Part shown: positions 1-64,000 of the stretch, one piece after another
Layout: every line of letters starts with the position of its first letter
Position numbering within the stretch: the first letter of the stretch is position 1
From: a virus
Virus record (IMG/VR): IMGVR_UViG_3300032103_000260
Coordinates: 23,224-87,223 of that record
Strand: one strand, 5' to 3'
Length of the DNA stretch: 64,000 nt
Made by a program: the position numbers and the translations under genes
The notes under the pieces: generated by a model
What the model saw: only the letters and a program-made list of their open reading frames with translations
Told to the model about the DNA's origin: nothing
Databases searched by the model: none

Positions 1-135
1 ATTGATTTTTGTTCTACATTTCTTTTTATTCTTTTCTTTCTTTTTATCTTGATAAAGAATAGGTTTAGGCATAATATTAGTTTCTCTACTGATTTTTTTT
101 GCCATTTTTAATATTTGTTCTTTTGTAATTTTCAT
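1..135 (-). CDS. Hypothetical protein, 5' part (runs off window start)
   Basis: ATG at 135, open frame MKITKEQILKMAKKISRETNIMPKP... to base 1. Confidence 0.4.
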   Translation of the reverse strand, partial: MKITKEQILKMAKKISRETNIMPKPILYQDKKKEKNKKKCRTKIN

Positions 136-476
136 ATATCTACTACATTATTTTGTAATTATAAAACTAACCATATATTAAATACATTTAGTTTTATAAT
201 ACTGTAACTTTTTCTTTAATTAATTCGTATAATATAACAAACTAAAAAAACAAAACCATGAATAAGGTAGTATTTGGAGTAGCATATTTGCTTAACTCAA
301 AAAGAGTGATGAATGTTAGAAATATCATAATTATGATACTGTTGATTGTATTGTATTTAAAGTAATCAAGTAGATGATATGTAAAAGAATAAGAATTTTA
401 ATTTAAAATTGACTTCTCCATATTCATCAAATATATCTTTTAACCAATTATTAAAATCAAAGCTGATTACTAAGTT

Positions 477-1214
477 TTATCTTGATTCTTGTTCTTCATT
501 ATATGATGTAAGTGATGCCCAATCATAATTAAAAACTTCATCAGCAAGTCCTAACTTAACAGCATCTTGTGCAGTCAAATATACATCCTCTTTTCTATCC
601 ATTTGACCTCTTAACCATGTCTTTATTTTGGTTATGCCCTGACCTTTAAATTCACCATTAGTATTCATCATATTTGCATATATATCGATCATAGTTTTAT
701 CTGCTACCTTATTAAATTGCACTGCAGAATATACTTGTTTTTGAGTACCTTCAATACCAAAAGTACCATCATGAAACATAAAGCTACTATTAGGCATCAT
801 AACTCGTTTATTTGCTGCTTGAAAAATTATAGATGACATTGATCGAGCATGTGTATAATTTAATATGGTAACATACCAAGGGCATGATTTTATGGTATCA
901 TAAATTGCCATCCCCTCTTGCCAATAACCACCACTTGTTTTCATATGCACTAATATTGGTACATTAGGATTCACTCTCATTAATAGATTAAAATTTCTTA
1001 TGAAACGATTTGCAATGATGTATTCAATCCCCGGCTCTTCTCCCTCTAAACCATTACCCTGATTATATGTCTCAACTCCCATTAAATAGATATGATTTGA
1101 TTTTAAATCAACATCATATTCATGTAAATGATATAATGGATCATCTGACTTAGCTTTTAATGTATGATCAATATTATAATTAGCTTCATGAACTATTTTT
1201 TTACCTCTTGCCAT
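477..1214 (-). CDS. clpP: ClpP-like ATP-dependent protease proteolytic subunit
   Basis: TSGG..EGMAIYDTI, ARSMSS (catalytic Ser), FMFHD (catalytic His) motifs. Confidence 0.8.
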   Translation of the reverse strand: MARGKKIVHEANYNIDHTLKAKSDDPLYHLHEYDVDLKSNHIYLMGVETYNQGNGLEGEEPGIEYIIANRFIRNFNLLMRVNPNVPILVHMKTSGGYWQEGMAIYDTIKSCPWYVTILNYTHARSMSSIIFQAANKRVMMPNSSFMFHDGTFGIEGTQKQVYSAVQFNKVADKTMIDIYANMMNTNGEFKGQGITKIKTWLRGQMDRKEDVYLTAQDAVKLGLADEVFNYDWASLTSYNEEQESR

Positions 1215-1381
1215 AATTAAAATTTTTCACAATTAAGCATTTTTTTTTGGATTTTGCAATTTTTATCTTGAATTTTATGATAAAATATATTTTCACGGTA
1301 AAAACTTTATTTTTGAGAAAATTCAAATAAATAGTCATAATAAAATATCGTATAACATACCTGAGACAAAACAAACATAAA

Positions 1382-3571
1382 ATGAAATTAAAATTAGGAA
1401 CACTTAATACCACTGATATTCAATCAGTTAGTACACGGAAAAAAATAATGGTTCGTTTGAGCGATAATGCACAAATGATGATTTTTAAGTCTTATACAAA
1501 AAATCTATATTCTAACATTATTGGTAGTATTATTCGAGAATTAACATCTAATTGCTACGATTCTCATGTCGCTGCAGGTGTTAATTATCCTATTGTTATT
1601 AGGCTTAATAAAGAAATTACTGGATACACAATATCTTTTATCGATAAAGGTACTGGTATGTCACCTGAAGTAATTGAAGAAGTTTACGGTATTCTTTTTG
1701 AGTCATCAAAAAGAGAAACAGATGAACAATATGGAGCATTTGGTATTGGTTCTAAAACACCATTAGCATATGATACTGGCTCTTTCTTTTTAACTACAAG
1801 AGTTGATGGCATTGAATATGTTTATAACATCTATGCTGGTGCTACATCACCCGAAATTGACCCAATTAAAGAGTCACCTACCACTGAAAGAAATGGTACT
1901 GAAATTAAAGTCACCATTGGAAATGGCGATCTTAATCGCTTTTTAAGTGAAGTGGTTAAACAATTATTCTATTTTGAAAATATTATTTTTGAAGGGTTTG
2001 AGAATCATCTTCCTCAAATCAATAATTATACAATACACTATGGTAAATCATTTGTTTATCGTAGTAATAAATTGAATTCATACATGCACATTTGTATGGG
2101 TCGTGTTGTATATCCAATTGACTACAGTGCATTAGGATTAAATGCCCATAATTGGCAAATACCCGTGGCAATTAAAGCAAATATTAGTGATATCAACATT
2201 ACCATGAACAGAGAATCAGTTGAATATTCTGATGAAACAATTGCTTTTCTTAGAAAGAAAATGGAAGAAGTAAAACAAGAACTTGCTGATTTGTATATTG
2301 CTCAGTGTGGTGAAATTAATAGCATTAAAGATTATTTGAAGTATAAGCAAAGTCGATTTGAATTAAAAATTAATGAAAACGATAGAATAAATTTGATAAG
2401 TGTTTTTAGTTCTCAAAATTCACTTGTTTTAACTAATTTCCCATATAACAACATAAAAAATATTATTAATGATGAATCTCTTTTAAATATATTTTTTCAA
2501 ATAAAAATGTATGGTAATAAACCAACAAAATATGATAAGGGGCTTACTGGTTCATTTACGGAAATTTATGTAAAAGAAAATATCTATTATTCTGATCAAA
2601 AATTTAATCGTAAAGTGCTTGAGCAAGCATATCTTAAGCATAAATATGAAAGATTCTATATAATCAAACCTAAATTTGATTACAGTGATACCGATAATAT
2701 CATTGGGGCATTTTTAGATAAATTTAATAGTGATGGTAATAAATTAACACCGACAATTGAAAATGAAATTATTTCACTTTTCAATGAAATTTCTCAGGAG
2801 ATTAATTCAAATGTTAAACAATACAATGATATTGTAATACCAGAAGATTTCATTGCTAATAAAAAAATTACAAAACAAATTCTTCAAAAAAGTAATACCA
2901 TCATAAACATTTCAACATGTAGGTTTTTAGGTAAAACCAATAAAGAAAAAGCTAGAATATCTGATCTAGCTAAATTTAAAGGTAGAATTTTTTACGGTAT
3001 GCAGGAAGATGCACAGGAATTAGATTTTGCACAGGATATATTTGAGGAATTGTTTGATAAAAAATTTATTGCAAAAAATAATAACTTATATAACAGAGAA
3101 AAAACAATACTTTTTCTTAAAACAACTAAAGCAAATGAGAAACTAATTAAAATGCTTCCAAATGCTAAACATATTAATATGTTTAAACATCTCATTCTGA
3201 GAAGAAAAATTGAAAAAGTTAAAGATACTTTTTGTCGTCAAGCCGTAAAAGAAAAATTTGATAGTATTGATAGCATCTATAAATTACATGGATTTGATAT
3301 GGTTGATGTCGATATTGCTGATAAAGTTGAAAGAGTAAAAACTGCCATTTCAGCACTAGAAAGTAGCAAGATCGATTTGAATAATGTTAATGTGAAAAAT
3401 TTATTAAAATCATTAAATATTGATTTTACCTACAAATTTGTAGAAGAAGAAAATTTAAATTATCTTTACGAATTATCTAAAAAAAATAAAGAAGTACTTG
3501 ATTATTTAAGAATCTACTACATAAATGATGTGACTATCAATATTTTAAAATTATTAATTAAAAAACCATAA
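1382..3571 (+). CDS. rIIA: rIIA-like protein (GHKL ATPase N-terminus)
   Basis: IIRELTSNCYDSH, FIDKGTGMS, GAFGIGSK, GTEI motifs; adjacent to rIIB-like gene. Confidence 0.8.
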   Translation: MKLKLGTLNTTDIQSVSTRKKIMVRLSDNAQMMIFKSYTKNLYSNIIGSIIRELTSNCYDSHVAAGVNYPIVIRLNKEITGYTISFIDKGTGMSPEVIEEVYGILFESSKRETDEQYGAFGIGSKTPLAYDTGSFFLTTRVDGIEYVYNIYAGATSPEIDPIKESPTTERNGTEIKVTIGNGDLNRFLSEVVKQLFYFENIIFEGFENHLPQINNYTIHYGKSFVYRSNKLNSYMHICMGRVVYPIDYSALGLNAHNWQIPVAIKANISDINITMNRESVEYSDETIAFLRKKMEEVKQELADLYIAQCGEINSIKDYLKYKQSRFELKINENDRINLISVFSSQNSLVLTNFPYNNIKNIINDESLLNIFFQIKMYGNKPTKYDKGLTGSFTEIYVKENIYYSDQKFNRKVLEQAYLKHKYERFYIIKPKFDYSDTDNIIGAFLDKFNSDGNKLTPTIENEIISLFNEISQEINSNVKQYNDIVIPEDFIANKKITKQILQKSNTIINISTCRFLGKTNKEKARISDLAKFKGRIFYGMQEDAQELDFAQDIFEELFDKKFIAKNNNLYNREKTILFLKTTKANEKLIKMLPNAKHINMFKHLILRRKIEKVKDTFCRQAVKEKFDSIDSIYKLHGFDMVDVDIADKVERVKTAISALESSKIDLNNVNVKNLLKSLNIDFTYKFVEEENLNYLYELSKKNKEVLDYLRIYYINDVTINILKLLIKKP

Positions 3572-3582
3572 ACAAATAAAAT

Positions 3583-4737
3583 ATGAATTTTGTATCAGGT
3601 AACAAAATTGGTTCAGTATTAAACGTAATAATTAACGGTAATACCTACACAAAAAAATTTAACACAGATCAAGAGGCACTTGATGTTTTTAAAAAGGTAA
3701 TTAGTACAAGTCATAATCCTTCAGATCAAGCAATTAAAGAATTGAAATATCTATTGGTAAGATCAGTTAATTTACCAATTAACCATTTAATATCAATTGA
3801 TAAATTGACACAGAAATATTACTTTAAAGATACTAATTTTGAACTACCAAAAGAATTAGCTGACGTAATTAATGATTACATTAATAATGGACTCCCATTA
3901 GAGTCAATTGAAAATTTTACTGAATTATTGGTTACAAACGTAAACAAAGAGGTACATGCTGATTTGTTTAACTTTCTTTCAACATATCATTTCACCGTTA
4001 CCAAATATGGTTATTTTCTCGCATATAAGGCAGTTAAAATTAAGCAAAAAGTAGATGATAATCTGGCTGAGTTTGTATCAAACAAATATGTAAAAATCAA
4101 ATCTTGGAAGAAATCACCAGCAAATTATTCTGTATTACGTGACTTAAATGGTGAACCATTCTTAGTTAAGAATGATGAGGTGAATGATGACTCTGAAGCA
4201 AAAAAAAAATTGGTTGGTATTCTTTCTGACTTATTTAATGATTTGGATGAACATTCAGCTAATGGTACTCTTTACACTGATAAGTATAGTAGTACAATGA
4301 ATATTCGTCTTGGCGTTCCAGTAAGACTAAATAGAAGTGAATGTGATCCTGATAAGAATGTAGAATGCTCGAATGGTCTTCATGTTGGATCAGTTAAATA
4401 TTTGGAAAACAATAACTTTGTAAGTAGTGACGATACAATATTACTTGTGTTGGTTAATCCACAACATGTTATTGCTGTTCCAAAATATGATAATTCAAAA
4501 ATGAGAGTGTCTGAATATTTTCCTATAGCATATTTAAATCGTACTGAAGGTAGAAAATTTGAAATTATTGAAAGTAAGTATTTTGAAATTGATTATCTTA
4601 ATTACGAAAAAAATGATTTAGAAAACGCATTGGCTAAATTAGAAAATAAAATGATTAGTGATGAAATTGCTGCCAGTATTGAAGATAAAGAAAGAGATAA
4701 AATATTACTTGAACGGCTAAAAAAAATTACGGTGTGA
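3583..4737 (+). CDS. rIIB: rIIB-like protein
   Basis: GYFLAYKAV, RSECDPDKNVECSNGLHVGS, VLVNPQHVIAVP..NSKMRV motifs. Confidence 0.8.
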   Translation: MNFVSGNKIGSVLNVIINGNTYTKKFNTDQEALDVFKKVISTSHNPSDQAIKELKYLLVRSVNLPINHLISIDKLTQKYYFKDTNFELPKELADVINDYINNGLPLESIENFTELLVTNVNKEVHADLFNFLSTYHFTVTKYGYFLAYKAVKIKQKVDDNLAEFVSNKYVKIKSWKKSPANYSVLRDLNGEPFLVKNDEVNDDSEAKKKLVGILSDLFNDLDEHSANGTLYTDKYSSTMNIRLGVPVRLNRSECDPDKNVECSNGLHVGSVKYLENNNFVSSDDTILLVLVNPQHVIAVPKYDNSKMRVSEYFPIAYLNRTEGRKFEIIESKYFEIDYLNYEKNDLENALAKLENKMISDEIAASIEDKERDKILLERLKKITV

Positions 4738-4738
4738 T

Positions 4739-5074
4739 ATGTATGATGTAATAGCAAAAAAACTTCTTAGCGAAGAACTTGATAAAATCAAGTTAAAACC
4801 ACAATATTATTGTGGTTTATACGAATGGAATAAACTAAATAAAAATGCACATAAATTTATTTCTAAACTTGTAATTAGAGATGTTGCAATTAAATCACTT
4901 GCTTCTTTAATTGAGAGAGATCATACTATCCATAGTAAATGGAATGATGCTGACGATCAATCTATTTGTGGATATGATGATATGATGATTGCAGAATACA
5001 TTGAAGAAATACTTAAAGATTTTACCTATCAGATGAAATCCTACACTATAGGCATACCATTATTTGAATTCTGA
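4739..5074 (+). CDS. Hypothetical protein
   Basis: 111-aa ORF tightly coupled to rIIB. Confidence 0.6.
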   Translation: MYDVIAKKLLSEELDKIKLKPQYYCGLYEWNKLNKNAHKFISKLVIRDVAIKSLASLIERDHTIHSKWNDADDQSICGYDDMMIAEYIEEILKDFTYQMKSYTIGIPLFEF

Positions 5075-5138
5075 TGAATAAGTACTAAAAAAAAATTAAT
5101 TAATTTTTTCTATCTTTAATCAATAAAAGAACAATAAT

Positions 5139-5624
5139 ATGAAAGATATTAAATACGTAAAAGGAGATGCACTTGAACCAATAGGTGATGGTAAAAAACT
5201 AATAATACATATTTGTAATAATGAAAATAAATGGGGAGCAGGTTTTGTACTAGCTATTAGTAAAAAATGGGATTTACCTGAAAGACAATATAGGTCATTG
5301 GGTAAAGCCAAACAGAAATTAGGTAACGTACAGTTCGTAATGGTAGAAAATGATATCATTATTGGTAATATGATTGTACAAGATGGTTTACAAATGAAAG
5401 AATTTGATTTACCACCAGTACACTACACTGCATTGGACGTGTGTTTACAACGTGTTTATAGGCTTGCTAATTCAATGAATGTTTCTGTGCATCTACCTAG
5501 AATTGGTGTAGGTCTTGGCAAAGGTAGATGGGAAATAATAGAATTTTTACTACAAGATAATTTATCAAAAAAAAATATTGAAGTTGTTGTTTATGACATA
5601 AAAAGTAATAGTATTGTACTATAA
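5139..5624 (+). CDS. Macrodomain protein (ADP-ribose binding/hydrolase)
   Basis: YVKGDAL, IIHICNN..KWGAGF, HLPRIGVGLGKG.W motifs. Confidence 0.85.
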   Translation: MKDIKYVKGDALEPIGDGKKLIIHICNNENKWGAGFVLAISKKWDLPERQYRSLGKAKQKLGNVQFVMVENDIIIGNMIVQDGLQMKEFDLPPVHYTALDVCLQRVYRLANSMNVSVHLPRIGVGLGKGRWEIIEFLLQDNLSKKNIEVVVYDIKSNSIVL

Positions 5625-5736
5625 GTTGATAACACATATCAATTTAAAAGATAAAAAAATTAATCTTTTTATCAAGAAGCATAAACCCCAAAAAAATTGC
5701 TTCTACAAATAATTTTATTTTAAAACCCAAAATTTT

Positions 5737-6102
5737 ATGAACGATTTGCAGTTCGATGAAAAAACTATTAATAATGAATTAGAAAAAATAAAAGATTTAA
5801 TAAAAAAACTTGAAATAAAATTTACTAAAATTAGTGGTAAATCAACAAAAGCAATAGCCGAATATGAAAATATATATGAAGATATAATGTATATATTGGT
5901 TTATGTTGGTAGATTATCAAGTTCAGACAACATGAAAGATGTCAGAGATATGTATGAAATGGCATCCAGAACTGAATATCCTGATAGTCCTAAAAAAGCA
6001 ATGAAATTATTTCTTAAAACATATAGTAAGCATACCGAAAAATTTGACGTAATTAAAGAAAGATGTTGGAAAATAATAGAAAAAACTGCGCCAATGATAT
6101 AG
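5737..6102 (+). CDS. Hypothetical protein
   Basis: 121-aa ORF ending at a convergent terminator. Confidence 0.6.
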   Translation: MNDLQFDEKTINNELEKIKDLIKKLEIKFTKISGKSTKAIAEYENIYEDIMYILVYVGRLSSSDNMKDVRDMYEMASRTEYPDSPKKAMKLFLKTYSKHTEKFDVIKERCWKIIEKTAPMI

Positions 6103-6130
6103 AAAAAAGAGGTTTAATCACCTCTTTTTT
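6103..6130. terminator. Bidirectional intrinsic terminator
   Basis: AAAAAAGAGGT-ttaatc-ACCTCTTTTTT between convergent genes. Confidence 0.8.
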
Positions 6131-6326
6131 CTTTCTTATCAATACCAAAAGTTGCATTAGCATATATCTTGATTTGGTCACTTCTGTAGTGTCTCACAAT
6201 ACCCCCTTCACAATGAACAACACACCAAATATCATTTTCGAATGTCCCACTATTTGAAACATATATAGCATATCCATCCTTATTATCTTCAACTATAACT
6301 GGAATAGGTTTTCTAAATTCTATCAT
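6114..6326 (-). CDS. Hypothetical phage protein
   Basis: 70-aa ORF, last gene of minus-strand operon. Confidence 0.6.
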   Translation of the reverse strand: MIEFRKPIPVIVEDNKDGYAIYVSNSGTFENDIWCVVHCEGGIVRHYRSDQIKIYANATFGIDKKEKRGD

Positions 6327-6637
6327 TTTTTTCTAATTTAAAATATTTTTCTATTGTTGAATAAGTAACGACTGGAATAATAATAGGTATCATCAATAAT
6401 GCAATAAACCACCATTCAAATACATGGAATTTATTTATAACACTACGATCCATTCTTTTTATCCAATCATTTCTATCAGGTTTTTCGTTTACTTATTGAA
6501 TAATTCCTTTAGTAAAAAATGGAAGTTAAGCAATATACACAATACTCTCACCTTCAAGTCTTGTTCATTTGATCAAATGATTGAATATATAGTTCAGCAC
6601 TATCACCATACACCATGCAATGTGATTTAATTATCAT
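6313..6637 (-). pseudogene. Possible decayed membrane protein gene
   Basis: Coding-like frame (NHIAWCMVIVLNY...FEWWFIALLMIPIIIPVVTY) interrupted by TGA, TAA, TAA; fills an operon gap. Confidence 0.3.
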
Positions 6638-6906
6638 AGCCATTCCAATTGCTTATCTTCCTCTCTAACAATATCAAAATTTTCTATCAATAATTTTCTA
6701 GTAAAGAAATCCCAAAAACTTGCATTCCATATTCTACCAGATGATCTTTTTCTATATTTAGATTGACCATAAATGGTTCTAACCAATTCATATGTTACAT
6801 CATATTGAATACATTCACCTTCAAGATTCATCAACTGCTCTGAACACTTCAATGAATTTTTCAATATAATCAGGGCTATATCCTCTAAAATTTTTATAAA
6901 TATCAC
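6634..6906 (-). CDS. Hypothetical protein (true start probably the internal MNLEG)
   Basis: ORF track; operon context. Confidence 0.5.
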   Translation of the reverse strand: MIFIKILEDIALIILKNSLKCSEQLMNLEGECIQYDVTYELVRTIYGQSKYRKRSSGRIWNASFWDFFTRKLLIENFDIVREEDKQLEWL

Positions 6907-7039
6907 TAAAAGCCTTTACATCGTAGATGATGGTTTCACCTTCCCATGATGGCATCCTAACCATTCTACCATTTTGAGTTGAATAGTAATGGTTAACAGT
7001 TAACTCATCAGTCCAACAAAATATAACGCATCCTGTCAT
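6821..7039 (-). CDS. Hypothetical protein
   Basis: 72-aa ORF in operon. Confidence 0.55.
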   Translation of the reverse strand: MTGCVIFCWTDELTVNHYYSTQNGRMVRMPSWEGETIIYDVKAFSDIYKNFRGYSPDYIEKFIEVFRAVDES

Positions 7040-7063
7040 AGATGGAACTAATATAGGAAAAAA

Positions 7064-7085
7064 AAGGGATTTTAATAAATCCCTT
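7064..7085 (-). terminator. Intrinsic terminator
   Basis: AAGGGATTT-taat-AAATCCCTT, with an A-run on the plus side giving a minus-strand U tract. Confidence 0.6.
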
Positions 7086-7254
7086 CTTCATAGTCATGAT
7101 CAAAATTATTAGTGCCCTTTAATTCTTTTTCTTCTCTTTTGCAATACTTGCATTTACCTTGCTGTAGTTCCATATTAGTTCTTAATTCTATACCACATTC
7201 AGAGCAATAATACATTTCATCATTAGCTTCTTCTAATTGTTTTTTTCTTGCCAT
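7072..7254 (-). CDS. Small Zn-ribbon protein
   Basis: CSEC...CKYC pairs. Confidence 0.6.
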   Translation of the reverse strand: MARKKQLEEANDEMYYCSECGIELRTNMELQQGKCKYCKREEKELKGTNNFDHDYEEGIY

Positions 7255-7415
7255 CCTGATAAAAATTTTACTTATTTAAATACTCAGAATGATTCCAAAA
7301 ACTATTTTAACTAAAAATTAAATAAATTATTCCAATAAAAATGATTGTAATTATTCCAAAGGCTAATACAACTTCAGATTTATAGAATTTATTCTTCTTT
7401 TTATTACATTTACAT

Positions 7416-7682
7416 TTAGCCATATGCGATTATTTCTCCTTCTAAAATATCAGTATTAGGAATATAGGAATAATGATAACACAGTAATCCACCATAATAT
7501 ATTTTTTCCACACATCTAAATACTCCGTTGGAGTAGTGAATTCTATTAAGTAAGACTTTATTATTGTTATTTATATATGTATGTGATGCCCAATTATCTT
7601 CTTTCATGAAATCACTTTTCATACTCGTTACCTTTTCTAACATATCAGTTATAAATATAACTGATAATTTATAATCTGTCAA
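7416..7682 (-). CDS. Hypothetical protein
   Basis: 88-aa ORF. Confidence 0.5.
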   Translation of the reverse strand: MTDYKLSVIFITDMLEKVTSMKSDFMKEDNWASHTYINNNNKVLLNRIHYSNGVFRCVEKIYYGGLLCYHYSYIPNTDILEGEIIAYG

Positions 7683-7691
7683 TTAAATAAT

Positions 7692-7719
7692 AAAAAAACC
7701 CCTTTCGGGGTTTTTTTTT
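7692..7719. terminator. Intrinsic terminator
   Basis: AAAAAAACCCC-tttc-GGGGTTTTTTTTT. Confidence 0.75.
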
Positions 7720-8344
7720 ATTGTGCTATCTCAGATTTCTTAGCTAATAAATGACTCCATGAAGTAGTACCATAAATTTGTCTTATGTATATTGTTGGTA
7801 ATGGATATTCAAAATCCCCATTTACATCTAAACCACCATAACCTGCAGTAATAGTATCTTCATCAATAAATGTTGATACTGCCCATTTTTGACCAGCCTG
7901 AAATTTTCTGATTGCAATCCATTCCTTATCAGTAAATCTTGGTGTTGGAATATCCTCACGATAAGACTTAGGTACATAATTTTTAATGACTGCAAAACCA
8001 TCATTATTAATCAATAATTCTGGTTCCGAATCATTATTTGTATTCTTCACAACAATTACGACCAAAGAATTAATCTTAACTCTATTATCAACTACAACCC
8101 CTTTAAAGCCATTTGACATGAGATTGTATGGTACGATTACCTTACCTGCCTTATTAACGACTTCAAGAATGATTTTTTGTGCTGATATATTATCGAGAAT
8201 ATCCTGATTTTCAATCAGGATAATTTTACCATTGTCTTCAGCTAAATCTCCAATGACTAATGGTGAATCAGATTTTTTAGACACTAATCTTCCAACAATA
8301 GTACCTTTATTATTTAGCGAATTAAATACACTTACCTTATCCAT
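7718..8344 (-). CDS. Hypothetical protein
   Basis: 208-aa ORF. Confidence 0.65.
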   Translation of the reverse strand: MDKVSVFNSLNNKGTIVGRLVSKKSDSPLVIGDLAEDNGKIILIENQDILDNISAQKIILEVVNKAGKVIVPYNLMSNGFKGVVVDNRVKINSLVVIVVKNTNNDSEPELLINNDGFAVIKNYVPKSYREDIPTPRFTDKEWIAIRKFQAGQKWAVSTFIDEDTITAGYGGLDVNGDFEYPLPTIYIRQIYGTTSWSHLLAKKSEIAQ

Positions 8345-8369
8345 TGTTACTCAATTTAAGATTTAAAAA

Positions 8370-8398
8370 AAAGTCTATTAACTAAATTAATAGACTTT
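8370..8398 (-). terminator. Intrinsic terminator
   Basis: AAAGTCTATTAA-ctaaa-TTAATAGACTTT downstream of 8433-8783. Confidence 0.65.
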
Positions 8399-8432
8399 AT
8401 AACTATTTCTACATTAACCTAATTATCCTTTA

Positions 8433-8783
8433 TTAGTCACGAACTTTTTCAAGTTCATTCTTAAATGGATCGTAGTTAACTTGGTTAATACGAACCCACA
8501 TTCCTTCATCAAGGGTAACTGGTGCATGTTCTTCGTGAAGAACTACAGCCTCTCCCTTAACTTCAAAAAAAAGTTGATCACGTGTTGCATCACCAAATGA
8601 ATTTTCACTTTCTGCCAATTCAAGCACTGTTGAATCGTTTACAGGAAAAATATCATGTGAATGACCGCTTACTTCACCAATACCCACTACTAGGCGTTCA
8701 GTGTTCTGTTTCATTGTTAGGTCTGCATTCTCTACCTTGTAGAAAATCATATCCCCTTGACGTACTCTTTTTAAAATGTTCAT
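8433..8783 (-). CDS. Conserved His-rich phage protein (RQGD...GEVSGHSH...HEEH family, cupin-like)
   Basis: RQGDM, GEVSGHSH, LHEEH, QVNYDPF motifs. Confidence 0.6.
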   Translation of the reverse strand: MNILKRVRQGDMIFYKVENADLTMKQNTERLVVGIGEVSGHSHDIFPVNDSTVLELAESENSFGDATRDQLFFEVKGEAVVLHEEHAPVTLDEGMWVRINQVNYDPFKNELEKVRD

Positions 8784-8820
8784 AGCTATTTGTTTAATTA
8801 AACGTTATTATTAATATAAA

Positions 8821-9495
8821 TTAGGACTCTTGTTCAATTGCAATGTATTCTTCTCTTGTTAGAGGCGTTCCATCAGGCTTTCTCATAGTCCAAGCAATTG
8901 CGTCAATTGCTTTTTGACACTTAGGGTCTGTTGAATCAGCAAACAAGAAAAACTTACGATCAGTTGAAGGACAATTACACTCAATAATATAAATGTCATT
9001 CTGAGTATTCAATTGATCTTTTTCAATCTTGAAAAGTTTGTATGTATCTCTGTACTCTACAAACTTTTCCTCAAACATACTCTTAACAAACTTTTTATTA
9101 CCAGTAGATTTTAAATCAGGCTTTTGATTATGCTCAGAACCAATACCTTCCTTTAAATAAGTACGTTTCTGTTTTTTGATGATAGTTTCTTCATCAATAA
9201 GAACAGATTTTAGGCTTGATAGGGTGGCTTCTGCACCTGCAATAGAAAAACAGGTCATCAATAATTCTGCGTTTCCATGAAAATTCTGAATAAACTCTTT
9301 AGGGATGTAAGCCACATTTGCAGGGTTATTCCACAATTTCTTCAACTCTTCTGGTTGAGTGGCATCTGGATTATCTGGTTTGTGAAAAATCCTTAAAAAG
9401 TCGTCCAATGTGTATTCTGCGTCCATTCTTCGAATTCTAATGTAATCAACAATAGTTGGTACTTGAATCCCATTTACAAAATACGTTTTTCTCAT
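8821..9495 (-). CDS. Hypothetical protein resembling the DUF6745-type C-terminus
   Basis: CPSTDRKFFL...AIAWT motif; the family assignment is from recall. Confidence 0.45.
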   Translation of the reverse strand: MRKTYFVNGIQVPTIVDYIRIRRMDAEYTLDDFLRIFHKPDNPDATQPEELKKLWNNPANVAYIPKEFIQNFHGNAELLMTCFSIAGAEATLSSLKSVLIDEETIIKKQKRTYLKEGIGSEHNQKPDLKSTGNKKFVKSMFEEKFVEYRDTYKLFKIEKDQLNTQNDIYIIECNCPSTDRKFFLFADSTDPKCQKAIDAIAWTMRKPDGTPLTREEYIAIEQES

Positions 9496-9562
9496 AATTT
9501 ATTATTTGGTTTATTTATAGTTCAAATTTGATAATTTTTTTTCAAATATGCAAGTGATTTTT

Positions 9563-10060
9563 TTATTTGTACCAATTTAGAATTTTAACTGCCAATTCCA
9601 CATGACGATCCATAAGTCCAAATTTGAATGAAGTATTAATAAAATTATTTCTTTGTTCATATAACATATCTTGATCATCATCTATAATAAGATAATTATA
9701 ATCAACACCTAATTTACCATTATCGACAAAATTATTCATCAACCATTGTCTTATTTCACTGCCTCTTGGAATATGGGCATATCTATCATTACCAGAGGCA
9801 TATAGCCTAGGTGTGACACTAATTATCTTATCCGAGTACAGAAACTCTCTTGCTTCAAAAAGTGTCTTAAACTCATCTAATGATACCCCTATTCTCCATG
9901 ATGAACTTATGACAATATCACAACCAGTAAGACCAACAATTTTATTTAGACTTACAAGAGATTCCGTATTAAAATTATGATGTCCATCAGGTAAATAGTC
10001 TTTTAGAATATCACTCGTTACCAATACACCATCAATATCTAAAAACAAAAATTTTCTCAT
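9563..10060 (-). CDS. HAD phosphatase, Swiss-Army-knife RNA-repair type
   Basis: FLDIDGVL, IVISSSWR, RG.EI..WL, IIDDD.DM motifs. Confidence 0.8.
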   Translation of the reverse strand: MRKFLFLDIDGVLVTSDILKDYLPDGHHNFNTESLVSLNKIVGLTGCDIVISSSWRIGVSLDEFKTLFEAREFLYSDKIISVTPRLYASGNDRYAHIPRGSEIRQWLMNNFVDNGKLGVDYNYLIIDDDQDMLYEQRNNFINTSFKFGLMDRHVELAVKILNWYK

Positions 10061-10476
10061 AGTAAATCACTTGATTTTTCAATTCGATTAAGCAAAGTTA
10101 CATGATAATTTTTTATATCCTCACTCTTTAATATTTGTTGATAATCAATCATATCCAATATTGATTCAGACCAAAATAGTTCAATACCTGATCTTTGGCA
10201 ATCTGATATAAAGTGATCTAATATAATAGGATGTATTGGTATAACATGTATAGATTTACCATTATTAAGTGAATAACCTATTGAATAGCACTCAATAATT
10301 ATTCTACCATTAACTTTATTCATATAATTAGAGTATGTTCCTTTATCTTTTAAAAACCATTCATCAAATAAACTAATCAACATATTAAAATTAAATGGTG
10401 TTGATAATAATTTCTTTGCTTCTTCAGTGCCAGATGTTTCGATAAATGGCACTACTTTAAGTTTTAATAAACCCAT
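10057..10476 (-). CDS. Hypothetical protein
   Basis: 139-aa ORF overlapping the HAD gene start. Confidence 0.6.
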   Translation of the reverse strand: MGLLKLKVVPFIETSGTEEAKKLLSTPFNFNMLISLFDEWFLKDKGTYSNYMNKVNGRIIIECYSIGYSLNNGKSIHVIPIHPIILDHFISDCQRSGIELFWSESILDMIDYQQILKSEDIKNYHVTLLNRIEKSSDLL

Positions 10477-10659
10477 TTATTCGTGATTAAAAATTTTAAT
10501 AATAAGAAAAATTGGAGATATCAGAATAAATTTTAAAAAAACATGAAATGCTTATCTTTTTCCTTAAAAACATTAGCCATTATCAATACCATGTACATGA
10601 ACATCCCAATAGATAACCAAAAGACAAATAAGATAAAATATAATGTAAACATTTATGGA

Positions 10660-10914
10660 TTAATTCAATTCAGGAATTATACCCACAAATATACTGATAT
10701 ATTCTAATTTAAATTCATAATACCTATTGATAAGTATATAAAACGTTTTTTTTCTCATAAATTCATTCGACTGAAGAATAAGATCAATATCTTTCTTAGA
10801 TAGAATATCAAATCCAGTTCGTAAGTTTTCAAGTGTTTTTTCAAAAACAATTTTATTGTATACGACAGGTACGGAGTAACTAAAATCTAAAGTTTTCAAA
10901 TTGTTAAAACTCAT
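10660..10914 (-). CDS. Hypothetical protein
   Basis: 84-aa ORF. Confidence 0.5.
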   Translation of the reverse strand: MSFNNLKTLDFSYSVPVVYNKIVFEKTLENLRTGFDILSKKDIDLILQSNEFMRKKTFYILINRYYEFKLEYISIFVGIIPELN

Positions 10915-10926
10915 GGATTCTATATT

Positions 10927-11370
10927 TTAATTAAAATTCGGTGCATCAGAAACTTTTAATAGATTAGTACCATTATATCTATATTTATCATACGTTAGTC
11001 TATACTTGCCAACTGATGAGTAAATTATTACAGTATTTTGGTTTTCCTCAAATTCTACAGAATAAATACGATCCACATAAGGGTCATCACCAACTACATG
11101 TTTAATATTATTCAATTTAAAGATTTCTGAATTAATTGAATACCTATTATGAGTAGTAACATGACCGCTACCAGAAGAATTTTTAGGGTTATTAGGGTTC
11201 TTATAGATTGCAATAACCTCAAGTTCAGGATATTCATTAATAACAGACAATACTACTCGATATTTTATCCCATTAAAAACCTTTTCGTTTTCAAATGCAT
11301 GAATTTGAGAGTATGCTGATAATGTCAGCAGCATTAACATAACTAAGATAAGATGTTTTTTCATGTTCAT
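10927..11370 (-). CDS. Secreted protein with Bacteroidota-type signal peptide
   Basis: MKKHLILVMLMLLTLSAYS-Q. Confidence 0.65.
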   Translation of the reverse strand: MNMKKHLILVMLMLLTLSAYSQIHAFENEKVFNGIKYRVVLSVINEYPELEVIAIYKNPNNPKNSSGSGHVTTHNRYSINSEIFKLNNIKHVVGDDPYVDRIYSVEFEENQNTVIIYSSVGKYRLTYDKYRYNGTNLLKVSDAPNFN

Positions 11371-11642
11371 TATTTTAAATTTCTAAAATATTCTCGTACA
11401 TTTTTATCAAGTTCATCCATTTCGCTCATTTCTGTAAAATAGCCATTCTCTTCTAACGTTTCTTCTATTTTTTTTATCTGCTTTGCGTATTTGTTTTTTT
11501 TATCACTTGACAGCATTACTTCATTTCTCCATTTTACTAACCTATGTAATTCTTCATATTCTGCAATAATCTCTTTTATAGAACTAATAGGATCGGTTGA
11601 TTTAAGTGCCTTTTTTAGCTTATTTATAATAATGATTGTCAT
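11370..11642 (-). CDS. Hypothetical protein
   Basis: 90-aa ORF with two promoter motifs just upstream. Confidence 0.6.
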   Translation of the reverse strand: MTIIIINKLKKALKSTDPISSIKEIIAEYEELHRLVKWRNEVMLSSDKKNKYAKQIKKIEETLEENGYFTEMSEMDELDKNVREYFRNLK

Positions 11643-11732
11643 ACATATAAATACTAAAAAATGACCGTCAAAAACCTTACTATATTATACGAAAAACGGC
11701 AAATTTTGGTTATATAATTACATTATTTTTTA

Positions 11733-11972
11733 TTATGATATAAGTTGCTGATAATCACCAGCTACCACTACAATAATTTTACCAATTTTAATTAAATTTT
11801 GTTCATCATATGTTTGGCGCATAAGTTCAGTTACATAATGATCAGTAAATAATTCACCAACATTCATCCAATCTCTGTCCTTTATTTCAAATAAAACTTT
11901 ACCAGTTGATGCTTGTACAAACTTTACGTTAAGTCTTGGTACTTCTTTAACAAATTTAATTTTCCTGTTCAT
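11733..11972 (-). CDS. Hypothetical protein
   Basis: 79-aa ORF. Confidence 0.6.
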   Translation of the reverse strand: MNRKIKFVKEVPRLNVKFVQASTGKVLFEIKDRDWMNVGELFTDHYVTELMRQTYDEQNLIKIGKIIVVVAGDYQQLIS

Positions 11973-12202
11973 TTTTTTGATTCAGTTTTTATCGTTATGA
12001 TATTATTAGTTAAGATTCTTGACATAAAGATTATTGCCATTCCTTGCCAATACGTTAAAACTGGTAATTCAAATAATATTGGCATAGACAAATTCCACGC
12101 CATCATAAATACATATCCGAATATTGCCGATATAAGAGCAACAGTATATATTGTTATTATTACAGAATAAACCAATGCAAATACTACTTTTAAAAAATCC
12201 AT
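11969..12202 (-). CDS. Small membrane protein
   Basis: Two hydrophobic segments. Confidence 0.55.
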   Translation of the reverse strand: MDFLKVVFALVYSVIITIYTVALISAIFGYVFMMAWNLSMPILFELPVLTYWQGMAIIFMSRILTNNIITIKTESKK

Positions 12203-12531
12203 TCTAAAAATTTATTTAAATTTAATTTTATATAGTCTAATACTAAATATCTTTTCTTAAAAAGAACATTAAATGTTAGTGATAATTTATCATTTATTTT
12301 AATTTTAATAAAGCCATCTAATATTCTTATACTGGTTAATGTTATTATTTGTTTTCCATATTTATTTCTGATCACAATTCGTTTATTATCGATTTTAGAG
12401 ATTACTATCCATTCACTATTTAATTTTTTTTGGTAAATGTGATAGGAAGTTTCGATTGAGAAAAACAACAAATCTCCAACGTTTAAGTCATCTATAGATT
12501 TAACCCTTTTAAAATTATCATATAAATACAT
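12190..12531 (-). CDS. Hypothetical protein
   Basis: 113-aa ORF. Confidence 0.5.
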   Translation of the reverse strand: MYLYDNFKRVKSIDDLNVGDLLFFSIETSYHIYQKKLNSEWIVISKIDNKRIVIRNKYGKQIITLTSIRILDGFIKIKINDKLSLTFNVLFKKRYLVLDYIKLNLNKFLEWIF

Positions 12532-12627
12532 GACATTTTTTTGCTAAAATAATAATTATTTTCAACATAAAAATCAAAAATAGGAGAAATTTTCTCCCCT
12601 TATTATATATACTATAATTAAACCTAA

Positions 12628-13850
12628 TTATTTATTAGGTTTCAAATCAAGTGATAAGTCTTTAGTAGCTTTAACACCTAACAATTCCATATAATTCAAA
12701 GCATTTGCATTAGCACCACTACCAGTTTGAACATTTGGAACTAATTGGCCAGTAAACTTACTAAATGCATCCCATTTCTTTTCTTCAGCAAATTTCCAAG
12801 CAGCAAGTTTTTGCTCCAAAGCACCATCAGCTTGCATTAAACGTGACTTCTCATATGCATTAGCATCTGCAAGTTCTTTAATTTTTCTTGCCTCTAAAAC
12901 TGCAGCTTCAAGAGCGATACGCTGTTGTAATTTATCTTGTTCGGCTACCTTAACTTTAGTTTCTGCAACAACAACCTGTTTAGTTTGTTCTTGCTTTTGT
13001 TCGTATTCAATTTTAACAAGTTTTTGCTCACCTTGAGCTTTTTCAGTAAGAGTTTGCTGTTGAGCAGTCATCAATTCTTGACGAGACACTGCAGATTTAG
13101 TTGCAGCATCAATTATTTTATCCAATTTAGCATCGACTTTATCTGAATAATCTGTATCAATGATAGATGCATCAGCTACGGTAATTTGAAATTCTTTAAG
13201 TGAATTATTTTTACGTAAAGCTAATCCAGTTGTTTTATCTCTTCTAATTTCAGCTAAATAAGTTCTTTTCTTCTCTTGATCAATTGAATCATAAAATACC
13301 TTTTCTTCAATATTAGCTAAATAAATACCTTCCTTTAATTGATCAATGAAATCCTGTGACATTTGAGTACGACCACCACCGTAATGTTTATCAGAACTCA
13401 TTAATTGAGCAGATGATTGTAAACATTCTTTGGTTACAGTAAGTAGACATTTTACTACAAGTGATTCTGGACTACCATGTGTATTGTGTAATGAAATCAT
13501 TGCTGTTTCGTCTGAAGGTAATATAAATTGAGTAATACCTTTTACATCAGCAGTCGTACCATCACTAAACATAATATTAATATATCCAACTTCAACAACA
13601 TTATCACGTAGAGTCAAATCAGCTTCTTTTTACATATATGTTACTGAAATTTGATTAGGCCACACAGTTTCTTTTGAAAAAACCCTGAAAAAAAAATTCC
13701 CGGTTGAAATCTTACAAATTAATTTCCACTCATTGTTTGAACTACTGTTCTTCGACCACCATCATCCCATGAGAATGGATTGATAATTAACAATGTGATA
13801 ATATAATTACAACAATTTGCTACTTTAATGATTGTTTTTGCGTTTTCCAT
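12628..13850 (-). pseudogene. SPFH/band-7-like membrane protein, disrupted 5' part
   Basis: Coiled-coil C-terminal ORF 12628-13617; upstream reads NPFSW.DGGRRTVVQTMSGN*FVRFQPGIFF, a 1-nt deletion in a T run (about 13680), then SKETVWPNQISVTYM*KEADL. Confidence 0.65.
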
Positions 13851-14170
13851 AAAATTTTTAATTTTCTTTGTTTTGTACATTTCTTTTTTCTTGTTTATCA
13901 TTGGAATTTTTTTTCCAATATGATATTAACCAAACAGCTATCATACCAAATACTGCTAAAAAGCCAATTGCAAATGCTAATCTTATCATGTTTTTAATTA
14001 AATTTATTTATCGCAAATATAAAAATATATATTATTCTCAATTTAATAATTTTACTCTTGTTCGGCAAATTATCTAATAATAGTTTTTATATCTTAATTT
14101 TTCCTCAAAAATTTTAAGAATTTTCATTATTAAATTATTGATTATCAATTAGTTTGAGTCTATTATAGAT

Positions 14171-14188
14171 ATATAACAGTTAGCAGTA
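14171..14188. repeat. Collapsed attC-like site (AAC-a-GTT) at the distal array end
   Basis: ATATAAC-A-GTTAGCAGTA; GTTAGCAGTA is the exact complement of TACTGCTAAC at 15033. Confidence 0.6.
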
Positions 14189-14191
14189 ATA

Positions 14192-14953
14192 CTACATCTC
14201 ATCTCCGAATGAAGTTACTACTGTAAATTCTTTTTCTTTTCTTTTTTCTTCCACCCTCTTTTTTGAATTTGTAAAATGTTCTAATTCTTTTTCAATACCA
14301 ATGAAATTTCTATCAGTATTTATACAAGCAATTCCAGTTGAACAACTACCCATAGTATTATCTAAAATAACATCATTTTCATCGGTATAGGTTTTAATTA
14401 GGTATTCCAATAAATCAAGAGGTTTTTCAGAACTATGTAATCTACTGTAATTATCCACACACTTAAATTCCAAAATATTAGTTGGGAATCTTGTTGTTTT
14501 ACCACCTTCATAATCTCTTGTATTTGTACCATGATATGCTTTACCATTACTACAACCCTTTGCACTATTAGTTGGTATATGTCCATCTGTTATTTGTGGA
14601 TAGTATTTACCTTTCTTAAAAATACATATTTCTTCAATCTTTCTAATAGGCATCCGTTTAGCATGAAAGAAATTAGTTCCTTGATTTTTTAACCAATACC
14701 AACAATATCTAAAATCCTTTAAATTGCTTGAAATTATCTTTGTAGTAAATGGTTGTGATGCAAATAAAGCAATCGTTCCATTTTTCTTAATTATTCGATT
14801 GTATTGTTCCCAAAGTTCAACCATATTAATATGTTCATCCCATTTTGGTGCAGTCATTCCATAAGGTAAATCACAACAAATAAAGTCAATACTTTTATCT
14901 GGTATCAATTTCATTTGTTCTATCGTATCTCCGCATCTTAAATCTATTATCAT
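14192..14953 (-). CDS. Orphan beta-class N4/N6 DNA methyltransferase (cassette 1)
   Basis: CCDLPYG (motif IV variant), HSSEKP, ILDNTMGSCSTG (motif I). Confidence 0.85.
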   Translation of the reverse strand: MIIDLRCGDTIEQMKLIPDKSIDFICCDLPYGMTAPKWDEHINMVELWEQYNRIIKKNGTIALFASQPFTTKIISSNLKDFRYCWYWLKNQGTNFFHAKRMPIRKIEEICIFKKGKYYPQITDGHIPTNSAKGCSNGKAYHGTNTRDYEGGKTTRFPTNILEFKCVDNYSRLHSSEKPLDLLEYLIKTYTDENDVILDNTMGSCSTGIACINTDRNFIGIEKELEHFTNSKKRVEEKRKEKEFTVVTSFGDEM

Positions 14954-15032
14954 AATTTTGTTTATCCTCGCTCAAAAAAGAAAAGAAAAAGGTTCAGTTC
15001 TCCGATTGAGCATTTGTGGTTAATTACCGCAC

Positions 15033-15133
15033 TACTGCTAACAGCGTATATACAAGATACGCCTACAAGCATTTGTTTATAATTTAAAGTTTCCGTTAAG
15101 GCGTACCTCGTATATACGCAAAACGTTATATGC
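15033..15133. repeat. attC-like hairpin E1
   Basis: TGCTAAC..GCGTATATAC / GTATATACGC..GTTATATGC. Confidence 0.75.
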
Positions 15134-15207
15134 AATGCTACGTTATTGCTTCGTATTAGGTTTCGTGATTATAATCTTTTTGTTTTATTTTTTTTTGCCC
15201 ACCCACA

Positions 15208-15788
15208 TTATAAAATTTGAAGAAATGATGCATCAGGTACAACAGCAGAAATTGAACCGCTATCTTCACCAATATTTTCATAATAATAACCACTTTTGGC
15301 ATTACCCATTTTTAAATTACGTAGCATCATTGAATTTGCCTTTTCATCGGTGTGTGGTTTATATGGCGAATTTGTCATCCTCCCAATTATTCTAACAGGA
15401 AAAACAATAGGTTTAGAATTAAATGGTATTGGTGTACCATCCGAATATTTAGCCCTTTCTTTTCTTTCTGTTGGATAATAATCTTCTTCTGGTATATCAC
15501 GCCCACAATTAAACCCAGTACAACCTAATTCGTTGTATTTGTTTTTTAGCGTATTTTTACCAGCAAGTAATGTTTTACCATATTCTCTTGTCCCATCCCA
15601 TTCACCTTCTGCTGGTACACCAATTCTTGCTTGTAACGCTTGTGTTGCAGCTAACTTAGTACCAATATGTATTCCTCTTTTACCTGCTAAATTTTTATCA
15701 GTTGAGCCGTGATAAAAACATTATCATTGTTATATGATTCATTCAAATATTCACGTATAGTAGTTGCTATAAATTTTCTTAATTCCAT
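15208..15788 (-). pseudogene. ADP-ribosyltransferase-fold protein, 1-nt frameshift (cassette 2)
   Basis: MELRKFIATTIREYLNE leader; adding one T in the run near 15714-15718 restores VFYHGST and a 193-aa ORF (581+1 nt). Confidence 0.6.
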
Positions 15789-15902
15789 ATTCTTAAATTG
15801 TTTATTCTATATATAAATATTCAAATTTTAAAAATCCACCCACAAAAAATAAAACAAAAAGGTTCGTCTATCGTATCAAAGATTGTAGGTTAAATCCGCA
15901 CT

Positions 15903-16037
15903 GCATATAACAAGGTGTATATGTAATGGTGGGTTTGTCTGTAATTTCAACATTAGTGGTTTTCTATGAAGTTCTGTGATTAATCGAAGTTTTGTTCTTT
16001 CTATCCACCAACACATATACACCCAACCGTCATACAC
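15903..16037. repeat. attC-like hairpin E2
   Basis: GCATATAAC-AA-GGTGTATATGT / ACATATACACC-CAACC-GTCATACAC. Confidence 0.75.
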
Positions 16038-16080
16038 AATACTACATTCGTGTTTCAAATTAGGTTCTGTGAGAAAAACT

Positions 16081-16503
16081 TTATAAAAATTTTGGATTAC
16101 TACCAATATATTTTCCATTATCATCTAAATCTTCAAATGGTGGTAATTCAATGTCAATATAACCAACAGAATCTTCTGAGCATCTAATAATAACATCACC
16201 ATTTTGTAAAAAAATTGAATATAGTTTTATGTTTTCTCCTATTCCATCAATTCCCTTAATAGTTAATAATTTTGGTTCAGTTTCTTGTTTAAAAGAAACA
16301 CCTTCATTTGTCATTTCCATAATAGGTTCTCCAACCATATTAATTTCTTCAATTATTTCAATTTTTTTACCTTTTAGTTCATCAATACTTTCAAAGTATG
16401 GTTCTAAAATTTTAAGTTCTTTTCCAAAAAGTCCTTTCATTCCAGAAATGTTAATATTTTCTGGTAGTGTTTCCAAGTAATCTTTAATTTTCATATTTAT
16501 CAA
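16081..16503 (-). CDS. Hypothetical protein (cassette 3; likely start 16494)
   Basis: 140-aa ORF between E2 and E3. Confidence 0.65.
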   Translation of the reverse strand: MINMKIKDYLETLPENINISGMKGLFGKELKILEPYFESIDELKGKKIEIIEEINMVGEPIMEMTNEGVSFKQETEPKLLTIKGIDGIGENIKLYSIFLQNGDVIIRCSEDSVGYIDIELPPFEDLDDNGKYIGSNPKFL

Positions 16504-16539
16504 TTTTCATATTTATCAATTTTCATATTTATCAATTTT
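16486..16539. repeat. 16-bp tandem repeat, 3.4 copies
   Basis: (AATTTTCATATTTATC)x3+AATTTT, spanning the start codon. Confidence 0.9.
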
Positions 16540-16599
16540 AATTTTTATAAAGTTTTTATTCGTTCTCTGTATCAACAATCTACCTTAATTAGCCGTACT

Positions 16600-16733
16600 G
16601 TGTATAACAAGGTGTATATGTAATGGTGGTTTCATCTGTAATTTGAACATTTGTGGTTTCTACAAAGTTCAGTGGATAATCAAACATTTCTGCTCTTTAT
16701 CCACCACTACATATACACCCAACCGTTAGTGGC
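16600..16733. repeat. attC-like hairpin E3
   Basis: GTGTATAAC-AA-GGTGTATATGTA / TACATATACACC-CAACC-GTTAGTGGC. Confidence 0.8.
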
Positions 16734-16923
16734 AAGTGCTACTGTCTGCAAAATCAGGACAATTCTCAATAATTATATGTTCATCATTATCTAATTCTGC
16801 AACAAAACAAGCTCCTGCATTTTTTATTTTTAAATTTTTATTTTTAACACATTCAAAATCTAATAATGGTTCTTTTGTGCATTTTAAATTGCTACAATAT
16901 GGGCATCCTTTTGATAAATTCAT
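16726..16923 (-). CDS. Small Cys-rich protein (cassette 4)
   Basis: CPYC..C; its stop TAA lies within the GCCACTAAC core, as in many integron cassettes. Confidence 0.6.
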   Translation of the reverse strand: MNLSKGCPYCSNLKCTKEPLLDFECVKNKNLKIKNAGACFVAELDNDEHIIIENCPDFADSSTCH

Positions 16924-16945
16924 TTTCGTTTATTTTACTGCACCA

Positions 16946-17039
16946 GCCACTAACAAAGGCTAAAAGCAATTGCCATTAAGCATAGTGCAAATTTTAAGCA
17001 GTATTTAAGGCAACTGCTCTTAGCCTCATCGTTATATGC
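16946..17039. repeat. attC-like hairpin E4
   Basis: GCCACTAAC..AGGCTAA..TTGCC / GGCAA..TTAGCCT..GTTATATGC. Confidence 0.75.
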
Positions 17040-17115
17040 AATGCTACGTTTGTGCTTCGTATTAAGTTTCATAATAATAATCTTTTTGTTTTATTTTTTC
17101 TTCTACCACACAAAA

Positions 17116-17412
17116 TTAAGAATAAATGTTGTCATTATCAACCGATTTAATTTGATTTGGCTTAAATGTAACATAAATTGTTGAAGCATCTTGGTAATCA
17201 ACATCATCAATCCAACTATCTTTAATGTTAATAAAAATAACACCATCATATTTACTTCTATCAACAGTTCCAACAATGCCCAGTGTTGATGTTGTTCCAT
17301 CTTCGGTTTCAATATCATCCCATTTTCTATCTTTCGCATCAATTATTAATGGGTTTTTTATTGAAATATAACATTCATATACATACTCACCACCTGCATT
17401 AACCATCTGCAT
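17116..17412 (-). CDS. C-terminal part of a polyvalent-protein-type ART domain (cassette 5, apparently 5'-truncated)
   Basis: YISIKNPL, YDGVIFINIKD, YVTFKPNQIKS; the N-terminal YHG strand is missing. Confidence 0.55.
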   Translation of the reverse strand: MQMVNAGGEYVYECYISIKNPLIIDAKDRKWDDIETEDGTTSTLGIVGTVDRSKYDGVIFINIKDSWIDDVDYQDASTIYVTFKPNQIKSVDNDNIYS

Positions 17413-17515
17413 TTTTATTTATATATAAATATTCAAATTTTAAAAATCCACCCACAAAAAATAAAACAAAAAGGTTTTGCTCTTCGTATTAAAGTTTGTC
17501 GGTTAAATCCGCACT

Positions 17516-17613
17516 GCATATAACAAGGTCTATAAGAAAGTTTGCTATCAACAGTAGTGGTAATTTTAAAGTTTATCTAAGCAAACCTTCTCATACACCC
17601 AACCGTTATAAGC
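17516..17613. repeat. attC-like hairpin E5
   Basis: GCATATAAC..GTTTGCT / AGCAAAC..CAACC-GTTATAAGC. Confidence 0.7.
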
Positions 17614-17667
17614 AAGTGTTCCGTTATCATTTCTTAATATCATTTTCGTTTATAATTCTTTTTCGGT

Positions 17668-19440
17668 CTATGCAAACATTGCCATTTGTCCATTGTTTAC
17701 AGGTGTCATTTCGTTAATAAAACTGTCCCACAAGTCAAGTGTCAAATTGAAATTATACTTCACATTTAGCGTTTCAAGTTCTGTTTGTAAGTCGCCTTTG
17801 TCAATTTGTTTTGCTAATTCTAAAAGGTCAATTCTCATTAAAATGTCTTTTGTAAAAGTCCTTTTAGCGTCTGGAAAAGTAACTGATTGTAAGAACTGAA
17901 CTGTCGTGTTAGAGTTTAAAAGAATTAATGCGTAAACGGCAAATTCTATTTTGTCAAAACCTATCAAATAACAAGTGTCGTCAAGCATTACAGGCTTGTT
18001 GTCCTGTGGCAGAATAAGTGTAAAATGAAATGTTTTGTAAAGTCCTGATATAGCAACTTTAAAGGGTTTGAAAGAATAGTCACCAATACCAAATATTGAA
18101 AACAAAGGTTTGTTATTGTAGATGCTTGACTTTCTTGCATCAAAATTTGCTTGATGTTCTGTCAAGTATTGATATGTCTTTGGATATTCAGTTTTAATAT
18201 ATTTTGTTTCTTGCCCAACTTTCTTTTGTGTAACAATGGTAAACTTTCGTGTCTGATTAATTACCGTGTTTTTAAGGTCAGAACTTTTAAGAATACCATA
18301 AACTAAACCGTCTTCCAATTTCACTTCTTCGTTTAGTCCGTTTACATAATGTCCGTTCACTTTGTCTAACTCCATTACAGTAGAACAATCGTGTTTTAAA
18401 CCTTGTCGCCAAACAAAAGGACATTCACCATCAATTTCTTTTGTATGAATATAAGTATCAATGTTTGAAACAAATTTGTCATTCAACCAACCGAATTTTA
18501 GTTGAGATTTTTGATTGTTGTAAAAATCAAAATCTAAGCAATCAAATGTCGGTTTTGAATTTAGTTTACAATAAAACAAAGCTGCTTCTACTGAAACATT
18601 AAACTCCTTTTTGCTGTCAATACAATGTTTTTCAATGGCTGAAATCTTGTAACGATTTTTATTTTGGTCAAAGACAATATTTTTGATAACAGAATTTTTT
18701 ACCAAAAGCAATAAATTCCCTTTCATATTTTGAAAGGTATCAATCATAGTTAGCGTTATAAATTCAGCAATATCAAAATTGCCCTTGCCTGTCATTGCGT
18801 CTAAACCGCTATGATTTTTGAAATTCGTTTTTTTCGGAAGGTTCGTTGAATTTAAACTACCCAATTTTGAATTGGTTACCCAAGGTGGATTACCAATTAC
18901 TAAAATATCATTTGTTGAATGTTTCTTGGCTATTGCTTTAAAATCGAAGTCAAAAACATTGCAATGAGTTATTGAAATTTCTGGCTTGTTTGAATTTGGA
19001 TTAGAAAGAAAGAAATCTACAATGCTGAATTTAGTTTCCCAAACGTAAGGTTTGTAAATTTCAACTCCGAATACATTTTTAATATTCTTGAAATTGCGTA
19101 GAGAGGCAATAATAAAATTTCCCTTGCCACAGGTTGGCTCAATAACAACTTCAGGTGAAATCTTTTTTGTCGTTAAGTATAAAGTTACTTTGTTTGCTAA
19201 ATCAGAATTTGTTTGGAAGTCGCCATATTCTGCTCTATCAGGTTCTTCGACAACATTATTAGTAATTGAAAAAACTTTTTTAAGAGTTTCCAATTCTTCA
19301 CCATTATCAAAAAAATGTATGATGCCGAAGGCATCATACATTTTTTGATTTGCCTTTTCAAAAGATGTAATCTTTTTCAGAGTGTCATTTAAGAAATCTG
19401 AAACTTGATAAGTAATATTTGCTTCAAATACTTTCATCAT
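17668..19440 (-). CDS. Gamma-class N6-adenine DNA methyltransferase (cassette 6)
   Basis: YGDFQT, IEPTCGKGNF (motif I), IGNPPW (motif IV). Confidence 0.85.
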   Translation of the reverse strand: MMKVFEANITYQVSDFLNDTLKKITSFEKANQKMYDAFGIIHFFDNGEELETLKKVFSITNNVVEEPDRAEYGDFQTNSDLANKVTLYLTTKKISPEVVIEPTCGKGNFIIASLRNFKNIKNVFGVEIYKPYVWETKFSIVDFFLSNPNSNKPEISITHCNVFDFDFKAIAKKHSTNDILVIGNPPWVTNSKLGSLNSTNLPKKTNFKNHSGLDAMTGKGNFDIAEFITLTMIDTFQNMKGNLLLLVKNSVIKNIVFDQNKNRYKISAIEKHCIDSKKEFNVSVEAALFYCKLNSKPTFDCLDFDFYNNQKSQLKFGWLNDKFVSNIDTYIHTKEIDGECPFVWRQGLKHDCSTVMELDKVNGHYVNGLNEEVKLEDGLVYGILKSSDLKNTVINQTRKFTIVTQKKVGQETKYIKTEYPKTYQYLTEHQANFDARKSSIYNNKPLFSIFGIGDYSFKPFKVAISGLYKTFHFTLILPQDNKPVMLDDTCYLIGFDKIEFAVYALILLNSNTTVQFLQSVTFPDAKRTFTKDILMRIDLLELAKQIDKGDLQTELETLNVKYNFNLTLDLWDSFINEMTPVNNGQMAMFA

Positions 19441-20114
19441 TGAGGTTTGTTATAGCTTACAATCTTGGTAATTCCTTTTACTTCGTCTGTAAGAGTTACA
19501 ATTCGTTGATATTGTAATCTCCATTGTAAAGCATTCGAAATAGTCAAGTAACCCTGTTCAGGTGGAGTTTTTAAAATTTGCTCCGCTAATTTTGATAATG
19601 TGATTTCGTCTGCTGGGATATTTTTGTCTTGCAGGTAAGCAATGATGTCGGCTTCATTGGCTTTATCCTTAACCATTTCTCTTAAACGGTAAGTTGTTGT
19701 ATAGTCAGCCGTTCTCTCTTTTGCAACGAATGAACAACTAACAAAATTCAAAGTTGCTGTCTTGCTTTTCGGGTCGTCAGCTTTGTCGTAAACGAAAACA
19801 AGTAAATTGTAGCCAAGTCCGAAAACCTTTTGTTTTGCGTCTTTGAATGGGCAAGATGATTGGGGCTGTTTTATTGAAGTTACTTTGATGTCGGTTAAAA
19901 TGTCGTCTGAAGGTAGGTCAACACCGCTTGCAGAGGAACCAATTGTAACTTCGTATTTGTCGTTTAAGTGTTTTTGAAATTTCTGTTCAATAAGTATCCC
20001 AACGGCTTTGCCGTCAGTTACTCCAAACAGTTCTTTATGCTGAAACTTAGATTGTTCAGCACAGAAAATTTGGGCTTCTTTTATTAAGATTTTTATCGTT
20101 AATTTTTTCTTCAT
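19437..20114 (-). CDS. Type II restriction endonuclease (PD-(D/E)XK-like)
   Basis: GVTDGKAVG..IE, GVDLP..TDIKVTSIKQPQSSCP; overlaps the MTase start. Confidence 0.7.
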   Translation of the reverse strand: MKKKLTIKILIKEAQIFCAEQSKFQHKELFGVTDGKAVGILIEQKFQKHLNDKYEVTIGSSASGVDLPSDDILTDIKVTSIKQPQSSCPFKDAKQKVFGLGYNLLVFVYDKADDPKSKTATLNFVSCSFVAKERTADYTTTYRLREMVKDKANEADIIAYLQDKNIPADEITLSKLAEQILKTPPEQGYLTISNALQWRLQYQRIVTLTDEVKGITKIVSYNKPQ

Positions 20115-20246
20115 TATTGTCTTAAAATGGATGTCGCTAAGTTAATATTTTAAAGGTCTAAATCAGTCTTGTTTGGTTGTCAAGTTTTACACAAAAGTTT
20201 AATGTCAAGCTACGATGTTCGTCTGTTGCACGGTCGTCATAGCATT

Positions 20247-20387
20247 GGGCATAACGTTGGTGTTTGCGGCTTTGCGTAGTGGCGGATTTAGAAGCACAAA
20301 CTTTCAATTTAGCACTACCGTTTTTTTGAAGCACTACCGTTCAATTTAGCACTGCCCCCGCCATTACGCAAAACCGCTGTTGGCTGC
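20247..20387. repeat. attC-like hairpin E6
   Basis: GGGCATAAC..TTTGCGTAGTGGCGG / CCGCCATTACGCAAA..GTTGGCTGC. Confidence 0.75.
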
Positions 20388-21235
20388 TGTGCTTCTTCTA
20401 ATTCTGCATAGTATTCGTCTGTCGGTTCTTCTACAACAAATAATGTCGGTGCGTCTGCAATTAGTTTTACTCGTTTTCTTGCAATTTCACAGTATTCGTG
20501 GCTTATGTCAATGCCGATATATTGTCTGCCCATTTCACAAGCTACTCTTGCTGTTGTCCCGCTACCACTCATTGGGTCAAAAACTAAGTCGCCTTGATTT
20601 GTCCACGATTTTATGTGGTCTCTTACAAGTTCACAGGGAAAAGGGGCTGGGTGTCCTTTTGCTTCTTGGTCTTCTTGTTTTTTGCCTACAACATATTCCC
20701 AAATGTTCCCTTTTATTTTTTTGTCCTTGACTGGCTTTGCAAGTTTTTCTCTTGTCTGCTCGTTTTTTGAAAAGTTTTTGTAAGTCGTTCCGTTTAGTTC
20801 AAGTCCAGCGTGTAAACAGTCAACCATAATAGGGTTGTGTGTTTTTACAACGCCTTTGCTGAAAACAAACATAAACTCAAACTCATTATTGTAGCGTTTG
20901 CGATAAATTTGAGGTATTGGGTTTGCCTTACGAAATATCATTGTGTCGTGAAGATTGAAACCAATTTGCTGAAAGTATAAGGCTTGTTTAAAACTTGTTC
21001 CCGTTTCGTTGCCGTTAATTGTTGCATCGTTAACAACCCAAACAACTATGCCACCTTCTTTTGTAACTCTGTAAAGTTCCTTTGCAATATCTTCAAAAGG
21101 GAAAACAAACCCTTTGTAATTTCTCAAATCGTCATAAGGCGGTGAAGTAACTGTAAGGTCAATTACATTGTCGTCAAACTGTCGCATTACTTCTACACAG
21201 TTGCCTTCGATTATTTTATTTATAAAATTCTCCAT
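20315..21235 (-). CDS. Beta-class N4/N6 DNA methyltransferase (cassette 7)
   Basis: TSPPY, HPAPFP, FDPMSGSGTT; the C-terminus reads into E6. Confidence 0.85.
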   Translation of the reverse strand: MENFINKIIEGNCVEVMRQFDDNVIDLTVTSPPYDDLRNYKGFVFPFEDIAKELYRVTKEGGIVVWVVNDATINGNETGTSFKQALYFQQIGFNLHDTMIFRKANPIPQIYRKRYNNEFEFMFVFSKGVVKTHNPIMVDCLHAGLELNGTTYKNFSKNEQTREKLAKPVKDKKIKGNIWEYVVGKKQEDQEAKGHPAPFPCELVRDHIKSWTNQGDLVFDPMSGSGTTARVACEMGRQYIGIDISHEYCEIARKRVKLIADAPTLFVVEEPTDEYYAELEEAQQPTAVLRNGGGSAKLNGSASKKR

Positions 21236-21241
21236 TGTCTT

Positions 21242-22156
21242 TTATTTAAGTGTAAATAGTCCGTTGTCGGAAATAGCACTGATAGTTTTAATTCTGCTTT
21301 CAATCTTGTGAACTTTGATTAGTTCTTTCAATGCTTCTTTGTGGCTCATTCGCATTATCTTTTCTCTTTCCTGTGCCAAGAATGTTAGGGCTTCTTCTTT
21401 GGAAATGGCGATACTTTCAGTAGCAACGCCTTTCTCGATACTCCATAAAGGTTCAACTGCTTTTGAAAAAGAAAGAATTGTTTTGTTGATTGCTAACCAA
21501 TAGTCGGTTGCATTTTTAGAAGGATTGAGTGCCTTAACCGTTTCAAATATTTTCTTTAAAAGTTGTTGGGCTTCTGCTTTTCCTTCTTTTTCAGAATATG
21601 AAAGTAGCAACGCAAGATGTGAGTATGTGAAAACACAAACATTTTGTGTCGTTGCTTGCTGGTAAATTTGGCTTGAAGAAGTTGGAAGCTGATAAATAGG
21701 ACAAACCACCATTGCGTATGGTTTGCCACGTTTCCACCCGTGCATAGCTTGAACTTTAAAGTCCTTTTGATTTTTTGCTGTCCTGCTTAGTCGGAATGCT
21801 TTTGCATCTGCAACAAAGCTGTAATCCTTTGCAAATGCTTCAACGTCTGCTGCATCTGCTCTCTCTTTAAGCACCAAACTTTTAAGTCCTAATGCTGTGT
21901 AAGCTAATGAAAGTAAGCAGTCGGTGTATTTTGAATATAGTTTTTCTTCGCTTGTGTCGTGTCCGTAACTTTCAGGAATATTTCCGCAAAGTCGCAAGTG
22001 GTCAATTAATGAGGAAACACCGTCTTTCTTGATTTCAGCTTCTAATTCCTTCTCTAATTTTTCTGTGTCGTTACCAAAGTGTCCGCTCAGTTTTCGGATT
22101 TCTTCAATCCAATACTGTCTTGTTTTTATTGCCTTAGCTGGTATTATTTTACTCAT
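21242..22156 (-). CDS. HindIII-family restriction endonuclease
   Basis: HDTSEEKLYSK, ERADAADV, VADAKAFRLSRTAKNQKDFKV, QIY motifs. Confidence 0.8.
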   Translation of the reverse strand: MSKIIPAKAIKTRQYWIEEIRKLSGHFGNDTEKLEKELEAEIKKDGVSSLIDHLRLCGNIPESYGHDTSEEKLYSKYTDCLLSLAYTALGLKSLVLKERADAADVEAFAKDYSFVADAKAFRLSRTAKNQKDFKVQAMHGWKRGKPYAMVVCPIYQLPTSSSQIYQQATTQNVCVFTYSHLALLLSYSEKEGKAEAQQLLKKIFETVKALNPSKNATDYWLAINKTILSFSKAVEPLWSIEKGVATESIAISKEEALTFLAQEREKIMRMSHKEALKELIKVHKIESRIKTISAISDNGLFTLK

Positions 22157-22268
22157 TTATCTCTGTCAAAATGTTAGTTTTCAAATTTACTTAAATTGTC
22201 GGTTAAGCAGTCCGAAAAAGGTCAAAAGTTGTCAACGGTTGCTGTCGGTTGTGCGGTCGGTCAGCATT

Positions 22269-22444
22269 GCAGCCAACGTTGGTGTTTGCGGTCGGGCGGG
22301 GTTTAGGAGGACTTAAAAATGGAGCGCAGCGGAATGTTAAGCCCGACCTGCTCCAAACTGTCCCCCGTGACCAAACTACATTGTGAAACATAAACTTTAA
22401 TTTAACACCAAGCCCCCACATTGCATAAACATTTTGTTGGTAGC
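22269..22444. repeat. attC-like hairpin E7
   Basis: GCAGCCAAC-GTTGGTGTTTGCGG (shared with E6)...GTTGGTAGC. Confidence 0.65.
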
Positions 22445-22646
22445 TGTAGGGCCCTTGTTCACACTTTATTTGAAGCCTTGTCTTTCGTTACCCGTTAATT
22501 TTACACCAATCTTTTCGTCTGTCGTGCGGTGGGGCATTTTTCACTGACCACTTTGTCCACTTACACGAAACCGAGCACACTTATTGACTGGCTTTGGATG
22601 TGGGCTGCATGTGTGGCCAGGCAATGTGTGTGCGACTTTGGAACTT

Positions 22647-23327
22647 CTAGTTATTAGTCCGAATCTTTTTGTTCAAATAATAAACTGCAACCATGCAGTA
22701 AGGTTTGTGTTTGTTTGCTGCTCGAGCTAACCACTTTGTTTTCTCTTGCTCAAAGAATGTTGTTTTCAAATTTCTGTCAGCATACTTTTTACTTTCTGCT
22801 TCAACATTTCGCTGAACTTCCAAATAAACTTCTCGCCTTGCATCTTTAAGCGATTGCATGTTGAGATTTAAAACATCATTTAATTGATTATTGAGTGCTT
22901 CATTGTCAGTGTAGATTTCTCCTTCTGAATTGTATTTGATAATTGTCTCGCAGTCTGGAGCTGTTGAAGTTGGGTTGATGCTGAAATCTAAATCTCCTTT
23001 TCTGGTATCGCAGGTTTGAAGTTTCTTCGGTCTGCCTTCGTTACCTGTGCAAGCACCCAAAAGATTAGAGTAGGTGAGTTGCAGCCCTTCATTTCTATCC
23101 TGACACAAAAAATGTTCAACTTTCATTTCGTAAGAAACAGTTTTGTCAATTTCAATCTTCTCGGGAATTCTTTTCATGCAGTAACAACAAATGTGTCCTT
23201 GCTCTGATAAAAGATTTGCTCTTAAATCGTTCATTGCAGCTAGAGGCAAATTATGGTAGTAAGCGGGTTGGTTTGCTCTGTGTTGAACCAAAGAATTTGG
23301 TTCTTGTATTTTTGTTATTTGCTTCAT
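22647..23327 (-). CDS. HNH endonuclease, PtuB/TIGR02646-like
   Basis: EQGHICCYC, VEHF, YSNLLGAC, TCDTRKG, LNLN motifs. Confidence 0.8.
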   Translation of the reverse strand: MKQITKIQEPNSLVQHRANQPAYYHNLPLAAMNDLRANLLSEQGHICCYCMKRIPEKIEIDKTVSYEMKVEHFLCQDRNEGLQLTYSNLLGACTGNEGRPKKLQTCDTRKGDLDFSINPTSTAPDCETIIKYNSEGEIYTDNEALNNQLNDVLNLNMQSLKDARREVYLEVQRNVEAESKKYADRNLKTTFFEQEKTKWLARAANKHKPYCMVAVYYLNKKIRTNN

Positions 23328-24811
23328 TTCTTCGCTTCTTCCAAATATTCTAATTGGGTTTTTGCTCTCACGATAGCAGGGTCATCATCCCCTAAAAGTT
23401 CGGATAGTTTTTGAAACTCTGCTTTTGCATCATCTAATTTTTCATCTTCAATATGATTGAACAAAATACTTAGTGCCTTTGCAACTTTCTTATTTCTTCT
23501 CTCAACTCCCATCATTTCATACAAAATTGTGCTGATGTCTTTCCCGTAATATTTTGGAGTAATTTTTACAATCTCTCCATCTTCCATAATCTGAACTTCT
23601 GATTTTTCAGGATTGGCATTGCTCAACAACTGGGGTGAATGAGTTGTGATTAAAAACTGGCTCATATTTGTTGTGCTTGCTTCAACAAACTGAATCAAGT
23701 TTTCAATAAAATTCCTTTGCCATGATGGATGCAGGTATGTATCAGGTTCGTCAAACAAAAACAAAGTATTCTCACTGGTCACAAGTTCTGTTAATCCTTT
23801 AATGGTGATTGCCTGTTGCTCTCCCTCACTCAGTATTCCAAATGAATTTGTATTTCCTTCTTCCTCTTTAACGAATGAATACTTTGTATCTTCCCAAAGC
23901 CCTTCAATGTAAAGCGCGTTTAGCATTTTGAATAATTCTTTTTCCTCTATAAAATGCTCCCTGATTTCAAAAAGTTTTTCTTGCCCGATAATCGTAATAA
24001 TTAAATACTCATCCTGAAATGCTTCAATTACAACATTGCCAATTCTTCCTTTTGGCGGTGACTTTTCATTAATTATCAATGGACTTCCAATAGTATCAAG
24101 AAAATCCAAAAATGATTTCACTTCACCTTTTGCTCCCCACCAATTTTGTGCTTTGCCTCTTGCCCAACTTGGTTTTTTCAATCTGAAAGTGATGCTTTGT
24201 AAACCATGAATTTTTGCTCTGTCAGCAAGAAAATTCGGAACATCTCCAAACTCATAGGACAGAAGCGAAATAAGAATGATGTCAAACAATGCAGGTTCAA
24301 AGTAGAAGAAAGGTCGGTGAACAATTTTGGTTCCTTCACGATAATTCTTAGCAAGAAGTAAGTCATGTGGTTCACAAATGGCTTTCATTATTTCGGCTTG
24401 TCCTGAATAATAAATGACAATGTTGCTCGGTAAAATTCTTTCAAACCGATTGAAGCGTTTTATAATTTCATCAACCTTTTCAATGGTGTCGTTACCTGAA
24501 TAGACTTTGTATGAAAGTTCTTCTCCCGCTTTTGATGCTGAAATTTCAACTCCGATGTAATCGGTTTTGAATTCACTTGTCGTTGTGGTTTCTTCAATGA
24601 TTTCTTCTAGCCGCAACTCGTAAGTTATCTTGAAACCAAACTTTGATTTCTCTTTCAGGATTGCATCGCTGAAAATTAATGCAATCGCTTCAAGTATGCT
24701 TGACTTACCTGAACCATTTATACCAATGAGAATTGAGATATCCTTTTTAAAGTTGATGCTAAAATCATTTAGCAGTTTGTAATTGTCGATATAAAGTGAG
24801 TTCAGTTTCAT
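23324..24811 (-). CDS. ABC/AAA ATPase, PtuA-like
   Basis: GINGSGKS, LSEGEQQ, FDEPDTYLHP, TTHSP. Confidence 0.85.
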   Translation of the reverse strand: MKLNSLYIDNYKLLNDFSINFKKDISILIGINGSGKSSILEAIALIFSDAILKEKSKFGFKITYELRLEEIIEETTTTSEFKTDYIGVEISASKAGEELSYKVYSGNDTIEKVDEIIKRFNRFERILPSNIVIYYSGQAEIMKAICEPHDLLLAKNYREGTKIVHRPFFYFEPALFDIILISLLSYEFGDVPNFLADRAKIHGLQSITFRLKKPSWARGKAQNWWGAKGEVKSFLDFLDTIGSPLIINEKSPPKGRIGNVVIEAFQDEYLIITIIGQEKLFEIREHFIEEKELFKMLNALYIEGLWEDTKYSFVKEEEGNTNSFGILSEGEQQAITIKGLTELVTSENTLFLFDEPDTYLHPSWQRNFIENLIQFVEASTTNMSQFLITTHSPQLLSNANPEKSEVQIMEDGEIVKITPKYYGKDISTILYEMMGVERRNKKVAKALSILFNHIEDEKLDDAKAEFQKLSELLGDDDPAIVRAKTQLEYLEEAKK

Positions 24812-26160
24812 TATTTGTTGTTGAAAATTGATTGTTCAAATTCCTGAAGTGCCATAGAAATGTTTTCCTCGGATTTTGCTTCAAGGGCTTTAATTTTTTT
24901 TCTGTTTGAATTGTATTGCTGAATTATTTCTCTCTGAATTTTCTTGGGAGGAATTTGAATTTTGTAATCTTGTATCATTCCTGCATTCAAGTTCGGCTGA
25001 TTGTTTCCACTTGCCAATTCTCTTAATCTTTCGTACTCATTTATTAAGTAAATCCACAAAAAGTCGGTTAGAATAATTTCTTCGTTAATGTTGAATAGAA
25101 CTGCACATGCCTGATTTGTTGCAGCATCAATTCCTAACTTTGCTGTTCTCCCTCTCGTAATGCCTTGCCCATACATTGCAATTATCAATGAACCTGCTGG
25201 ATAGATTTTAGCACTACTATTTTCCAATCCCTGCTCAGTAATTTTAATCTCAGTGTCCATGATTAAGTCATTTATTACCTCTGTCGTTCTCACCCAAGGT
25301 ATATTCCCATCATAGTAATTTCTGTTTGACGTGTTTGGAGTTCCTCCACTACTTACTTTACATAGCTGTGATATTTTTAGCTCAGGATATTTGGGGGATA
25401 ATTCCCAGTTTGAAAAACTGTTTGCAAAATCTAGACCCCACTTGTCAATATTTTTGTAGCGAATGATATTGAACTTCTCCTTTTTGAAATTGATATTCCT
25501 CTTTATTCCAAAAGATACATTCAGGTAGTCAGTAATTTCTGTTTCAAGCTTTTTTAATTCGTTTTGTTGTTGCTCTGCTAACTGGATTTGCTTGTGATAA
25601 TTGCTAACTAATATTTTCTGTTTTTTAAGTGGCGGCAATGGAATCGGCAAGGAAATAAATTCTTCACTTTTTAATCTTGGTTTTGATACACCTGTAATTT
25701 TTGATGACAGATGCTCTTTAACTTTTTTTGTTCTTAAAGCAAGATGCAGATATTCTCCATCTGCTTTGGCTGTATCAATTTTGAAAACAGGATATTCAGA
25801 ACTAACAGCAAATGGTTGGGAGTTGTTGAAATGTATGCAGCCATGTCTTGCGTTAATTTTTGAGAATATGAGTGTCTGCGAAGGGACTAAAAATAATTTT
25901 CCCTTGTAGGAATTTATTTCCTCAAAATCTCGCAAAAACAGCTCACCTGAAAAATTTATCTTGGAGATAATTTGCAGATGGTCTTTCTTGATTTGCTCAT
26001 GAGAAATTGGAATTTTAATTTCCTCTAAGACCTCATTCAATGCCAAATAACCTTCTTCAACTTTGAGTGTATTTCGTGTAAATGCTTTTACATCCCAAAG
26101 AAGCAAATCTTTGAAGGGTATTAGCCGGATGTGCTTATATGTTGGATCTGTTTCAATCAT
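24811..26160 (-). CDS. hsdS: RM specificity subunit
   Basis: SSGGTP, GQGITRG, NQA, NLNA, IPLPPL..Q..I repeats. Confidence 0.85.
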   Translation of the reverse strand: MIETDPTYKHIRLIPFKDLLLWDVKAFTRNTLKVEEGYLALNEVLEEIKIPISHEQIKKDHLQIISKINFSGELFLRDFEEINSYKGKLFLVPSQTLIFSKINARHGCIHFNNSQPFAVSSEYPVFKIDTAKADGEYLHLALRTKKVKEHLSSKITGVSKPRLKSEEFISLPIPLPPLKKQKILVSNYHKQIQLAEQQQNELKKLETEITDYLNVSFGIKRNINFKKEKFNIIRYKNIDKWGLDFANSFSNWELSPKYPELKISQLCKVSSGGTPNTSNRNYYDGNIPWVRTTEVINDLIMDTEIKITEQGLENSSAKIYPAGSLIIAMYGQGITRGRTAKLGIDAATNQACAVLFNINEEIILTDFLWIYLINEYERLRELASGNNQPNLNAGMIQDYKIQIPPKKIQREIIQQYNSNRKKIKALEAKSEENISMALQEFEQSIFNNK

Positions 26161-28574
26161 TTTCCATAAATCGATTCAGGTTCGCCAACTACATTGTTTA
26201 CCATCCACGCTCTCGTTATTTTGTCATTTTCGGTTGCTGAATAAATTGCTTTTGATTGCAATGGATTCCATAACTTATTCTTTTTCGCATACTTCCTGAA
26301 CTCAACAGCAACTCCCTCCAATTCATTCTCACATTTTGCTCCAGTTGTAGTAATTCCTGCTTTCTCAACTTCAATCATCGGGATTGGGTAATCAAATCTT
26401 TCTTTTACGAGAGCTTTTACTTCCTCGGTTTTTTGTTGTTCAAGTTTTTTCATTTCACTTGTAAAAGTTGCTTTAGCAACTTTAAACTCTGCTTTCAATT
26501 TACTTTCTGTTGCAACCAACTTTTCGTATTCCACTTTATTCAGTTTTACATTTCCTTTCTTTTTTCCTTTTAAAACATTAATTTCTTTCAGTGTCTTAGC
26601 GGAATCTTTATATTTCTTGTCCGCTTTTTCTAAAGTTGCATTTAATTCATCTTCCTGTGGTTTGTATTTCTTATTTACTTCTTCAATTGCTTTTTCTGTA
26701 ATGTCAGCGTATTGCAATGCTTCTTTCTCTGTGAACTTTTTGAGGAAAAGCAAACTTGGTTTTACTGTTGCTCCGCTTGCAATAAAAACATCTTGCGGAA
26801 TAGAAGTGATGTTTATGATTTTTGCCTTGCCTTCAACAAACTCTCTTACCCTTTGTAAGCTGCTTGTATTTAATACTCCTTCTGGTAAAACAATTGCCAT
26901 TCTTCCTCCTGGTTTTAATAAGCGAATACATCTTTCAATAAACAATACTTCTGTCAGCCCACTCATTTTACCAAGTTCAAACAAGTCAAGGATTGGTCTT
27001 CCAGTTCCTTTCATTCCATTTGATTCATTTGCCCACTCAATTAGCGGCTGAATTACTTTGGCTTCGTATTCTTCTCCGTAGCGTTGTTTGTAAAGTGAGA
27101 TTTTGTTCTCGTTCGGAATATCCAAACTAGAAACCACCAATGTTTTTTCAACCCTTGAACCGAATGGAGGATTAGTAAAGATTACATCAAACCTGTCGTC
27201 AAAAATTCCATTCACATTCAGCAAGCCATCGTGATGATGCACTCCTCCGTGTCCGTCACCGTGCATAATCATATTCATCTTTGCTGTTCTTGCCATTCGT
27301 GGGTTTGCATCCGTTCCGAAAATGCAATCGTAACTCAATGTCTTTAATCTTCCCTTTTCATTTGTCAGGTCTAATTCGTAATTGAGTTGATTAAAAAGGT
27401 GGTCAACCTTTTTAATTATTTCTTCCTGCTTCTTTTCAGGAAAACTTTCAAAGTTGTCTGTGTAGTTTTCTTTTTTAATTTCTTCTTTTGCTTGCTGAAC
27501 ATCTTTCTCAATTTTCTCTCTCACGTATTCAAAGGCTTTGATTAAGAAGCCGCCACTACCACAACATGGGTCGCAAATTTTTTCACCTTCCTGTGGGTCC
27601 AATACATCTACCATGTAGTCAACAATGGTTCTTGGTGTAAAAAACTGTCCTAACTCACCTCGAAAAGTTCTGCCTAAGAATTCTTCAAATGCAATTCCTT
27701 TAATGTCATCTGATGTGTCGGAAAGATTATATTTCTGTAGCTCTTTGACTATTTCTAAGAAACTGTTCTCACGAATTTTGATAGTGTCGTTTGTCTCGAA
27801 GATTTCGTCATCTTTAAAAATCTTTTTTGTTTCGTCAAAGAAGTGCTGATAAAAAGGTTTTGAGTTCTTGCCAGCGATTTTTTGATAAGACACATTCAAG
27901 GTTTCAAACTCGTCTTTAGAAAACAGTGCCTTGGTTTTCGCTTGTTCTCTTTCGTAACGAATTTTCATAAAGAGAATTTTGCTAATTTCATCAAACGCTG
28001 CTTCTGGTGAAAGCTTGTCGTTGTTGCGAATTATGTTGTGGCATTTGAATAACAGTCTGGAAAAGTCGTCTCTTGTAAAAACTTTTGTTTGATTTAAGAG
28101 TTCTTGAATCTTCTTTTCATTATTCAGTTCGCTTGCTTTTGGAATGGAAATGATTTCATCCAATTCGTTTGGAAGTAAATCCTCATTCACTCTGAAGTAT
28201 TTTGTATTTTTCAGATTAGTCGTTACAAAGAATTTTGCTTTTGCCCATGAAGCATAGTTTGCTCCCTGATAATAGTCTTCTTCGCGGATTGAAATATGTT
28301 CTGCTTTACACTCAACAACGATTACAGGCTTTTTACTTTTTGATTTATCCTCTTTTGAGGCCCAAATAACAATGTCTGCTCTTGCTTTTCCCTGTCCTCT
28401 TTTGGAGTTGTTGACTTTCACTTCTTGTTCCATTTGTTCCAACGAATATTCATAGTCGTTTACCAAATGAACAATGAACTCCTGACGAACTTTTTCTTCT
28501 GGAGTTAGTACCAATTCTTTCCCTTTTAGCGGGGCAAAGATTTTATTGCCTGATATTTTGACCGTTAGTTTCAT
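26157..28574 (-). CDS. hsdM: HsdR-N-type nuclease fused to N6-adenine MTase (type I/IIB-like RM)
   Basis: TPEEKVRQ, ADIVIW..VECK; GQFFTP, DPCCGSGGF, TNPPF. Confidence 0.85.
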   Translation of the reverse strand: MKLTVKISGNKIFAPLKGKELVLTPEEKVRQEFIVHLVNDYEYSLEQMEQEVKVNNSKRGQGKARADIVIWASKEDKSKSKKPVIVVECKAEHISIREEDYYQGANYASWAKAKFFVTTNLKNTKYFRVNEDLLPNELDEIISIPKASELNNEKKIQELLNQTKVFTRDDFSRLLFKCHNIIRNNDKLSPEAAFDEISKILFMKIRYEREQAKTKALFSKDEFETLNVSYQKIAGKNSKPFYQHFFDETKKIFKDDEIFETNDTIKIRENSFLEIVKELQKYNLSDTSDDIKGIAFEEFLGRTFRGELGQFFTPRTIVDYMVDVLDPQEGEKICDPCCGSGGFLIKAFEYVREKIEKDVQQAKEEIKKENYTDNFESFPEKKQEEIIKKVDHLFNQLNYELDLTNEKGRLKTLSYDCIFGTDANPRMARTAKMNMIMHGDGHGGVHHHDGLLNVNGIFDDRFDVIFTNPPFGSRVEKTLVVSSLDIPNENKISLYKQRYGEEYEAKVIQPLIEWANESNGMKGTGRPILDLFELGKMSGLTEVLFIERCIRLLKPGGRMAIVLPEGVLNTSSLQRVREFVEGKAKIINITSIPQDVFIASGATVKPSLLFLKKFTEKEALQYADITEKAIEEVNKKYKPQEDELNATLEKADKKYKDSAKTLKEINVLKGKKKGNVKLNKVEYEKLVATESKLKAEFKVAKATFTSEMKKLEQQKTEEVKALVKERFDYPIPMIEVEKAGITTTGAKCENELEGVAVEFRKYAKKNKLWNPLQSKAIYSATENDKITRAWMVNNVVGEPESIYGK

Positions 28575-28777
28575 GCATTCTTTGTTGAGTTAATTAGTTC
28601 TCGAACATCTACACCTAAGAGTTTGGCTATTGCAATTAGGTTATCCATAGAGGGCTGAATTTCATTTGTACACCATCTGGAAATGGTCGTCTCGTTTTTC
28701 TTCAGCTTTTCAGCCAGCCATTTATTTGTTCTTCCCTGTTCGGCCAATACCGCTTTTAATCGATTAATTGGTTTCAA
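28571..28777 (-). CDS. XRE-family HTH regulator
   Basis: NRLKAVLAE..NKWLAEKL..TISRWC..QPS. Confidence 0.85.
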   Translation of the reverse strand: MKPINRLKAVLAEQGRTNKWLAEKLKKNETTISRWCTNEIQPSMDNLIAIAKLLGVDVRELINSTKNA

Positions 28778-29490
28778 TAGGAATTTTTAGGTGGTTCGTG
28801 GGCAATACGAAACATAAACTGTGCAAACAGTTCACGTTTTGCGTGTCCAGTATCTTCTCTATCCATTGCAAGCTCAACTTTCGTTTTGCTTACTCCTTTT
28901 TTACTGTCGCCTTTTGCTCCGCCAACTTGAGCCGTTGCAAATGGCGGATTGATGTAAACTATCCAAGTAATAGTTGGGTCGGCTAATTCATCTCTTAATT
29001 TTTTTGGAAGTTTCCAATTGGGTTCAAAAGGCAAATTTCCTTTGTTGAAAACGTATTCAACATCATCATTCAAGTAGTCGTATTGAAAACAAGTTGCGTT
29101 TGGAAAAACCTTTTTCAAATGGTCTGCTTCGCTTCCGTGAAGCGTGGACATATACAAATACTTGTATGCTTCGGCAGGTAAGTGATATTCAAGGTTGCCT
29201 GATTTATACCAATTTTTTCCAAGCACTTCGTTCCAATAGTGAACTGCTTTTTGTCCGAAACGCAAAGGCGTGTAAAATTCACCTTCAAATCTTCTTTGGC
29301 TTTCGTCTGTTAGTCGGTCAAGTTTTGCGTGAATGCCGTTTATTGTTTCGGCATTTTCTACATAGTCGTAAACACTCCAAAAATAATCGTAGTCCTTCAT
29401 AAGAACTTTTTGCGTTTTTGAGTTCTTGTCTTCAAATGTGAAAACTACTCGGCTGTTGTCTTTGTCAATGATTACTTTTTGTTACGCTGA
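28774..29490 (-). pseudogene. Truncated DNA methyltransferase-like gene
   Basis: GEFYTP and YINPPF present, but no glycine-rich motif I between them; coding-like sequence continues 5' of the ATG to the 29493 junction. Confidence 0.6.
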
Positions 29491-29492
29491 AT

Positions 29493-29501
29493 GTTGGCGG
29501 T
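29493..29501. repeat. Lone GTT core half-site E8
   Basis: GTTGGCGGT, exact complement of ACCGCCAAC at 30102; no hairpin to its left. Confidence 0.6.
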
Positions 29502-29513
29502 GCGGTTTATTTA

Positions 29514-30203
29514 TTAACCATTTCCCATTACATCATCAACAGCATATTCCATTGCATCTTGAATGGTGTTAAATTCCTTAGTAGAATCAAATTTAAATTG
29601 ATTTGGGTATGGTCTGTCAGGACAATCTATTTTTACAACATTAAAAACAATTTTATTTTTATCAATATTTTTCAATTCATTAATTTGTTTATCAATAAAA
29701 TCTAATTCGGCAATGATATTATTTTTTATTTTATTTAATGGTGTTGAAATAATTGGTTTAAGTTCTATTACCGAATTATCACCAAACGTGTCAGGCATAA
29801 CTAATTTTACACATAAATTATTATTCTCTGTGTTTTTGTAAATATGTGCTTCAAACCCAGTTGTTTCATGTGTCCTATATTTATGAACTATAACATCACC
29901 AATCTTTGTTCCACCGTCAGTATGTATTTCATTCTTTAAGTATTCTCCAAAGGATTCAATCAAATTATCAATATTGTCAAATTGTGGTCTGTTCAATTCG
30001 TTGATAATTTTTTTTAAAGTCTCTTTCGATTCACCTAATTTTTCACTTAGTTTCATAATTTCTCTAATTTTATTCGTTAATGTCTGTCTTTTTTTAAACT
30101 GACCGCCAACGAATGAAGATATACGCAGTTTTGAAGCGTAGGCTTTAAGCGTTTGGGAAATTGCGTATATCTTTTGTTGTATTTTGTTTATTAATTTTTT
30201 CAT
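29514..30203 (-). CDS. Hypothetical protein (cassette 9; start either 30203 through E9 or the internal MKLSEK)
   Basis: 229-aa ORF, phage-like AT content. Confidence 0.6.
   Translation of the reverse strand: MKKLINKIQQKIYAISQTLKAYASKLRISSFVGGQFKKRQTLTNKIREIMKLSEKLGESKETLKKIINELNRPQFDNIDNLIESFGEYLKNEIHTDGGTKIGDVIVHKYRTHETTGFEAHIYKNTENNNLCVKLVMPDTFGDNSVIELKPIISTPLNKIKNNIIAELDFIDKQINELKNIDKNKIVFNVVKIDCPDRPYPNQFKFDSTKEFNTIQDAMEYAVDDVMGNG
30102..30184. repeat. attC-like hairpin E9
   Basis: ACCGCCAAC..AAGATATACGCA / TGCGTATATCTT..GTTGTATTT. Confidence 0.75.
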
Positions 30204-30319
30204 AATTTTATTTTTTATTTATAAAAATAGTAATTTATTTCTAATTTATCAACCCTTCCCACAAAAAAAAGAAAAAGATTTTATTGTTATTAATTAAATT
30301 TTATCTAAATAACCCACCA

Positions 30320-30452
30320 GCTTATAACAAGGTGTATATGTAATGTGAGTTTCAGTGGTATGTCTATGTTCATTATTCTAATTAAGTTCTGTGGTTAAGT
30401 CAAGTTTAGTGTTTCAAATATCACACTACATATACACCCAATCCTTATAGAA
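30320..30452. repeat. attC-like hairpin E10 (E2/E3 family)
   Basis: GCTTATAAC-AA-GGTGTATATGTA / TACATATACACC..CTTATAGAA (GTT mutated to CTT). Confidence 0.75.
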
Positions 30453-30460
30453 TATTGCCA

Positions 30461-30700
30461 CTAAATAGGGCATCGATTACTATAACATTTTTTTCCATCA
30501 GTCGGAAGGTTGCAGACTTTACAAAAATTGTCCTGTGGCAACGATTCTATAACAGCACCTAAACGAAATTTTTTAACCTCGCTTAGTACTATATCTAAGG
30601 CTTCTGTCAATTTCTTAGGTTCGTGAATCATATCTTCTCTTTTGCCAAGTCTCCATTCTTGGTGGTATTCAAGTATTTCTATTGCTGTTTGTAATTCCAT
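30461..30700 (-). CDS. Small protein beginning inside hairpin E11
   Basis: 79 aa with a CKVC..C..C C-terminus; crosses the GTT core at 30553. Confidence 0.55.
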   Translation of the reverse strand: MELQTAIEILEYHQEWRLGKREDMIHEPKKLTEALDIVLSEVKKFRLGAVIESLPQDNFCKVCNLPTDGKKCYSNRCPI

Positions 30701-30754
30701 TTTCGTTTATTTAATCGGTTAAAAACTGTCGTTTAGCTGCGCACCGTTATATGT
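30545..30754. repeat. Long attC-like hairpin E11
   Basis: TTCTATAAC..CTAAACGA..TTTTAACC / GGTTAAAA..TCGTTTAG..GTTATATGT. Confidence 0.65.
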
Positions 30755-30830
30755 AATGCTACGTTATCGCTTCGTATTAAGTTTCGTGGTTATAATCTTT
30801 TTGTTTTATTTTTTATCCCACAGCACAAAT

Positions 30831-31361
30831 TTAAGAAATATATTGTGGTAAAACAAATTTTTTAACAAATTCTGGTTTATCCCCTTTATTCCAAAACCAC
30901 CAATTCCAGAACATTTTCCAATTATTTTGATTTTTTATTATATCAAAATCAACTATCGTTTTGATTGAAATTAATTCCTTTGGTATATTATCGTATGTAT
31001 ATACACCGCTTTCTTTCACAGAATAAGGGTCTTTATATAAATCCAAATTATTTGAATTAATTTCCAATATTATCCAATCTATTTTAATGTTTTTTGTTTT
31101 TGATAAGTTTTTACTTAATAATACTGCTCCATAAATGTCTGGTGTTAAATATATAGCATTGGGTTCATCATTAGTTGGTTTATTTGCAATTAAACCATTT
31201 GATAATATGATTTTTGCGTTCTCATATGATGTAGTGTGATAAACTTTATTGTAATTTACTTTCTTCTCATCATGTTCATATCCAGCCATTTTATATCGTA
31301 AATTATCTTGTTCATTCAAATATTCACGTATAGTAGTTGCTATAAATTTTCTTAGTTCCAT
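30831..31361 (-). CDS. ADP-ribosyltransferase-fold protein (cassette 12)
   Basis: VYHTTS..AKIILSNGL, AIYLT, IILEI, NIP.ELI; same 17-aa leader as 15208-15788. Confidence 0.65.
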   Translation of the reverse strand: MELRKFIATTIREYLNEQDNLRYKMAGYEHDEKKVNYNKVYHTTSYENAKIILSNGLIANKPTNDEPNAIYLTPDIYGAVLLSKNLSKTKNIKIDWIILEINSNNLDLYKDPYSVKESGVYTYDNIPKELISIKTIVDFDIIKNQNNWKMFWNWWFWNKGDKPEFVKKFVLPQYIS

Positions 31362-31438
31362 ATTCTTAAATAGTTTTACTTTTTATATATTAACAACAAA
31401 AAATAAAAAACACAATATTTATTCATTTTTTAATAAAA

Positions 31439-32230
31439 TTACTCATATAAATTATTTTTTTCTTCCAATCTTTTTAATGCAATTTCATAATGATTTTTTA
31501 CTAATTCACTACCAATATAATTACATTCATTTTCGATACAACTTAATTGAGTTGTTCCTATTCCTGTGAATGGTTCGTATATTAAGCTACCTTTCGGAAA
31601 GTAAATATTTATCAATTGATTTACCAAATCCTGTGAAAATGATGCTTTTAATTGACATTGGTACCCATCGTTATTCTTTGCCTCAATGTAATTCACATAG
31701 TTTTTGTAAAACTTTTGACCAGTCTTTTTATTTACTTTACTTACTTTCTTATTTGTTTTGAAACTATGTAAATACTCTTTCTTTACAAAAACATAAATCA
31801 GTTCTGTTATTCTACTCAGTTTAGTTGGAGATGTTTGGAATGGTATTGCATTTGGTTTTTTCCAGCAAATTATATCAGCAATAGTTAAATTAGTTTCATT
31901 ATGAATTTTTGCAACCAATAAAGTTGGTAATATTGGATTTTCTTTTGCGTATGAAATGTTGTAGCAAATCACACCCGTATCCTTAATAACTCTTGAAAAT
32001 TCTTTAAATTCAACAGTTCTTACTTCAAGATATTCATTTTCACTTAGTTCGTCCAATTCAGAATAACCGTTTTTATAATAACAATCACTTCTTTCTGTAT
32101 TGATATTATATGGTGGTGATGTTATTATACCATCAACAGATTTATCTTGAAGTCTTTTTAATGTAATCTTACAATCTTCGTTATAAATTATATTTTGTTC
32201 CATTATACAATTATCAGTTCTCACATACAC
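31439..32230 (-). CDS. Orphan beta-class DNA methyltransferase
   Basis: TSPPY, ASFS, YEPFTGIGTT. Confidence 0.85.
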   Translation of the reverse strand: MYVRTDNCIMEQNIIYNEDCKITLKRLQDKSVDGIITSPPYNINTERSDCYYKNGYSELDELSENEYLEVRTVEFKEFSRVIKDTGVICYNISYAKENPILPTLLVAKIHNETNLTIADIICWKKPNAIPFQTSPTKLSRITELIYVFVKKEYLHSFKTNKKVSKVNKKTGQKFYKNYVNYIEAKNNDGYQCQLKASFSQDLVNQLINIYFPKGSLIYEPFTGIGTTQLSCIENECNYIGSELVKNHYEIALKRLEEKNNLYE

Positions 32231-32322
32231 AAAAAGTTACATTGATTAAAATGTTTTTAAATCACTCTTTTGGGGTTTTTAAGTTTGGTTTAAAACCGAA
32301 TATATATTCTATACAGTTATCA

Positions 32323-32673
32323 TCATTTTTTTAGAAACAACTCCCGAAAGTATTGCTCCCAAGTAATACCGCAAAGTCGTTGATACTCTTTTGCTGAGTC
32401 AATTAACTCGTCTTTAGAGTAACCACTTGCAACAACAAACTCTTGAACATAATCAAAATCTATCCTTTGATTATCTTGATTTACCCATACAGTTTCATCG
32501 TCTTTTGTGTTTCGATTAAATCCTATGATCAAATACATTTTATCACATGGCTTTGAAATTCTTGCAGTATCACATTTGACATAGTTTATACACTTTTTTG
32601 CAATTTCATCCAACAAAGAATTCCTACTAAAAACACGTTTTTTTAATTGGTTAATTTTGTTTTTTTTTGACAT
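32323..32673 (-). CDS. Hypothetical protein
   Basis: 116-aa ORF. Confidence 0.6.
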   Translation of the reverse strand: MSKKNKINQLKKRVFSRNSLLDEIAKKCINYVKCDTARISKPCDKMYLIIGFNRNTKDDETVWVNQDNQRIDFDYVQEFVVASGYSKDELIDSAKEYQRLCGITWEQYFRELFLKK

Positions 32674-32813
32674 TTATTTAAATTTAACGTCGATATTTTT
32701 ATGTAAAATTTCTTTCTTTTCTTTAAAACAACTCCAACACAAATCATTTGGCATTCCAAAAATTTTTAAATTAATTTTTTCTATACATAATTTACACTTC
32801 ATATCTATGGGTT

Positions 32814-33017
32814 TTACTTTTTATAAAATTTTAATTTCATACTTGCATTTAGAATTTTATGAAATTTCACACTATTAAACAATTCTTTTTTATTTATATA
32901 AAGTGTACCATATTTAGAATAAACAGTACTTTTATATAATGGATATTCTGTTCCATTTAACGTATACTTTCGTTTTGATTGATGTAAACATCCGATTTTG
33001 CGTAAATATTTAATCAA
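32814..33017 (-). CDS. Hypothetical protein
   Basis: 67-aa ORF in operon. Confidence 0.45.
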   Translation of the reverse strand: MIKYLRKIGCLHQSKRKYTLNGTEYPLYKSTVYSKYGTLYINKKELFNSVKFHKILNASMKLKFYKK

Positions 33018-33067
33018 TTTTGAAATAATTTAATGTTTTTTTTCATAGTTATTAATAATTTTAAAAA

Positions 33068-34123
33068 TTAATTATTATCATCATTAAAAAATGGTTTTGA
33101 ATATTCTGGTTTAATTATTTTCCAAATCATATGAGCAAACGGTTTACCTTCAAACATGTTAAATAAAATTGCTGAGTGAGATTCTTTTAAAGCATATTCA
33201 GCAAAATCTTTTTTTGACATATCATCACGATATATCTTTAAAAAAATATTATCAATATGAGTTTCCATTTCAATAAATTTATTGGTTAGTAGTTTTACTT
33301 GTTCTCTAACCCATTCATCAAATTCATCAGGTGTACGATCAAGTAATTCATTAATATCTTTACCATCACGTAAAAATTCCCATATATCTTTTGTTGATAC
33401 GTTGGTGATAATTGAATGTAAACGACAATAATCTTCAAACTTTACTTTCATACGAAAACCATTCTCATATCTTAACACGTAACCTTCTTGATTTGTAATG
33501 TTACGTGCCTTTAATTCCTTAATATCGTTAACACCATCATAGTGATTAACCAATGAAAAATCAATTTCGCGTATACCAGCATGATATTTCATAACAGCAT
33601 ATGGCATATCATATCCTGTTTCAACATCAACAACAGCTAATAATACCAGCTTTTCTTCACCATTGTAATCCACGACAATACGGTTTTCAGGATAGATTAT
33701 TTCTACCAAATAAGTCATTTCAGGATTTAAACCTTCAATGTTATAGTTATTTAGCATTGATCTACCTTTGATAGCCTGATCAGATACAAAAGAACCTCTT
33801 GTAGCTACATGCCATTCATCAGCATAGTTAAAAATAATACCCAATGAACCATCCATCTTGTCATAGACTTCAAAGTTGGTGTTTGGTATTTCTTCTGGCT
33901 TATGTTCTTCATAGTTAAAAAACTTAACAAATGGTCTTGCAACAATGTTGTATTTATCATCTATAACCATACCACGACACATCAAGGTATACTCGTTCCA
34001 TAACTTTTCAAACTGAGCCTTACGAGAATAATTTAATATCCTCAATGGCAAAGTTGGATGTTGGTTTACAAGTATGTATCCATTCTCAATTAATTGGTCT
34101 AATATAGTTCTATTTAATTTCAT
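33068..34123 (-). CDS. RNA ligase, T4 Rnl1-like
   Basis: CRG, KFFN, YDKMDGSLGI (motif I), EGYVL, MKVK. Confidence 0.9.
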   Translation of the reverse strand: MKLNRTILDQLIENGYILVNQHPTLPLRILNYSRKAQFEKLWNEYTLMCRGMVIDDKYNIVARPFVKFFNYEEHKPEEIPNTNFEVYDKMDGSLGIIFNYADEWHVATRGSFVSDQAIKGRSMLNNYNIEGLNPEMTYLVEIIYPENRIVVDYNGEEKLVLLAVVDVETGYDMPYAVMKYHAGIREIDFSLVNHYDGVNDIKELKARNITNQEGYVLRYENGFRMKVKFEDYCRLHSIITNVSTKDIWEFLRDGKDINELLDRTPDEFDEWVREQVKLLTNKFIEMETHIDNIFLKIYRDDMSKKDFAEYALKESHSAILFNMFEGKPFAHMIWKIIKPEYSKPFFNDDNN

Positions 34124-34428
34124 TTTTTATTCTATTAATCTTTCCATTTTTTCCTCAAATTTAGCAATTCTTTCAAATCTTTTTGCTTGAAAGTTTTTAC
34201 CCGCAGTCCTTATAGATGCACCTGTTGCAACAATATCAGCTTCAAGATTGTATGCTACAAATCTTTTGTTTTTTTGTCGTATGCTATTTCAATAATCAAA
34301 TTACTCATTTCAATTTTGATTTAATTTCTTTAATTTTTAAAAATACCTTTCCTTACTATGTTGAGTTAACCAAAATTTCATATTGACACAGTTTTAAATT
34401 ATATTATACGAAAACGTGCTTGATTTGG

Positions 34429-35169
34429 TTATTCCAAATCAAGCACATAGAAATAATCATCTAAACGGATATTTTCAAGGGTTTTTATTGATTCTAATCT
34501 ATGAAGTGTATCAATATACTTAATTGAACCCTTTTCAACCCCAAATTTAGTAATTAATTCGATTGGTGTGTGACCAACAATTTGATGATATCCTTCAAAG
34601 GGATTCAATGATGTTTCATAACGATCAGCCCAAGTAATTCCACCTGCTGGATGATAACCTCCACGTTTTATACCAACTTGGTGAAGTATAGTATTTTCTT
34701 TAGTATACATCATTTTGTTAAATGCATCCGCAAGATTTTCACATTCAAATTTTTCAATAAAGTCATTAATTACTTTCTTATTATAATCATACCATTTATC
34801 GGCAATACCAGCATGTGTCCAGATATAATCATTAATCTGGAATGCCATCTGGAATAATCTTTTATTATCCTTAAAAACATGTTTTAAAGTTGCTGCCATA
34901 GAAGGACGAAAACCACTACATCCAAATCCTTCATCAAGGAACATATATTGAATATCATGATTACCCAATAAAAGAACAACCTTATCAGGATAAGTTTTCT
35001 TTAATTCGATAATATCAAGAAGATTACCTAATATCTGCACATCATTATATGGAAATGAATCTACATAATCACCAACAAATATGATATAATCATATTGATT
35101 TATATCAATAAGTTTCCAAAATGTTCTTCCATGAATATCCCCACAGCTTAAAATTCTATATTTTTTCAT
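34429..35169 (-). CDS. Calcineurin-like metallophosphoesterase
   Basis: GDIHG, GDYVD, GNHD, THAGI, GHT. Confidence 0.9.
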   Translation of the reverse strand: MKKYRILSCGDIHGRTFWKLIDINQYDYIIFVGDYVDSFPYNDVQILGNLLDIIELKKTYPDKVVLLLGNHDIQYMFLDEGFGCSGFRPSMAATLKHVFKDNKRLFQMAFQINDYIWTHAGIADKWYDYNKKVINDFIEKFECENLADAFNKMMYTKENTILHQVGIKRGGYHPAGGITWADRYETSLNPFEGYHQIVGHTPIELITKFGVEKGSIKYIDTLHRLESIKTLENIRLDDYFYVLDLE

Positions 35170-35395
35170 TTTAAATAAATTTTTTATTTACTTTAGGTAA
35201 TTCAACTATTCCAAAACCAAAATCTAAATCAGGTTTTATTTTTTCTTTATGAAATTTGTCTTTAAACTCAAATTTTAACAATAATCCAAGATAATACATA
35301 CTGTGTCTTCATTATATGCAAATTTAATAAAAATAATCTAAAAAAAAGTATGGAATTACCCATACTTTTCAACACATAAAACACCAAATAAAAAA

Positions 35396-36226
35396 TTATG
35401 GTTTTACCTCATCATCAGATATATCTGTTGATGTTGTTGTACCATTACCACTAGTTGTTATTGATTGACTATTAGATACACCATCTAATTTAATACCATC
35501 AATGTGACTAATATTAGATGTTACATAAGTCATGATGTTATCATTAATTGCATTATATGCTGCACTACCAACAGTTGCGCTTCTATACAATTTAGTTGCA
35601 TTGCTAATGTTAGTGTAAAGAGTTGCATTACCATCAGATGTATTAATGAAATGGAATGTATTACCAAAACTAATACCCATACTATTTGCTCTTGTTGCAG
35701 CATCTTCAGTTGAACATAAGAAGATAAATTGCCAATCTTTTTTCTTCATATCACTGATAATGCCTTTAATTTGATTTTGATTATACTCATGAGATGCATT
35801 TTCTTCGCCATCAGTTACAATCAAAACAAGAACCTTATCAGGTTTTTCAGAACTTGTCATTTTATTAAACTCTTCTTTTGTTCTTGCAATAGTTCTACCA
35901 ATTGCATCATACAAAGCAGTACTACCTCTCGGTACAAAAGTTTTATCATTCAATTCCTGTACATCTTTTAAAGGAATTGTTTTCCCATCATACAATGGAG
36001 TATATTCATTGTCAAATAAGGTTACACTCATTGTTGCTTCACCTTCAGTTTCTTTTTGATCTTTTAAAAATTTGTTAAAACCACCTATCGCATCTTGTGC
36101 AACAGAACTCATTGATCCCGATCTATCAAGGATACATATGATATGGGTTTTGTTTGATTGATTTTCAACAATTTCTTCGGTAATTGTTGTTGTGACCGTT
36201 TTTGTTACTTTCTTTTTAGACATCAC
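35396..36226 (-). CDS. vWA-domain protein
   Basis: LDRSGS MIDAS motif, TALYDAIG, VTDGEEN. Confidence 0.85.
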   Translation of the reverse strand: MMSKKKVTKTVTTTITEEIVENQSNKTHIICILDRSGSMSSVAQDAIGGFNKFLKDQKETEGEATMSVTLFDNEYTPLYDGKTIPLKDVQELNDKTFVPRGSTALYDAIGRTIARTKEEFNKMTSSEKPDKVLVLIVTDGEENASHEYNQNQIKGIISDMKKKDWQFIFLCSTEDAATRANSMGISFGNTFHFINTSDGNATLYTNISNATKLYRSATVGSAAYNAINDNIMTYVTSNISHIDGIKLDGVSNSQSITTSGNGTTTSTDISDDEVKP

Positions 36227-36319
36227 TTTAATTGATTTAAAAATAAGATTATTATTAAGCTATAAAAATAGCTCATAATAAAACCTTTGTCAAGTGATTT
36301 ATGTAATTTTAATTAAAAA

Positions 36320-37051
36320 TTAGTCATCGTTAATTGAGTACTGTATTATCTCCCATCCATTGACATCACTATAAACCAATGCGGTCATTGATTCAACCCA
36401 ATCACCAGAATTATAATACATTATTTATTTTATTTTCTTTATTTCTGCATGGTGAATATGACCACAAATAATACCATCATACCCTTTTGAATTCGCTAAA
36501 TCAGCTAAGTTATTTTCAAAATCAGATATATAGTTTACTGCTTTTTTTACTTTTACCTTTATCTCTTTAGAGAAGGAATAGTATGGTTTATTCTGTAACC
36601 TTCTGATTCTATTTGCTAATTTATTAATCTTTATTAAGATTGTATATCCAATATCTCCAATTTGAGCAATCCACTTTAGTTCTTTAGTAATCTTATCAAA
36701 GATATCACCATGAATAATGTAATAACTTTTGTCACCGATTTTAATATCGTACTGATCTGTAACTGTAATATCACCTAACATTATTGGTATTACATGATCT
36801 AAAAAATCGTCATGATTACCTCTTAAGTATGTGATTTTTTTTGATTTCGATATTTTAAGAAAATATTTTAATAAATCAATTTCTTTTTTCCTTAATATAC
36901 CACCTCTTTTAATTTTCCAACCATCAATAATATCACCATTAAGAATTAATTCATCATATGAAATTGATTTAAGAAATTTTTCAACTTTTTTGGGATTTGA
37001 ATCAGTCGATCCTAAATGAATGTCTGATAGAATCACATATTTGTAATGCAT
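36320..37051 (-). pseudogene. LpxH-like metallophosphoesterase with an internal TAA
   Basis: SDIHLG, NGDIIDG, GNHD, HGD, GHIH; after the TAA at 36425-36427 the frame continues IMYYNSGDWVESMTAL. Confidence 0.7.
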
Positions 37052-37075
37052 TTAATTATATTTACCTAAATAAAT

Positions 37076-37151
37076 ACTTAAATAATTTATGTCTAATTTT
37101 AAGTATTTATTAACTTAAATAATTTATGTCTAATTTTAAGTATTTATTAAC
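37076..37151. repeat. 37-bp tandem duplication containing the late-promoter motif
   Basis: (ACTTAAATAATTTATGTCTAATTTTAAGTATTTATTA)x2. Confidence 0.9.
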
Positions 37152-37811
37152 ATGAACAAAAGATTAGTCGATATTTTCCAAAAAGTTAACAAAGTTAAAA
37201 TTAGTGAAAATGCTACAATTTTAAAGGAAAATGATGATTATATATATGATTATTTTGAAAAAAAAGACAATATAATGCGTGAAACTATTCGTGAATATAT
37301 GACATCAAAAGCAGGTGATCGTCAACCTTGGAAATTAATACCATTCGGAAGATTAAAAAAGATTTGGGAAGATACTGCTAAATTTGGTTTTGTTCGTGAT
37401 GAGAAAGGATTAGATATGATTGAAGATATCCTTGAAGAGAATATCATAAAGATTGATGTAAATAATGAAATTCTTGGTCATGCTCAATACTTACCAATAG
37501 ATGAATTAGAAGATGAAGGTTATAGTGAGAAACAATTAAAGAAAAAATATAACATGGATGGTGATGTTTATTTTGATGCACCAAATGGTCAATTAAGAAT
37601 TTCAGATTATGGACTTCAACCACTTCAAAAACATTTGATAAGTTTAAAAAAACAAACTGATCCAGTAAAAAAAATTATGTACATGGATATGATCTTAAAT
37701 GTTGTCCATCAAAGATCAGATTTGGCATCTTGGTTTGTTGAAGGTGGAAGTTCTGCATTAAGTCAATTATCTGGAACAGATGATAGACCAATATCGAACA
37801 ATTTGCTATAG
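37152..37811 (+). CDS. Hypothetical late protein
   Basis: 219-aa ORF after the AGTATTTAT motif. Confidence 0.7.
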   Translation: MNKRLVDIFQKVNKVKISENATILKENDDYIYDYFEKKDNIMRETIREYMTSKAGDRQPWKLIPFGRLKKIWEDTAKFGFVRDEKGLDMIEDILEENIIKIDVNNEILGHAQYLPIDELEDEGYSEKQLKKKYNMDGDVYFDAPNGQLRISDYGLQPLQKHLISLKKQTDPVKKIMYMDMILNVVHQRSDLASWFVEGGSSALSQLSGTDDRPISNNLL

Positions 37812-37849
37812 ACACTTTACAATTTACAGTCAATAGTAAAATGTCTAAT

Positions 37850-37933
37850 TGTACCCCAAGTAGGACTCAAACCTACACGTCTTTCGACACTTGCTTTTGA
37901 GACAAGCATGACTACCAGTTCCATCATTGGGGC
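37850..37933 (-). tRNA. tRNA-Leu(CAA)
   Basis: cttgt-CT CAA AA-gcaag, long variable arm. Confidence 0.85.
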
Positions 37934-38106
37934 ATATTTCTATACCTTTCACGTGCCATTTTTAATGCTAAATCATTTTCTTCTTTTTCTTTTTGAGTTA
38001 ACTCAATTGGAAATATCACTGATTCAGCAATTTCTTCATTAGTTAATGATGATATGCTTGGATAGTGTTTATCTATCCAATCTCTAAATTCTTTATTATC
38101 ATCCAT
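37924..38106 (-). CDS. Hypothetical protein
   Basis: 60-aa ORF within the tRNA region. Confidence 0.5.
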   Translation of the reverse strand: MDDNKEFRDWIDKHYPSISSLTNEEIAESVIFPIELTQKEKEENDLALKMARERYRNMPQ

Positions 38107-38107
38107 T

Positions 38108-38338
38108 TTATCGAACTAAGCTGCTTAGCCATTTAACAATAGGTAAAATACCATATCTAATAACCAATATGGTAAAAGCCACCATAAATATGTCAGTAAA
38201 TAACTTACCAACAAACGATAAATCTGATAGTGATGATGCGTTATGCATTATTGAATCAATATATGCAATACCAAAACAAATACCACATACAAGAAGCATT
38301 TTAAATGGATTTGTAATAAATTTAAGTACTTTATTCAT
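38108..38338 (-). CDS. Small membrane protein
   Basis: Two hydrophobic segments; late motif at 38355. Confidence 0.55.
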   Translation of the reverse strand: MNKVLKFITNPFKMLLVCGICFGIAYIDSIMHNASSLSDLSFVGKLFTDIFMVAFTILVIRYGILPIVKWLSSLVR

Positions 38339-38371
38339 AGGATTATAATTTCCTATAAATACTCAGTCACT

Positions 38372-38724
38372 TTAAATTTTAACAAATTGACCATTTTCAA
38401 TAGCTTTCCTAATCCAACGCATATACATAATCGCTTTATCAGTAGCCAATAATGTTGCTTGGCCAATATCTTCTCTATCTATTGGAAATTGATAAATTAT
38501 ATTATTAACCTTTACTATATAGTGAAAAAATCCTGTTCTATATGAATTAAAATGAACAAAATTGTTCTTTACAATATCTTTCAATTTCAATCCAGCAAGT
38601 TCTTTTCGTAAAGATTCAATTTTTCTTTGCTGCTCACCTACATTGATCTTTCTTGTATTCGATGTTTTCTTTGTTAGTACATCAATCAATTCTGTTTCAT
38701 TTTTTTCTTTTCAATCTTTCCCAT
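38372..38724 (-). CDS. Hypothetical phage protein (probable 1-nt deletion in an A run near 38700)
   Basis: MGKIEKKK(N)ETELIDV... joins ORF 38372-38689 if one A is added. Confidence 0.55.
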
Positions 38725-38745
38725 AGTTAATACTTACTTAATTTA

Positions 38746-38829
38746 AGTACCTCAGAAGGGAGTCGAACCCTTACGCTCTACGAGCAACAGATTTTAAGTC
38801 TGTCTTGTCTACCGTTCCAACACTGAGAC
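38746..38829 (-). tRNA. tRNA-Leu(TAA)
   Basis: acaga-CT TAA AA-tctgt, TTCGA T-loop. Confidence 0.85.
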
Positions 38830-38837
38830 ATATTTAA

Positions 38838-38929
38838 TGTACTCCGTGTCGGATTCGAACCGACAGTGTTCACCACATAGGGTCACAGATTTTAAGTCTG
38901 TGGCGTTTCGCCAATTTCGCCAACGGAGC
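38838..38929 (-). tRNA. tRNA-Leu(TAA), second copy
   Basis: acaga-CT TAA AA-tctgt, long variable arm. Confidence 0.85.
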
Positions 38930-39069
38930 ATATTGTTAATACTCCGCTACATAATCGTTCACTATAGATGTTTTGTTTTCTCATTTTTTATTATTTACAA
39001 AGATAAACATATTTTTTGTAATTACAAATTGATTATCTTTTTACTTCTAATGTTTTTTCAATTATTTTT

Positions 39070-39144
39070 TGTAGCGACACTTGGAATCGAACCAAGATTA
39101 CCTCTTTATGAGGGAGGCGTACTAAACCATTGTACTATGTCGCC
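39070..39144 (-). tRNA. tRNA-Met/Ile2(CAT)
   Basis: cctcc-CT CAT AA-agagg. Confidence 0.8.
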
Positions 39145-39152
39145 ATATGTTT

Positions 39153-39226
39153 TGCGGTCTATACGGGACTCGAACCCGTTTCTCCAAAGTGACAGTTTGG
39201 AAGCATACCCATAACCCCAATAGACC
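39153..39226 (-). tRNA. tRNA-Asp(GTC)
   Basis: ccaaa-CT GTC AC-tttgg. Confidence 0.85.
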
Positions 39227-39236
39227 TTTTATTTAT

Positions 39237-39307
39237 TGCTAACTATATAAGATTCGAACTTACCCTTTCTGCTCAACGCAGACTATACACCAATACACCT
39301 ATAGCTA
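39237..39307 (-). tRNA. Degenerate tRNA-like gene, possibly Gln(TTG)
   Basis: T arm GTTCGAATC present; the anticodon loop is non-canonical. Confidence 0.4.
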
Positions 39308-39402
39308 AACTTCAACCAATCATGCTGCTACAATCATGTTCAAAGTAACCTTTATTCATACCTACTGTGATAGCAGTCGGTTCAGTACGAATACCAGTTT
39401 TT

Positions 39403-39478
39403 TGCAGTGCGTATGGGATTTGAACCCACGATCTCTTGCGTGACAGGCAAGCATGTTAGACCACTACACCAACGCACT
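39403..39478 (-). tRNA. tRNA-Asp(GTC)
   Basis: cttgc-CT GTC AC-gcaag. Confidence 0.85.
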
Positions 39479-39485
39479 ATTTTTT

Positions 39486-39559
39486 TGCCGTGAATGAGGG
39501 ATTCGAACCCTAACCGCTTGAGTGATAGTCAAGAATGCAGCCATTACACCACACCCACG
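39486..39559 (-). tRNA. tRNA-Asp(ATC)
   Basis: cttga-CT ATC AC-tcaag; G discriminator. Confidence 0.7.
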
Positions 39560-39599
39560 TTTTATAATCGTTGTTTTAGGTACTACGATCAAAACCTTT

Positions 39600-39674
39600 T
39601 GCGGTGAATTAAGGACTCGAACCTCGCCACCCCATGCGCTACAGGGCATGACTGGACAATTACACTAAATCACC
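39600..39674 (-). tRNA. Degenerate tRNA-like gene (8-nt anticodon loop)
   Basis: Acceptor and T arms intact; catgc-CCTGTAGC-gcatg. Confidence 0.45.
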
Positions 39675-39745
39675 ATTTAGAAAATTCATCGAAACTGTTC
39701 GAACTACTTCAACTACATGTTTAAGTTATTCCGATTTTATTTTCT

Positions 39746-39819
39746 TGTGGAACTACAGGGACTTGAACCCTGATCCCTTGAGTGCAAGTCAAGAATTTTA
39801 GCCAATTAAACTATAGCCC
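39746..39819 (-). tRNA. tRNA-Ala(TGC)
   Basis: GGGGCTA acceptor; cttga-CT TGC AC-tcaag. Confidence 0.9.
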
Positions 39820-40240
39820 CATTTTTTTCTTTTCTATTAAGTTGTCAAATTCTAATATTAAAAAATCTAGTAACTTAATATTTCTCATTTCAAATTCATT
39901 TAGTATTTCGTCTTTACTAAATAATCCTTCACTTATTCCAATACTTCATTCTTTAACCCAAAGACCCCAATCTTTTTTTGAAGTGATAACACCTCTTAAA
40001 ATGTTTGGATGTCTTGTTACTATTGTTTCTTTGTTTTTATAAAAACCATTTTCATAATCATTGAAACAATTTTTACCATCACGACCATTCACATCAAACA
40101 CAACCTTTACTTCTGATCCGCAGAATGTAATTAGTTTTGTTCTATACATTCTCAAAAACAATTCAAAATTTCTATTGAATCTTTCTGAGAATTTTCTCTT
40201 GCGTCCAAGCTGTAATTAGTCTTTATAACTTAACCCTCAT
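39820..40240 (-). pseudogene. Hypothetical gene inside the tRNA operon with in-frame TAA and TGA
   Basis: GLSYKD*LQLGRKRKF...WVKE*SIGISEGLF in one frame. Confidence 0.45.
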
Positions 40241-40244
40241 TTTA

Positions 40245-40320
40245 TGTACCCTTGACAGGAATCGAACCTGTGACCTTCGCTTTGTAAGAACGTTGCTCTA
40301 AACCAACTGAGCTACAAGGG
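40245..40320 (-). tRNA. tRNA-Val(TAC)
   Basis: CT TAC AA loop, canonical D and T arms. Confidence 0.85.
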
Positions 40321-40330
40321 TATTTGTTTG

Positions 40331-40406
40331 TATTGCCGATGGGACTCGAACCCACACATTACAACATTGAAAGTGTTGTGCTTTATTCCAATTTAGCTAC
40401 GGCAAC
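40331..40406 (-). tRNA. tRNA-Glu(TTC)
   Basis: caaca-CT TTC AA-tgttg. Confidence 0.75.
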
Positions 40407-40440
40407 ATATTATACTTTAATTCATGTAATTAAAGTTAAG

Positions 40441-40513
40441 GTACTCGGTACGGGAATCGAACCCGTATTGCATGGTTGAAAACCATGTGTCCTAACTGTT
40501 AGACGAACCGAGC
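40441..40513 (-). tRNA. tRNA-Glu(TTC)
   Basis: catgg-TT TTC AA-ccatg. Confidence 0.85.
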
Positions 40514-40516
40514 ATT

Positions 40517-40590
40517 TGCACATGATGTAGGATTCGAACCCACGACTCAAGATTTGGAGTTTTGCGTGATACCAATTTCACCAATCATGC
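40517..40590 (-). tRNA. tRNA-Trp(CCA)
   Basis: CT CCA AA loop. Confidence 0.8.
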
Positions 40591-40593
40591 GTA

Positions 40594-40668
40594 TAGCACA
40601 GGGAAATGGATACGAACCACTATCTCCACCTTCCGTTTGGTGGCGCATTTGACTTATGCTACCCCTGT
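40594..40668 (-). tRNA. Degenerate tRNA, Arg(ACG)-like
   Basis: ccacc-AAACGGAA-ggtgg; cloverleaf otherwise recognisable. Confidence 0.45.
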
Positions 40669-40718
40669 ATGTCTTCTATGAGTTGAACATTCTACCGAGT
40701 TAAACTAAATATCCACTT

Positions 40719-40793
40719 TAGAGATATTATGGGATTCGAACCCATACCTTTCGACTCATAGATCAATACTTCAAATTTACTTCTTATCATCTA
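40719..40793 (-). tRNA. tRNA remnant (T arm intact, CT ATG AG loop)
   Basis: atgggTTCGAATcccat; the other arms are poor. Confidence 0.3.
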
Positions 40794-40810
40794 CAAGAAG
40801 TCTTATAAAA

Positions 40811-40848
40811 CAAAAAACCCGATCTTTTTTAGTGATCGGGTTTCCTGA
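40811..40848 (-). terminator. Attenuator terminator upstream of the minus-strand tRNA operon
   Basis: Transcript AAACCCGATC-actaaaaaa-GATCGGGTTT-TTTGTTTT. Confidence 0.85.
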
Positions 40849-40866
40849 TTTTTATTGTTTAATTAC

Positions 40867-40977
40867 TTAAATCAATTCTGTGTCAGAAAACCCAATACGA
40901 TCCCACTCAGCGTCTAAAACCAACGCTTCTGCTACGACTGCCATATTTAATACTAAGTTTTCCATTTGATTTAACAT
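40867..40977 (-). CDS. Leader peptide of the tRNA operon (MLNQMENLVLNMAVVAEALVLDAEWDRIGFSDTELI)
   Basis: 36-aa ORF between the promoter and terminator; its codons match the operon's tRNAs. Confidence 0.8.
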   Translation of the reverse strand: MLNQMENLVLNMAVVAEALVLDAEWDRIGFSDTELI

Positions 40978-41006
40978 TTTTATTTCTGTTTCTCTTAAAT
41001 ACGTCA

Positions 41007-41037
41007 CAAAAGTATAAAAGGTTTAAATACTTGTCAA
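41007..41037 (-). promoter_or_regulatory. Bacteroidota-type sigmaA promoter
   Basis: TTGACA...TACTTTTG (TAnnTTTG box) on the minus strand. Confidence 0.7.
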
Positions 41038-41107
41038 GTTTTTTCAAATATTTTTTTATTTCCTATATTTCTATCACAAAAATAATAATAGAAATTAATT
41101 CGTTTAT

Positions 41108-41320
41108 TTAGCGAAGACCTTTACTAAAAGCAACTTTATTCTTCATTAACCAAATAAAAAGCATAATTAAAATTATAAATAAACCAATAAATAATTCAAT
41201 TGGTTCGTTAGGATCGTCAGGCACACTAACGTTAGGAGGTTGAGAAAAACAATTTGAAGAAAACAGAATTATAAAATAAAATAACTTTCTCATATTCATA
41301 AATACACATTTTTTAGTCAT
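41108..41320 (-). CDS. Small secreted/membrane protein
   Basis: MRKLFYFIILFSSNCFS-Q plus a C-terminal TM helix. Confidence 0.5.
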   Translation of the reverse strand: MTKKCVFMNMRKLFYFIILFSSNCFSQPPNVSVPDDPNEPIELFIGLFIILIMLFIWLMKNKVAFSKGLR

Positions 41321-41720
41321 TTTTCTGTGTAAATTTAATATAGCTAAGAAATAAATTTTTTATATTTTCAGAACCAACAGGATTCATTGAATGAATAAGT
41401 ATTGTCGGTAAATTAACATTATTATCAATACAATAATTGATCAACCATTTAGCACAATCATATCCTGTTTTTTCAGCACTATCAGAATTATACATTTTTT
41501 TTATATCCTCTCTATCCTGAATTTCATAATGAATATCAGCAAGATCATGATCAAAGGAAATTATATTTGGTATCCCATGACTCTGTATGTAGCTTACAAA
41601 TTGATTATAATCTCTTACAATATCCCACTTATGTTTAAGATATTGATTATTATGTGTATAATTGAATGCATCTTGTGGCATTCTAATATCATCCAAAAAT
41701 AGATTTTTCATATATGGCAA
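41313..41720 (-). CDS. Cyclic-phosphate-processing receiver-domain protein
   Basis: LFLDDIR.P, ISFDHDL, TGYDCAKWL, IHSMNPVG. Confidence 0.8.
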   Translation of the reverse strand: MPYMKNLFLDDIRMPQDAFNYTHNNQYLKHKWDIVRDYNQFVSYIQSHGIPNIISFDHDLADIHYEIQDREDIKKMYNSDSAEKTGYDCAKWLINYCIDNNVNLPTILIHSMNPVGSENIKNLFLSYIKFTQKND

Positions 41721-41752
41721 ATGTAGTAATTAATATTTAAAAATATATAAAT

Positions 41753-44272
41753 TTAGAATGATTTTAAATTAGAAAGCAGTGTTTTTTTATAGATCATTCC
41801 CTTTTCAGTATTTAACCAATCCATTTTAAATCTTGTTCCTGTTTCATCCATAAAAACTGGTTCGCCATTATCAATCCATATTTTTAATGGTATAATCTCA
41901 CCTTCAAAATCGTAATCAAATTCAAATTCTTCAACAAATGAATTCCAGCTATAATCGGTATATTTATCAATTATCATTTGATCTGATTTTTCACTTTTAA
42001 TGTTATGAATGTTCTGTAACCCATTGATAATATCATAAACTAAACTAACCTGAAATTCTTTTGAATTTAAAATATGATCAATATCATTATTTTTTAGTGT
42101 AGGAAACAATTCAAATTCTTCTTGATTTTCAGCAATATTATTTGGTGATAATTTTTCTTTATTTAAAGCACTACCCAAACCAGCACCACCAGCAGGATCA
42201 TTGATGGCCTTGTCAACTAATGATCTTCCAAAAGTATCTGCAACTAATTTTTTGTGTGCAGTATTTTTTAATATTTTAGCTACTTGAGAAGGGTCTAACT
42301 GTCTGATGGCTGTTTTACCATACTTATCAATGATTGATAATATATCCTTCTTATTTTTAGCTTTTATAAGCTCGGCATATATTTTAAAATTTCTATTTTC
42401 ATCTTTAGGTTGATTTATTTCTTGTTTTGGTTCTTCTTCTTTATCTGATTGTTTAAAATTTTTAACTCTATCAGCATTTTCTGATTTTGCAATCATTTGA
42501 ATCTGCTGTGGAGTTAATTTATCAAATAATTCTTGTCCACTTTTTATAAATAAAGGGGTAAATATGCTGTCAGGATAATTTACTATAATAGAAAACACTT
42601 GATCATTACTAAGATCATTAATAAATGATTCACCAAAAATTGATATTATTTTCTCATATGCTTTAGTATCTCCTTGTGCATCTAATGAATATATTAATTG
42701 TAATATGTCTTTAGATTTAAAGTTTGGTAATTTACCAGCAGAATTAATTAATTTAATACTTTCTTTATCACCCAATGATATTGCTCTATTCACTAAAAGC
42801 ATAATTTCATTTTCATCAAGCAGATTTAATTTATCAACACCAATTTCTTTAATGGCATCAGACATTCTACCTAAATTATGAATGATATATGCGTATGTTA
42901 ATGTTTTATCAAAATCTTCTGGATTTCTTTCTTTAACTAATTTAGCAATAATTGTATCTCTAAATTTTTCAGGATCACTTTCAGGGTAAATTTTACGTAA
43001 ATTATCCGTATTGATCATGTAATAGAAATCATCTTCATCAACAAATTTACCTTTAAATTTATTAATTACATCTGGAATAATTTTTTTCTTATCACCAGTA
43101 TTCATTTCCATAATAATTGGTAATGCAAAACGTGGCATCTTATCATAATTCTTAGATAAGAAATCAATCATTTCTTCAGGTGTCTTGTAGAAATATTGTG
43201 CTAAGAAATATATATCTTGTAGAGATATTTGATTAACATTCTTTTTCTTTATTTCTTCAAATCTTCTCTTGTTTCTTTCTTTATTAAAATCATCAATTTT
43301 GACTTCTAAAACTTCTACTGGTACATTAATGTTTTTTAAATAAGAAATCATTGGCTGTTTACCCTTAACAATAACAGGTTCATTTAATGAATTCTGAAAT
43401 TCATATGGACTGAAATCTGGAGTAACTGTTAATCCAAGTAAATTATTTTTATCTGATACAGGATAATTATAGTTCCATATAAAAAACTGTGCATTACCAT
43501 TAGTATAATTATTCCAATGACTATTACTATAACTTATACACCAATGAGGACTACCAATTTTTTTAGATGCTTCGTAGCTATAAACTGCAGCAACAATTAT
43601 TTTTGTTTGTGGATTTGCACTAATTACTTCAGCACCATTCGTATTATTTATTTCCTCAACTTTCTTTTCAAAACTTAATTGATTAGCATATTTTTTTACA
43701 AATAAATCTATCTTATTTAAAACCTCTGAAACATCACCTTGATTACCAGTAATCAATGCAAAACCAGAATAAAAATCATTCAACTCTTTCTTATCACTTT
43801 CAGCTTGTTCAGGTGATTTACCCTCAGACTTTGATAGTCTTTCATATGATTTTATGAAGTCATCAGATAGCGATATTAATTTATCTTTTACTTCTTTTGA
43901 TATATTATTATCAATTAATTCTCTTACATTCTTTGGGAGCATTTTATATGCTTTCTGAAATTTAATATCCTTTTCAACTTCAGTTAATGCATCTTGCAAT
44001 TCAACGTAAGAATTGTATTGTGTTACTGGTTTTGGAAGTTTTTTAAACTTAGCTGGTTCTGCTTGAATTTGATTATATAATTGAACCAATTCATCATATT
44101 CAACCCTATTGTTGAACATGAAATTCGTAAATAGACCTAAATACCCAATATTTTTTTCCAATAACTTCTTCAGTTTTTGGTATCTTGAGTCACTTTCTAA
44201 TATATTTAAATCTTTAAGGATTTTCTTAGACTTAGCCACATCCTCAAATAATAATGTTTTTATGTTTAGCAT
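41753..44272 (-). CDS. Large hypothetical (probably virion-associated) protein
   Basis: 839 aa; GSPHWCIS..WNNY domain; late motif at 44294. Confidence 0.7.
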   Translation of the reverse strand: MLNIKTLLFEDVAKSKKILKDLNILESDSRYQKLKKLLEKNIGYLGLFTNFMFNNRVEYDELVQLYNQIQAEPAKFKKLPKPVTQYNSYVELQDALTEVEKDIKFQKAYKMLPKNVRELIDNNISKEVKDKLISLSDDFIKSYERLSKSEGKSPEQAESDKKELNDFYSGFALITGNQGDVSEVLNKIDLFVKKYANQLSFEKKVEEINNTNGAEVISANPQTKIIVAAVYSYEASKKIGSPHWCISYSNSHWNNYTNGNAQFFIWNYNYPVSDKNNLLGLTVTPDFSPYEFQNSLNEPVIVKGKQPMISYLKNINVPVEVLEVKIDDFNKERNKRRFEEIKKKNVNQISLQDIYFLAQYFYKTPEEMIDFLSKNYDKMPRFALPIIMEMNTGDKKKIIPDVINKFKGKFVDEDDFYYMINTDNLRKIYPESDPEKFRDTIIAKLVKERNPEDFDKTLTYAYIIHNLGRMSDAIKEIGVDKLNLLDENEIMLLVNRAISLGDKESIKLINSAGKLPNFKSKDILQLIYSLDAQGDTKAYEKIISIFGESFINDLSNDQVFSIIVNYPDSIFTPLFIKSGQELFDKLTPQQIQMIAKSENADRVKNFKQSDKEEEPKQEINQPKDENRNFKIYAELIKAKNKKDILSIIDKYGKTAIRQLDPSQVAKILKNTAHKKLVADTFGRSLVDKAINDPAGGAGLGSALNKEKLSPNNIAENQEEFELFPTLKNNDIDHILNSKEFQVSLVYDIINGLQNIHNIKSEKSDQMIIDKYTDYSWNSFVEEFEFDYDFEGEIIPLKIWIDNGEPVFMDETGTRFKMDWLNTEKGMIYKKTLLSNLKSF

Positions 44273-44376
44273 TTCATGTATAAAATAGTATACATAAATA
44301 CCATTTTAGGGGGTTAAAGTATAAAATTTTATACAGTAAAATAGTATTTATCAATATAATCTAATTAAATTAAGTC

Positions 44377-44634
44377 ATGAAAATTGAAGAAATAAGAAAA
44401 ATAATCAGAGAATCCATCATGGAATTCGCTAATCCACAACCTGCTCAACCTAAAAGAGAGAAGGAAGTTGAAGTTGCACCTGAAAAGGAAAAGGAAGCAA
44501 AACCGCTTAGAAGAGGTTTGCCTACACCAGAAAAAGCACCTGAACCAACTCCAAAAGGTCAAAAAAAGGAAGCGACAGCAACAGAAATGTCTGTAGCTAA
44601 CAAAATAGCTATTAAGTTTAATAAACAAAAATAA
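44377..44634 (+). CDS. Hypothetical late protein
   Basis: MKIEEIRKIIRESIME leader; late motif at 44343. Confidence 0.65.
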   Translation: MKIEEIRKIIRESIMEFANPQPAQPKREKEVEVAPEKEKEAKPLRRGLPTPEKAPEPTPKGQKKEATATEMSVANKIAIKFNKQK

Positions 44635-44638
44635 TCTA

Positions 44639-45646
44639 ATGAAACCACAATTAAAAGAAGTTGATTACGAAGATTTCTTAGACCCAAATTATCTTCAAGA
44701 CTTGAAAAGAAGAAGTCAGGAGATTGCCAGAGGTCAATCTATGCAGCAAGCTGGTGGTAATGTAATGAGAAATTTACCAAGAGTTAAACAAATTGAAGCT
44801 GGTCATAAAGAAGAATTAGAAAATTTAGCTATTGAATTAGTTAAAGAACAATATCCTATTATTGATAAATTTGATATTGAGATTGATGCACAATTAAGTC
44901 CTACCGTAAGAGTGGATGCTCCTGAAAGAAGAAAACCTAAAACACAACTTCCAGATGAATTTAAAAACCCTGCAAACAAAAGAAGAATAATTAATGCAAT
45001 TACTCAGGGTTCTGCAGTTTCAACTCATGGTGTCTTTCATATGCTTAAAGATAGATTAGATGCAATATACCCTAATTTGGTTAACATGTATGATGAACTA
45101 GGTAAATCAAATGATATTATTTATCATTTGGCTGATAAAAATATGTTAGCTAATATGGCTATTATGGGTAATAGACAAGGAATGGCTGCTGGTTCATCTT
45201 CTTATTCATTTGAAAATGGAAAGTATAAAATCATTGCAAGAGCACAAACATTTCCAGTATTAATTCACGAAATCACCAAAGGATTATTTGAAATCATTTC
45301 AGTTGAAGGATTCGAATTAGATAAAGAAAAAAACACTGAATTGGTTCAATATACTGATACCATCGATAGTGAATTTGATGATATCGTTAATGGTAAAGAT
45401 ATCTATGGTAAAATTAGAGATTATGTTGTTGATAATTTTGAACAATATTTAGATCGTTATCCAGATTTCTTACTATATTTCCTTCAGGAACTATATGAAG
45501 TACCATCAGAAAATAACGAATTTGTTAATTTAATTAATGGTATTTTAACAGGTCAACCAAACAAAAGGGCATTAAAAAATATTGCAGATGATGTTTTCTT
45601 TGATCTTAGAAATGACGATATTGATAGTGCATTTGAAAATAATTAA
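44639..45646 (+). CDS. Hypothetical phage protein
   Basis: 335 aa; KRRIINAITQG, FPVLIHEITKG. Confidence 0.7.
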   Translation: MKPQLKEVDYEDFLDPNYLQDLKRRSQEIARGQSMQQAGGNVMRNLPRVKQIEAGHKEELENLAIELVKEQYPIIDKFDIEIDAQLSPTVRVDAPERRKPKTQLPDEFKNPANKRRIINAITQGSAVSTHGVFHMLKDRLDAIYPNLVNMYDELGKSNDIIYHLADKNMLANMAIMGNRQGMAAGSSSYSFENGKYKIIARAQTFPVLIHEITKGLFEIISVEGFELDKEKNTELVQYTDTIDSEFDDIVNGKDIYGKIRDYVVDNFEQYLDRYPDFLLYFLQELYEVPSENNEFVNLINGILTGQPNKRALKNIADDVFFDLRNDDIDSAFENN

Positions 45647-45665
45647 AAAATTTATAACAATTTGC

Positions 45666-45695
45666 TTGACTTTAACGTATTTAGTTGTAGATTTA
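45666..45695 (+). promoter_or_regulatory. Putative host-type promoter of the plus-strand tRNA operon
   Basis: TTGAC...TAGATTTA (one mismatch to TAnnTTTG). Confidence 0.5.
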
Positions 45696-45711
45696 CATAA
45701 AATTTAAAGAA

Positions 45712-45795
45712 ATGAAAAGAGTTATGTTCATAGTACCGCAACCCCAACATCAGCCACAAAAGCTGTTGCTTGGAGATACTATGTACGTTTCCTAA
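45712..45795 (+). CDS. Leader peptide of the tRNA operon (MKRVMFIVPQPQHQPQKLLLGDTMYVS)
   Basis: 27-aa ORF with a PQPQHQPQ run, before Pro/His/Gln tRNAs. Confidence 0.8.
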   Translation: MKRVMFIVPQPQHQPQKLLLGDTMYVS

Positions 45796-45823
45796 GATAA
45801 TATAAACTTAGGACGTTATATTA

Positions 45824-45860
45824 AGGAAAACCCAAGCACGTAAAAATGCTTGGGTTTTTT
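45824..45860 (+). terminator. Attenuator terminator upstream of the plus-strand tRNA operon
   Basis: AAAACCCAAGCA-cgtaaaaa-TGCTTGGGTTTT-TT. Confidence 0.85.
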
Positions 45861-45868
45861 GATTTTAC

Positions 45869-45962
45869 AGGGTTTGCAGGAGTATGGTTAAACTGGCTGG
45901 TCTTGGAAACCAGTGATGGCACAAAGGCGTTGTCATCCGAGGGTTCGAATCCCTCAACCCTG
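45869..45962 (+). tRNA. Class-II (Ser-like body) tRNA with a TGG (Pro) anticodon
   Basis: ctggt-CT TGG AA-accag, long variable arm, G discriminator, 6-bp acceptor. Confidence 0.6.
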
Positions 45963-46073
45963 AGATGATTAATTACAGATACCTGCACGTGGTAATCATT
46001 GCATGATAATATTAGAAATTAATATTATTAACTAAATTCTGTAAGTTCTTTGAAATTATTAGTATTGAAAATT

Positions 46074-46148
46074 CGAGTAGTAGCGTAGTCAGGTCAACGT
46101 GCTTGCTTTGGGAGCAAGAGATCAAAGGTTCGAATCCTTTCTACTCGA
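46074..46148 (+). tRNA. tRNA-Pro(TGG)
   Basis: cttgc-TT TGG GA-gcaag; C1 start. Confidence 0.9.
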
Positions 46149-46150
46149 CT

Positions 46151-46224
46151 GTGTTTGTAGCTTAATAGTCGAAAGCACATGATTGTGGCTCATGAGATGG
46201 GGGTTCGATTCCCCTCAAACACCA
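46151..46224 (+). tRNA. tRNA-His(GTG)
   Basis: catga-TT GTG GC-tcatg. Confidence 0.85.
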
Positions 46225-46231
46225 ACTATAT

Positions 46232-46305
46232 TACTTTATAGTGTAACGGTTTAGCACGACACCCTTTGAAGGTCGTAGGTTTGGGTTCAAATCCTAATAA
46301 AGCAA
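46232..46305 (+). tRNA. tRNA-Gln(TTG), imperfect stems
   Basis: CT TTG AA loop. Confidence 0.65.
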
Positions 46306-46311
46306 CAATAT

Positions 46312-46383
46312 TGTCGTGTAGTATAATGGTTAGTACTTCAGACTTTGACTCTGAAGGTGATGGTTAGAGTCCATCCACGACAT
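46312..46383 (+). tRNA. tRNA-Gln(TTG)
   Basis: tcaga-CT TTG AC-tctga. Confidence 0.8.
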
Positions 46384-46396
46384 CTTAATTTTATAT

Positions 46397-46469
46397 GGTG
46401 TTTGTGTTGTAATGGTAACATACCATTCTGTGAAAATGGAGTAGACGGATCGTAACCGTCCTTACACCC
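46397..46469 (+). tRNA. tRNA-His(GTG), divergent
   Basis: ccatt-CT GTG AA-aatgg. Confidence 0.6.
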
Positions 46470-46475
46470 TTAATA

Positions 46476-46549
46476 TTCTCAAGTCGTATAATGGCTATTA
46501 TTTCTTACTCTGAATAAGAGGATGTTGGTTCGATTCCAACCTTGAGGAC
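46476..46549 (+). tRNA. tRNA-Gln(CTG)
   Basis: tctta-CT CTG AA-taaga. Confidence 0.8.
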
Positions 46550-46782
46550 TTCTTAAAATATTCAGAAATATTTTTACAACCATCATAAACCTTCAAGAAC
46601 ATTTCTCTACGTTCTTGAATAGATGCAGTGCCTTTCATTATTAAACCAACACCACCCTCTGGTAATTGAGATATTTCACAAAGGTTATCAACATTATGAT
46701 TACAAAACATGTAAAATAAATAACCAGCCAAACCATCTGGCTGAAGTTCTTTTTCAATTCTTTCTATTTTTTCTTGTGTCAT
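46498..46782 (-). CDS. Hypothetical protein (3' end overlaps the last tRNA antisense)
   Basis: 94-aa ORF. Confidence 0.45.
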   Translation of the reverse strand: MTQEKIERIEKELQPDGLAGYLFYMFCNHNVDNLCEISQLPEGGVGLIMKGTASIQERREMFLKVYDGCKNISEYFKKSSRLESNQHPLIQSKK

Positions 46783-46960
46783 CTCTAATCAAGATTTGCT
46801 TTATAGTAATTATTGCTTTAATTTTATTTTGCCAACTACCAGCATTTGCAAGATTAATCAAATCCTGTTCTCTATTACCTGTAGGTTTTGGTGGTGTCTT
46901 TGCCATATTAAAACTTATCAAAATTTTTGGTAATGTAAATAAATAAACCAATAATTGCAA
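46754..46960 (-). CDS. Hypothetical protein
   Basis: 68-aa ORF. Confidence 0.4.
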   Translation of the reverse strand: MQLLVYLFTLPKILISFNMAKTPPKPTGNREQDLINLANAGSWQNKIKAIITIKQILIRDDTRKNRKN

Positions 46961-46982
46961 AAGGTAATAGCAATTTTTTCAT

Positions 46983-47492
46983 TTATAATAAACTTATAAT
47001 TGTTGAAGTCACATTTTTTAACCCTATTTTAACGTAATGAACATCAAAATAGTTAAAACATCTGATCACTTCATTATCAATTTCAATAGCACCTTTTTCA
47101 TCTTGATAACGTCCTTCTTGTCTGTATTCAACTTCACGTTCCAAGTATACATTTAAGTTATAATATTTGTTGAATTCTTTTAAGACAAAGCGTGAAATTC
47201 TTTATTATCTTCTATCTTCACCCTTACCAGAATAAACAATTGAATTAAATAATGGAGCATCAGTAACAAGGTAATCAATCTTACCATTTAATCTAAACAT
47301 TCTATGATGTTGATTTGCAAAAATCCAAACTTGATTTTCCATTACACGATATGACTCATCCCATGTCAAGTCTTTAGCGAATTCAGTTACAAGTTCACAA
47401 CTATGTTTTTGCTTTTTTAAGTCAGCAAATACCTGCGCTGCAGTTACAGATTTACCAGTTCCCGGCCCCCCAAAAATATTGATTACTTTCAT
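46983..47492 (-). pseudogene. NadR/AAA_28-like P-loop kinase, disrupted
   Basis: GGPGTGKS, TDAPL; a GAAGATA duplication gives TAA TAA, then the frame resumes FVLKEFNKY..YRQEGRYQ. Confidence 0.65.
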
Positions 47493-47746
47493 GAACCAAT
47501 ATAGTGAATTTAAAATAAAAAATAAAAGCTCTAACAATTTTATATTTGTTAGAGCTTTTAAATATCTAAATACATACCCTTATTTTTAATATCTACCCAT
47601 ATACGATAATCGACTTATCATAATTTAGGATGTGGAATCACCCTTCATATAAGGGTTTTAAGAAATTATTCCTGTTAAATCAGACCTAACTTATTTTTAT
47701 TTTATAAGCATTAATTTCTTTAATATAAATACGTTATTGATTGAAA

Positions 47747-48268
47747 TTACATTTTCCAATCTAATAATAATTTTTTATTTCTGTAATCAATAACAGCATT
47801 TGCCATAGTAAAATAATCTGAACCAATTATACCTAAAATTTTTAAACCATTTTCAGAAAAAGATTCAATTAGATCACTCATATCAGCACCATATGCTTTT
47901 AATAATAAAGGATTTTTTTCATGTAAAATCACACAATTTTTTAGTGAATATCTGTTTTTTTTACCACCTAAACCAACTAATTCTATATTAGAGGATATTG
48001 TATTAAAACCATATTTTTCTGCTTGAGAAATATCAAATAATGTGAATGCTGCGCCAGTATCAATAAGTAGATTTGCTTTTTTATCGTTGATAATTACTTC
48101 AATGTAAAACATGTGATGATGATTTTTTAATGGTATTGATTGCGGGACATCATCGACCGTAAACGTTTGTGCTGATAACTTTTTTGTTGTTAGGGCTAAT
48201 ATAAAAAAAATTATAATGATCCTAACAAATTTCATAAAGAACAAACATAAATACTTTATAAGTATCAA
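47747..48268 (-). CDS. Retropepsin-like aspartyl protease, secreted
   Basis: LLIDTGA, GIIGSD; signal peptide ending LSA-Q (likely start MKFVRI). Confidence 0.8.
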   Translation of the reverse strand: MILIKYLCLFFMKFVRIIIIFFILALTTKKLSAQTFTVDDVPQSIPLKNHHHMFYIEVIINDKKANLLIDTGAAFTLFDISQAEKYGFNTISSNIELVGLGGKKNRYSLKNCVILHEKNPLLLKAYGADMSDLIESFSENGLKILGIIGSDYFTMANAVIDYRNKKLLLDWKM

Positions 48269-48295
48269 ACAAGTATTTATAGTAAAATTATTTCT

Positions 48296-48943
48296 ATGTT
48301 AACTAAAAACTGGCTTATAGAAGACCCAATTGATTTTGAATATAAAAAATATTTACTGCTTGCATATGAAAAAAAAACGAGAGGACGATTCAGAGATAGA
48401 TTACTTTATCCAGATTTTACTGATATTATTGCTAATAAAAATTATATCGATGTTTTTTTAGATAACATCAATACATTTGAAAACGGCAAAAAAGAGATAA
48501 TTGGATTAGATATAACTGAACAAAAAATAATGTATAGAACATTATTAAATGATCTATCATTAGGTGATATTAGAGAAACAGCTGAATTCGGTAAAAATAT
48601 TTTTGATAATTTATTTTTAATATATTCAAAATTATATGATGAGGTTGATTCATTTATTAAAATAAACGGAAACATTATCAGTCAATTTTCAGTGTATGTG
48701 GGATACATTATAATTAATACCGATCATAATTATTATTATCAATATTTAATCGATAAAAAATTTACACCAGAAGAAATGTATGTTTTAGTATTAAGTGAAA
48801 TTGATGAAGCAACCTTTTATAAAAATAGATTTCAAAAAAATTACTTTAATATTATAATTCCGACCAAAGAAAATTTTGAATTTACTATAAAACCAATTCT
48901 TAAGAGAAAATTTCTAAAACAAATACTTACAAACTATAGATAA
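48296..48943 (+). CDS. Hypothetical protein
   Basis: 215-aa ORF after the late motif at 48272. Confidence 0.65.
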   Translation: MLTKNWLIEDPIDFEYKKYLLLAYEKKTRGRFRDRLLYPDFTDIIANKNYIDVFLDNINTFENGKKEIIGLDITEQKIMYRTLLNDLSLGDIRETAEFGKNIFDNLFLIYSKLYDEVDSFIKINGNIISQFSVYVGYIIINTDHNYYYQYLIDKKFTPEEMYVLVLSEIDEATFYKNRFQKNYFNIIIPTKENFEFTIKPILKRKFLKQILTNYR

Positions 48944-48951
48944 TTTATCAC

Positions 48952-49419
48952 ATGTATGATTTTTATAGATTTTTAGTATTTATAAAAAAATGTGGAAATA
49001 ATATGACTCAGACATTTAAAGTTGCTTTCAATAAAGCTATTAATTTAATATCAAAAAAAAGAGATATATTATTAATTAATCAAATTAATAATGCTTTAAA
49101 TGTTATTCATGAAACAGAATATTATAATATTCTAGATTATTTAAAAGACAAGGGTGTTAATCTATCATCTATTACGGATATACCAGTAAATAATGAAAAC
49201 GATAAGGTAAAAGTTTATTATGTAAAAGGTGGAGCTACTATTAGTGAACACACACATGAATTTATTGAGTCATATATATGTTTATTTGGTAATATAAAGA
49301 TTAATTTATGCAATGACTATCACATAATAAATTCATTTGAAACATTTAAAATTGATAAAAACCAAAAACATTCAATAGAATTTATTGAAGACACTTTTTT
49401 GATTGTTTTTGCTCAATAA
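48952..49419 (+). CDS. Cupin-fold protein
   Basis: ISEHTHEFIES..C, KHSIEF. Confidence 0.6.
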   Translation: MYDFYRFLVFIKKCGNNMTQTFKVAFNKAINLISKKRDILLINQINNALNVIHETEYYNILDYLKDKGVNLSSITDIPVNNENDKVKVYYVKGGATISEHTHEFIESYICLFGNIKINLCNDYHIINSFETFKIDKNQKHSIEFIEDTFLIVFAQ

Positions 49420-49420
49420 T

Positions 49421-49627
49421 CTACCATTTTTTAATTGGGCATGATGAATGTTCTGATCTAACCTTTGCTGGCATAAAGCAGCCACAAACCCCACATCTTT
49501 TTGTAATCTGTTTAAATTGATCACAAGATATACATGATTTAATTCTTTTTTTGGCTAGTTCTTCAGTTTCTTTATTTGGAAACATATAATTTTTCCAGCC
49601 TTCATAGATTTCTTCTAATTGATTCAT
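49421..49627 (-). CDS. Small Cys-rich phage protein
   Basis: CISC..CGVCGCFMPAKVR..CPIKKW. Confidence 0.7.
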   Translation of the reverse strand: MNQLEEIYEGWKNYMFPNKETEELAKKRIKSCISCDQFKQITKRCGVCGCFMPAKVRSEHSSCPIKKW

Positions 49628-49630
49628 ATT

Positions 49631-51604
49631 TTACCTATAAATTATTCTACCACCTTTACTTACTTTAATATTTAAATTTAGATTGTTTTTAGCTTCAAAA
49701 AATGCATTATGTAATACCTGTTCTGATGTAAAACCATAATCATAAATTCTTAATTTTTGAATACCACCAAAAAATGAATTATTAAAATAATTTTGAATAA
49801 CTAAATTATCTTTATTTTTATCTTTAGATAATTTATCAGAACCAGTTAAAGTGAAATTATCGATAAATAATTTAAATCCATCTACTAATGGTTTATCTGA
49901 TTCAATGTAAATACCTACAAAAATTGTTTGTAATCCAGTATTATCTTTTAATCTAAACTTTAATTTTAGATCAAACCATTCACCAATATTTTCACCATTA
50001 TAAATAATTTCCTCAATTACATTAATATCCGTAGTACCATATGTAATTAATGATATTTTTTTTATTGGTGGTAATTCATTTAGTTCAATTATATTTTGAA
50101 ATATACCTGCATCAAATATTTTAGTTGTTAAGGTATAGTTTCTATTACTCAATAATTCAAACGGTAGTATATTTTCAATAAAATACATTGACTTAGTTGA
50201 TGTTATGCCAGTAACATTACTTATTTCCATTACAGTAACAGGTAATTGTACCTGTGGATCACAAATATCTTCTGTGTAAAATAACGTATTATTCATTATA
50301 AATTGAATACCTGTTGTCGCAGATGTTCCTGTCATTCCTGTTGTTACTATACATGAATAATCAACAAGTGGATTTAAAGCTAATTGAAAATTAGAATCAA
50401 TAAATTGCTGATCATTTCCATCGTAGATAACTCTTTTATTAGTATCCCAATGATACGAATGTTCTAGTCCAAAACTACCGCCACCCCAAGAAATATTAAA
50501 TGATACTCCCAATTGTTTTTCTTTTTGATTCTTTATGTTTTTAAAATAAAACTCATCAAAGTCTTTTATTTTCCAAATTTGTCTACCATTAACATAAACA
50601 GCAAAATCACCCTTTCTTCTTTCAGCACACTCAAGTAAATCAGGATCAGCAATCACATTATATGGTTTAAATGTTAATGTAATAATTGTCCAGCCAGTGT
50701 TAATTTTATTTAATGATATATTATCCCTAATTATACCTTCATCATCTATATATTTAAAACCAAGATATTCATCTGTAGTTAAATATAATGCAACAATATT
50801 GCCATTAATGGAAGTTTTTTTCTGTCTTATGTATATATCATTATTTTTATTATCTATGTTTCTAACCGCATTAGGTACTGTTGTTCCTGTTTTATATGCT
50901 GCTAAATAGTTATCTTCTCCTGTTGTTATACCAGAATACGAATCATCTGAATTGAGATATTCAATAACCTCATTTTTTTCAGTTTTAGTTTTATATGATG
51001 ATAATACTATTGTTTCTCCTGAAAATGGATCATTATATTTATCCTCTGCTCTAGCTCCCATCATAAAAATAATACCATTATTATATGAATTACTATCAAT
51101 TCTAATTACAGTTTCAATAGTAATACCATTTGATCTAGCTGGAAATAATTCATAATTATAGTTATACAATTTAAAAAATCCTTGAAGATAGCCACCTGAA
51201 AGATTAAAGTGATTACCAACAAAAGTATCACCAGTAAAAGATGTATTAGCGGTAATTCCAGTTAATTCTGCACCATAAATATAACCACTTTCAGTAATAC
51301 CAGTAATACCATAACCATCATAAAACGTTCCACCTGTTTCAGTATTATATCCGACTCTGTAAAGTTGAACTTTAGTGTCGTTTGGTGTAAGGGTTAAAGT
51401 ATCATGCATTTTAGAGACTCTACCATTATCATATGCTGATAATCCAAAATCATATAAAAAAATGTTATCAGATTTAGCATTTTTCCATTGATTTAGGCTA
51501 ATTGACGTAAATCCATTGTTAAGATTCCATGATTTTAAATCCGTTAAGTCTATATGTATAGCTAAACCATGATAAATTATATTATTAAGACACTTTAATT
51601 CCAT
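49631..51604 (-). CDS. Putative virion/tail protein with beta-sandwich domains
   Basis: 657 aa; TG-rich stretches, SFFGGIQKLRIY end; late motif at 51621. Confidence 0.6.
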   Translation of the reverse strand: MELKCLNNIIYHGLAIHIDLTDLKSWNLNNGFTSISLNQWKNAKSDNIFLYDFGLSAYDNGRVSKMHDTLTLTPNDTKVQLYRVGYNTETGGTFYDGYGITGITESGYIYGAELTGITANTSFTGDTFVGNHFNLSGGYLQGFFKLYNYNYELFPARSNGITIETVIRIDSNSYNNGIIFMMGARAEDKYNDPFSGETIVLSSYKTKTEKNEVIEYLNSDDSYSGITTGEDNYLAAYKTGTTVPNAVRNIDNKNNDIYIRQKKTSINGNIVALYLTTDEYLGFKYIDDEGIIRDNISLNKINTGWTIITLTFKPYNVIADPDLLECAERRKGDFAVYVNGRQIWKIKDFDEFYFKNIKNQKEKQLGVSFNISWGGGSFGLEHSYHWDTNKRVIYDGNDQQFIDSNFQLALNPLVDYSCIVTTGMTGTSATTGIQFIMNNTLFYTEDICDPQVQLPVTVMEISNVTGITSTKSMYFIENILPFELLSNRNYTLTTKIFDAGIFQNIIELNELPPIKKISLITYGTTDINVIEEIIYNGENIGEWFDLKLKFRLKDNTGLQTIFVGIYIESDKPLVDGFKLFIDNFTLTGSDKLSKDKNKDNLVIQNYFNNSFFGGIQKLRIYDYGFTSEQVLHNAFFEAKNNLNLNIKVSKGGRIIYR

Positions 51605-51669
51605 TTAAATGTAGTTTTACATAAATACTAATAGTGTTTTTATAAGTATTTATAAAAAATGCGTTTTTT

Positions 51670-53262
51670 ATGCAGAAAAATGAAAAAACTAATTCAGATA
51701 GTGTTGGAAAATTACTTAATGAAGCAGAGGTACTACTTAAGGGGATTATAACCGAGGGTAAAAAAAGAAAAGTTAAGTCCTTAAGAACACAAACTGCTCT
51801 TCCAATAAACATGCCATTATCAAATCTATTCATGTTAGATGGAATAATGGATTCTGGTGATGGTGTTTCAGAGAAAATGATGAAATACGGTAAGTTTATT
51901 AATGAATATCTTTCTGAATTTTTAGATGAAAATCACGAATTATACGACATTGTTGAGGATTACGATGTTCATGAAAAAACAGAAGTTTTAGTAGATAAAT
52001 GGATTAACCTTGAATTTTTACAAAATGTAATGAAATACAATGAATTTAAGGGTGGTGACTTTTCAAAACAAGAATATGAAAAATTAGCTAAAGAAAGCGA
52101 ACAATTGGCTAATGAGATATATAAATCATATGAAACTTTTGATTGGATTAAAGATGCTGAAAAGAAAATGATAAAAATAGAAAAAGATTTTGCAAAAAAA
52201 AATCCTGACTATTTAAAATGGGCATCACAGAACATAAATCAAACATTATTAAACGTTTTTGAAGACAAACAAAATAAACCACCGCTTAGAAAACCAATGA
52301 AGGGTGATGTTAAAAAGTATAAGGTTTATGTGAGAAATAAAAAAACTGGTAACATAAAAAAAGTAAATTTTGGTGATCCTAATATGGAAATTAAAAGGGA
52401 TGATCCAGAAAGAAGAAAATTATTTAGAGCAAGACATAATTGTGATACAGCTAAAGATGAAACAACTCCAAGATATTGGTCATGTAAATTTTGGTCTAAG
52501 AAAAGAGTAAGCGATTTATTAAATGAAATTGTAGACCCCAAAACTGTTGAAGTTGAATATCTTAAAGTAAAGGATCAATTTAATCCTAAAATTTGGGAAA
52601 ATGAGAATAAACTATCACCAAAAGTGAGAGCAGCATTATTAAAAAATGCAATAGAATTTATTAAATATCTTAATTTAGAAAATTTACCAATTAAAGATAT
52701 TGTCTTTACTGGAAGTTTAGCTAACTATACTTGGACTGACTATTCTGATCTTGATGTTCATATTATTACAGATTTTAATGAATTAGGTGTTGATGATGAG
52801 ACTCTTAGAGAGTTATTTAAAACCAAAAAAAGTTTGTGGGAAACAAAAGTAAAGGCTAAAGTAAAGGGATATGACGTTGAATTATATGTTGAAGATACTA
52901 ATGAAGAAGTAAATATTAGTGGTGTTTATTCATTAATAAAAAATCAGTGGATTGAAAAACCAATAAAGCAAATGGTTGGTATTGATACATCCGATATACA
53001 ATTAAAATCTGCATCATTAATGAACCTTATTGATCATCTTGAAGGTTTGGAAGATAGTGATGCTAAAGTTGAATTATTTGATGCATTAAAAGAAAAATTA
53101 ACCAATTATAGAAAAGCAGGATTACAAAGCGAAGGTGAATTCTCAACTGAAAATCTAGTATTTAAGATTTTGAGAAATAATGGTTATTTGAAAAAAATAA
53201 AAAACGCAAAAACTAATAGTTTAAATAAAGAATTATCGTTAGAATATGAAAATAAGAATTAA
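51670..53262 (+). CDS. Multidomain protein with a C-terminal Pol-beta-family nucleotidyltransferase
   Basis: FTGSLANY..YSDLDVH..DVELY; central KKVNFGD..FRARHNC..YWSC domain. Confidence 0.75.
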   Translation: MQKNEKTNSDSVGKLLNEAEVLLKGIITEGKKRKVKSLRTQTALPINMPLSNLFMLDGIMDSGDGVSEKMMKYGKFINEYLSEFLDENHELYDIVEDYDVHEKTEVLVDKWINLEFLQNVMKYNEFKGGDFSKQEYEKLAKESEQLANEIYKSYETFDWIKDAEKKMIKIEKDFAKKNPDYLKWASQNINQTLLNVFEDKQNKPPLRKPMKGDVKKYKVYVRNKKTGNIKKVNFGDPNMEIKRDDPERRKLFRARHNCDTAKDETTPRYWSCKFWSKKRVSDLLNEIVDPKTVEVEYLKVKDQFNPKIWENENKLSPKVRAALLKNAIEFIKYLNLENLPIKDIVFTGSLANYTWTDYSDLDVHIITDFNELGVDDETLRELFKTKKSLWETKVKAKVKGYDVELYVEDTNEEVNISGVYSLIKNQWIEKPIKQMVGIDTSDIQLKSASLMNLIDHLEGLEDSDAKVELFDALKEKLTNYRKAGLQSEGEFSTENLVFKILRNNGYLKKIKNAKTNSLNKELSLEYENKN

Positions 53263-54457
53263 AGAATCACAGTATAATGCACTACTTGAAAGAAAAGTAG
53301 TAAATTCTATTTTAGAAAGAATTGAGCATACAAAAAAGACTTTAAATGAGTCAGAGCAAATTGATGAAGCAATATCAAACACACTTAAAGATTATTTAAA
53401 AAAAGGATTATTAACTGTCGGTGTGATCGCAGGTTTAATGGCTAACAACGTTAGTGCTCAAGAATTACAATCCGCAGGTGTTCCGCAAGAAAATATAGCA
53501 AAAGCAGAACAAATGATTTCAGGTAAACAAATTGATCTAAATCAAATTGAGAAAGTTTTTATTAAAAATGCTGAAAAGATGGATAGAATTGTACTAAAAA
53601 AGTACAATGAACTACCACAAGAAAAAAAGATTGCAGTATTAAAAACCATAAGAAATAATATTGATAAGTTGTCTGATATAAAAAATATTGATTTTGGACT
53701 TATGCTTGGTATTAAATTATCTCCAGATAAAATGGCTAAAAATGTATTAAATTTTGGAAGTGAAGTTGTTAAAGTTGTTAGTGTTGATACTGTTTACACT
53801 AAAACATCTACTCCTGTAGGAAATTATTTTTCATTTAATGGTTCTAATATAGAAAATGCTGAAGAATTAAAAACTAAATTACAAGAAATAATGGATAGTT
53901 ATACTAAAGTAGATAAAATTGAAATAGTATCTTCATCAAGCACATTAAGAAATACTAAAGAATCTGAAGGTAAAACTTGGTTAGAACTATCCACTGAAAG
54001 AGCAAATGAAATAAAAAATGTTTTAGTTGGTATGAAAACTAGTTGTGGTGGATGTGGTGTAAATCCTACTGAGATTAATGAGGAAATTGTTTCAATAAAT
54101 CCTAACGGTACTAATGGTGATGGTACAAGTGGGCCAAAAAGTCCTTATGAAGTAAATTCTAAATATGTTCAAGCATATCAGCAAAAAGGTATTGACCCTA
54201 AATTCTGGCAATCTGCAGCAAAAGATGCACCACTTGAAAATATTGAAGATTATAAACAATTCCAATATGTCAATGTTATTATAACTGGAACTGTTATGGT
54301 TGACAAAGTAGAAGAAATGCCTAATTATGATTACCTTACTATGGTAATTAGACAAAAAGGTGGCAAAATTGATCCACCAGTTAAGGCAGGTAAACAAGAT
54401 GTTTCTGTTTGTAAAATACAAGTACCTAAAGTAAAGAAACAAAAAATGAAATTCTAA
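53246..54457 (+). CDS. Hypothetical virion-type protein, possible OmpA-C-like domain
   Basis: MKIRIKESQYNALLE leader; SSSS..N..WLELSTERANEIK. Confidence 0.55.
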   Translation: MKIRIKESQYNALLERKVVNSILERIEHTKKTLNESEQIDEAISNTLKDYLKKGLLTVGVIAGLMANNVSAQELQSAGVPQENIAKAEQMISGKQIDLNQIEKVFIKNAEKMDRIVLKKYNELPQEKKIAVLKTIRNNIDKLSDIKNIDFGLMLGIKLSPDKMAKNVLNFGSEVVKVVSVDTVYTKTSTPVGNYFSFNGSNIENAEELKTKLQEIMDSYTKVDKIEIVSSSSTLRNTKESEGKTWLELSTERANEIKNVLVGMKTSCGGCGVNPTEINEEIVSINPNGTNGDGTSGPKSPYEVNSKYVQAYQQKGIDPKFWQSAAKDAPLENIEDYKQFQYVNVIITGTVMVDKVEEMPNYDYLTMVIRQKGGKIDPPVKAGKQDVSVCKIQVPKVKKQKMKF

Positions 54458-54460
54458 AAA

Positions 54461-54485
54461 TAAAGGGGCTTTAAGCCCCTTTTTT
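54461..54485. terminator. Bidirectional terminator
   Basis: AAAGGGGCT-tta-AGCCCCTTTTT between convergent genes. Confidence 0.75.
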
Positions 54486-54858
54486 AATTACAGACACTAC
54501 AAGATAATTTTAATTCATTCTTATCTTGAATTATCCTTAATTTTTCACTTTTCAGTAACTCATATATATTGGCAATATTACATCTATTAATAACTGCCAG
54601 ATAATTATAATATCCGATTTTTAAATGGTTACCATTTGATACCTCAATGACCATTTCTCTAAAAAATTTATTCTGATCACTATCCTTTTCAAGAGAAATT
54701 ACAGGACAATCAGTATTACCAACACGAACCATCATTTTTGTATCATAATACCTTGCAACGTCAACCAGTGCAACATTTGTAGAGTCATCGGGAATAATGT
54801 TTTGTGAGTATCCCACTATGGGTATAATCATCAATAATACACGAAATAGATGTTTCAT
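54484..54858 (-). CDS. Secreted hypothetical protein
   Basis: MKHLFRVLLMIIPIVGYS-Q. Confidence 0.6.
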   Translation of the reverse strand: MKHLFRVLLMIIPIVGYSQNIIPDDSTNVALVDVARYYDTKMMVRVGNTDCPVISLEKDSDQNKFFREMVIEVSNGNHLKIGYYNYLAVINRCNIANIYELLKSEKLRIIQDKNELKLSCSVCN

Positions 54859-55010
54859 AGCTGTTTTTTTTATGTTATACGAAAATTAGGTATTTATAGT
54901 TACATAAAGTGCTAATTAAAGACCAAAATTATGTTTTTTTAGGGAAATAATTAGTATTTATAAAAAAATGTAATAAGAATAATTATTCTTTCTTTAAAAT
55001 TTTAATTAAA

Positions 55011-57791
55011 ATGAACGAAAACTTTTATAAAAGGCTAAGAGAACTGTCAGCAATAGACAAAACTAAAACAAGTTCTACCTCACTTAATGCTATGACTCTT
55101 GTTGATTTCAAGAGAGCAGATGATGGTACTGCATTAGGTATTATTAAGGAAAATCATAACTATTATATCAAAACATCTAAAGCTCAAGGTGATAAACTTA
55201 GTGCTGCAGATTTTGCATATATTGGTGGTATTGAAAACAAAAGAAAATACCTGTTTGAGTCGCTTGCTAAAGCTGAAAAACAAAGAGAATTTTACATGGC
55301 TTCATTAAATGAAGCATTCTCTTTTAGAGAAAAAGATGAAACTACAGAAAAAAAAGTTTCACTAAATGAAGCGACTAAATTGGAAGTTAATGAGTCTGTT
55401 GAAGGATTCTTAAAAAAAAGAATTACCGAGGGGAAAAAAAGCCTAGCTGAATCAACTCAAGAAAAGTTTAAAAAAAATATTAAACCAGCAGAAAAATCTA
55501 ATGGTAATAAAGGCTTGTTGTCTAAACAAGCAGATTTCGCAATTAGAAAAGCATTGGGTAAATTAAATGAATCTGAGGTATTAGTTACTGCAGATTCACA
55601 AATTGCTGATGCCGATATGGTAGATAACAAAACAGGTAAGGAAAATGCGCAAGCACCTGTTAACGATACAAACGCAAAAACTAAGGCTAACTTAGGACAT
55701 GCACAACCAAGTGATCTTGTAACCTCTGATTCAGAGATTGAAATGTCCGATTCAGTTATTGGGTTAGAAAATGCTGATATGAAAGTATCAACAGAAGCAG
55801 TTTTTGAAGGTAAAGTTCACGCAACTGCTGATTCTAAAATCAAAAAATCTGATGCAATGTCAGAAAAGAAAGGTAAAGAATCAGCACAAGCTCCAGTAAA
55901 TGATACAAACACAAAAAGCAAATCAAAATTAGGTACAGCACAACCAAGTGATCTTGTAACTTCTGATTCTAAAATTAAAATGTCTGATTCAATAAATAAA
56001 GACGATGAAATTGAAGGGTTAGAAAGTGAGGAAGGTGATACTGCAGATGCTGAATTAGATGCTGCAGCTAAAGCACTTGATGATTTAGAAATTGCAGATG
56101 CATCAACCGATACTGAAGTATCTGGTGATAATGCTATTGATAATTCTACGTTAGATGCTCCATCAGAACCAGCACCTGCTGCTGCACCTACAACACCTGC
56201 ACCTGCTCCTGATATGAGTGGTGAAGAACCTGCTCCTGATATGGGTGCTGAAGGTGGTGAAGAACCAACTGCAGATGTTGGATTAGATATGGGTGATTAT
56301 GCTGATGGTGACATGGGTGAAGATGGTGACATTAAAAAAGTTGAAAAACTAACTGGTAAATTAGATAATGCTGTTAGAAACACAGAATTAACTGGTGATA
56401 AAACAACAGCATTATTAAATCAAATCATATCATCATTCGGTGATAAATTAGCTGAACTAGATTCTGAAGAAAGAAAAAAAATTGCAACTAAAATTGTCAA
56501 GTCTGAAAAAGATGAAAGTGGTGAAGATTCTAAAGAGGATATAAGTGGTGAAGAAATGCCTGAATTAGATGATGAAGCTAATGAAGCTATTGATAGTAAG
56601 GTAGCATCTCTTAAAGAAAATAGTTTTAATGATGATGAAGATTTAGATGATGAAATGAGTGATCTAGATGATGAGTTAGGAATTAGTGTTGAAGATAAGA
56701 AAAAAGCAAAAACTGCATTTGATGCAGACACTGGTTTTAACAATTATTTGAGAAATAGAGGTTATGACAGTGTTGAAGAATGTAGTGAACAAGAAATGGC
56801 AAGTGTCGTTAGTAATTGGGCAACTGATCATGCTGATGGTGAAAATGATGGTGATTATAAGACTGTTGCTATTTATTTAACACCTGCAATTCAGAAAGAA
56901 CTTGAAGATGCTGGTCATGGTGATTTTATTGAAAAATTAAAATCTGTTGTTGGTGAAATTGATGAAGATCAATTAGCTAAGTTTGGTTCATTTGAACCAA
57001 TGCCTGATGCAGAAGAAAACATGAGTGATACTGAAGAAGAATCTGGTGAAGAAGAAACAGAAGAAAAACCAGAAATGGGTTTTGCGCCTGCTGGTGATGT
57101 TTTAACTGCTAAAGATGGTGAAGAAGAATCAGAAGAAGTTGAGGAAAATCTTAAGGGTGGTCAGAAAAAACTTGATAAAAACAAGAACAATAAGATTGAC
57201 GCTAAAGATTTCAAAATAATGAAAAAAGAAAAGGTTGATGAATCAGCAGATAAATTAAAGAAATTCATAAAAATTAAAATTGAAGAAAAATTAGGGATTA
57301 GAAAACCTGTTTTAACTGAAGGCAAAAAAACACCTACATCGATTTTAATTGAAAGAATGATTGATGAAGAATTAGGTAAACTAACTGAAGCTGAATTACA
57401 AGAAATTTCTCTTGGCGGTTTATTCAGTGCTGGTAAGAAGATTGGTAATATGGCATCTGGTGCTGCACAAAAAGCATATAGTGCTGTTGAAACTAAAATT
57501 CAAGGAGTAGCAAATAATATTAAGGCTGTTGGTGATGAGATTGCTAAATCATATCATGTTGGTGCAAAAAATGCAGTGGTTGATGATATTGAAAGAATGG
57601 CAGTTGAGTTAGGTCAATTGATTGCTAAGTTAAATGCTTCAGCAGTTAAAGCTGGTGAACAACCAATAAATCCTAAATCAATTATAGCTACAATTCAAAA
57701 CCAAATAGGTGCTGCAAAACCAGCACAACAGGGTCAGCAAGCAAAACCAGCACAATCTCAGGTAAACTTGAGTAAGTTTAAGACTAAATAA
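55011..57791 (+). CDS. Large acidic protein, putative prohead core/scaffold
   Basis: 926 aa, D/E- and PA-rich, internal duplication, LDKNKNNKIDAKDF motif; upstream of terminase/portal. Confidence 0.6.
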   Translation: MNENFYKRLRELSAIDKTKTSSTSLNAMTLVDFKRADDGTALGIIKENHNYYIKTSKAQGDKLSAADFAYIGGIENKRKYLFESLAKAEKQREFYMASLNEAFSFREKDETTEKKVSLNEATKLEVNESVEGFLKKRITEGKKSLAESTQEKFKKNIKPAEKSNGNKGLLSKQADFAIRKALGKLNESEVLVTADSQIADADMVDNKTGKENAQAPVNDTNAKTKANLGHAQPSDLVTSDSEIEMSDSVIGLENADMKVSTEAVFEGKVHATADSKIKKSDAMSEKKGKESAQAPVNDTNTKSKSKLGTAQPSDLVTSDSKIKMSDSINKDDEIEGLESEEGDTADAELDAAAKALDDLEIADASTDTEVSGDNAIDNSTLDAPSEPAPAAAPTTPAPAPDMSGEEPAPDMGAEGGEEPTADVGLDMGDYADGDMGEDGDIKKVEKLTGKLDNAVRNTELTGDKTTALLNQIISSFGDKLAELDSEERKKIATKIVKSEKDESGEDSKEDISGEEMPELDDEANEAIDSKVASLKENSFNDDEDLDDEMSDLDDELGISVEDKKKAKTAFDADTGFNNYLRNRGYDSVEECSEQEMASVVSNWATDHADGENDGDYKTVAIYLTPAIQKELEDAGHGDFIEKLKSVVGEIDEDQLAKFGSFEPMPDAEENMSDTEEESGEEETEEKPEMGFAPAGDVLTAKDGEEESEEVEENLKGGQKKLDKNKNNKIDAKDFKIMKKEKVDESADKLKKFIKIKIEEKLGIRKPVLTEGKKTPTSILIERMIDEELGKLTEAELQEISLGGLFSAGKKIGNMASGAAQKAYSAVETKIQGVANNIKAVGDEIAKSYHVGAKNAVVDDIERMAVELGQLIAKLNASAVKAGEQPINPKSIIATIQNQIGAAKPAQQGQQAKPAQSQVNLSKFKTK

Positions 57792-58351
57792 TGAAAAAAG
57801 AAAAGGAATTAAAACTTATTTACATAAATAAAATAGGGTATAATTCTAAAGATGAGGGGATGTATGAATTCATATTTAGTGATGATCCCGAATCTGTAGA
57901 TGCGGAAGCATGGGGCTGGACTAAAATTCCAGCCTCTTCTAATGCAGAAGTACCATCTGAAGATGCTATTAGTGAAGTCTACACACTAAAAACAAATTTA
58001 TTTGATTTAATATGTCTTCATGATTGTGATGACAGACCATATATGCATGGATATCATTCAATACATGCATTAGCTTATGAAGACGAAGATTATCAAGGTG
58101 ATCCAGAATATAATGCATTATATGGTAATATGCCATTACTAGTATTTCATTATGGAATGACTACTGAACAAGTAAAAGATTTGTTATACGAAAGAGATGT
58201 AATACTAAAAGGAAATGATTTTGTAGCTACAAAATCTAAACAAAAATCTAAAAAACAAATAGATAAAATTGTTGAAAAAGTTAAAGAAGAATTAGAAAAT
58301 GAGGATACTAAACAATCTTCAGATGAAGATTTTTTTCAAATAAAATTTTAA
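57791..58351 (+). CDS. Hypothetical protein
   Basis: 186-aa ORF in the head module. Confidence 0.7.
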   Translation: MKKEKELKLIYINKIGYNSKDEGMYEFIFSDDPESVDAEAWGWTKIPASSNAEVPSEDAISEVYTLKTNLFDLICLHDCDDRPYMHGYHSIHALAYEDEDYQGDPEYNALYGNMPLLVFHYGMTTEQVKDLLYERDVILKGNDFVATKSKQKSKKQIDKIVEKVKEELENEDTKQSSDEDFFQIKF

Positions 58352-58431
58352 TATCTATACATAACCCTAAAAAAGACTATGGAAGCATAGTCTTTTTTTT
58401 AGTATTTATAATAAATATAATATTTTATAAC

Positions 58432-60480
58432 ATGGCTAAAAATAATAAACCAATAAAAAAAGTTGAAGACGAAATAGAAGATGAAATTGAAGAAATTGTT
58501 CTTGACCCTCATTTAATTGAAATTGAAAAAAGGAAAAAGGAACTCAGAGAACGTGCTGATGCACTTAGAAAACAAGCAACAAATATAGAGCCAGTAATTA
58601 TTACTGAATCTGGTGAAGTAAAAAAAGCTAGTCAATTAACACAACATGAAAGAGAAGAAGAATTTGTTAGATGTGCATCAAATGCTATTTATTTCATTGA
58701 AACATACCTTACTATTTTTGATCAAACACAAGGAAATGGTGGATTAATTGTACCATTTAAATTATTTGATTTTCAAAAAGATTTAGTCATTAAATATCAA
58801 AAACATAAATACAATATTGCTAATAAATATCGTCAGGCTGGTGTATCTACAACAACATGTGCATTTATTGCTTGGTATGTTATGTTCAATCCAAATAGAT
58901 CAGTAGCTATTGTAGCTAATAAATTACAAACCGCACGTGATGAGTTAATGCGTGATGTTGTCGAATTTATTAATAATTGTCCTGTATATTTAAAAATACT
59001 TCCAACTGGAAAAGATACTGCAGCGCATAAGATTTATGATAATGGAAGTCAATTAGGTGCATTTTCATCAAAAGGGCTTCGTGGTTATACTCCAACATTA
59101 ATATTTTGGGATGAAACTGCATGGACTGAAAAAGGTGATGTTTTTTGGACGGGTACAAAACCAGCACTTCAAACTGGTGGTAATTGTATTATGGTGTCTA
59201 CGCCTAACGGTTTAGATGCAGTATTTTATAAAACATTTGATGGTGCTGTACATAGAAAAAATAGTTTCAACGCTGTTGAATTATGGTGGTATAATGATCC
59301 AAGATATAATAAGGGATTAGAATGGATCAAAAATAAAGGAAAAGAAAATGAAATAAGACTTAAAGATGAAAACTTCAATGCAGAACATAGAGCTAAATTA
59401 GTTATTGATGGTTGGGAAGCTACAAGTCCTTGGTTTGATACTCAAGTTGCCGACTATAATGGTGACATGAGAAAAGTTGCTCAAGAATTACTAGGTTCAT
59501 TTTTAGGTTCAGGAGATAACTTTGTTGCTGAAGAAATATTAAAAAAAATAGAAGAAAATGATATTAATAAACCAATAGAACAAGAATGGACAGATAAAGG
59601 TATGTTTATTTGGGAAGAACCAATTATCGGTGAAGACTATATCATATCTGGTGATATATCATCTGGTTTTAGTGATGATTCTTCAGTAGTAACAATTTTA
59701 AAAGTTAAAGAAATTAGTGAAGAAAAAATAATTGTAAAAGATGGTAAACCAAAAAAATTCAAGGTAAGAAGAAAACAATTACAGCAAGTAGCTGAATATA
59801 TGGGTAAACTTACACCTCAACAAGTTGCAGAAGTAATGTATCATTATGGCAAAAGATATAATAATGCATATGCTGTTGTTGATATTACTGGTGGTTATGG
59901 AATTGGTACAATTGAAAAACTAATGGAATTTGGATATACAAATGTACATTATAGTGAAATAACACTAAAACCATTAAAAGATAGAATGTCATCTTTTATA
60001 AAAAAAATAACAAAAGAAGTAGCACCTAATGAATTTAAAGAAATTGAGGTAATACCGGGATTTATGATTTCATCAAATAGAGCAATGATTCTTCAGGAAA
60101 TGGAGCGTTCAATACGTATGGGTGATACTGTTGTCAGATCATATCGATTATTAACCGAATTTAAAACATTCGTAAGAGTTGAGGGTAGTAGAATTGCAGA
60201 TCATAAACGATCATTTCATGATGATGCAATTATGGCAATAGCTATGGCAATTTATGTTGGTAGCTATGAATTTAAAAAATTTACTCAAAATCCAGAAAAA
60301 ACAAAAAAAATGATAGATGCTATGATGAAAATTGGGTCAAATGAGGTTGTTGTAACGAACAATCTAAATGGTGAAGATGATATTGAAAAATTACAGCCAA
60401 AAAAAGTTGATGCTAAAATCCTTGGAAATAACCCGTATGTAGCAAATGCATGGTTATTTAAAGGTTTAGGTAAGAAATAA
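58432..60480 (+). CDS. terL: Terminase large subunit (T4 gp17-like)
   Basis: LFDFQ, KYRQAGVSTT (Walker A), IFWDETAW (Walker B), VSTPNG, GDIS, HDDAIMA. Confidence 0.9.
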   Translation: MAKNNKPIKKVEDEIEDEIEEIVLDPHLIEIEKRKKELRERADALRKQATNIEPVIITESGEVKKASQLTQHEREEEFVRCASNAIYFIETYLTIFDQTQGNGGLIVPFKLFDFQKDLVIKYQKHKYNIANKYRQAGVSTTTCAFIAWYVMFNPNRSVAIVANKLQTARDELMRDVVEFINNCPVYLKILPTGKDTAAHKIYDNGSQLGAFSSKGLRGYTPTLIFWDETAWTEKGDVFWTGTKPALQTGGNCIMVSTPNGLDAVFYKTFDGAVHRKNSFNAVELWWYNDPRYNKGLEWIKNKGKENEIRLKDENFNAEHRAKLVIDGWEATSPWFDTQVADYNGDMRKVAQELLGSFLGSGDNFVAEEILKKIEENDINKPIEQEWTDKGMFIWEEPIIGEDYIISGDISSGFSDDSSVVTILKVKEISEEKIIVKDGKPKKFKVRRKQLQQVAEYMGKLTPQQVAEVMYHYGKRYNNAYAVVDITGGYGIGTIEKLMEFGYTNVHYSEITLKPLKDRMSSFIKKITKEVAPNEFKEIEVIPGFMISSNRAMILQEMERSIRMGDTVVRSYRLLTEFKTFVRVEGSRIADHKRSFHDDAIMAIAMAIYVGSYEFKKFTQNPEKTKKMIDAMMKIGSNEVVVTNNLNGEDDIEKLQPKKVDAKILGNNPYVANAWLFKGLGKK

Positions 60481-60548
60481 AGTATTTAAAAATAAGAATA
60501 TTTTATCATATAGGAAGTATTTATAAAAAATTATAAAATACTATATAA

Positions 60549-62603
60549 ATGGCAGATAACAAAAAAAGAACGGTATATCAGGATTTAAATTCTTTATTGA
60601 ATTTAGATGGTCTTGCCAATAAGGGTAGTCAAACACCTCAAAGTGAACCAAAAAAAATTATTATTAGAGGTGATTCACCTGAAGATATCCAGAAAAAAGC
60701 ATTAGAAATTCAACAAAGGAATGCTCTTTGGAATAAATTTTACAAAACAACTGATCATGGCTTTCAAAAAGCAATGCAGTATGAAGCAAATCGACTTCCA
60801 GCATATCTTGATTATGAAGGCATGGAATATTACCCACTTATTGCAAGTGCTTTAGATTTATTTATGGAAGAAGCTACTGTTATTGGTAATAACGGTAAAA
60901 TGTTAAATATTTTTTCTAGTAAGCCAAGAATTAAAGAAGAATTAGAAGATTTATTTTATAATAAATTAAATATTAATATCAATTTACCATTTTGGACACG
61001 TAATATGTGTAAGTATGGTGATAACTTCGTATATCTTTTTGCCGAAAAAAATACTGGTGTAATATACGCTAAACAATTAGTTAACTACGAAATGGAGCGT
61101 ATTGAAAAGATTGAAAAGGGTAAATTAATAGTTAAATTTAAACAAAGAGAAACCTCTGCAGAGTTTAATCTTCTTGAAATTATACATTTTAGAATATTGG
61201 GTGATGATAAATATTTACCATATGGTTCTTCAATATTAAATAAAATTAGAAGAGTATTTAGACAATTAGTAATGGCAGAAGATGCCATGTTAACTTATCG
61301 CATTATACGTGCAGGTGAAAAAAGGGTGTTTAAAATTGATGTTGGTAACATTGATGAAGATGATATTGAATCATATATTCATAAAGTAGCCACTAAATTT
61401 AAAAAAACTGGTCAGGTATACCCTGATAGTGGTCATATTGATTACCGATTTAACATTTTAGGTAATGATGAAGATTTCTTTTTACCAGTAAGAAATGGTA
61501 ATGTACAAACAGGTATTGATACTTTACCGGGAGCACAAAATCTTGATCAAATTGCTGATATAGAGTATTTGCGAGATAATTTATTTACTGGTTTAGGAGT
61601 ACCAAGACCATTTCTAGGATATCAAGCAAGTGCAGGTGAAGGTAAAAATATGGCGCAAGCAGATGTTCGTTTTGCAAAAAAAATTAATAGAATACAACAA
61701 GCACTTGTTCAAGAACTAAACAAAATTGCTGTTGTCCACTTATATTTAAAAGGATTTAAAAAAGAAGATGCGAATAATTTTGTACTTAGATTAAGTAATC
61801 CTTCAACGCAACAAGATTTGTTAAAAACTGATCTTTGGACACAAAAAGCAAATTTATATAATTTATTAACTACAGCACCAGAGGGTGGTATTGCTCCAAT
61901 GTCGCATACTAACGCTAAACAATTTGTGTTTGAATGGTCTGAAGCAGAGATTGCTGAAGATTTGAAAAAACAAAGAATGGAAAGAGTTGTTGGCCAAGAA
62001 TTAGTTGACTCAGCAGTTGTTATTAAACAAAGTGGATTATTTACTGATCTTGATAAAAAATATGGCTCCGGTGAAATACCACAAGAAGGTGCTGCTACTG
62101 GAACAACACAACAAATGGTAGATAATTTAAAAAGTAATGTTGGTGGATTACCACCATTAGGTGGTGAAAATGAATTACCTCCAGCAGAAGGTCAGCTTAT
62201 GACTGGTACTCTCGGTGGTGCTCCTACTACTGCTGCTCCTACTGGTGGTGCTGGAATGCCAGCAGAATCTAAGAAAAGTAATAAGCCAATTTTAGACGAA
62301 CAAGATTTTAATAATTTTATCGACAGTAAGTTTAACCCAAAATCTATACCATCAAATGAAATTGTCGAAAAAAATGTAATTAGTGAGGATATTTCTAAAA
62401 AATCAAATGAATTAAGAGTTAATGCATTTAAAATGATAAACGAAATTGATGAATTTTTAGAAAAATCTAACAATATAAATTCTAGTGATTCACCAAAAAT
62501 ACCTTCTTATTCTGATCCAAAAGAAAAACAAAATTTAAATGAATCTGAGATTAAAGAATTAGATTTAGACGATATAGGTTTAAATTATGAAATCGATAAA
62601 TAA
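60549..62603 (+). CDS. Portal protein (T4 gp20-like)
   Basis: EDAMLTYRIIRA.EKRVFKIDVGN, EDFFLPVR, IDTLPGAQNL..IADIEY. Confidence 0.9.
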   Translation: MADNKKRTVYQDLNSLLNLDGLANKGSQTPQSEPKKIIIRGDSPEDIQKKALEIQQRNALWNKFYKTTDHGFQKAMQYEANRLPAYLDYEGMEYYPLIASALDLFMEEATVIGNNGKMLNIFSSKPRIKEELEDLFYNKLNININLPFWTRNMCKYGDNFVYLFAEKNTGVIYAKQLVNYEMERIEKIEKGKLIVKFKQRETSAEFNLLEIIHFRILGDDKYLPYGSSILNKIRRVFRQLVMAEDAMLTYRIIRAGEKRVFKIDVGNIDEDDIESYIHKVATKFKKTGQVYPDSGHIDYRFNILGNDEDFFLPVRNGNVQTGIDTLPGAQNLDQIADIEYLRDNLFTGLGVPRPFLGYQASAGEGKNMAQADVRFAKKINRIQQALVQELNKIAVVHLYLKGFKKEDANNFVLRLSNPSTQQDLLKTDLWTQKANLYNLLTTAPEGGIAPMSHTNAKQFVFEWSEAEIAEDLKKQRMERVVGQELVDSAVVIKQSGLFTDLDKKYGSGEIPQEGAATGTTQQMVDNLKSNVGGLPPLGGENELPPAEGQLMTGTLGGAPTTAAPTGGAGMPAESKKSNKPILDEQDFNNFIDSKFNPKSIPSNEIVEKNVISEDISKKSNELRVNAFKMINEIDEFLEKSNNINSSDSPKIPSYSDPKEKQNLNESEIKELDLDDIGLNYEIDK

Positions 62604-62605
62604 AC

Positions 62606-62631
62606 AAAAAGAGGAATTTTATTCCTCTTTT
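62606..62631. terminator. Bidirectional terminator
   Basis: AAAAGAGGAAT-ttt-ATTCCTCTTTT. Confidence 0.75.
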
Positions 62632-63003
62632 TTAATCTTTAAGTAATGTATATATCGCATCAGATTTTTTATTTTTATACCTATTAACAAATTCTTTCTT
62701 TAGTATTAAATGAAATCTATCATAGATAGTTTGAATTTGTTTATTGTTCAGTAAAATTCCCTCATCAACATCTAATTCTCTAAGAAACATTCTGATTGAT
62801 AAAGTAAGCATGGTAGTAGTTTCTAAAAAATATTTTCTATTATTTTTTATCAATATATTACATGCTCTAAGCCATATTAGTAATGTTTTATCATTAAAAC
62901 TTTTAATTAAACTATCAATGTCTTTATGATCTCCAATAATGCTGTCTACAATTTCAATGTTATTATTATAATGTTCTGTTTTATATTCCTTTATAATTTC
63001 CAT
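62632..63003 (-). CDS. Hypothetical protein
   Basis: 123-aa ORF. Confidence 0.55.
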   Translation of the reverse strand: MEIIKEYKTEHYNNNIEIVDSIIGDHKDIDSLIKSFNDKTLLIWLRACNILIKNNRKYFLETTTMLTLSIRMFLRELDVDEGILLNNKQIQTIYDRFHLILKKEFVNRYKNKKSDAIYTLLKD

Positions 63004-63087
63004 AACTATAAATAGTTACCTTAGCTAATATTATGTTTTTTTATAAAAAAAGTAGTATTTATTATAAATCAAATATAGGGAAAATTT

Positions 63088-63882
63088 ATGAAAACTGCTA
63101 ATTTTGGAGTAGTCAAAGCTATTATTTCAGGTACTTTTTCAGAAGTATTGCTTGAAAGTACTAACAATATTTTTGGCAAAAAAAAGATAAAGGAATTTGT
63201 TAATATTCTAAAAGAATCAGATTTACTTAAAACCGAATATATGATTTTTTCTAATTTGGAAAATAAATATATTAATAATGACACTCTTATCACTAAGTAT
63301 ATTGATGAAAATATTTCCCTATTAAAAAAATATACTAAACAAAATTTGATTTCTGAACACAAAAAACTTGATCAATTTATTGATGAGAGTGTCATTTTAC
63401 TTGACGAAAATCAAGTAAAACTGTATGAAAATATTCACTCATTAATTTACGAATCTTTAGATGGTCATATTGCTAATACTGATGTGGACAAATTATATGA
63501 TTCATTTACTTATGTTTTTGAACATATAAAAAAGCCAAAAATAGCTATTGTTGAATCAGAAAGCAATATTAAATTGGATAGCTCATTAAATACTGATTTA
63601 GTAATTGAAAGAGCATTAAGCAAATTTAATGAAAGATTCACATCTTTAAGTGAGGAAGAAAAGAAGATTTTAAACACTATTGCTTTTGCAGAAGAAAAAG
63701 ATAAAAAAGCACTTTTTGAAACACTTAAAAATGAAGGGTTAAATAAGTTAACCGAATTAAAAACTAAAGGAATTCACGAAGACAAAGTTAATGAATCAAT
63801 AGAAAAAGTTAAGGGTATGCAATATAGCAAAAACACATTAACTGAAGATGTAATCCATTTAAACTTACTTAAGTCCCTTTAA
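63088..63882 (+). CDS. Hypothetical head-module protein
   Basis: 264-aa ORF after the late motif at 63054. Confidence 0.7.
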   Translation: MKTANFGVVKAIISGTFSEVLLESTNNIFGKKKIKEFVNILKESDLLKTEYMIFSNLENKYINNDTLITKYIDENISLLKKYTKQNLISEHKKLDQFIDESVILLDENQVKLYENIHSLIYESLDGHIANTDVDKLYDSFTYVFEHIKKPKIAIVESESNIKLDSSLNTDLVIERALSKFNERFTSLSEEEKKILNTIAFAEEKDKKALFETLKNEGLNKLTELKTKGIHEDKVNESIEKVKGMQYSKNTLTEDVIHLNLLKSL

Positions 63883-64000
63883 GAATTTTGTGTTCTAATA
63901 TTTACTTCTTTAGTTGCAACTTCATTAATATTTAAATCTAGGTTATATCCATATTTTTTATTGAGAAGTTTAAATATACTGGTTACATAACTAAGACCCT

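Follow-up and report, generated by a model that had tools for sequence, protein, structure and literature searches.

A probable integron-like cassette array in a Bacteroidota phage genome

Can a phage keep its accessory genes in an array organized like that of an integron? The question is raised by positions 14179-31400 of the window (the whole stretch of DNA analyzed here, 64,000 nucleotides from a large freshwater phage), where genes are separated by imperfect hairpins that open with AAC and close with GTT. An earlier note had proposed an integron-type array with a GTT crossover, holding phage-type and host-derived genes in a jumbo phage, and the anatomy of the sites, the GTT breakpoints, and a bacterial-type block inside the array support this proposal. 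We put at about 80% the probability that the region is the cassette array of an integron-like site-specific recombination system widespread in Bacteroidota phages. The label jumbo rests on the record, at 178 kb and an estimated 60% completeness, and on complete relatives, which measure 284-288 kb.

Results

Self-matching ends of the cassette units

The features of the array are listed in Table 1. Folding revealed one order of elements in the hairpins: AAC, a spacer of 1-2 nt, a stem of 17-21 bp, the loop, the returning stem, a spacer of 4-5 nt (CAACC or AAAAC), and GTT. The fold and its asymmetric spacers agree with the earlier note, whose description needs correcting in two respects. J6 (20244-20390), J7 (22261-22445), and J9 (30099-30187) lie opposite to the other window sites. 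Two of its hairpins, at about 22269-22445 and 30545-30757, are of degenerate or atypical form and score under the threshold of the covariance model described below. The three inverted sites are not a product of ordinary site-by-site insertion, which speaks against the integron-like reading.

Eight pairs of complementary GTT and AAC ends had been listed previously, and all eight are present in the window, six as perfect 9-10-mers and two with one mismatch each (GTC at 16029 and CTT at 30444). A ninth, formed by 17605 GTTATAAGC and 30318 GCTTATAAC, encloses an entire 12.7-kb GC-rich block. When 49 sites from the window and from independent viral contigs were pooled, 17 of 34 adjacent units showed perfect complementarity between the six bases that follow GTT and the six that precede the next AAC. 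R' and R'' ends taken from separate loci gave a background of 2.1%, and ends within one hairpin gave 0/49. The GTT end of a unit therefore matches the AAC end of the same unit and not that of its own hairpin, a pattern far beyond chance. Complementarity of 6/6 was found in all nine window units, as well as in 12 of the 33 units of a 24-kb array with 34 sites (G004). Joining each of the five left-hand cassettes end to start gave the site an outer stem of 10-14 bp, with a gain of 2-10 kcal/mol; the reconstituted C4 site folded 10.4 kcal/mol more stably than its in-array form. Also against the reading, no site adjoins the cassette end at 29493, the partner of 22436 is absent, and the J7 and J11 junctions do not fit the site model.

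Table 1. Coordinates of the array features in the window. R1 scores are from the covariance model.
Feature	Positions	Strand	Details
attI-like array end	14165-14181	+	AGATATATAACA, then GTT; hairpin absent on left
Cassette C1	14180-15125	+	leader, R'' 15033-15042, site J1; ends GTTAGCAGTA / TACTGCTAAC
C1 gene, N6/N4 DNA methyltransferase	14192-14953	-	Pfam N6_N4_Mtase 8.8e-24
Site J1	15031-15136		R1 93.3 bits
Cassette C2	15126-16029	+	frameshifted ART-like gene copy, site J2
Site J2	15900-16040		R1 55.3 bits
Cassette C3	16030-16725	+	140-aa ORF 16081-16503 (minus); ends GTCATACAC / GTGTATAAC
Site J3	16597-16736		R1 68.8 bits
Cassette C4	16726-17031	+	65-aa ORF 16726-16923 (minus); ends GTTAGTGGC / GCCACTAAC
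Site J4	16943-17042		R1 76.8 bits
Cassette C5	17032-17605	+	98-aa ADP-ribosyltransferase-fold gene 17116-17412 (minus); Pfam ART-PolyVal 1.8e-9
Site J5	17513-17616		R1 92.6 bits
Composite unit C6	17606-30444	+	phage-type outer ends 17605 GTTATAAGC, 30318 GCTTATAAC; outer pair 6/6
Type II R-M pair	17668-20114	-	590-aa methyltransferase (PADLOC MTase_II, 441 bits), 225-aa endonuclease (REase_II, 280 bits)
Site J6	20244-20390	-	R1 36.4 bits on minus strand
HindIII-type R-M cassette	20315-22156	-	306-aa methyltransferase (Pfam N6_N4_Mtase 3.2e-47), 304-aa endonuclease (RE_HindIII 8.5e-117); bounds 20379 GTTGGCTGC, 22269 GCAGCCAAC
Site J7	22261-22445	-	degenerate or hybrid; below R1 threshold
Septu pair	22647-24811	-	PtuB, 226 aa (PADLOC 220 bits); PtuA, 495 aa (PADLOC 259 bits)
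Type I-like specificity subunit and methyltransferase, HTH protein, 208-aa ORF	24811-29400	-	PADLOC Specificity_I, MTase_I 1142 bits; Pfam HTH_3
Minus-oriented cassette	29493-30187	-	30102 ACCGCCAAC / 29493 GTTGGCGGT around ORF 29514-30203
Site J9	30099-30187	-	upstream side of ORF 29514-30203 cassette; R1 44.2 bits
C6 phage leader	30190-30326
Site J10	30317-30455		R1 53.4 bits
Cassette C7	30445-30749	+	79-aa ORF 30461-30700 (minus), mostly in J11 loop
J11 long hairpin	30545-30757		24-nt arms, 88% complementary; not an R1 match
Last, incomplete unit	30750-31400	+	starts GTTATATGT; ART-like 176-aa gene 30831-31361 (minus)

Phage-type cassettes

The genes of the phage cassettes are inverted relative to their sites, and each appears to carry its own leader and promoter. 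The DNA methyltransferase and ADP-ribosyltransferase-fold cassettes are likely to have counter-defence functions. C7 is 89% identical to a unit in a related contig (G001). The start of the last unit is homologous to those of C2 and C5; its distal AAC and site are absent, and no R1 site lies right of 30455.

A conserved site structure confined to the array

A custom covariance model had been suggested as a check, and we built one, R1, from 21 sites. The search of the 178,249-bp record returned eight sites, all within 15031-30455 of the window (15.4 kb) and none in the other 160 kb, so that a dispersal of REP- or MITE-type hairpin repeats through the genome was not seen in this record. Across 66 sites, 94.8% of cells were paired, compared with 62.7% for shuffled and 25-40% for slid alignments; compensatory changes occurred in all 18 stem pairs, and the covariation score was 0.72 versus 0.145. 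The site structure is under selection.

AAC was present in 66/66 sites and GTT in 65/66, with AAC-A and C-GTT nearly invariant. An A·C mismatch is conserved in 63-65 of the 66, and half of the sites have a second one. Conserved bulged (extrahelical) stem bases were not found; a 2 x 5 nt internal loop is present instead. Site length ranges over 64-145 nt, the loops vary, and most sites differ in sequence while keeping the structure. Where a site recurs, its AAC-side end is constant and its GTT-side neighbor changed, and homologous leader-plus-site modules stop at GTT.

On the coding strand, where the A·C mismatches turn into G·U pairs, a hairpin follows the stop codon of each gene, as might be expected if the hairpins served chiefly as terminators or processing sites in RNA, or were selfish repeats of the REP/MITE kind, with end complementarity as a by-product. 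The hairpins may have an added terminator role, but we consider it very improbable that this explanation accounts for them. Relative to the site, the genes of arrays in a Cytophagales genome and of the bacterial-type block of the window run opposite to the phage-cassette direction, and because gene direction is reversed relative to the same site orientation, an RNA role would not be conserved. Neither the near-invariant AAC-A and C-GTT nor the pairing across units has an RNA explanation, and confinement of the sites to the array also argues against it.

A bacterial-type defence block within the array

The GC content of the C6 block is 32-38%, compared with about 28% outside. Judged by word share, its type II R-M part is apparently near-identical in 19 runs from 11 other lake or freshwater studies. 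At J6 the genes point the same way as the site, which is the arrangement of bacterial arrays, and the 3' half of J7 matches 27 nt of a site in the Cytophagales genome. No R subunit was seen at 24811-29400 for the type I-like pair. The GC-rich block is a fragment of a bacterial-type array and carries Septu, two type II R-M systems, and a type I M/S pair. The Cytophagales genome carries the same system: the sites are the same, an attI-like site is present, and the recombinase is 41% identical. Together, the bacterial-type site form and orientation and this counterpart support the earlier proposal that part of the cargo is host-derived.

A recombinase without the IntI insertion adjoins related arrays

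The lack of a tyrosine recombinase, noted earlier for the window, extends to the whole 178-kb record (estimated 60% complete), in which we found no PF00589 match. The suggestion that the enzyme is encoded elsewhere is supported by the relatives. Every examined related contig that has the enzyme (G001, G003, L032, L034, L035, L113, and L114) encodes a 266-270-residue Xer/IntI-type tyrosine recombinase beside the array. A conserved attI-like sequence, ACATATATAATATA followed by GTT, lies between the two, 45-60 nt from the recombinase start in 7/7 contigs. Positions 14165-14181 of the window resemble this sequence, with no recombinase gene or remnant beside them. The recombinase forms more than 120 protein clusters at a minimum of 74% identity, on contigs of up to 288 kb.

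The enzyme search proposed in the earlier note assumed an IntI-like insertion, which the enzymes of both the phage relatives and Cytophagales lack. The phage enzyme matches VchIntIA in two segments, residues 16-181 and 260-316, between which it has 30 residues compared with 78 in IntI; the bacterial homologue has 14 residues compared with 57 at the place of the insertion. TIGR02249 scores were 152 and 225 bits, below the 265-bit cut-off, with matches split in two, and an IntI with the insertion occurred in no record examined.

In the relatives, unrelated first cassettes follow the attI-like site. Identity is 92-98% left of GTT and 52-61% right of it (G001, L113, and L114), and in near-identical phage backbones homology ends exactly at GTT; the exact crossover bond is ambiguous, as GTT is common to all sites. 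The comparison among relatives that had been proposed as a check revealed cassette-precise homology: C2 corresponds to the first cassette of G003 (80% identity over 941 nt, window 15125-16030), bounded by GTT on both sides.

These breakpoints bear on a second explanation, in which the hairpins are promoter-plus-stem-loop regulatory repeats of the kind found in T4-type phages (PeSL), shuffled by homologous recombination with no dedicated enzyme. A conserved leader-hairpin module of ~290 nt is common to cassettes with unrelated genes, three near-identical hairpins lie within one array, and the cassettes apparently have their own promoters, all of which would fit. Repeat exchange, however, does not yield complementary ends within a unit whose hairpin arms do not match, nor does it make homology break exactly at GTT next to an attI-like site that is not a repeat. 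As most site sequences also differ while structure is kept, we rejected PeSL cassettes and regard this explanation as very improbable.

The integron-like reading has also to be weighed against an ordinary host-integron attC cluster (CALIN) served by a canonical host IntI, the Xer-like gene of the relatives being an unrelated phage integrase or dimer-resolution enzyme. By its R1-defined sites the array is a CALIN (eight in 15.4 kb, with no PF00589 match in 178 kb), and the AAC and GTT cores, length range, and variable loop fit attC. Clusters of attC in phages have been published (Qi et al. 2023, PMC9892861), and IntI1 was reported to recombine one attC site of Polaribacter phage P12002L with attI1 (PMC9892861). 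P12002L has five site-model matches with the same end complementarity and thus carries the present site family, so that the reported activity, linked at the level of the phage, also counts in favor of the integron-like reading. Against this explanation, which we consider unlikely, stand the position of the recombinase next to a conserved attI-like junction in all seven contigs and likewise in the bacterium, the split, sub-threshold matches to the integron-integrase model with no insertion-bearing IntI in any record, and the lack of extrahelical bases, in whose place the sites have A·C mismatches and spacers of 2 versus 5 nt.

Discussion

The array shares with integrons, especially the sedentary chromosomal ones that store defence systems, a layout of promoter-poor or single-function cassettes and imperfect AAC...GTT hairpins, a cassette start that completes its own site upon circularization, and an insertion site adjoining a tyrosine recombinase of the same clade. 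The R'' AAC and R' GTT cores with a G/TT crossover are present, and structure is conserved around a variable sequence and loop at 64-145 nt, compared with 57-141 nt in integrons. An attI-type site beside the integrase occurs in the relatives, the window having only the similar sequence at 14165-14181. The IntI-specific domain is missing, since the record has no recombinase and the enzyme of the relatives, ~50 residues shorter there, lacks it. The extrahelical bases and the ~5 x 5-6 nt central spacer of the attC bottom strand are likewise missing; in their place, A·C mismatches are conserved in the sites and the internal loop is of 2 versus 5 nt. The phage recombinase and cassette genes are also inverted relative to the sites, each cassette apparently with its own leader or promoter. 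Modules on Acinetobacter plasmids, moved by XerC/XerD, are bracketed by pdif sites, which are 28 bp long, double-stranded, and alternating in orientation. A Xer-type recombinase and bracketed, swappable modules are common to both systems, but pdif sites are unlike the 64-145-nt structured hairpins in one orientation described here.

Defence cargo is shared with integrons as well, which carry defence systems (bioRxiv 10.1101/2024.07.02.601686). Phage CALINs likewise have attC-type sites between methyltransferase genes, but with 2-3 sites per phage and neither a dedicated phage recombinase nor an attI-like site (PMC9892861), compared with 8-34 sites here and relatives carrying their own insert-less recombinase. 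PeSL of T4-type phages resemble the array in their small accessory genes in hyperplastic regions, promoter-plus-hairpin brackets, and module swapping; their shuffling is attributed to homologous recombination, with no recombinase, attI-like site, or end complementarity (PMC2839356, PMC4122927). In Riemerella anatipestifer (Flavobacteriaceae), single genes with a folded 3' element, likened to attC by the authors, insert without flanking homology (PMC13148043); this system is bacterial, with no array or recombinase described, and is likened here by description.

We propose a model that builds on the observed site anatomy, covariation, end complementarity, GTT breakpoints, and recombinase-array linkage. 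On the plus strand, a cassette consists of TT and ~6 variable bases, an opposite-strand gene, the complementary bases with AAC, the structured site, and G. In the site, a spacer of 1-2 nt leads into a co-varying stem of 17-21 bp that contains a conserved A·C mismatch; the loop is variable, and the closing spacer of 4-5 nt has C as its last base. The 266-270-residue Xer/IntI-clade recombinase, encoded in relatives next to the attI-like site at the proximal array end, would cut at or beside G/TT in a folded single strand. In IntI, the extrahelical bases of attC are bound by the very insertion that this enzyme does not have, and the folded-strand mechanism is therefore proposed by analogy only. 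Excised cassettes would be circles in which the two ends pair and rebuild the full site, and re-insertion would use either the attI-like site or some other site. The array of the record has an attI-like end at 14179, and because no recombinase gene is present in the sequenced 60% of the genome, it may be served in trans or frozen. C6 contains part of a bacterial array that belongs to the same system, with inverted site orientation and four defence systems.

Integrons are regarded as bacterial devices defined by the special domain of their integrase, and here their logic recurs, in phages as well as in Bacteroidota chromosomes, with a shorter enzyme and sites of another design. We think it slightly more probable than its opposite that Bacteroidota phages, including jumbo phages of ~285 kb, run their own integron-like platform, which shares a site family with their hosts and trades cassettes with them, and in which the IntI-specific domain is dispensable. 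Such a platform would combine an insert-less IntI/Xer-type recombinase, an attI-like site, and hairpins in which A·C mismatches take the place of extrahelical bases. Phages would use it to stock counter-defence genes and would occasionally lift whole host defence cassettes. If true, this would offer a concrete mechanism by which large phages turn over their accessory, counter-defence genes so quickly, as well as a direct route for defence systems between host and phage. It would also mean that the IntI-specific domain is unnecessary for integron-type recombination, which bears on the origins of integrons and would provide a natural experiment on the essential features of their machinery.

Hairpin junctions and complementary cassette ends

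All of the GTT/AAC pairs that the earlier note had listed are present in the window sequence, and we found an additional pair, 17605 GTTATAAGC / 30318 GCTTATAAC, which flanks a GC-richer block on both sides. The junctions fold in the order AAC, a spacer of 1-2 nt, a stem of 17-21 bp, a loop, the returning stem, a spacer of 4-5 nt, and GTT, in agreement with the asymmetric spacers noted earlier.

We assessed end complementarity in 49 sites, comprising the window and 14 loci from other viral contigs. Of 34 adjacent units, 17 had six bases 3' of GTT that were the perfect complement of the six preceding the following AAC, and 23 had matches at five or more of these positions, compared with a background of 2.1% perfect complements when the ends were taken from different loci. 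The two ends of one hairpin were never perfectly complementary (0/49), and all nine window units had a perfect six-base complement (9/9). These data confirm that the GTT end complements the AAC end of its own gene unit, not that of the hairpin in which it sits. When the cassettes C1-C5, counted from the left end of the array, were joined end to start, each rebuilt a site with an outer stem of 10-14 bp that was 2.1-10.4 kcal/mol more stable than the in-array junctions. The cores at 22436 and 20245 are unpaired, and a search across the window found no partner for either.

A generic scan of the genome for AAC...GTT hairpins gave 32 matches versus 29-34 in shuffled sequence and was uninformative before limits on stem GC and spacer were imposed. 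A 10-mer stem match at window-equivalent position 95890 falls inside a coding region and was rejected as chance.

Covariation and strand asymmetry of the site family

A 19-mer of one stem matched 12 IMG/VR contigs exactly. In an alignment of 21 short-loop sites, compensatory changes were observed in 17 of the 18 stem pairs, and we built the covariance model R1 on this alignment. The custom model search that the earlier note had proposed detected eight sites in the source record (G000), all confined to the array at window positions 15031-30455, with none in the remaining 160 kb. R1 also identified 12-13 sites in several clusters of a complete phage of 287,855 bp (G001) and 34 sites in a single 24-kb array of a third viral record (G004, L018/L019). 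The latter array occupies about one-quarter of its contig and stops less than 0.8 kb short of the end; many of its units are merely 160-330 bp, and no recombinase was found in this record.

With 66 sites aligned to R1, 94.8% of cells paired, compared with 62.7% in shuffled alignments and 25-40% when the partners were slid. Both-sided changes were found at all 18 stem pairs, and the covariation score was 0.72 versus 0.145. The left flank T-AAC-A and the right flank C-GTT were near-invariant. At the thirteenth stem pair, an A (65/66) stands opposite a C (63/66); a second A·C mismatch occurs in about half of the 66 sites, and the extended outer stem contains a third (ACTG...AAC versus GTT...CAAT). 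The opposite strand would have G·T at these positions, and folding therefore differs between the strands. Extrahelical bases confer this type of asymmetry on the attC sites of integrons (Nivina et al. 2016, as cited in PMC13148043). An Rfam search returned only tRNAs and no family matching the sites.

Gene orientation and cassette cargo

As reported earlier for the genes of the array, every long ORF between 12.6 and 34 kb of the window is on the minus strand. Both the recombinase gene and the cassette genes of the phage arrays run opposite to the sites, and the coding-strand hairpin therefore sits between the previous stop codon and a conserved leader of ~170 nt, which looks like a promoter region. 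C1 carries an N6/N4 methyltransferase and C5 an ADP-ribosyltransferase (ART)-fold gene with relatives in C2 and in the last unit; the remaining phage-type cargo consists of small ORFs of unknown function. An intact, 221-aa homologue of the frameshifted C2 gene is the first cassette of a related viral sequence, G003. Positions of these and other features are collected in the table.

Positions of features in the window and in related records
Feature	Position	Remarks
Left end of array	14165-14181	AGATATATAACA|GTT; resembles attI-like site; no gene adjoining
Cassette C2	15125-16030	80% identity to first cassette of G003 over 941 nt, GTT to GTT
C2 ART-like gene	15211-15846, minus	Frameshifted; ~170 C-terminal codons open; conserved N-terminus (MELRKFIATTIREYLNE...) in another frame
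Tandem units	16490-16545	Three 17-nt units (ATTTATCAATTTTCAT-like) directly upstream of C3's 140-aa ORF
GC-richer block	17668-29400	Four defence gene sets (next four rows)
Type II R-M pair	17668-20114	In GC-richer block
HindIII-type R-M pair		In GC-richer block
Septu (PtuA and PtuB)		In GC-richer block
Type I-like M/S pair, HTH protein and 208-aa ORF		In GC-richer block
Septu and type I-like genes	22647-28574	PtuB/PtuA directly adjoin specificity subunit and 805-aa methyltransferase with HsdR N-terminal-like domain; R subunit absent
229-aa ORF	29514-30203, minus	Starts in phage leader, reads through site J9; internal ATG near 30060 would yield shorter protein
79-aa ORF	30461-30700, minus	Mostly in loop of site J11, crosses its AAC core; unit 89% identical in G001
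tRNA clusters	37851-40668 and 45868-46549	20 genes; two long-arm type with unusual anticodon assignments
tRNA	40596-40668	Called with four-base anticodon
G004 array	67964-92249	Contig of 93,027 bp
G005 attI-like element, 54 nt	L108 4759-4812; L110 4495-4548	Different first cassette after each
G001 sigma-70-family gene	L014 515-1390	Adjoins recombinase gene at L014 1471-2283 in complete 288-kb phage

Cassette-precise turnover at GTT

Seven contigs carry a conserved ACATATATAATATA followed by GTT, 45-60 nt from the recombinase start, and the sequences past this attI-like GTT are unrelated among them. Identity over the 300 nt left and right of GTT was 98% and 61% for G001 and contig L113, 92% and 57% for G001 and L114, and 92% and 58% for L113 and L114, where ~55-60% is the level for unrelated AT-rich sequences in the same test. 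BLAST alignments of these regions end no more than a few bases from GTT, and two further contigs (L116 and L119) also have the 45 nt on the recombinase side and diverge past GTT.

The left neighbor of the C2-type cassette is the attI-like site in G003 and C1 in the window. Recurring sites retain their AAC-side end and leader, whereas the GTT-side neighbor changes; as in integrons, exchange is thereby located at the GTT end. Identical gene order among relatives would have spoken against the array reading of the earlier note; our comparison instead revealed whole-cassette differences cut at the sites. Relatives retrieved through a 329-aa flanking protein had no other gene in common, no sites, and no recombinase, and an exact 25-mer of the left flank matched no viral contig.

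The leader-plus-site module is common to cassettes with unrelated genes, recalling the PeSL motifs of T4-type phages (PMC2839356, PMC4122927), where exchange is attributed to homology inside repeats. Such exchange would yield neither end complementarity nor fixed breakpoints, and we regard it as very improbable here compared with integron-like exchange at the sites.

The recombinase of related phages

Consistent with the reported lack of a tyrosine recombinase in the window, the G000 record had neither a PF00589 match nor a recombinase remnant detectable by tblastn. The array would therefore be classed as a CALIN. In G001 and G003, a tyrosine recombinase gene directly adjoins an array, and every further contig retrieved via recombinase homologues likewise pairs the two, namely L032 (NCBI GCA_902725775.1, 284 kb), L034 (236 kb), L035 (242 kb), L113, L114, and L115. 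Homologues with E <= 1e-30 numbered 4,699 proteins, many on contigs of 100-288 kb, and the family formed >120 clusters at >=74% identity among the matches listed.

The enzyme is 266-270 residues long, and alignments show the catalytic R, K, H-x-x-R, H, and Y. Its best NCBIfam match was XerA_Arch ("tyrosine recombinase/integron integrase"; 177 bits, below cut-off), and the integron integrase model TIGR02249 gave 152 bits, also below cut-off and split in two. Against VchIntIA (PDB entry 2a3v), the protein aligned on either side of the IntI-specific domain. Only 30 residues stand where IntI has 78, and the phage protein is therefore an IntI/Xer-clade enzyme that lacks the feature defining integron integrases. 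The earlier note had proposed a search for a tyrosine recombinase with an IntI-like insertion; the recombinase of the relatives lacks that insertion.

Contigs L111 and L112, from different samples, both start 92 nt ahead of the recombinase gene. The array is apparently where assemblies break, which would be expected if its content varies within a sample.

The GC-richer block and its bacterial counterpart

The three sites of the GC-richer block (J6, J7, and J9) are in minus orientation, and its genes are therefore co-oriented with the sites. A 17-mer common to J6 and J7 had 71 genome matches, compared with ~69 expected by chance, of which a Cytophagales MAG alone was confirmed by R1. The Cytophagales genome G005 (contig JAFLBQ010000012 and others) carries R1 sites with co-oriented genes, and its cassettes have the same end complementarity. 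Its recombinase is 41% identical to the phage enzyme, likewise without the insertion, with IntI4 as the best match among solved structures; homologues occur at two loci (contigs C8 and C10). Because the site and gene arrangement is as in G005 and J7 contains 27 nt identical to a G005 site, the block is most readily interpreted as part of a bacterial array of the same system, lying inside a phage cassette that it would have entered in inverted orientation. Both observations agree with the claim that the array holds phage-type and host-derived genes.

Judged by word share, 19 runs belonging to 11 other lake or freshwater studies apparently contain the type II R-M cassette in near-identical form. 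In some of these runs, ~0.8 kb more also appears to be present. The phage-type cassettes that lie left of it in the window are absent from these runs.

Source genome and likely host

The window, positions 23224-87223 of contig C1 in the IMG/VR record G000, is AT-rich (GC ~28%). The record has 178,249 bp at an estimated completeness of 60%. Relatives with the same site family have complete or near-complete genomes of 284-288 kb, and the label "jumbo phage" is therefore plausible for the record. No DNA-level similarity to any isolated phage was found. Several lines point to a freshwater Bacteroidota host: the Por_Secre_tail (T9SS sorting) domain in proteins encoded by relatives, the Cellulophaga and Polaribacter phages as sources of the nearest recombinases among isolated phages, and the presence of window DNA in lake and freshwater metagenomes.

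Relation to known systems

A screen of 10,705 phage genomes yielded three integrons as well as 17 attC clusters with 2-3 sites each, and several of the clusters carried methyltransferase genes. Six phage attC sites were tested in that study, and IntI1 recombined five of them with attI1 (Qi et al. 2023, PMC9892861). In one of the phages of that study, Polaribacter phage P12002L, R1 matches five sites located between methyltransferase genes, and the cassette ends are complementary in the same way; the site family has therefore already been seen and named attC. Small mobile resistance genes of Flavobacteriaceae with attC-like folds are noted in a 2026 paper on Riemerella (PMC13148043). Within the collection of papers searched, we found no description of a phage-encoded insert-less recombinase, an attI-like site, or large arrays.

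The phage system would work like an integron but lacks two features that define integrons: the IntI domain and extrahelical bases. The original observation is confirmed, and its integron-type interpretation is supported by the paired ends, the covariation, the breakpoints at GTT, and the recombinase beside the arrays of relatives. Together, these sequence comparisons support the view that the window array is an integron-like cassette array and would belong to a widespread system of phages and Bacteroidota.

Follow-up and report, generated by a model that had tools for sequence, protein, structure and literature searches.

Units A and B of a phage genome, together with at least three units in a related phage, are probably ribosome-mediated leader-peptide transcription attenuators that gate tRNA arrays, as judged from sequence comparison and folding models. 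Every sequence-level prediction of attenuation that was open to testing here was borne out in the sequences and model folds. The codon match, helix covariation, conservation of the codon run and folds with a stalled ribosome all agree in silico with the reading of unit A as an attenuator put forward in a first-pass annotation. The source genome is 178,249 bp long with 29% G+C, encodes a T4-like portal and terminase, has promoter boxes of the Bacteroidota style, and belongs to a phage lineage from freshwater and wetland metagenomes. Positions refer to the window, the 64,000-nucleotide stretch of this genome that was analysed (Table 1).

Table 1. Features of the putative attenuator units in the window and of three further units in relative G001.
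Feature	Unit	Positions	Strand	Description
Promoter-like site	A	41007-41037	-	TTGACA (41037-41032), 17-nt spacer, TACTTTTG (41014-41007); direct reading
Leader ORF	A	40867-40977	-	36 codons plus stop; encodes MLNQMENLVLNMAVVAEALVLDAEWDRIGFSDTELI
Region 1	A	40950-40963	-	GGAAAACTTAGTAT; pairs with region 2 in the full-length minimum-energy fold
Sensor run	A	40897-40944	-	Codons 12-27, MAVVAEALVLDAEWDR; each decodable by an array A tRNA
Region 2	A	40883-40898	-	GTATTGGGTTTTCTGA; in leader ORF, codons 27-32; partner is region 1 or 3
Region 3	A	40834-40848	-	TCAGGAAACCCGATC; antiterminator 3' strand, overlaps terminator 5' arm
Terminator	A	40806-40844	-	Stem GAAACCCGATC (40844-40834) with GATCGGGTTTT (40824-40814), then T tract
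Region 4 and T tract	A	40806-40824	-	GATCGGGTTTT; terminator 3' arm
tRNA array A	A	37851-40668	-	13 genes; ARAGORN and Rfam tRNA model
Promoter-like site	B	45666-45695	+	TTGACT, 16-nt spacer, TAGATTTA; kept in four close homologues
Leader ORF	B	45712-45795	+	27 codons, MKRVMFIVPQPQHQPQKLLLGDTMYVS; sensor run PQPQHQPQ at 45736-45759
Region 2	B	45767-45773	+	TGCTTGG; complementary to CCAAGCA in terminator 5' arm
Terminator	B	45827-45861	+	AAAACCCAAGCA, loop, TGCTTGGGTTTT, T tract
tRNA array B	B	45868-46549	+	Pro x2, His, Gln x2, His, Gln(CUG); ARAGORN and Rfam tRNA model
Leader	C (G001)			MKNIITITQITRIRGTKT... (ITR); before Thr, Arg, Arg, Ile tRNAs
Leader	D (G001)			MKFLNLNNNPSNLNSNFISGNIFLGTC... 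(FLNSIGC); before tRNA cluster D
Leader	F (G001)			...KKYYYKK...; before Tyr tRNA

Unit A lies on the minus strand, where the order of promoter-like site, 36-codon ORF, strong terminator and tRNA genes given in the first-pass annotation was confirmed with all of its coordinates. The promoter-like site shows 88% mean pairwise identity among five homologues and is regarded as a putative promoter, since its motif class is not enriched genome-wide. The downstream array is present as described, but the earlier count of about 16 tRNA genes fell to 13 by both detection methods, the additional tRNA-like stretches being fragments. The array comprises an odd ACG-containing tRNA and genes for Trp, Glu (two), Val, Ala, Asp (three), Met, Leu(UAA) (two) and Leu(CAA), with small ORFs scattered among them. 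The tRNA designated Arg-like has an 8-nt anticodon loop, AAACGGAA, and is labelled '?(Arg|Pro)' by ARAGORN. The leader samples all eight amino-acid types of the array, the distal Met and Leu included, which suggests how far the array A transcription unit extends.

The claim that codons 12-27 of leader A mirror the array was supported by a genome-wide comparison. With the U34 tRNAs (Val-UAC and Ala-UGC) taken to read the whole four-codon box, these 16 codons form the longest array-decodable run in the 178,249 bp in six frames, and the next-longest runs are 11 and 10 codons. Under strict wobble the run splits into runs of at most five codons, yet, when 751 small ORFs are ranked by cognate-codon share, the leader A ORF still falls within the top 0.3%. 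When mismatches were tolerated in the scoring, low-complexity protein segments outscored the leaders genome-wide. All six Leu codons of the leader are TTA or TTG as had been noted, an observation that is weak evidence by itself (P ~0.11 for 6/6) because 69% of the genome's Leu codons are TTR. The lack of Lys among the 36 codons, noted at the same time, has a probability of ~0.03.

The RNA of unit A can form alternative helices. The full-length minimum-energy fold contains helices 1:2 and 3:4 (z = -3.1), with the terminator formed. Across five sequences, 96% of cells were paired in the 1:2 helix, which showed 0 compensatory changes, 98% in the 2:3 antiterminator and 100% in the terminator helix, which carries one compensatory change (GATC/GATC to GATA/TATC). 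Two pairs of the antiterminator have changed on both sides (TGA/TCA to TAT/ATA), a result that 6 of 500 shuffles equalled. The proposed pairing of the leader 3' end, GGGTTTTCTGA (40893-40883), with TCAGGAAACCC (40848-40838) was recovered as 11 bp including one G-U, and a second proposed helix, GATCG/CGATC, is not conserved, one relative having AATTG at that place. The terminators of both units A and B are GC-rich 11-12-bp stems followed by T tracts.

Located at 45666-46549 of the same window is unit B, in which a PQPQHQPQ leader precedes Pro, His and Gln tRNAs. Of all stretches of Pro/His/Gln codons in the six frames of the whole genome, its eight-codon run is the longest, and leader ORFs A and B both begin ~25 nt past their promoter-like boxes. 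The unit B antiterminator (7-8 bp) was 97% paired in five sequences, a figure that is uninformative because the pairing is invariant among them, and its terminator stem shows a compensatory change in the relative L002 (AAG/CTT to TAG/CTA). A distant homologue of leader B encodes another peptide, yet retains QHPQQHQPQ. In relative L001 the leader has decayed to PQPKHQLQ, and the array there is still Pro/His/Gln.

Leaders A and B were also found in relative G001 (246,768 bp), together with three more promoter/small ORF/terminator units, designated C, D and F. Cluster D of this genome encodes Phe, Ile, Ser, Gly, Gly, Ser, Asn, Leu(UAG), Leu(AAG) and Cys tRNAs. In a five-by-five matrix of leaders versus clusters, every leader type was most enriched for the codons of its own cluster. 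Compared with every ATG ORF of 20-45 codons in the respective genome, the five types together reached p = 9e-7 to 2.5e-6 by Fisher's combination. The cluster amino acids were fully represented in the corresponding leader for A (8/8 and 7/7), B (3/3), C (3/3) and D (7/7), a coverage that takes in the rare residues Trp, Cys and His. The correspondence between leader codons and tRNA content, which had been suggested as a check in related phages, was replicated at unit B and at three blocks of G001. The match is weak for leader F, which has three Tyr codons (p = 0.02-0.2) and leaves its Leu(GAG) tRNA unsampled, and leader C contains ATA codons for which the matching tRNA, Ile-UAU, belongs to cluster D. 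Content co-varied in one case: a relative without the ACG-containing tRNA has TGT in the leader in place of CGT, and two genomes that keep this tRNA also keep the CGT codon.

Each leader is represented by only five homologues, of which several are close relatives. The run is the most conserved part of leader A, with 97% mean nucleotide identity and almost no synonymous change, compared with 61% in the 5' UTR and 48% in the ORF tail plus spacer. Leader A homologues in four other contigs keep the frame and differ in start, tail and stop position; the in-frame ATG at 40965 is the start that every homologue has kept. A reading frame, ATG and stop are present in all homologues of leaders A and B. 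In metagenome contigs the leader is 97-99% identical, versus 81-93% for flanking genes; RNA runs containing this DNA were looked for and none was found.

The geometry of a stalled ribosome was modelled by folding each leader under a 28-nt mask spanning -15 to +12 nt around the A site. As the attenuator reading anticipates, in all five leader types a ribosome stalled in the run left the antiterminator intact, and one past the run freed the terminator arm. The last A-site codon permitting region 2:3 pairing was 23-24 in A, 14 in B, 13 in C, 26 in D and 11 in F, which lies approximately at the end of each leader's run. The antiterminator helices of units C, D and F are themselves predicted from folds. 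Folded at equilibrium with no ribosome present, units A and D already prefer the antiterminator, so that read-through, and not superattenuation, may be what happens by default when the leader is untranslated.

From this arrangement we infer that the leaders are translated and that read-through depends on stalling. Transcription would start at the unit-specific promoter and a ribosome would begin the short leader ORF, where the run in mid-ORF would present codons read by tRNAs encoded past the terminator. If these were decoded fast, the ribosome would cover region 2, region 3 would pair with region 4, and the resulting terminator would keep the tRNA genes off. If a sampled tRNA were scarce or uncharged, the ribosome would stall in the run, region 2 would pair with region 3, and, with no terminator formed, transcription would read through into the array. 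Since every leader uses the codons read by the array behind it and stands before a switchable terminator, the tRNA block is probably made only when those codons are read slowly, and the outcome would be a demand-driven negative feedback loop, one per tRNA block. We speculate that the natural trigger of tRNA depletion is an anticodon nuclease or starvation.

A promoter, a short ORF and a terminator would also be expected of a stand-alone small gene. The small ORFs might accordingly be genes in their own right, or non-coding transcripts, each ending at a terminator of its own, the arrays being driven by other promoters or by constitutive leak-through and the codon match arising by coincidence. 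A chance-level promoter-like motif inside array A (39027-38998) could separately drive the distal Leu tRNAs, and a third tRNA cluster of the source genome works leaderless, having TTGACA-N17-TACATTTG directly 5' and no leader ORF, so leader control is not universal. We nevertheless consider coincidence and independent genes very unlikely: the longest cognate runs of the genome sit exactly at both arrays, five leader types match their own clusters (combined p ~1e-6), the run and alternative helices are conserved whereas peptide tails, starts and stops are not, and the homologues lack a conserved promoter between the terminator and the first tRNA. That the run is frozen at the nucleotide level would equally suit an RNA that senses tRNAs directly, as T-box leaders are known to do, its triplets pairing with the anticodons of uncharged tRNAs and stabilising the antiterminator without translation. 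Little credence can be given to such sensing, as 8 to 25 different 'specifiers' in one run would be without precedent and all of the ten or more leaders, despite indels, keep the run in the frame of an ATG, with a stop codon shortly past region 2. The run also ends at the last antiterminator-permitting stall under a ribosome-sized mask. A scan of positions 36000-48000 with the Rfam 15 models returned only tRNA matches and sub-threshold noise, with no match to the T-box (RF00230) or another leader family even at E <= 1.

Antitermination commonly times phage genes, and leader and terminator could serve as a fixed dampener or timer, acting by constitutive partial termination or through a phage antitermination protein, with translation only modulating the folding. 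The ribosome-free folds of units A and D are compatible with this, and any translation would then cause termination; however, the match between leader and array codons, down to the rare Trp, Cys and His, would be left unexplained, and we judge a fixed timer improbable. The leader A core, MAVVAEALVLDAEW, is identical in five genomes, as might be expected if the peptides had a function of their own, such as regulating translation or tRNA-modifying enzymes. Selection at the protein level would not need the synonymous sites to be frozen as well, and the N- and C-termini vary freely. In addition, the five leader types share their architecture without peptide similarity, and the distant leader B has kept only its Pro/Gln/His run, which makes a functional peptide extremely unlikely.

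The presence of tRNA genes in phages has been a matter of debate for decades and is mainly ascribed either to codon compensation or to the replacement of tRNAs that host defences or host shut-off have destroyed. If attenuation operates as proposed, phage tRNAs would be a reserve that is induced on demand, not a supplement made constitutively, and the leader codons would tell which tRNA shortages the phage expects, making the question testable. The virus would sense failing decoding capacities and replace exactly those, whether the failure came from codon-usage mismatch, host shut-off or tRNA-cleaving defences; in the defence view, phage tRNAs replace those destroyed by host defences (PMC10264068, PMC11555353). 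With less confidence than for the individual units, we lean towards a general principle in which large phages would supply tRNAs through a bank of demand-driven loops, with a codon-matched attenuator per block. Viral tRNA genes would then be regulated on a principle not described so far, and the units, as compact modular sensors of specific tRNA availability, could serve as reporters or biosensors. The first-pass annotation knew of no such description for phage tRNA arrays, and our literature searches likewise found no published description of leader-peptide attenuation on tRNA genes. To our knowledge, these units would be the first case of leader-peptide attenuation controlling such genes, which lie outside the classical attenuator scope of amino-acid biosynthesis, transport and aminoacyl-tRNA synthetase genes.

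A T-box leader binds one uncharged tRNA directly, needs no translation and controls aminoacyl-tRNA synthetase genes. The phage units resemble it in that tRNA status would be coupled to terminator read-through and genes of the translation apparatus would be controlled, but they differ in having an ORF, many codons and no T-box motif. With the leaders trpL, hisL, leuL and pheL of the trp, his, leu and pheA operons they share the 1:2 / 2:3 / 3:4 alternative-helix logic, and the sensing codons of unit B fall in region 1 as in trpL. No similarity to these leaders was detected in sequence or with Rfam models, and the ribosome-free preference of units A and D for the antiterminator is unlike trp-type superattenuation. 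Among the multivalent attenuators of enterobacterial amino-acid operons, the ilvGMEDA leader has Ile, Val and Leu codons and the thr leader Thr and Ile codons. The phage units are like these in that a short ORF close to the promoter contains a codon run for multiple amino acids, and an intrinsic terminator competes with an antiterminator for the terminator 5' arm, so that the two exclude each other; the stall codons are likewise predicted to leave the antiterminator free. Rather than long one- or two-residue repeats, the phage leaders sample up to eight amino acids, mostly one to four times each. The phage units are also distinct in being viral and forming a parallel set, one unit per tRNA block, that would regulate tRNA genes and not biosynthetic enzymes, so that the loop would feed back directly on decoding capacity rather than on amino-acid supply.

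Unit A, on the minus strand of the window, consists of a promoter-like box, an A-rich 5' region and a leader ORF that is followed after 19 nt by a terminator hairpin and a tRNA array. The first-pass annotation had counted about 16 tRNAs in this array; ARAGORN and the Rfam tRNA model agreed on 13, and the surplus corresponded to tRNA-like fragments. The 11-bp complementarity that it had proposed between the 3' end of the leader (GGGTTTTCTGA, 40893-40883) and TCAGGAAACCC (40848-40838) was exact, with one G-U pair included. When the entire leader was folded, the minimum-energy structure (-48.5 kcal/mol, z = -3.1) contained a long hairpin between segments 1 and 2 and the terminator (3:4). Together with the 2:3 complementarity, which would form the antiterminator, these structures indicated that unit A has a classical attenuator's four-segment layout. 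The second helix suggested earlier, GATCG/CGATC, was not conserved in relatives.

Features of the tRNA units, their neighbourhood and the additional clusters of the 246,768-bp relative G001
Feature	Position	Strand	Details
Promoter-like site A	TTGACA 41037-41032; TACTTTTG 41014-41007	minus	17-nt spacer; direct reading
Leader ORF A	40977-40867	minus	36 codons, MLNQMENLVLNMAVVAEALVLDAEWDRIGFSDTELI
1:2 hairpin of leader A	GGAAAACUUAGUAU 40963-40950 with GUAUUGGGUUUUCU 40898-40885	minus	minimum-energy fold
Terminator hairpin A	40844-40814	minus	GAAACCCGATC / GATCGGGTTTT, then T tract
tRNA array A	40668-37851	minus	13 genes, ~140 nt past terminator: ACG-containing tRNA with 8-nt anticodon loop; Trp; Glu x2; Val; Ala; Asp x3; Met; Leu(UAA) x2; Leu(CAA)
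ORF of 208 aa	36425-37051	minus	metallophosphoesterase-like by eye
T4 Rnl1-type RNA ligase	33068-34123	minus	Pfam RNA_lig_T4_1; just downstream of array A
Promoter-like site B	from 45666	plus	TTGACT-N16-TAGATTTA
Leader ORF B	45712-45795	plus	MKRVMFIVPQPQHQPQKLLLGDTMYVS
Terminator B	45827-45861	plus	
tRNA array B	ends 46549	plus	seven tRNAs, only Pro, His, Gln
Third tRNA cluster	genome 163378-163911; 163336-163911 with promoter box		Tyr, Tyr, Met, Leu; outside the window
Cluster C (G001)			Thr-UGU, Arg-UCU, Arg-ACG, Ile-GAU; leader MKNIITITQITRIRGTKTSSNGFIV
Cluster D (G001)			Phe, Ile-UAU, Ser, Gly, Gly, Ser, Asn, Leu-UAG, Leu-AAG, Cys; leader MKFLNLNNNPSNLNSNFISGNIFLGTCQEKSGYSLDFGG
Cluster F (G001)			Tyr-GUA, then Leu-GAG; leader MITIKKYYYKKSSKVKISNTIS

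Several individual features of array A were recorded. Its first tRNA (40596-40668, minus; 1399-1469 in the relative contig L125) has an 8-nt anticodon loop, AAACGGAA, that lacks U33, the loop of the relative being AAACGAAC. ARAGORN labelled this gene '?(Arg|Pro)' and, in the relative, '?(Arg|Ser)'. Four-base decoding, evasion of nucleases or decay of the gene might each account for this form. The tRNA-Asp at 39487-39559 (minus) carries the anticodon ATC (A34); the three Asp tRNAs of another relative, L001, are all GTC and none is ATC. Between the terminator and the first tRNA (40680-40800, minus) lie tRNA-like fragments, including the T-arm-like GGTTCGAATCC, in a stretch that is much shorter in L001, and a sub-threshold match to YrlA (Y RNA-like) was found at 40674-40760. 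Leu(CAA) is separated from the two Leu(UAA) genes by three small ORFs. The Leu(UAA) tRNAs are preceded, at a distance of about 70 nt, by TTG-N19-TATCTTTG (38998-39027, minus), a motif at chance frequency genome-wide that could be an internal promoter freeing the distal Leu tRNAs from control by leader A.

The whole 178,249-bp genome was scanned in six frames for codons decodable by the anticodons of array A, with the U34 tRNAs for Val and Ala counted as reading whole four-codon boxes. The longest uninterrupted run was the 16 codons of leader A, and the next runs were 11 and 10 codons. Under strict wobble the leader A run was interrupted by GTC, GTT and GCT; the leader ORF contained 63% cognate codons against a background of 28%, so that it ranked within the highest 0.3% of the 751 ATG ORFs with 20-45 codons. 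Ranking by mismatch-tolerant maximal-scoring segments was rejected. It placed leader A 2nd and leader B 3rd, with leaders C and D of G001 outside the top five, and acidic or low-complexity protein stretches outscored the leaders when mismatches were allowed; uninterrupted runs and a small-ORF null were used because of this failure to rank the leaders first. Two compositional claims of the first-pass annotation held as observations and lost weight as arguments: the Leu codons of leader A are all TTA or TTG (6/6), which is weak alone (P about 0.11) as TTR makes up 69% of the genome's Leu codons, and Lys is absent, which is weak as a sole argument (P about 0.03).

Homologues were collected by way of the flanking protein and the leader peptide from IMG/VR, JGI, Logan, ENA and one NCBI MAG contig, with a 46-aa GTG-extended frame as the protein query for leader A. 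No cultured relative was found at the DNA level when the region and both leaders were compared by blastn with 50,697 phage records, which returned only tRNA matches and noise. In the alignment of five versions of leader A, the 48-nt run had a mean pairwise nucleotide identity of 97%, with one synonymous change in all, compared to 61% for the 5' UTR and 48% for the ORF tail and spacer. The versions differed in start codon, tail and stop position, which, set against the conserved run, indicated selection on the codons and helices and not on a protein. Other contigs from wetland, freshwater and sediment metagenomes had leaders 97-99% identical beside flanking genes 81-93% identical, although these short contigs are not assignable to one strain. 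Among the sequencing runs screened, no RNA run contained the region.

In the same five sequences the 2:3 antiterminator of unit A was 98% paired, and two sequences carried double changes at two of its base pairs (TGA/TCA to TAT/ATA). Of 500 shuffles, only 6 equalled this helix, and slid controls reached at most 64% pairing. The terminator helix was 100% paired with one compensatory change, and the 1:2 helix was 96% paired without covariation. The unit B antiterminator was conserved but invariant, and hence uninformative on covariation. The antiterminator and terminator changes, in a small sample of five, go in the direction that alternative pairing would predict.

Stalling was modelled by placing a 28-nt mask around every possible A-site codon of each leader and folding the RNA as far as the last base upstream of region 4. 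For all five leader types, 2:3 pairing was predicted up to a certain A-site codon, with region 3 released beyond it. The last permissive codon was 23-24 in unit A (matched run, codons 12-27), 14 in unit B (9-16), 13 in unit C (3-13), 26 in unit D (2-26) and 11 in unit F (Tyr at 6-8). The runs therefore stop about where a stall no longer signals. In these modelled folds, the coincidence of run end and signalling limit is a prediction of the attenuator model that no rival would explain. Full-length equilibrium folds always held the terminator, so that the switch, on this modelling, must be kinetic, as in trp. In units A and D the antiterminator is already present in the truncated fold without a ribosome, and termination there may require active translation past the run.

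The leader of unit B, on the plus strand, encodes PQPQHQPQ, the longest Pro/His/Gln codon run in a six-frame scan of the genome. TGCTTGG within this leader (45767-45773) is complementary to CCAAGCA of the terminator 5' arm, and in the minimum-energy fold the sensing codons pair with the segment immediately upstream of TGCTTGG. Among five versions of leader B, PQPQHQPQ was intact in three. A distant version, with 60% identity in the flanking protein, encodes another peptide, MKTIANIQHPQQHQPQGQMLGN..., yet retains the Pro/Gln/His run, TGCTTGG and the terminator, and is followed by Pro, Pro, His, His, Gln and Gln tRNAs. In L001 the run is degraded to PQPKHQLQ, which counts against its strict maintenance. 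A degenerate QPQHQPQ pattern gave 119 unrelated matches in IMG/VR, none beside Pro/His/Gln tRNAs.

A small hairpin, CCUAAG...CUUAGG (45792-45818, plus), spans the leader B stop codon, and its core CUAAG/CUUAG is kept in 5/5 homologues; the hairpin might act in pausing or as a spacer. The first tRNA of array B (45868-45963, plus) combines a Pro anticodon (TGG) with a long variable arm, as in the relatives L002 and L004. In a relative from a freshwater metagenome (run X3), 513 extra bases lie between the flanking 335-aa gene and the leader B promoter (window 45635-45644).

G001 carries 36-38 tRNA genes, and its clusters outnumber those of the window's genome. Beyond units A and B, three clusters (C, D and F) each lie behind a separate set of promoter-like box, small ORF and terminator, and GTGAAGATCAG in leader F is a perfect complement of CTGATCTTCAC in the terminator arm. 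The expectation that leaders track tRNA content was borne out in a leader-by-cluster matrix: every leader type was most enriched for its own cluster, 2- to 4-fold over background, and most other clusters were at or below background. With the complete set of small ORFs in each genome as the null, the Fisher-combined p for the five independent leader types was 9e-7 to 2.5e-6. Leaders A, B, C and D contain every amino acid of their own cluster's tRNAs, including Trp, Cys and His. The Leu codons of leader D (CTA, CTG, CTT) match Leu-UAG and Leu-AAG and those of leader A (TTA, TTG) match Leu-UAA and Leu-CAA, a contrast that is only suggestive (Fisher p = 0.06). In G001, array A is without the ACG-containing tRNA, and TGT stands in its leader where the window and L125, both of which keep the tRNA, have CGT; this fits one paired gain or loss. 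The match was imperfect in two cases: leader C uses ATA, whose cognate tRNA is in cluster D, and leader F, a weak match overall, does not sample its Leu-GAG tRNA. At 230500-230572 of G001 (17001-17073 of its contig L128), a tRNA with anticodon CTA, labelled 'Pyl' by ARAGORN and possibly an amber suppressor, precedes two Cys tRNAs, and no leader is obvious there.

The third cluster of the window's genome has TTGACA-N17-TACATTTG immediately in front of its first tRNA, with the same TAC(A/T)TTTG box as unit A. Neither a leader ORF nor a terminator was found between this box and the first tRNA, which indicated that control is per block and not universal. This cluster would be a natural unregulated control.

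TAnnTTTG is the Bacteroidota -7 motif, and the promoter boxes of the units resemble it. TTG-N17-21-TAnnTTTG was not enriched genome-wide (29 sites, 25-32 in shuffles), and a Bacteroidota host was therefore considered weakly indicated by the boxes and not relied on. The promoters of leaders A and B in the window and C, D and F in L128 share a GTATTTA element, 4 nt (B, C, D, F) or 9 nt (A) before TAnnTTT(G/A), which suggests a common promoter class. The phage portal and terminase are T4-type. By portal protein, the nearest cultured phages were Microcystis phage Mel-JY01 (39%), which has one tRNA, and Flavobacterium phage immuto (35%), which has three or four and in whose annotation no leader/terminator units of this kind were seen. 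Downstream of array A in L125 are genes for Metallophos and RNA_lig_T4_1 (Pfam matches), NUDIX and NAMPT. This neighbourhood may be a tRNA-repair and NAD module; the nearby Rnl1-type ligase is compatible with a tRNA-damage context and proves nothing.

Taken together, the units are quite probably leader-peptide transcription attenuators that gate tRNA gene arrays, as predicted from sequence. Fast decoding of the sampled codons would lead to termination, and slow decoding to read-through into the array. The outcome would be negative feedback on decoding capacity, with a separate loop for each tRNA block. Stalling of the ribosome would follow from codon-usage demand, from host shut-off, from defences that cleave tRNAs or from starvation for amino acids, and each is a potential trigger.

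Units A and B matched no Rfam leader or T-box model. Recent work treats phage tRNAs as counter-defence (PMC10264068, PMC11555353), and the abstracts of these papers make no mention of leader-peptide control of tRNA genes. A full-text literature search returned no account of tRNA genes, phage or cellular, under leader-peptide attenuation; as far as these sources extend, attenuation with such targets appears to be without a published description. The tRNA-array units would work like the multivalent ilv and thr leaders, and depart from the scope of classical attenuators in one respect, in that the genes regulated are tRNA genes.

Follow-up and report, generated by a model that had tools for sequence, protein, structure and literature searches.

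The seven Pro, His and Gln tRNA genes of a phage from an aquatic metagenome likely stand under the control of a ribosome-mediated leader-peptide attenuator of transcription, one that would measure decoding of the codons that these same tRNAs read. The parts of this unit, their conservation, their covariation and the match between leader and tRNAs can be read directly from the sequence and from comparison with related units. Because a leader with a run of Pro, Gln and His codons (P/Q/H) and a switchable terminator stand ahead of the Pro/His/Gln tRNAs, these tRNAs would probably be made only when their codons are read slowly. The new point would be a leader-peptide attenuator design whose regulated genes are tRNAs.

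The window, that is the whole stretch of 64,000 nucleotides that was analyzed, corresponds to bases 23224-87223 of a single virus record of 178,249 bp (28.8% G+C). The phage genome (178,249 bp) carries 24 tRNA genes in three clusters. Sequencing runs were searched for this DNA and no RNA run was found to contain it. A DNA search of GenBank phages returned matches at the level of tRNAs only and no close relative, a protein search of the same phages with an 838-aa neighbour found two distant uncultured phages and nothing else, and PHROGs and Pfam were uninformative for the genes neighbouring the leader unit. The features of the P/Q/H unit are the following:

45666..45695, + strand, promoter-like site TTGACT-16-TAGATT(TA); the motif itself occupies 45666-45693 and is extended to TAGATTTA, an arrangement kept in homologs
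within 45666..45695, + strand, the box CGTATTTA inside the promoter-like site, common to the leader units
45712..45795, + strand, leader ORF of 27 codons with an MK start (ATG 45712, TAA 45793-45795), containing PQPQHQPQ
45724..45788, + strand, long leader hairpin of region 1 with region 2 (anti-antiterminator), outer helix CAUAGUA/UACUAUG
45736..45759, + strand, regulatory run CCG CAA CCC CAA CAT CAG CCA CAA, codons 9-16 of the leader
45767..45773, + strand, region 2 core TGCTTGG, a copy of the terminator 3' arm and the predicted antiterminator strand
45790..45813, + strand, spacer hairpin TCCTAAG/CTTAGGA, overlapping the stop codon
45825..45866, + strand, intrinsic terminator and U tract, with a GC-rich stem of 13-14 bp (45825-45838 with 45847-45860)
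45868..45963, + strand, tRNA TGG (Pro) of 96 nt with a long variable arm (Rfam, 50.2 bits)
46074..46549, + strand, six tRNAs: Pro(TGG), His(GTG), Gln(TTG), Gln(TTG), His(GTG), Gln(CTG) (ARAGORN, Rfam)

The promoter-like site, the 27-codon ORF, its codon run and the terminator all lie where a first-pass annotation of this DNA had placed them. That annotation had also counted seven tRNAs with only Pro, His and Gln anticodons, on which ARAGORN (TGG x2, GTG x2, TTG x2 and CTG) and the Rfam tRNA model (7/7) agree; the unusual first one, Pro(TGG) at 45868..45963, is kept in the homologous contigs L003 and L004 with compensatory changes. This tRNA begins 2 nt past the terminator, an interval in which a promoter would not fit, and no + strand site falls in the 110-nt gap behind it (45964-46073) among the promoter sites listed, outside which lie 22 weaker ones, so an internal promoter may still exist there; the matching gap measures 9-49 nt in L004 and L003. 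The promoter scan itself gave no excess over its shuffles. The leader ATG lies 16 nt downstream of the -10-like box and the leader has no Shine-Dalgarno sequence, the same as the other genes of this phage, in which such sequences are near-absent (AGGA in 2/115 regions upstream of its long ORFs). The 176-nt leader folds at -42.6 kcal/mol (z = -4.7 against shuffles) and the terminator at -18.2 kcal/mol, its motif being single-copy in the genome; the terminator 5' arm holds CCAAGCA (45832-45838), which is region 3, and the 3' arm (45847-45860) is region 4.

The codon run is exceptional for this phage. Over six frames of the whole genome (~356,000 codon positions), PQPQHQPQ is the longest run made of Pro, Gln and His, residues that together account for 8.6% of codons genome-wide. 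In the leader they make up 8/25 residues where 2.0 are expected (P = 5e-4), and the amino acids of the other clusters are not enriched, so that the earlier judgement that chance was unlikely is sustained. The run contains both of the rarest Pro codons of the phage, CCG (4.6%) and CCC (4.0%), as well as its minor Gln codon, CAG.

Ten distinct units can be compared, the one in the window included. Five of them (this one, L001, L003, L004 and L005) were reached via a 335-aa protein encoded just upstream, of which few relatives exist; on the L001, L003, L004 and L005 contigs the P/Q/H unit adjoins or lies near the gene of this protein. Since these five were located through a neighbouring protein, they carry no ascertainment bias toward the leader. 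The other five (L006, L007, L018, L020 and L031) were located by a DNA pattern from the leader, so half of the homologs are leader-ascertained, and as the homologs are akin to one another the counts given below are not independent events. The pattern scan of metagenomes gave 32 matches, the real ones being L007, L018, L020, L031 and L012 (a duplicate of L001); a further match, L026, was rejected as a unit because it has no terminator, and the others had arisen by chance. In bacterial and archaeal genomes the leader-pattern scan gave 29 matches, all by chance in unrelated genes.

All ten units have a TTGAC-type promoter-like site, an open frame of 27 or 30 codons with an invariant ATGAAA, the P/Q/H run, the leader hairpin, TGCTTGG and a terminator, the latter built on CCC(C)AAGC and ending 2-10 nt ahead of the first tRNA. 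Downstream of the ten leaders, 47/47 tRNAs are Pro, His or Gln. Within the run, homologs show synonymous changes (CCG/CCA/CCT, CCA/CCC/CCG, CAA/CAG) that leave the amino acids as they are, and TGCTTGG, including its Leu codon CTT, is invariant in the five units located independently of the leader. The most divergent unit, L005, has its own terminator and a TTGACA-17-TACTTT promoter ahead of the leader; its run reads QHPQQHQPQGQ at the same position, with a different N terminus and tail, and such a different run at the same place points to selection on codon identity. The weakest member is L001 (PQPKHQLQ), with two foreign codons in the run. In L018 and L020 the ATG comes ~9 nt after the -10-like box, making the predicted mRNA nearly leaderless. 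Taken as a comparison of sequences, these homologs lend support to the attenuator logic that the first-pass annotation had proposed.

The same comparison bears on the RNA structures. The long leader hairpin, in which the 5' half of the ORF (with the run) pairs with the 3' half (with TGCTTGG), is the minimum-energy fold in 10/10 units, and within the first 78 nt, aligned without gaps, its paired cells amount to 83.6%, a share that drops to 24-45% once the partners are slid. In the outer helix there are five pairs with changes in both partners; the inner helix, formed by the codon run and GCUGUUGCUUGG, is nearly invariant and thus uninformative either way. In the terminators, the lengths of the C-run and the G-run covary among homologs and the L003 stem shows a compensatory A-T to T-A change. 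The pairing of TGCTTGG(G) with (C)CCAAGCA extends over 7-9 bp and is mutually exclusive with the terminator. This complementarity to the 5' arm, reported by the first-pass annotation for a single sequence, proves general: TGCTTGG is the best partner of the arm in 10/10 units, with P <= 0.02 against shuffled leaders in 9/10. L003 is the exception, its stem change being compensated in the 3' arm and not in region 2, which leaves one mismatch. In L006, L020 and L031, all pairs between region 2 and the 5' arm are of the Watson-Crick type, where the true 3' arm requires a G-U pair; the complementarity is therefore not merely a by-product of a repeat. Two further elements of the earlier model fared less well. 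A second pairing, of GTTTCCT with AGGAAAAC, is imperfect (the reverse complement of GTTTCCT being AGGAAAC, one A must bulge against AGGAAAAC) and is not conserved beyond the closest relatives. The competing hairpin TCCTAAG/CTTAGGA is present as described but its sequence, too, is confined to the closest relatives; most homologs have another small hairpin in the spacer.

From these parts we infer that the ORF is translated, that ribosomes stall on it and that the choice between the structures is kinetic. Transcription would start from the promoter-like site (45666-45695), and ribosomes would translate the 27-codon leader on the nascent RNA. When the ribosome is absent or has already passed, region 1 (the codon run) would pair with region 2 (GCUGUUGCUUGG), the terminator (3:4) would form and RNA polymerase would stop 2 nt ahead of the first tRNA. 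When decoding-competent tRNA-Pro, tRNA-His or tRNA-Gln is scarce, the ribosome would stall on the eight codons and cover region 1; the freed region 2 (TGCTTGG) would then pair with the loop-proximal part of the terminator 5' arm (CCAAGCA), the terminator would fail to nucleate and the polymerase would enter the seven Pro/His/Gln tRNA genes. The new tRNAs would in turn speed translation of the leader and shut the unit off, a closed-loop control of tRNA supply.

A simple simulation, thermodynamic only, in which the ribosome footprint was masked (A site -15 to +12) and the transcript was cut before the 3' arm, is consistent with part of this scheme. With the A site of the masked ribosome on codons 7-15, the antiterminator is the minimum-energy fold in 10/10 units; with no ribosome it forms in 1/10. 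It also forms in 6/10 when the ribosome is placed at the stop codon, so that the off state rests on kinetics or on ribosome release. As region 2 ends 20 nt ahead of the stop codon, the off state likely requires that the leader hairpin form again in the wake of the ribosome. Thermodynamics alone does not yield the off state of a freely translating ribosome, which probably depends on release of the ribosome as well as on this local re-forming. Across the homologs, energies run from -17 to -23 kcal/mol for the terminator, from -12 to -21 for the leader hairpin and from -5 to -13 for the antiterminator, whose loop spans 44-57 nt. This energy hierarchy resembles that of classical attenuators, where the choice is kinetic, and the analogy suggests that the same may hold here. 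Applied to other leader families, the masking simulation did not discriminate between states.

The P/Q/H unit is not the only one of its kind. A sister unit lies on the other strand of the window:

40811..41037, - strand, sister unit: promoter, 36-codon leader and terminator, ahead of a Trp/Glu/Val/Ala/Asp/Met/Leu tRNA cluster
40977-40867, - strand, sister leader, rich in M, A, V, E, L, D and W, followed by its terminator (40848-40811)

In the sister leader, 23/34 residues belong to the set of its own cluster (P = 1e-4) and only 1/34 is P, Q or H, the reverse of the enrichment pattern in the P/Q/H leader. A homolog of this unit is present in G001, the record behind L001, where it was located by DNA similarity; a back-translated pattern of the sister leader gave no matches. 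The first-pass annotation had called the P/Q/H unit a second, independent attenuator: the logic does match, but the two leaders both begin with MK, have a promoter box GTATTTA(A/G) in common and agree in overall architecture, and on these resemblances they are probably paralogous in design rather than independent. A plain promoter without any leader precedes the third tRNA cluster of the genome (Tyr, Tyr, Met, Leu), so leader control is not universal.

Related phages extend the pattern. G001 also has a leader rich in I, T and R ahead of Thr, Arg, Arg and Ile tRNAs. G002, to which L006 belongs, is a complete record (362,603 bp, with terminal repeats) and encodes 57 tRNAs in four clusters within 80 kb, each preceded by a promoter-like site, an MK-start ORF and a terminator:

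G002 tRNA clusters: W,F,T,R,I,S,N,G,L,C / Y,K / D,L,A,E,M,V / P,H,Q

Each of its leaders is enriched for the amino acids of its own cluster (P = 6e-9, 1.4e-3, 5.8e-4 and 1.1e-3) and in the cross comparisons of leaders with other clusters 12/12 give P > 0.6; in the first leader, an unbroken stretch of 27 residues comes from its own set, the rare Trp and Cys among them. Together, the four leader-matched clusters cover all 20 amino acids. The proposal that the phage sorts its tRNAs into separately sensed regulons thus finds support, at the level of sequence, in the sister unit and in the four matched clusters of G002. We hypothesize, with rather more confidence than doubt, that a group of large aquatic phages splits its tRNA repertoire into regulons, each placed behind a leader that lists its amino acids and turned on only when its own codons are slow.

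Other explanations deserve to be weighed. The attenuator could sense amino-acid starvation (uncharged tRNA) or time expression during infection, and not measure tRNA abundance. This is unlikely in our view, though it has an argument in that classical attenuators respond to charging and that charging and abundance are inseparable from sequence alone. Under starvation, however, extra tRNA gives no relief, so the output would be unfit for the signal, and an arrangement in which the tRNAs stand one-to-one behind the leaders that match them is in keeping with control of supply.

It appears more doubtful still that the terminator is constitutively leaky, acting as an insulator or dosage setter with a fixed read-through, while the small ORF encodes a peptide with a separate function. 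The core of this peptide, VPQPQHQPQ.L.LG, is indeed highly conserved, but its N and C termini vary freely, and the invariant bases, including the never-changing CTT, are the copy of the terminator arm, which a leaky terminator would leave unexplained. It would equally leave unexplained why the leaders (four unrelated ones in G002, three in G001, two in the genome studied) each mirror the amino acids of their own cluster only. What speaks for it otherwise is that regulation is so far a prediction from sequence, and that a ribosome placed at the stop codon makes the thermodynamic result ambiguous.

Alternatively, the leader might be a translation-independent switch whose RNA binds tRNA (as a T-box does) or a protein, the ORF being incidental. 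The codon run does sit in a conserved structured hairpin and variation by codon position gives a weak sign of coding (13, 14 and 19 variable columns for positions 1, 2 and 3), yet we consider this very improbable. A search of 45500-46700 against Rfam (E <= 1) gave no T-box, no amino-acid leader family (His, Thr, Leu, Trp and similar) and no other cis-regulatory match; ATG AAA and the open frame persist in every unit despite the 27- and 30-codon variants; in L005 the bases of the run differ, yet P/Q/H codons stay in frame; and the window of stall positions that frees region 2 coincides with the codon run. Finally, that a CA-rich stretch, a small ORF and a terminator have come together by chance can be practically dismissed: small ORFs and hairpins are plentiful in AT-rich genomes and promoter-like sites do not exceed shuffles, but the run has no equal in the genome, ten homologs keep the unit and show covariation in it, and the matrix of leaders against clusters likewise speaks against chance.

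The supply-sensing attenuator that we favour has counterparts in cellular genomes. The classical examples control amino-acid operons of enterobacteria and include trpL, hisL, pheL, leuL, thrL and the multivalent ilvGMEDA leader. The phage unit is like them in that a short leader ORF carries a cluster of regulatory codons, that a 1:2 hairpin overlaps these codons and that a predicted antiterminator (2:3) excludes an intrinsic terminator (3:4). As in leuL, rare codons may confer sensitivity and, as in the thr and ilv leaders, several amino acids would be sensed. There are a number of key differences: (i), the unit is phage-encoded and the regulated genes are tRNAs instead of biosynthetic enzymes, meaning that the output would feed directly back on the sensed step; (ii), the leader has no Shine-Dalgarno sequence and its stop codon lies well downstream of region 2. 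To our knowledge, the genes regulated by the described members of this class are all amino-acid biosynthesis or synthetase genes, whereas the P/Q/H unit would control neither of these but seven tRNAs. The pheST operon of E. coli, an aminoacyl-tRNA synthetase operon controlled by a leader peptide, is similar in that a translation component serving the sensed codons is attenuated through a leader peptide; it is cellular, however, it responds to a single amino acid and its output is a synthetase, whereas the phage unit would put out tRNAs. With the T-box (RF00230) the unit shares a coupling of tRNA status to a terminator/antiterminator choice ahead of translation-related genes, but a T-box needs no ribosome and binds uncharged tRNA directly, using a specifier codon together with the T-box motif, whereas the phage element is an ORF with eight such codons. 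In the full-text literature that could be covered, outside which many subscription papers lie, attenuation of tRNA genes by a codon-matched leader was not found described.

The host of the phage may be flavobacterial. The Bacteroidota-type promoter TTG-N19-TAnnTTTG is not enriched within the window, so this lead is left with the missing Shine-Dalgarno sequences and the TAnnTTTG-like boxes at the leaders. Host shut-off, codon demand and defence nucleases are all candidates for what depletes the tRNAs; to tie the units to tRNA-cleaving host defences in particular is pure speculation.

tRNA genes are generally held to be controlled at their promoters and by processing. If the attenuator reading is true, the P/Q/H unit would bring a new regulatory logic for tRNA genes, in which the decoding speed of codons sets the supply of the tRNAs for those codons by direct feedback. 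The leaders also label tRNA sets, which can help to assign odd tRNAs such as the Pro-anticodon tRNA with the long variable arm, and the units, being compact sensors of particular codons, could find further use as tools. Why phages carry tRNAs currently has two answers, compensation of codon usage and escape from tRNA-targeting defences, and the finding would bear on this question: phages would monitor and correct translational capacity per codon family, a closed-loop tRNA homeostasis run by the virus that could serve as an inducible answer to tRNA depletion, including that caused by host shut-off or by tRNA-cleaving defences.

The first tRNA of the Pro/His/Gln cluster, 96-97 nt long, pairs a UGG (Pro) anticodon with a type II body, its variable arm being long. 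It is found in the window and in L003 and L004, two contigs with homologs of the Pro/Gln/His leader unit:

Window 45868-45963: first cluster tRNA, UGG (Pro)
L003 6259-6355: first cluster tRNA, UGG (Pro)
L004 2150-2246: first cluster tRNA, UGG (Pro)

This tRNA looks functional because the changes that separate the three copies, in the variable arm and the T stem, are compensatory. In the sister unit on the minus strand, the first gene behind the leader is also of note:

Window 40596-40668, minus strand: tRNA with a four-base anticodon (acgg), called by ARAGORN

The call implies an anticodon loop of 8 nt, and the gene may encode an Arg(ACG)-like tRNA; in the sister leader, an Arg codon directly follows Trp-Asp. 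T-arm-like sequences (GGTTCGAATCC) also occur at about 40740-40720 in the window, where ARAGORN makes no call.

Further tRNA-like sequences and small open reading frames occur within or just ahead of several related clusters, including the cluster behind leader C of G002, a complete 362-kb relative:

L003 6706-6795 and L004 2335-2422: tRNA-like sequence of about 90 nt, GTG anticodon context, long insert
L006 1040-1375, L003 6903-7484 and L005 4690-5225 (the last on the minus strand): HNH-type or other small ORFs between tRNA genes of attenuated clusters
G002 98451-98170, minus strand, in L078: 92-aa ORF and two tRNA-like segments

The sequence with the GTG context, which ARAGORN does not call as a tRNA in either contig, may be an unusual His tRNA; its neighbours are Pro and Gln tRNAs. 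The small ORFs inserted in the L006, L003 and L005 clusters are likely homing endonucleases and may carry their own promoters. In L078, the 92-aa ORF and the two tRNA-like segments, neither called by ARAGORN as a whole tRNA, lie between the terminator of leader C and the first called tRNA of the cluster.

The third tRNA cluster of the genome (Tyr, Tyr, Met, Leu) has neither a leader nor a terminator ahead of its first tRNA, and a near-consensus promoter stands directly 5' of that gene:

Genome 163347-163375, outside the window: TTGACA-17-TACATT

In the leader units L018 and L020, the leader ATG (at 926 and 1176, respectively) lies just ~9 nt past the TACATTTG box, which predicts a leaderless or almost leaderless mRNA for the leader. 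The leader terminator of the window (45827-45860) has an A run on its 5' flank and for that reason has the form of a minus-strand terminator too; in this orientation it could halt antisense transcription through the tRNA cluster.

Nearly all leader units share a box, CGTATTTA(A/G), placed either within the promoter spacer or immediately 3' of the -10-like box:

Window 45676-45683, plus strand: box at the Pro/Gln/His leader
Window 41003-40996, minus strand: box at the sister leader
L069, L072, L006 and L078: box at the G002 leaders

The 178-kb genome holds only eight copies, two of them at the two leaders. The box may be bound by a regulator, belong to a phage-specific promoter, or mark the transcript's 5' end.
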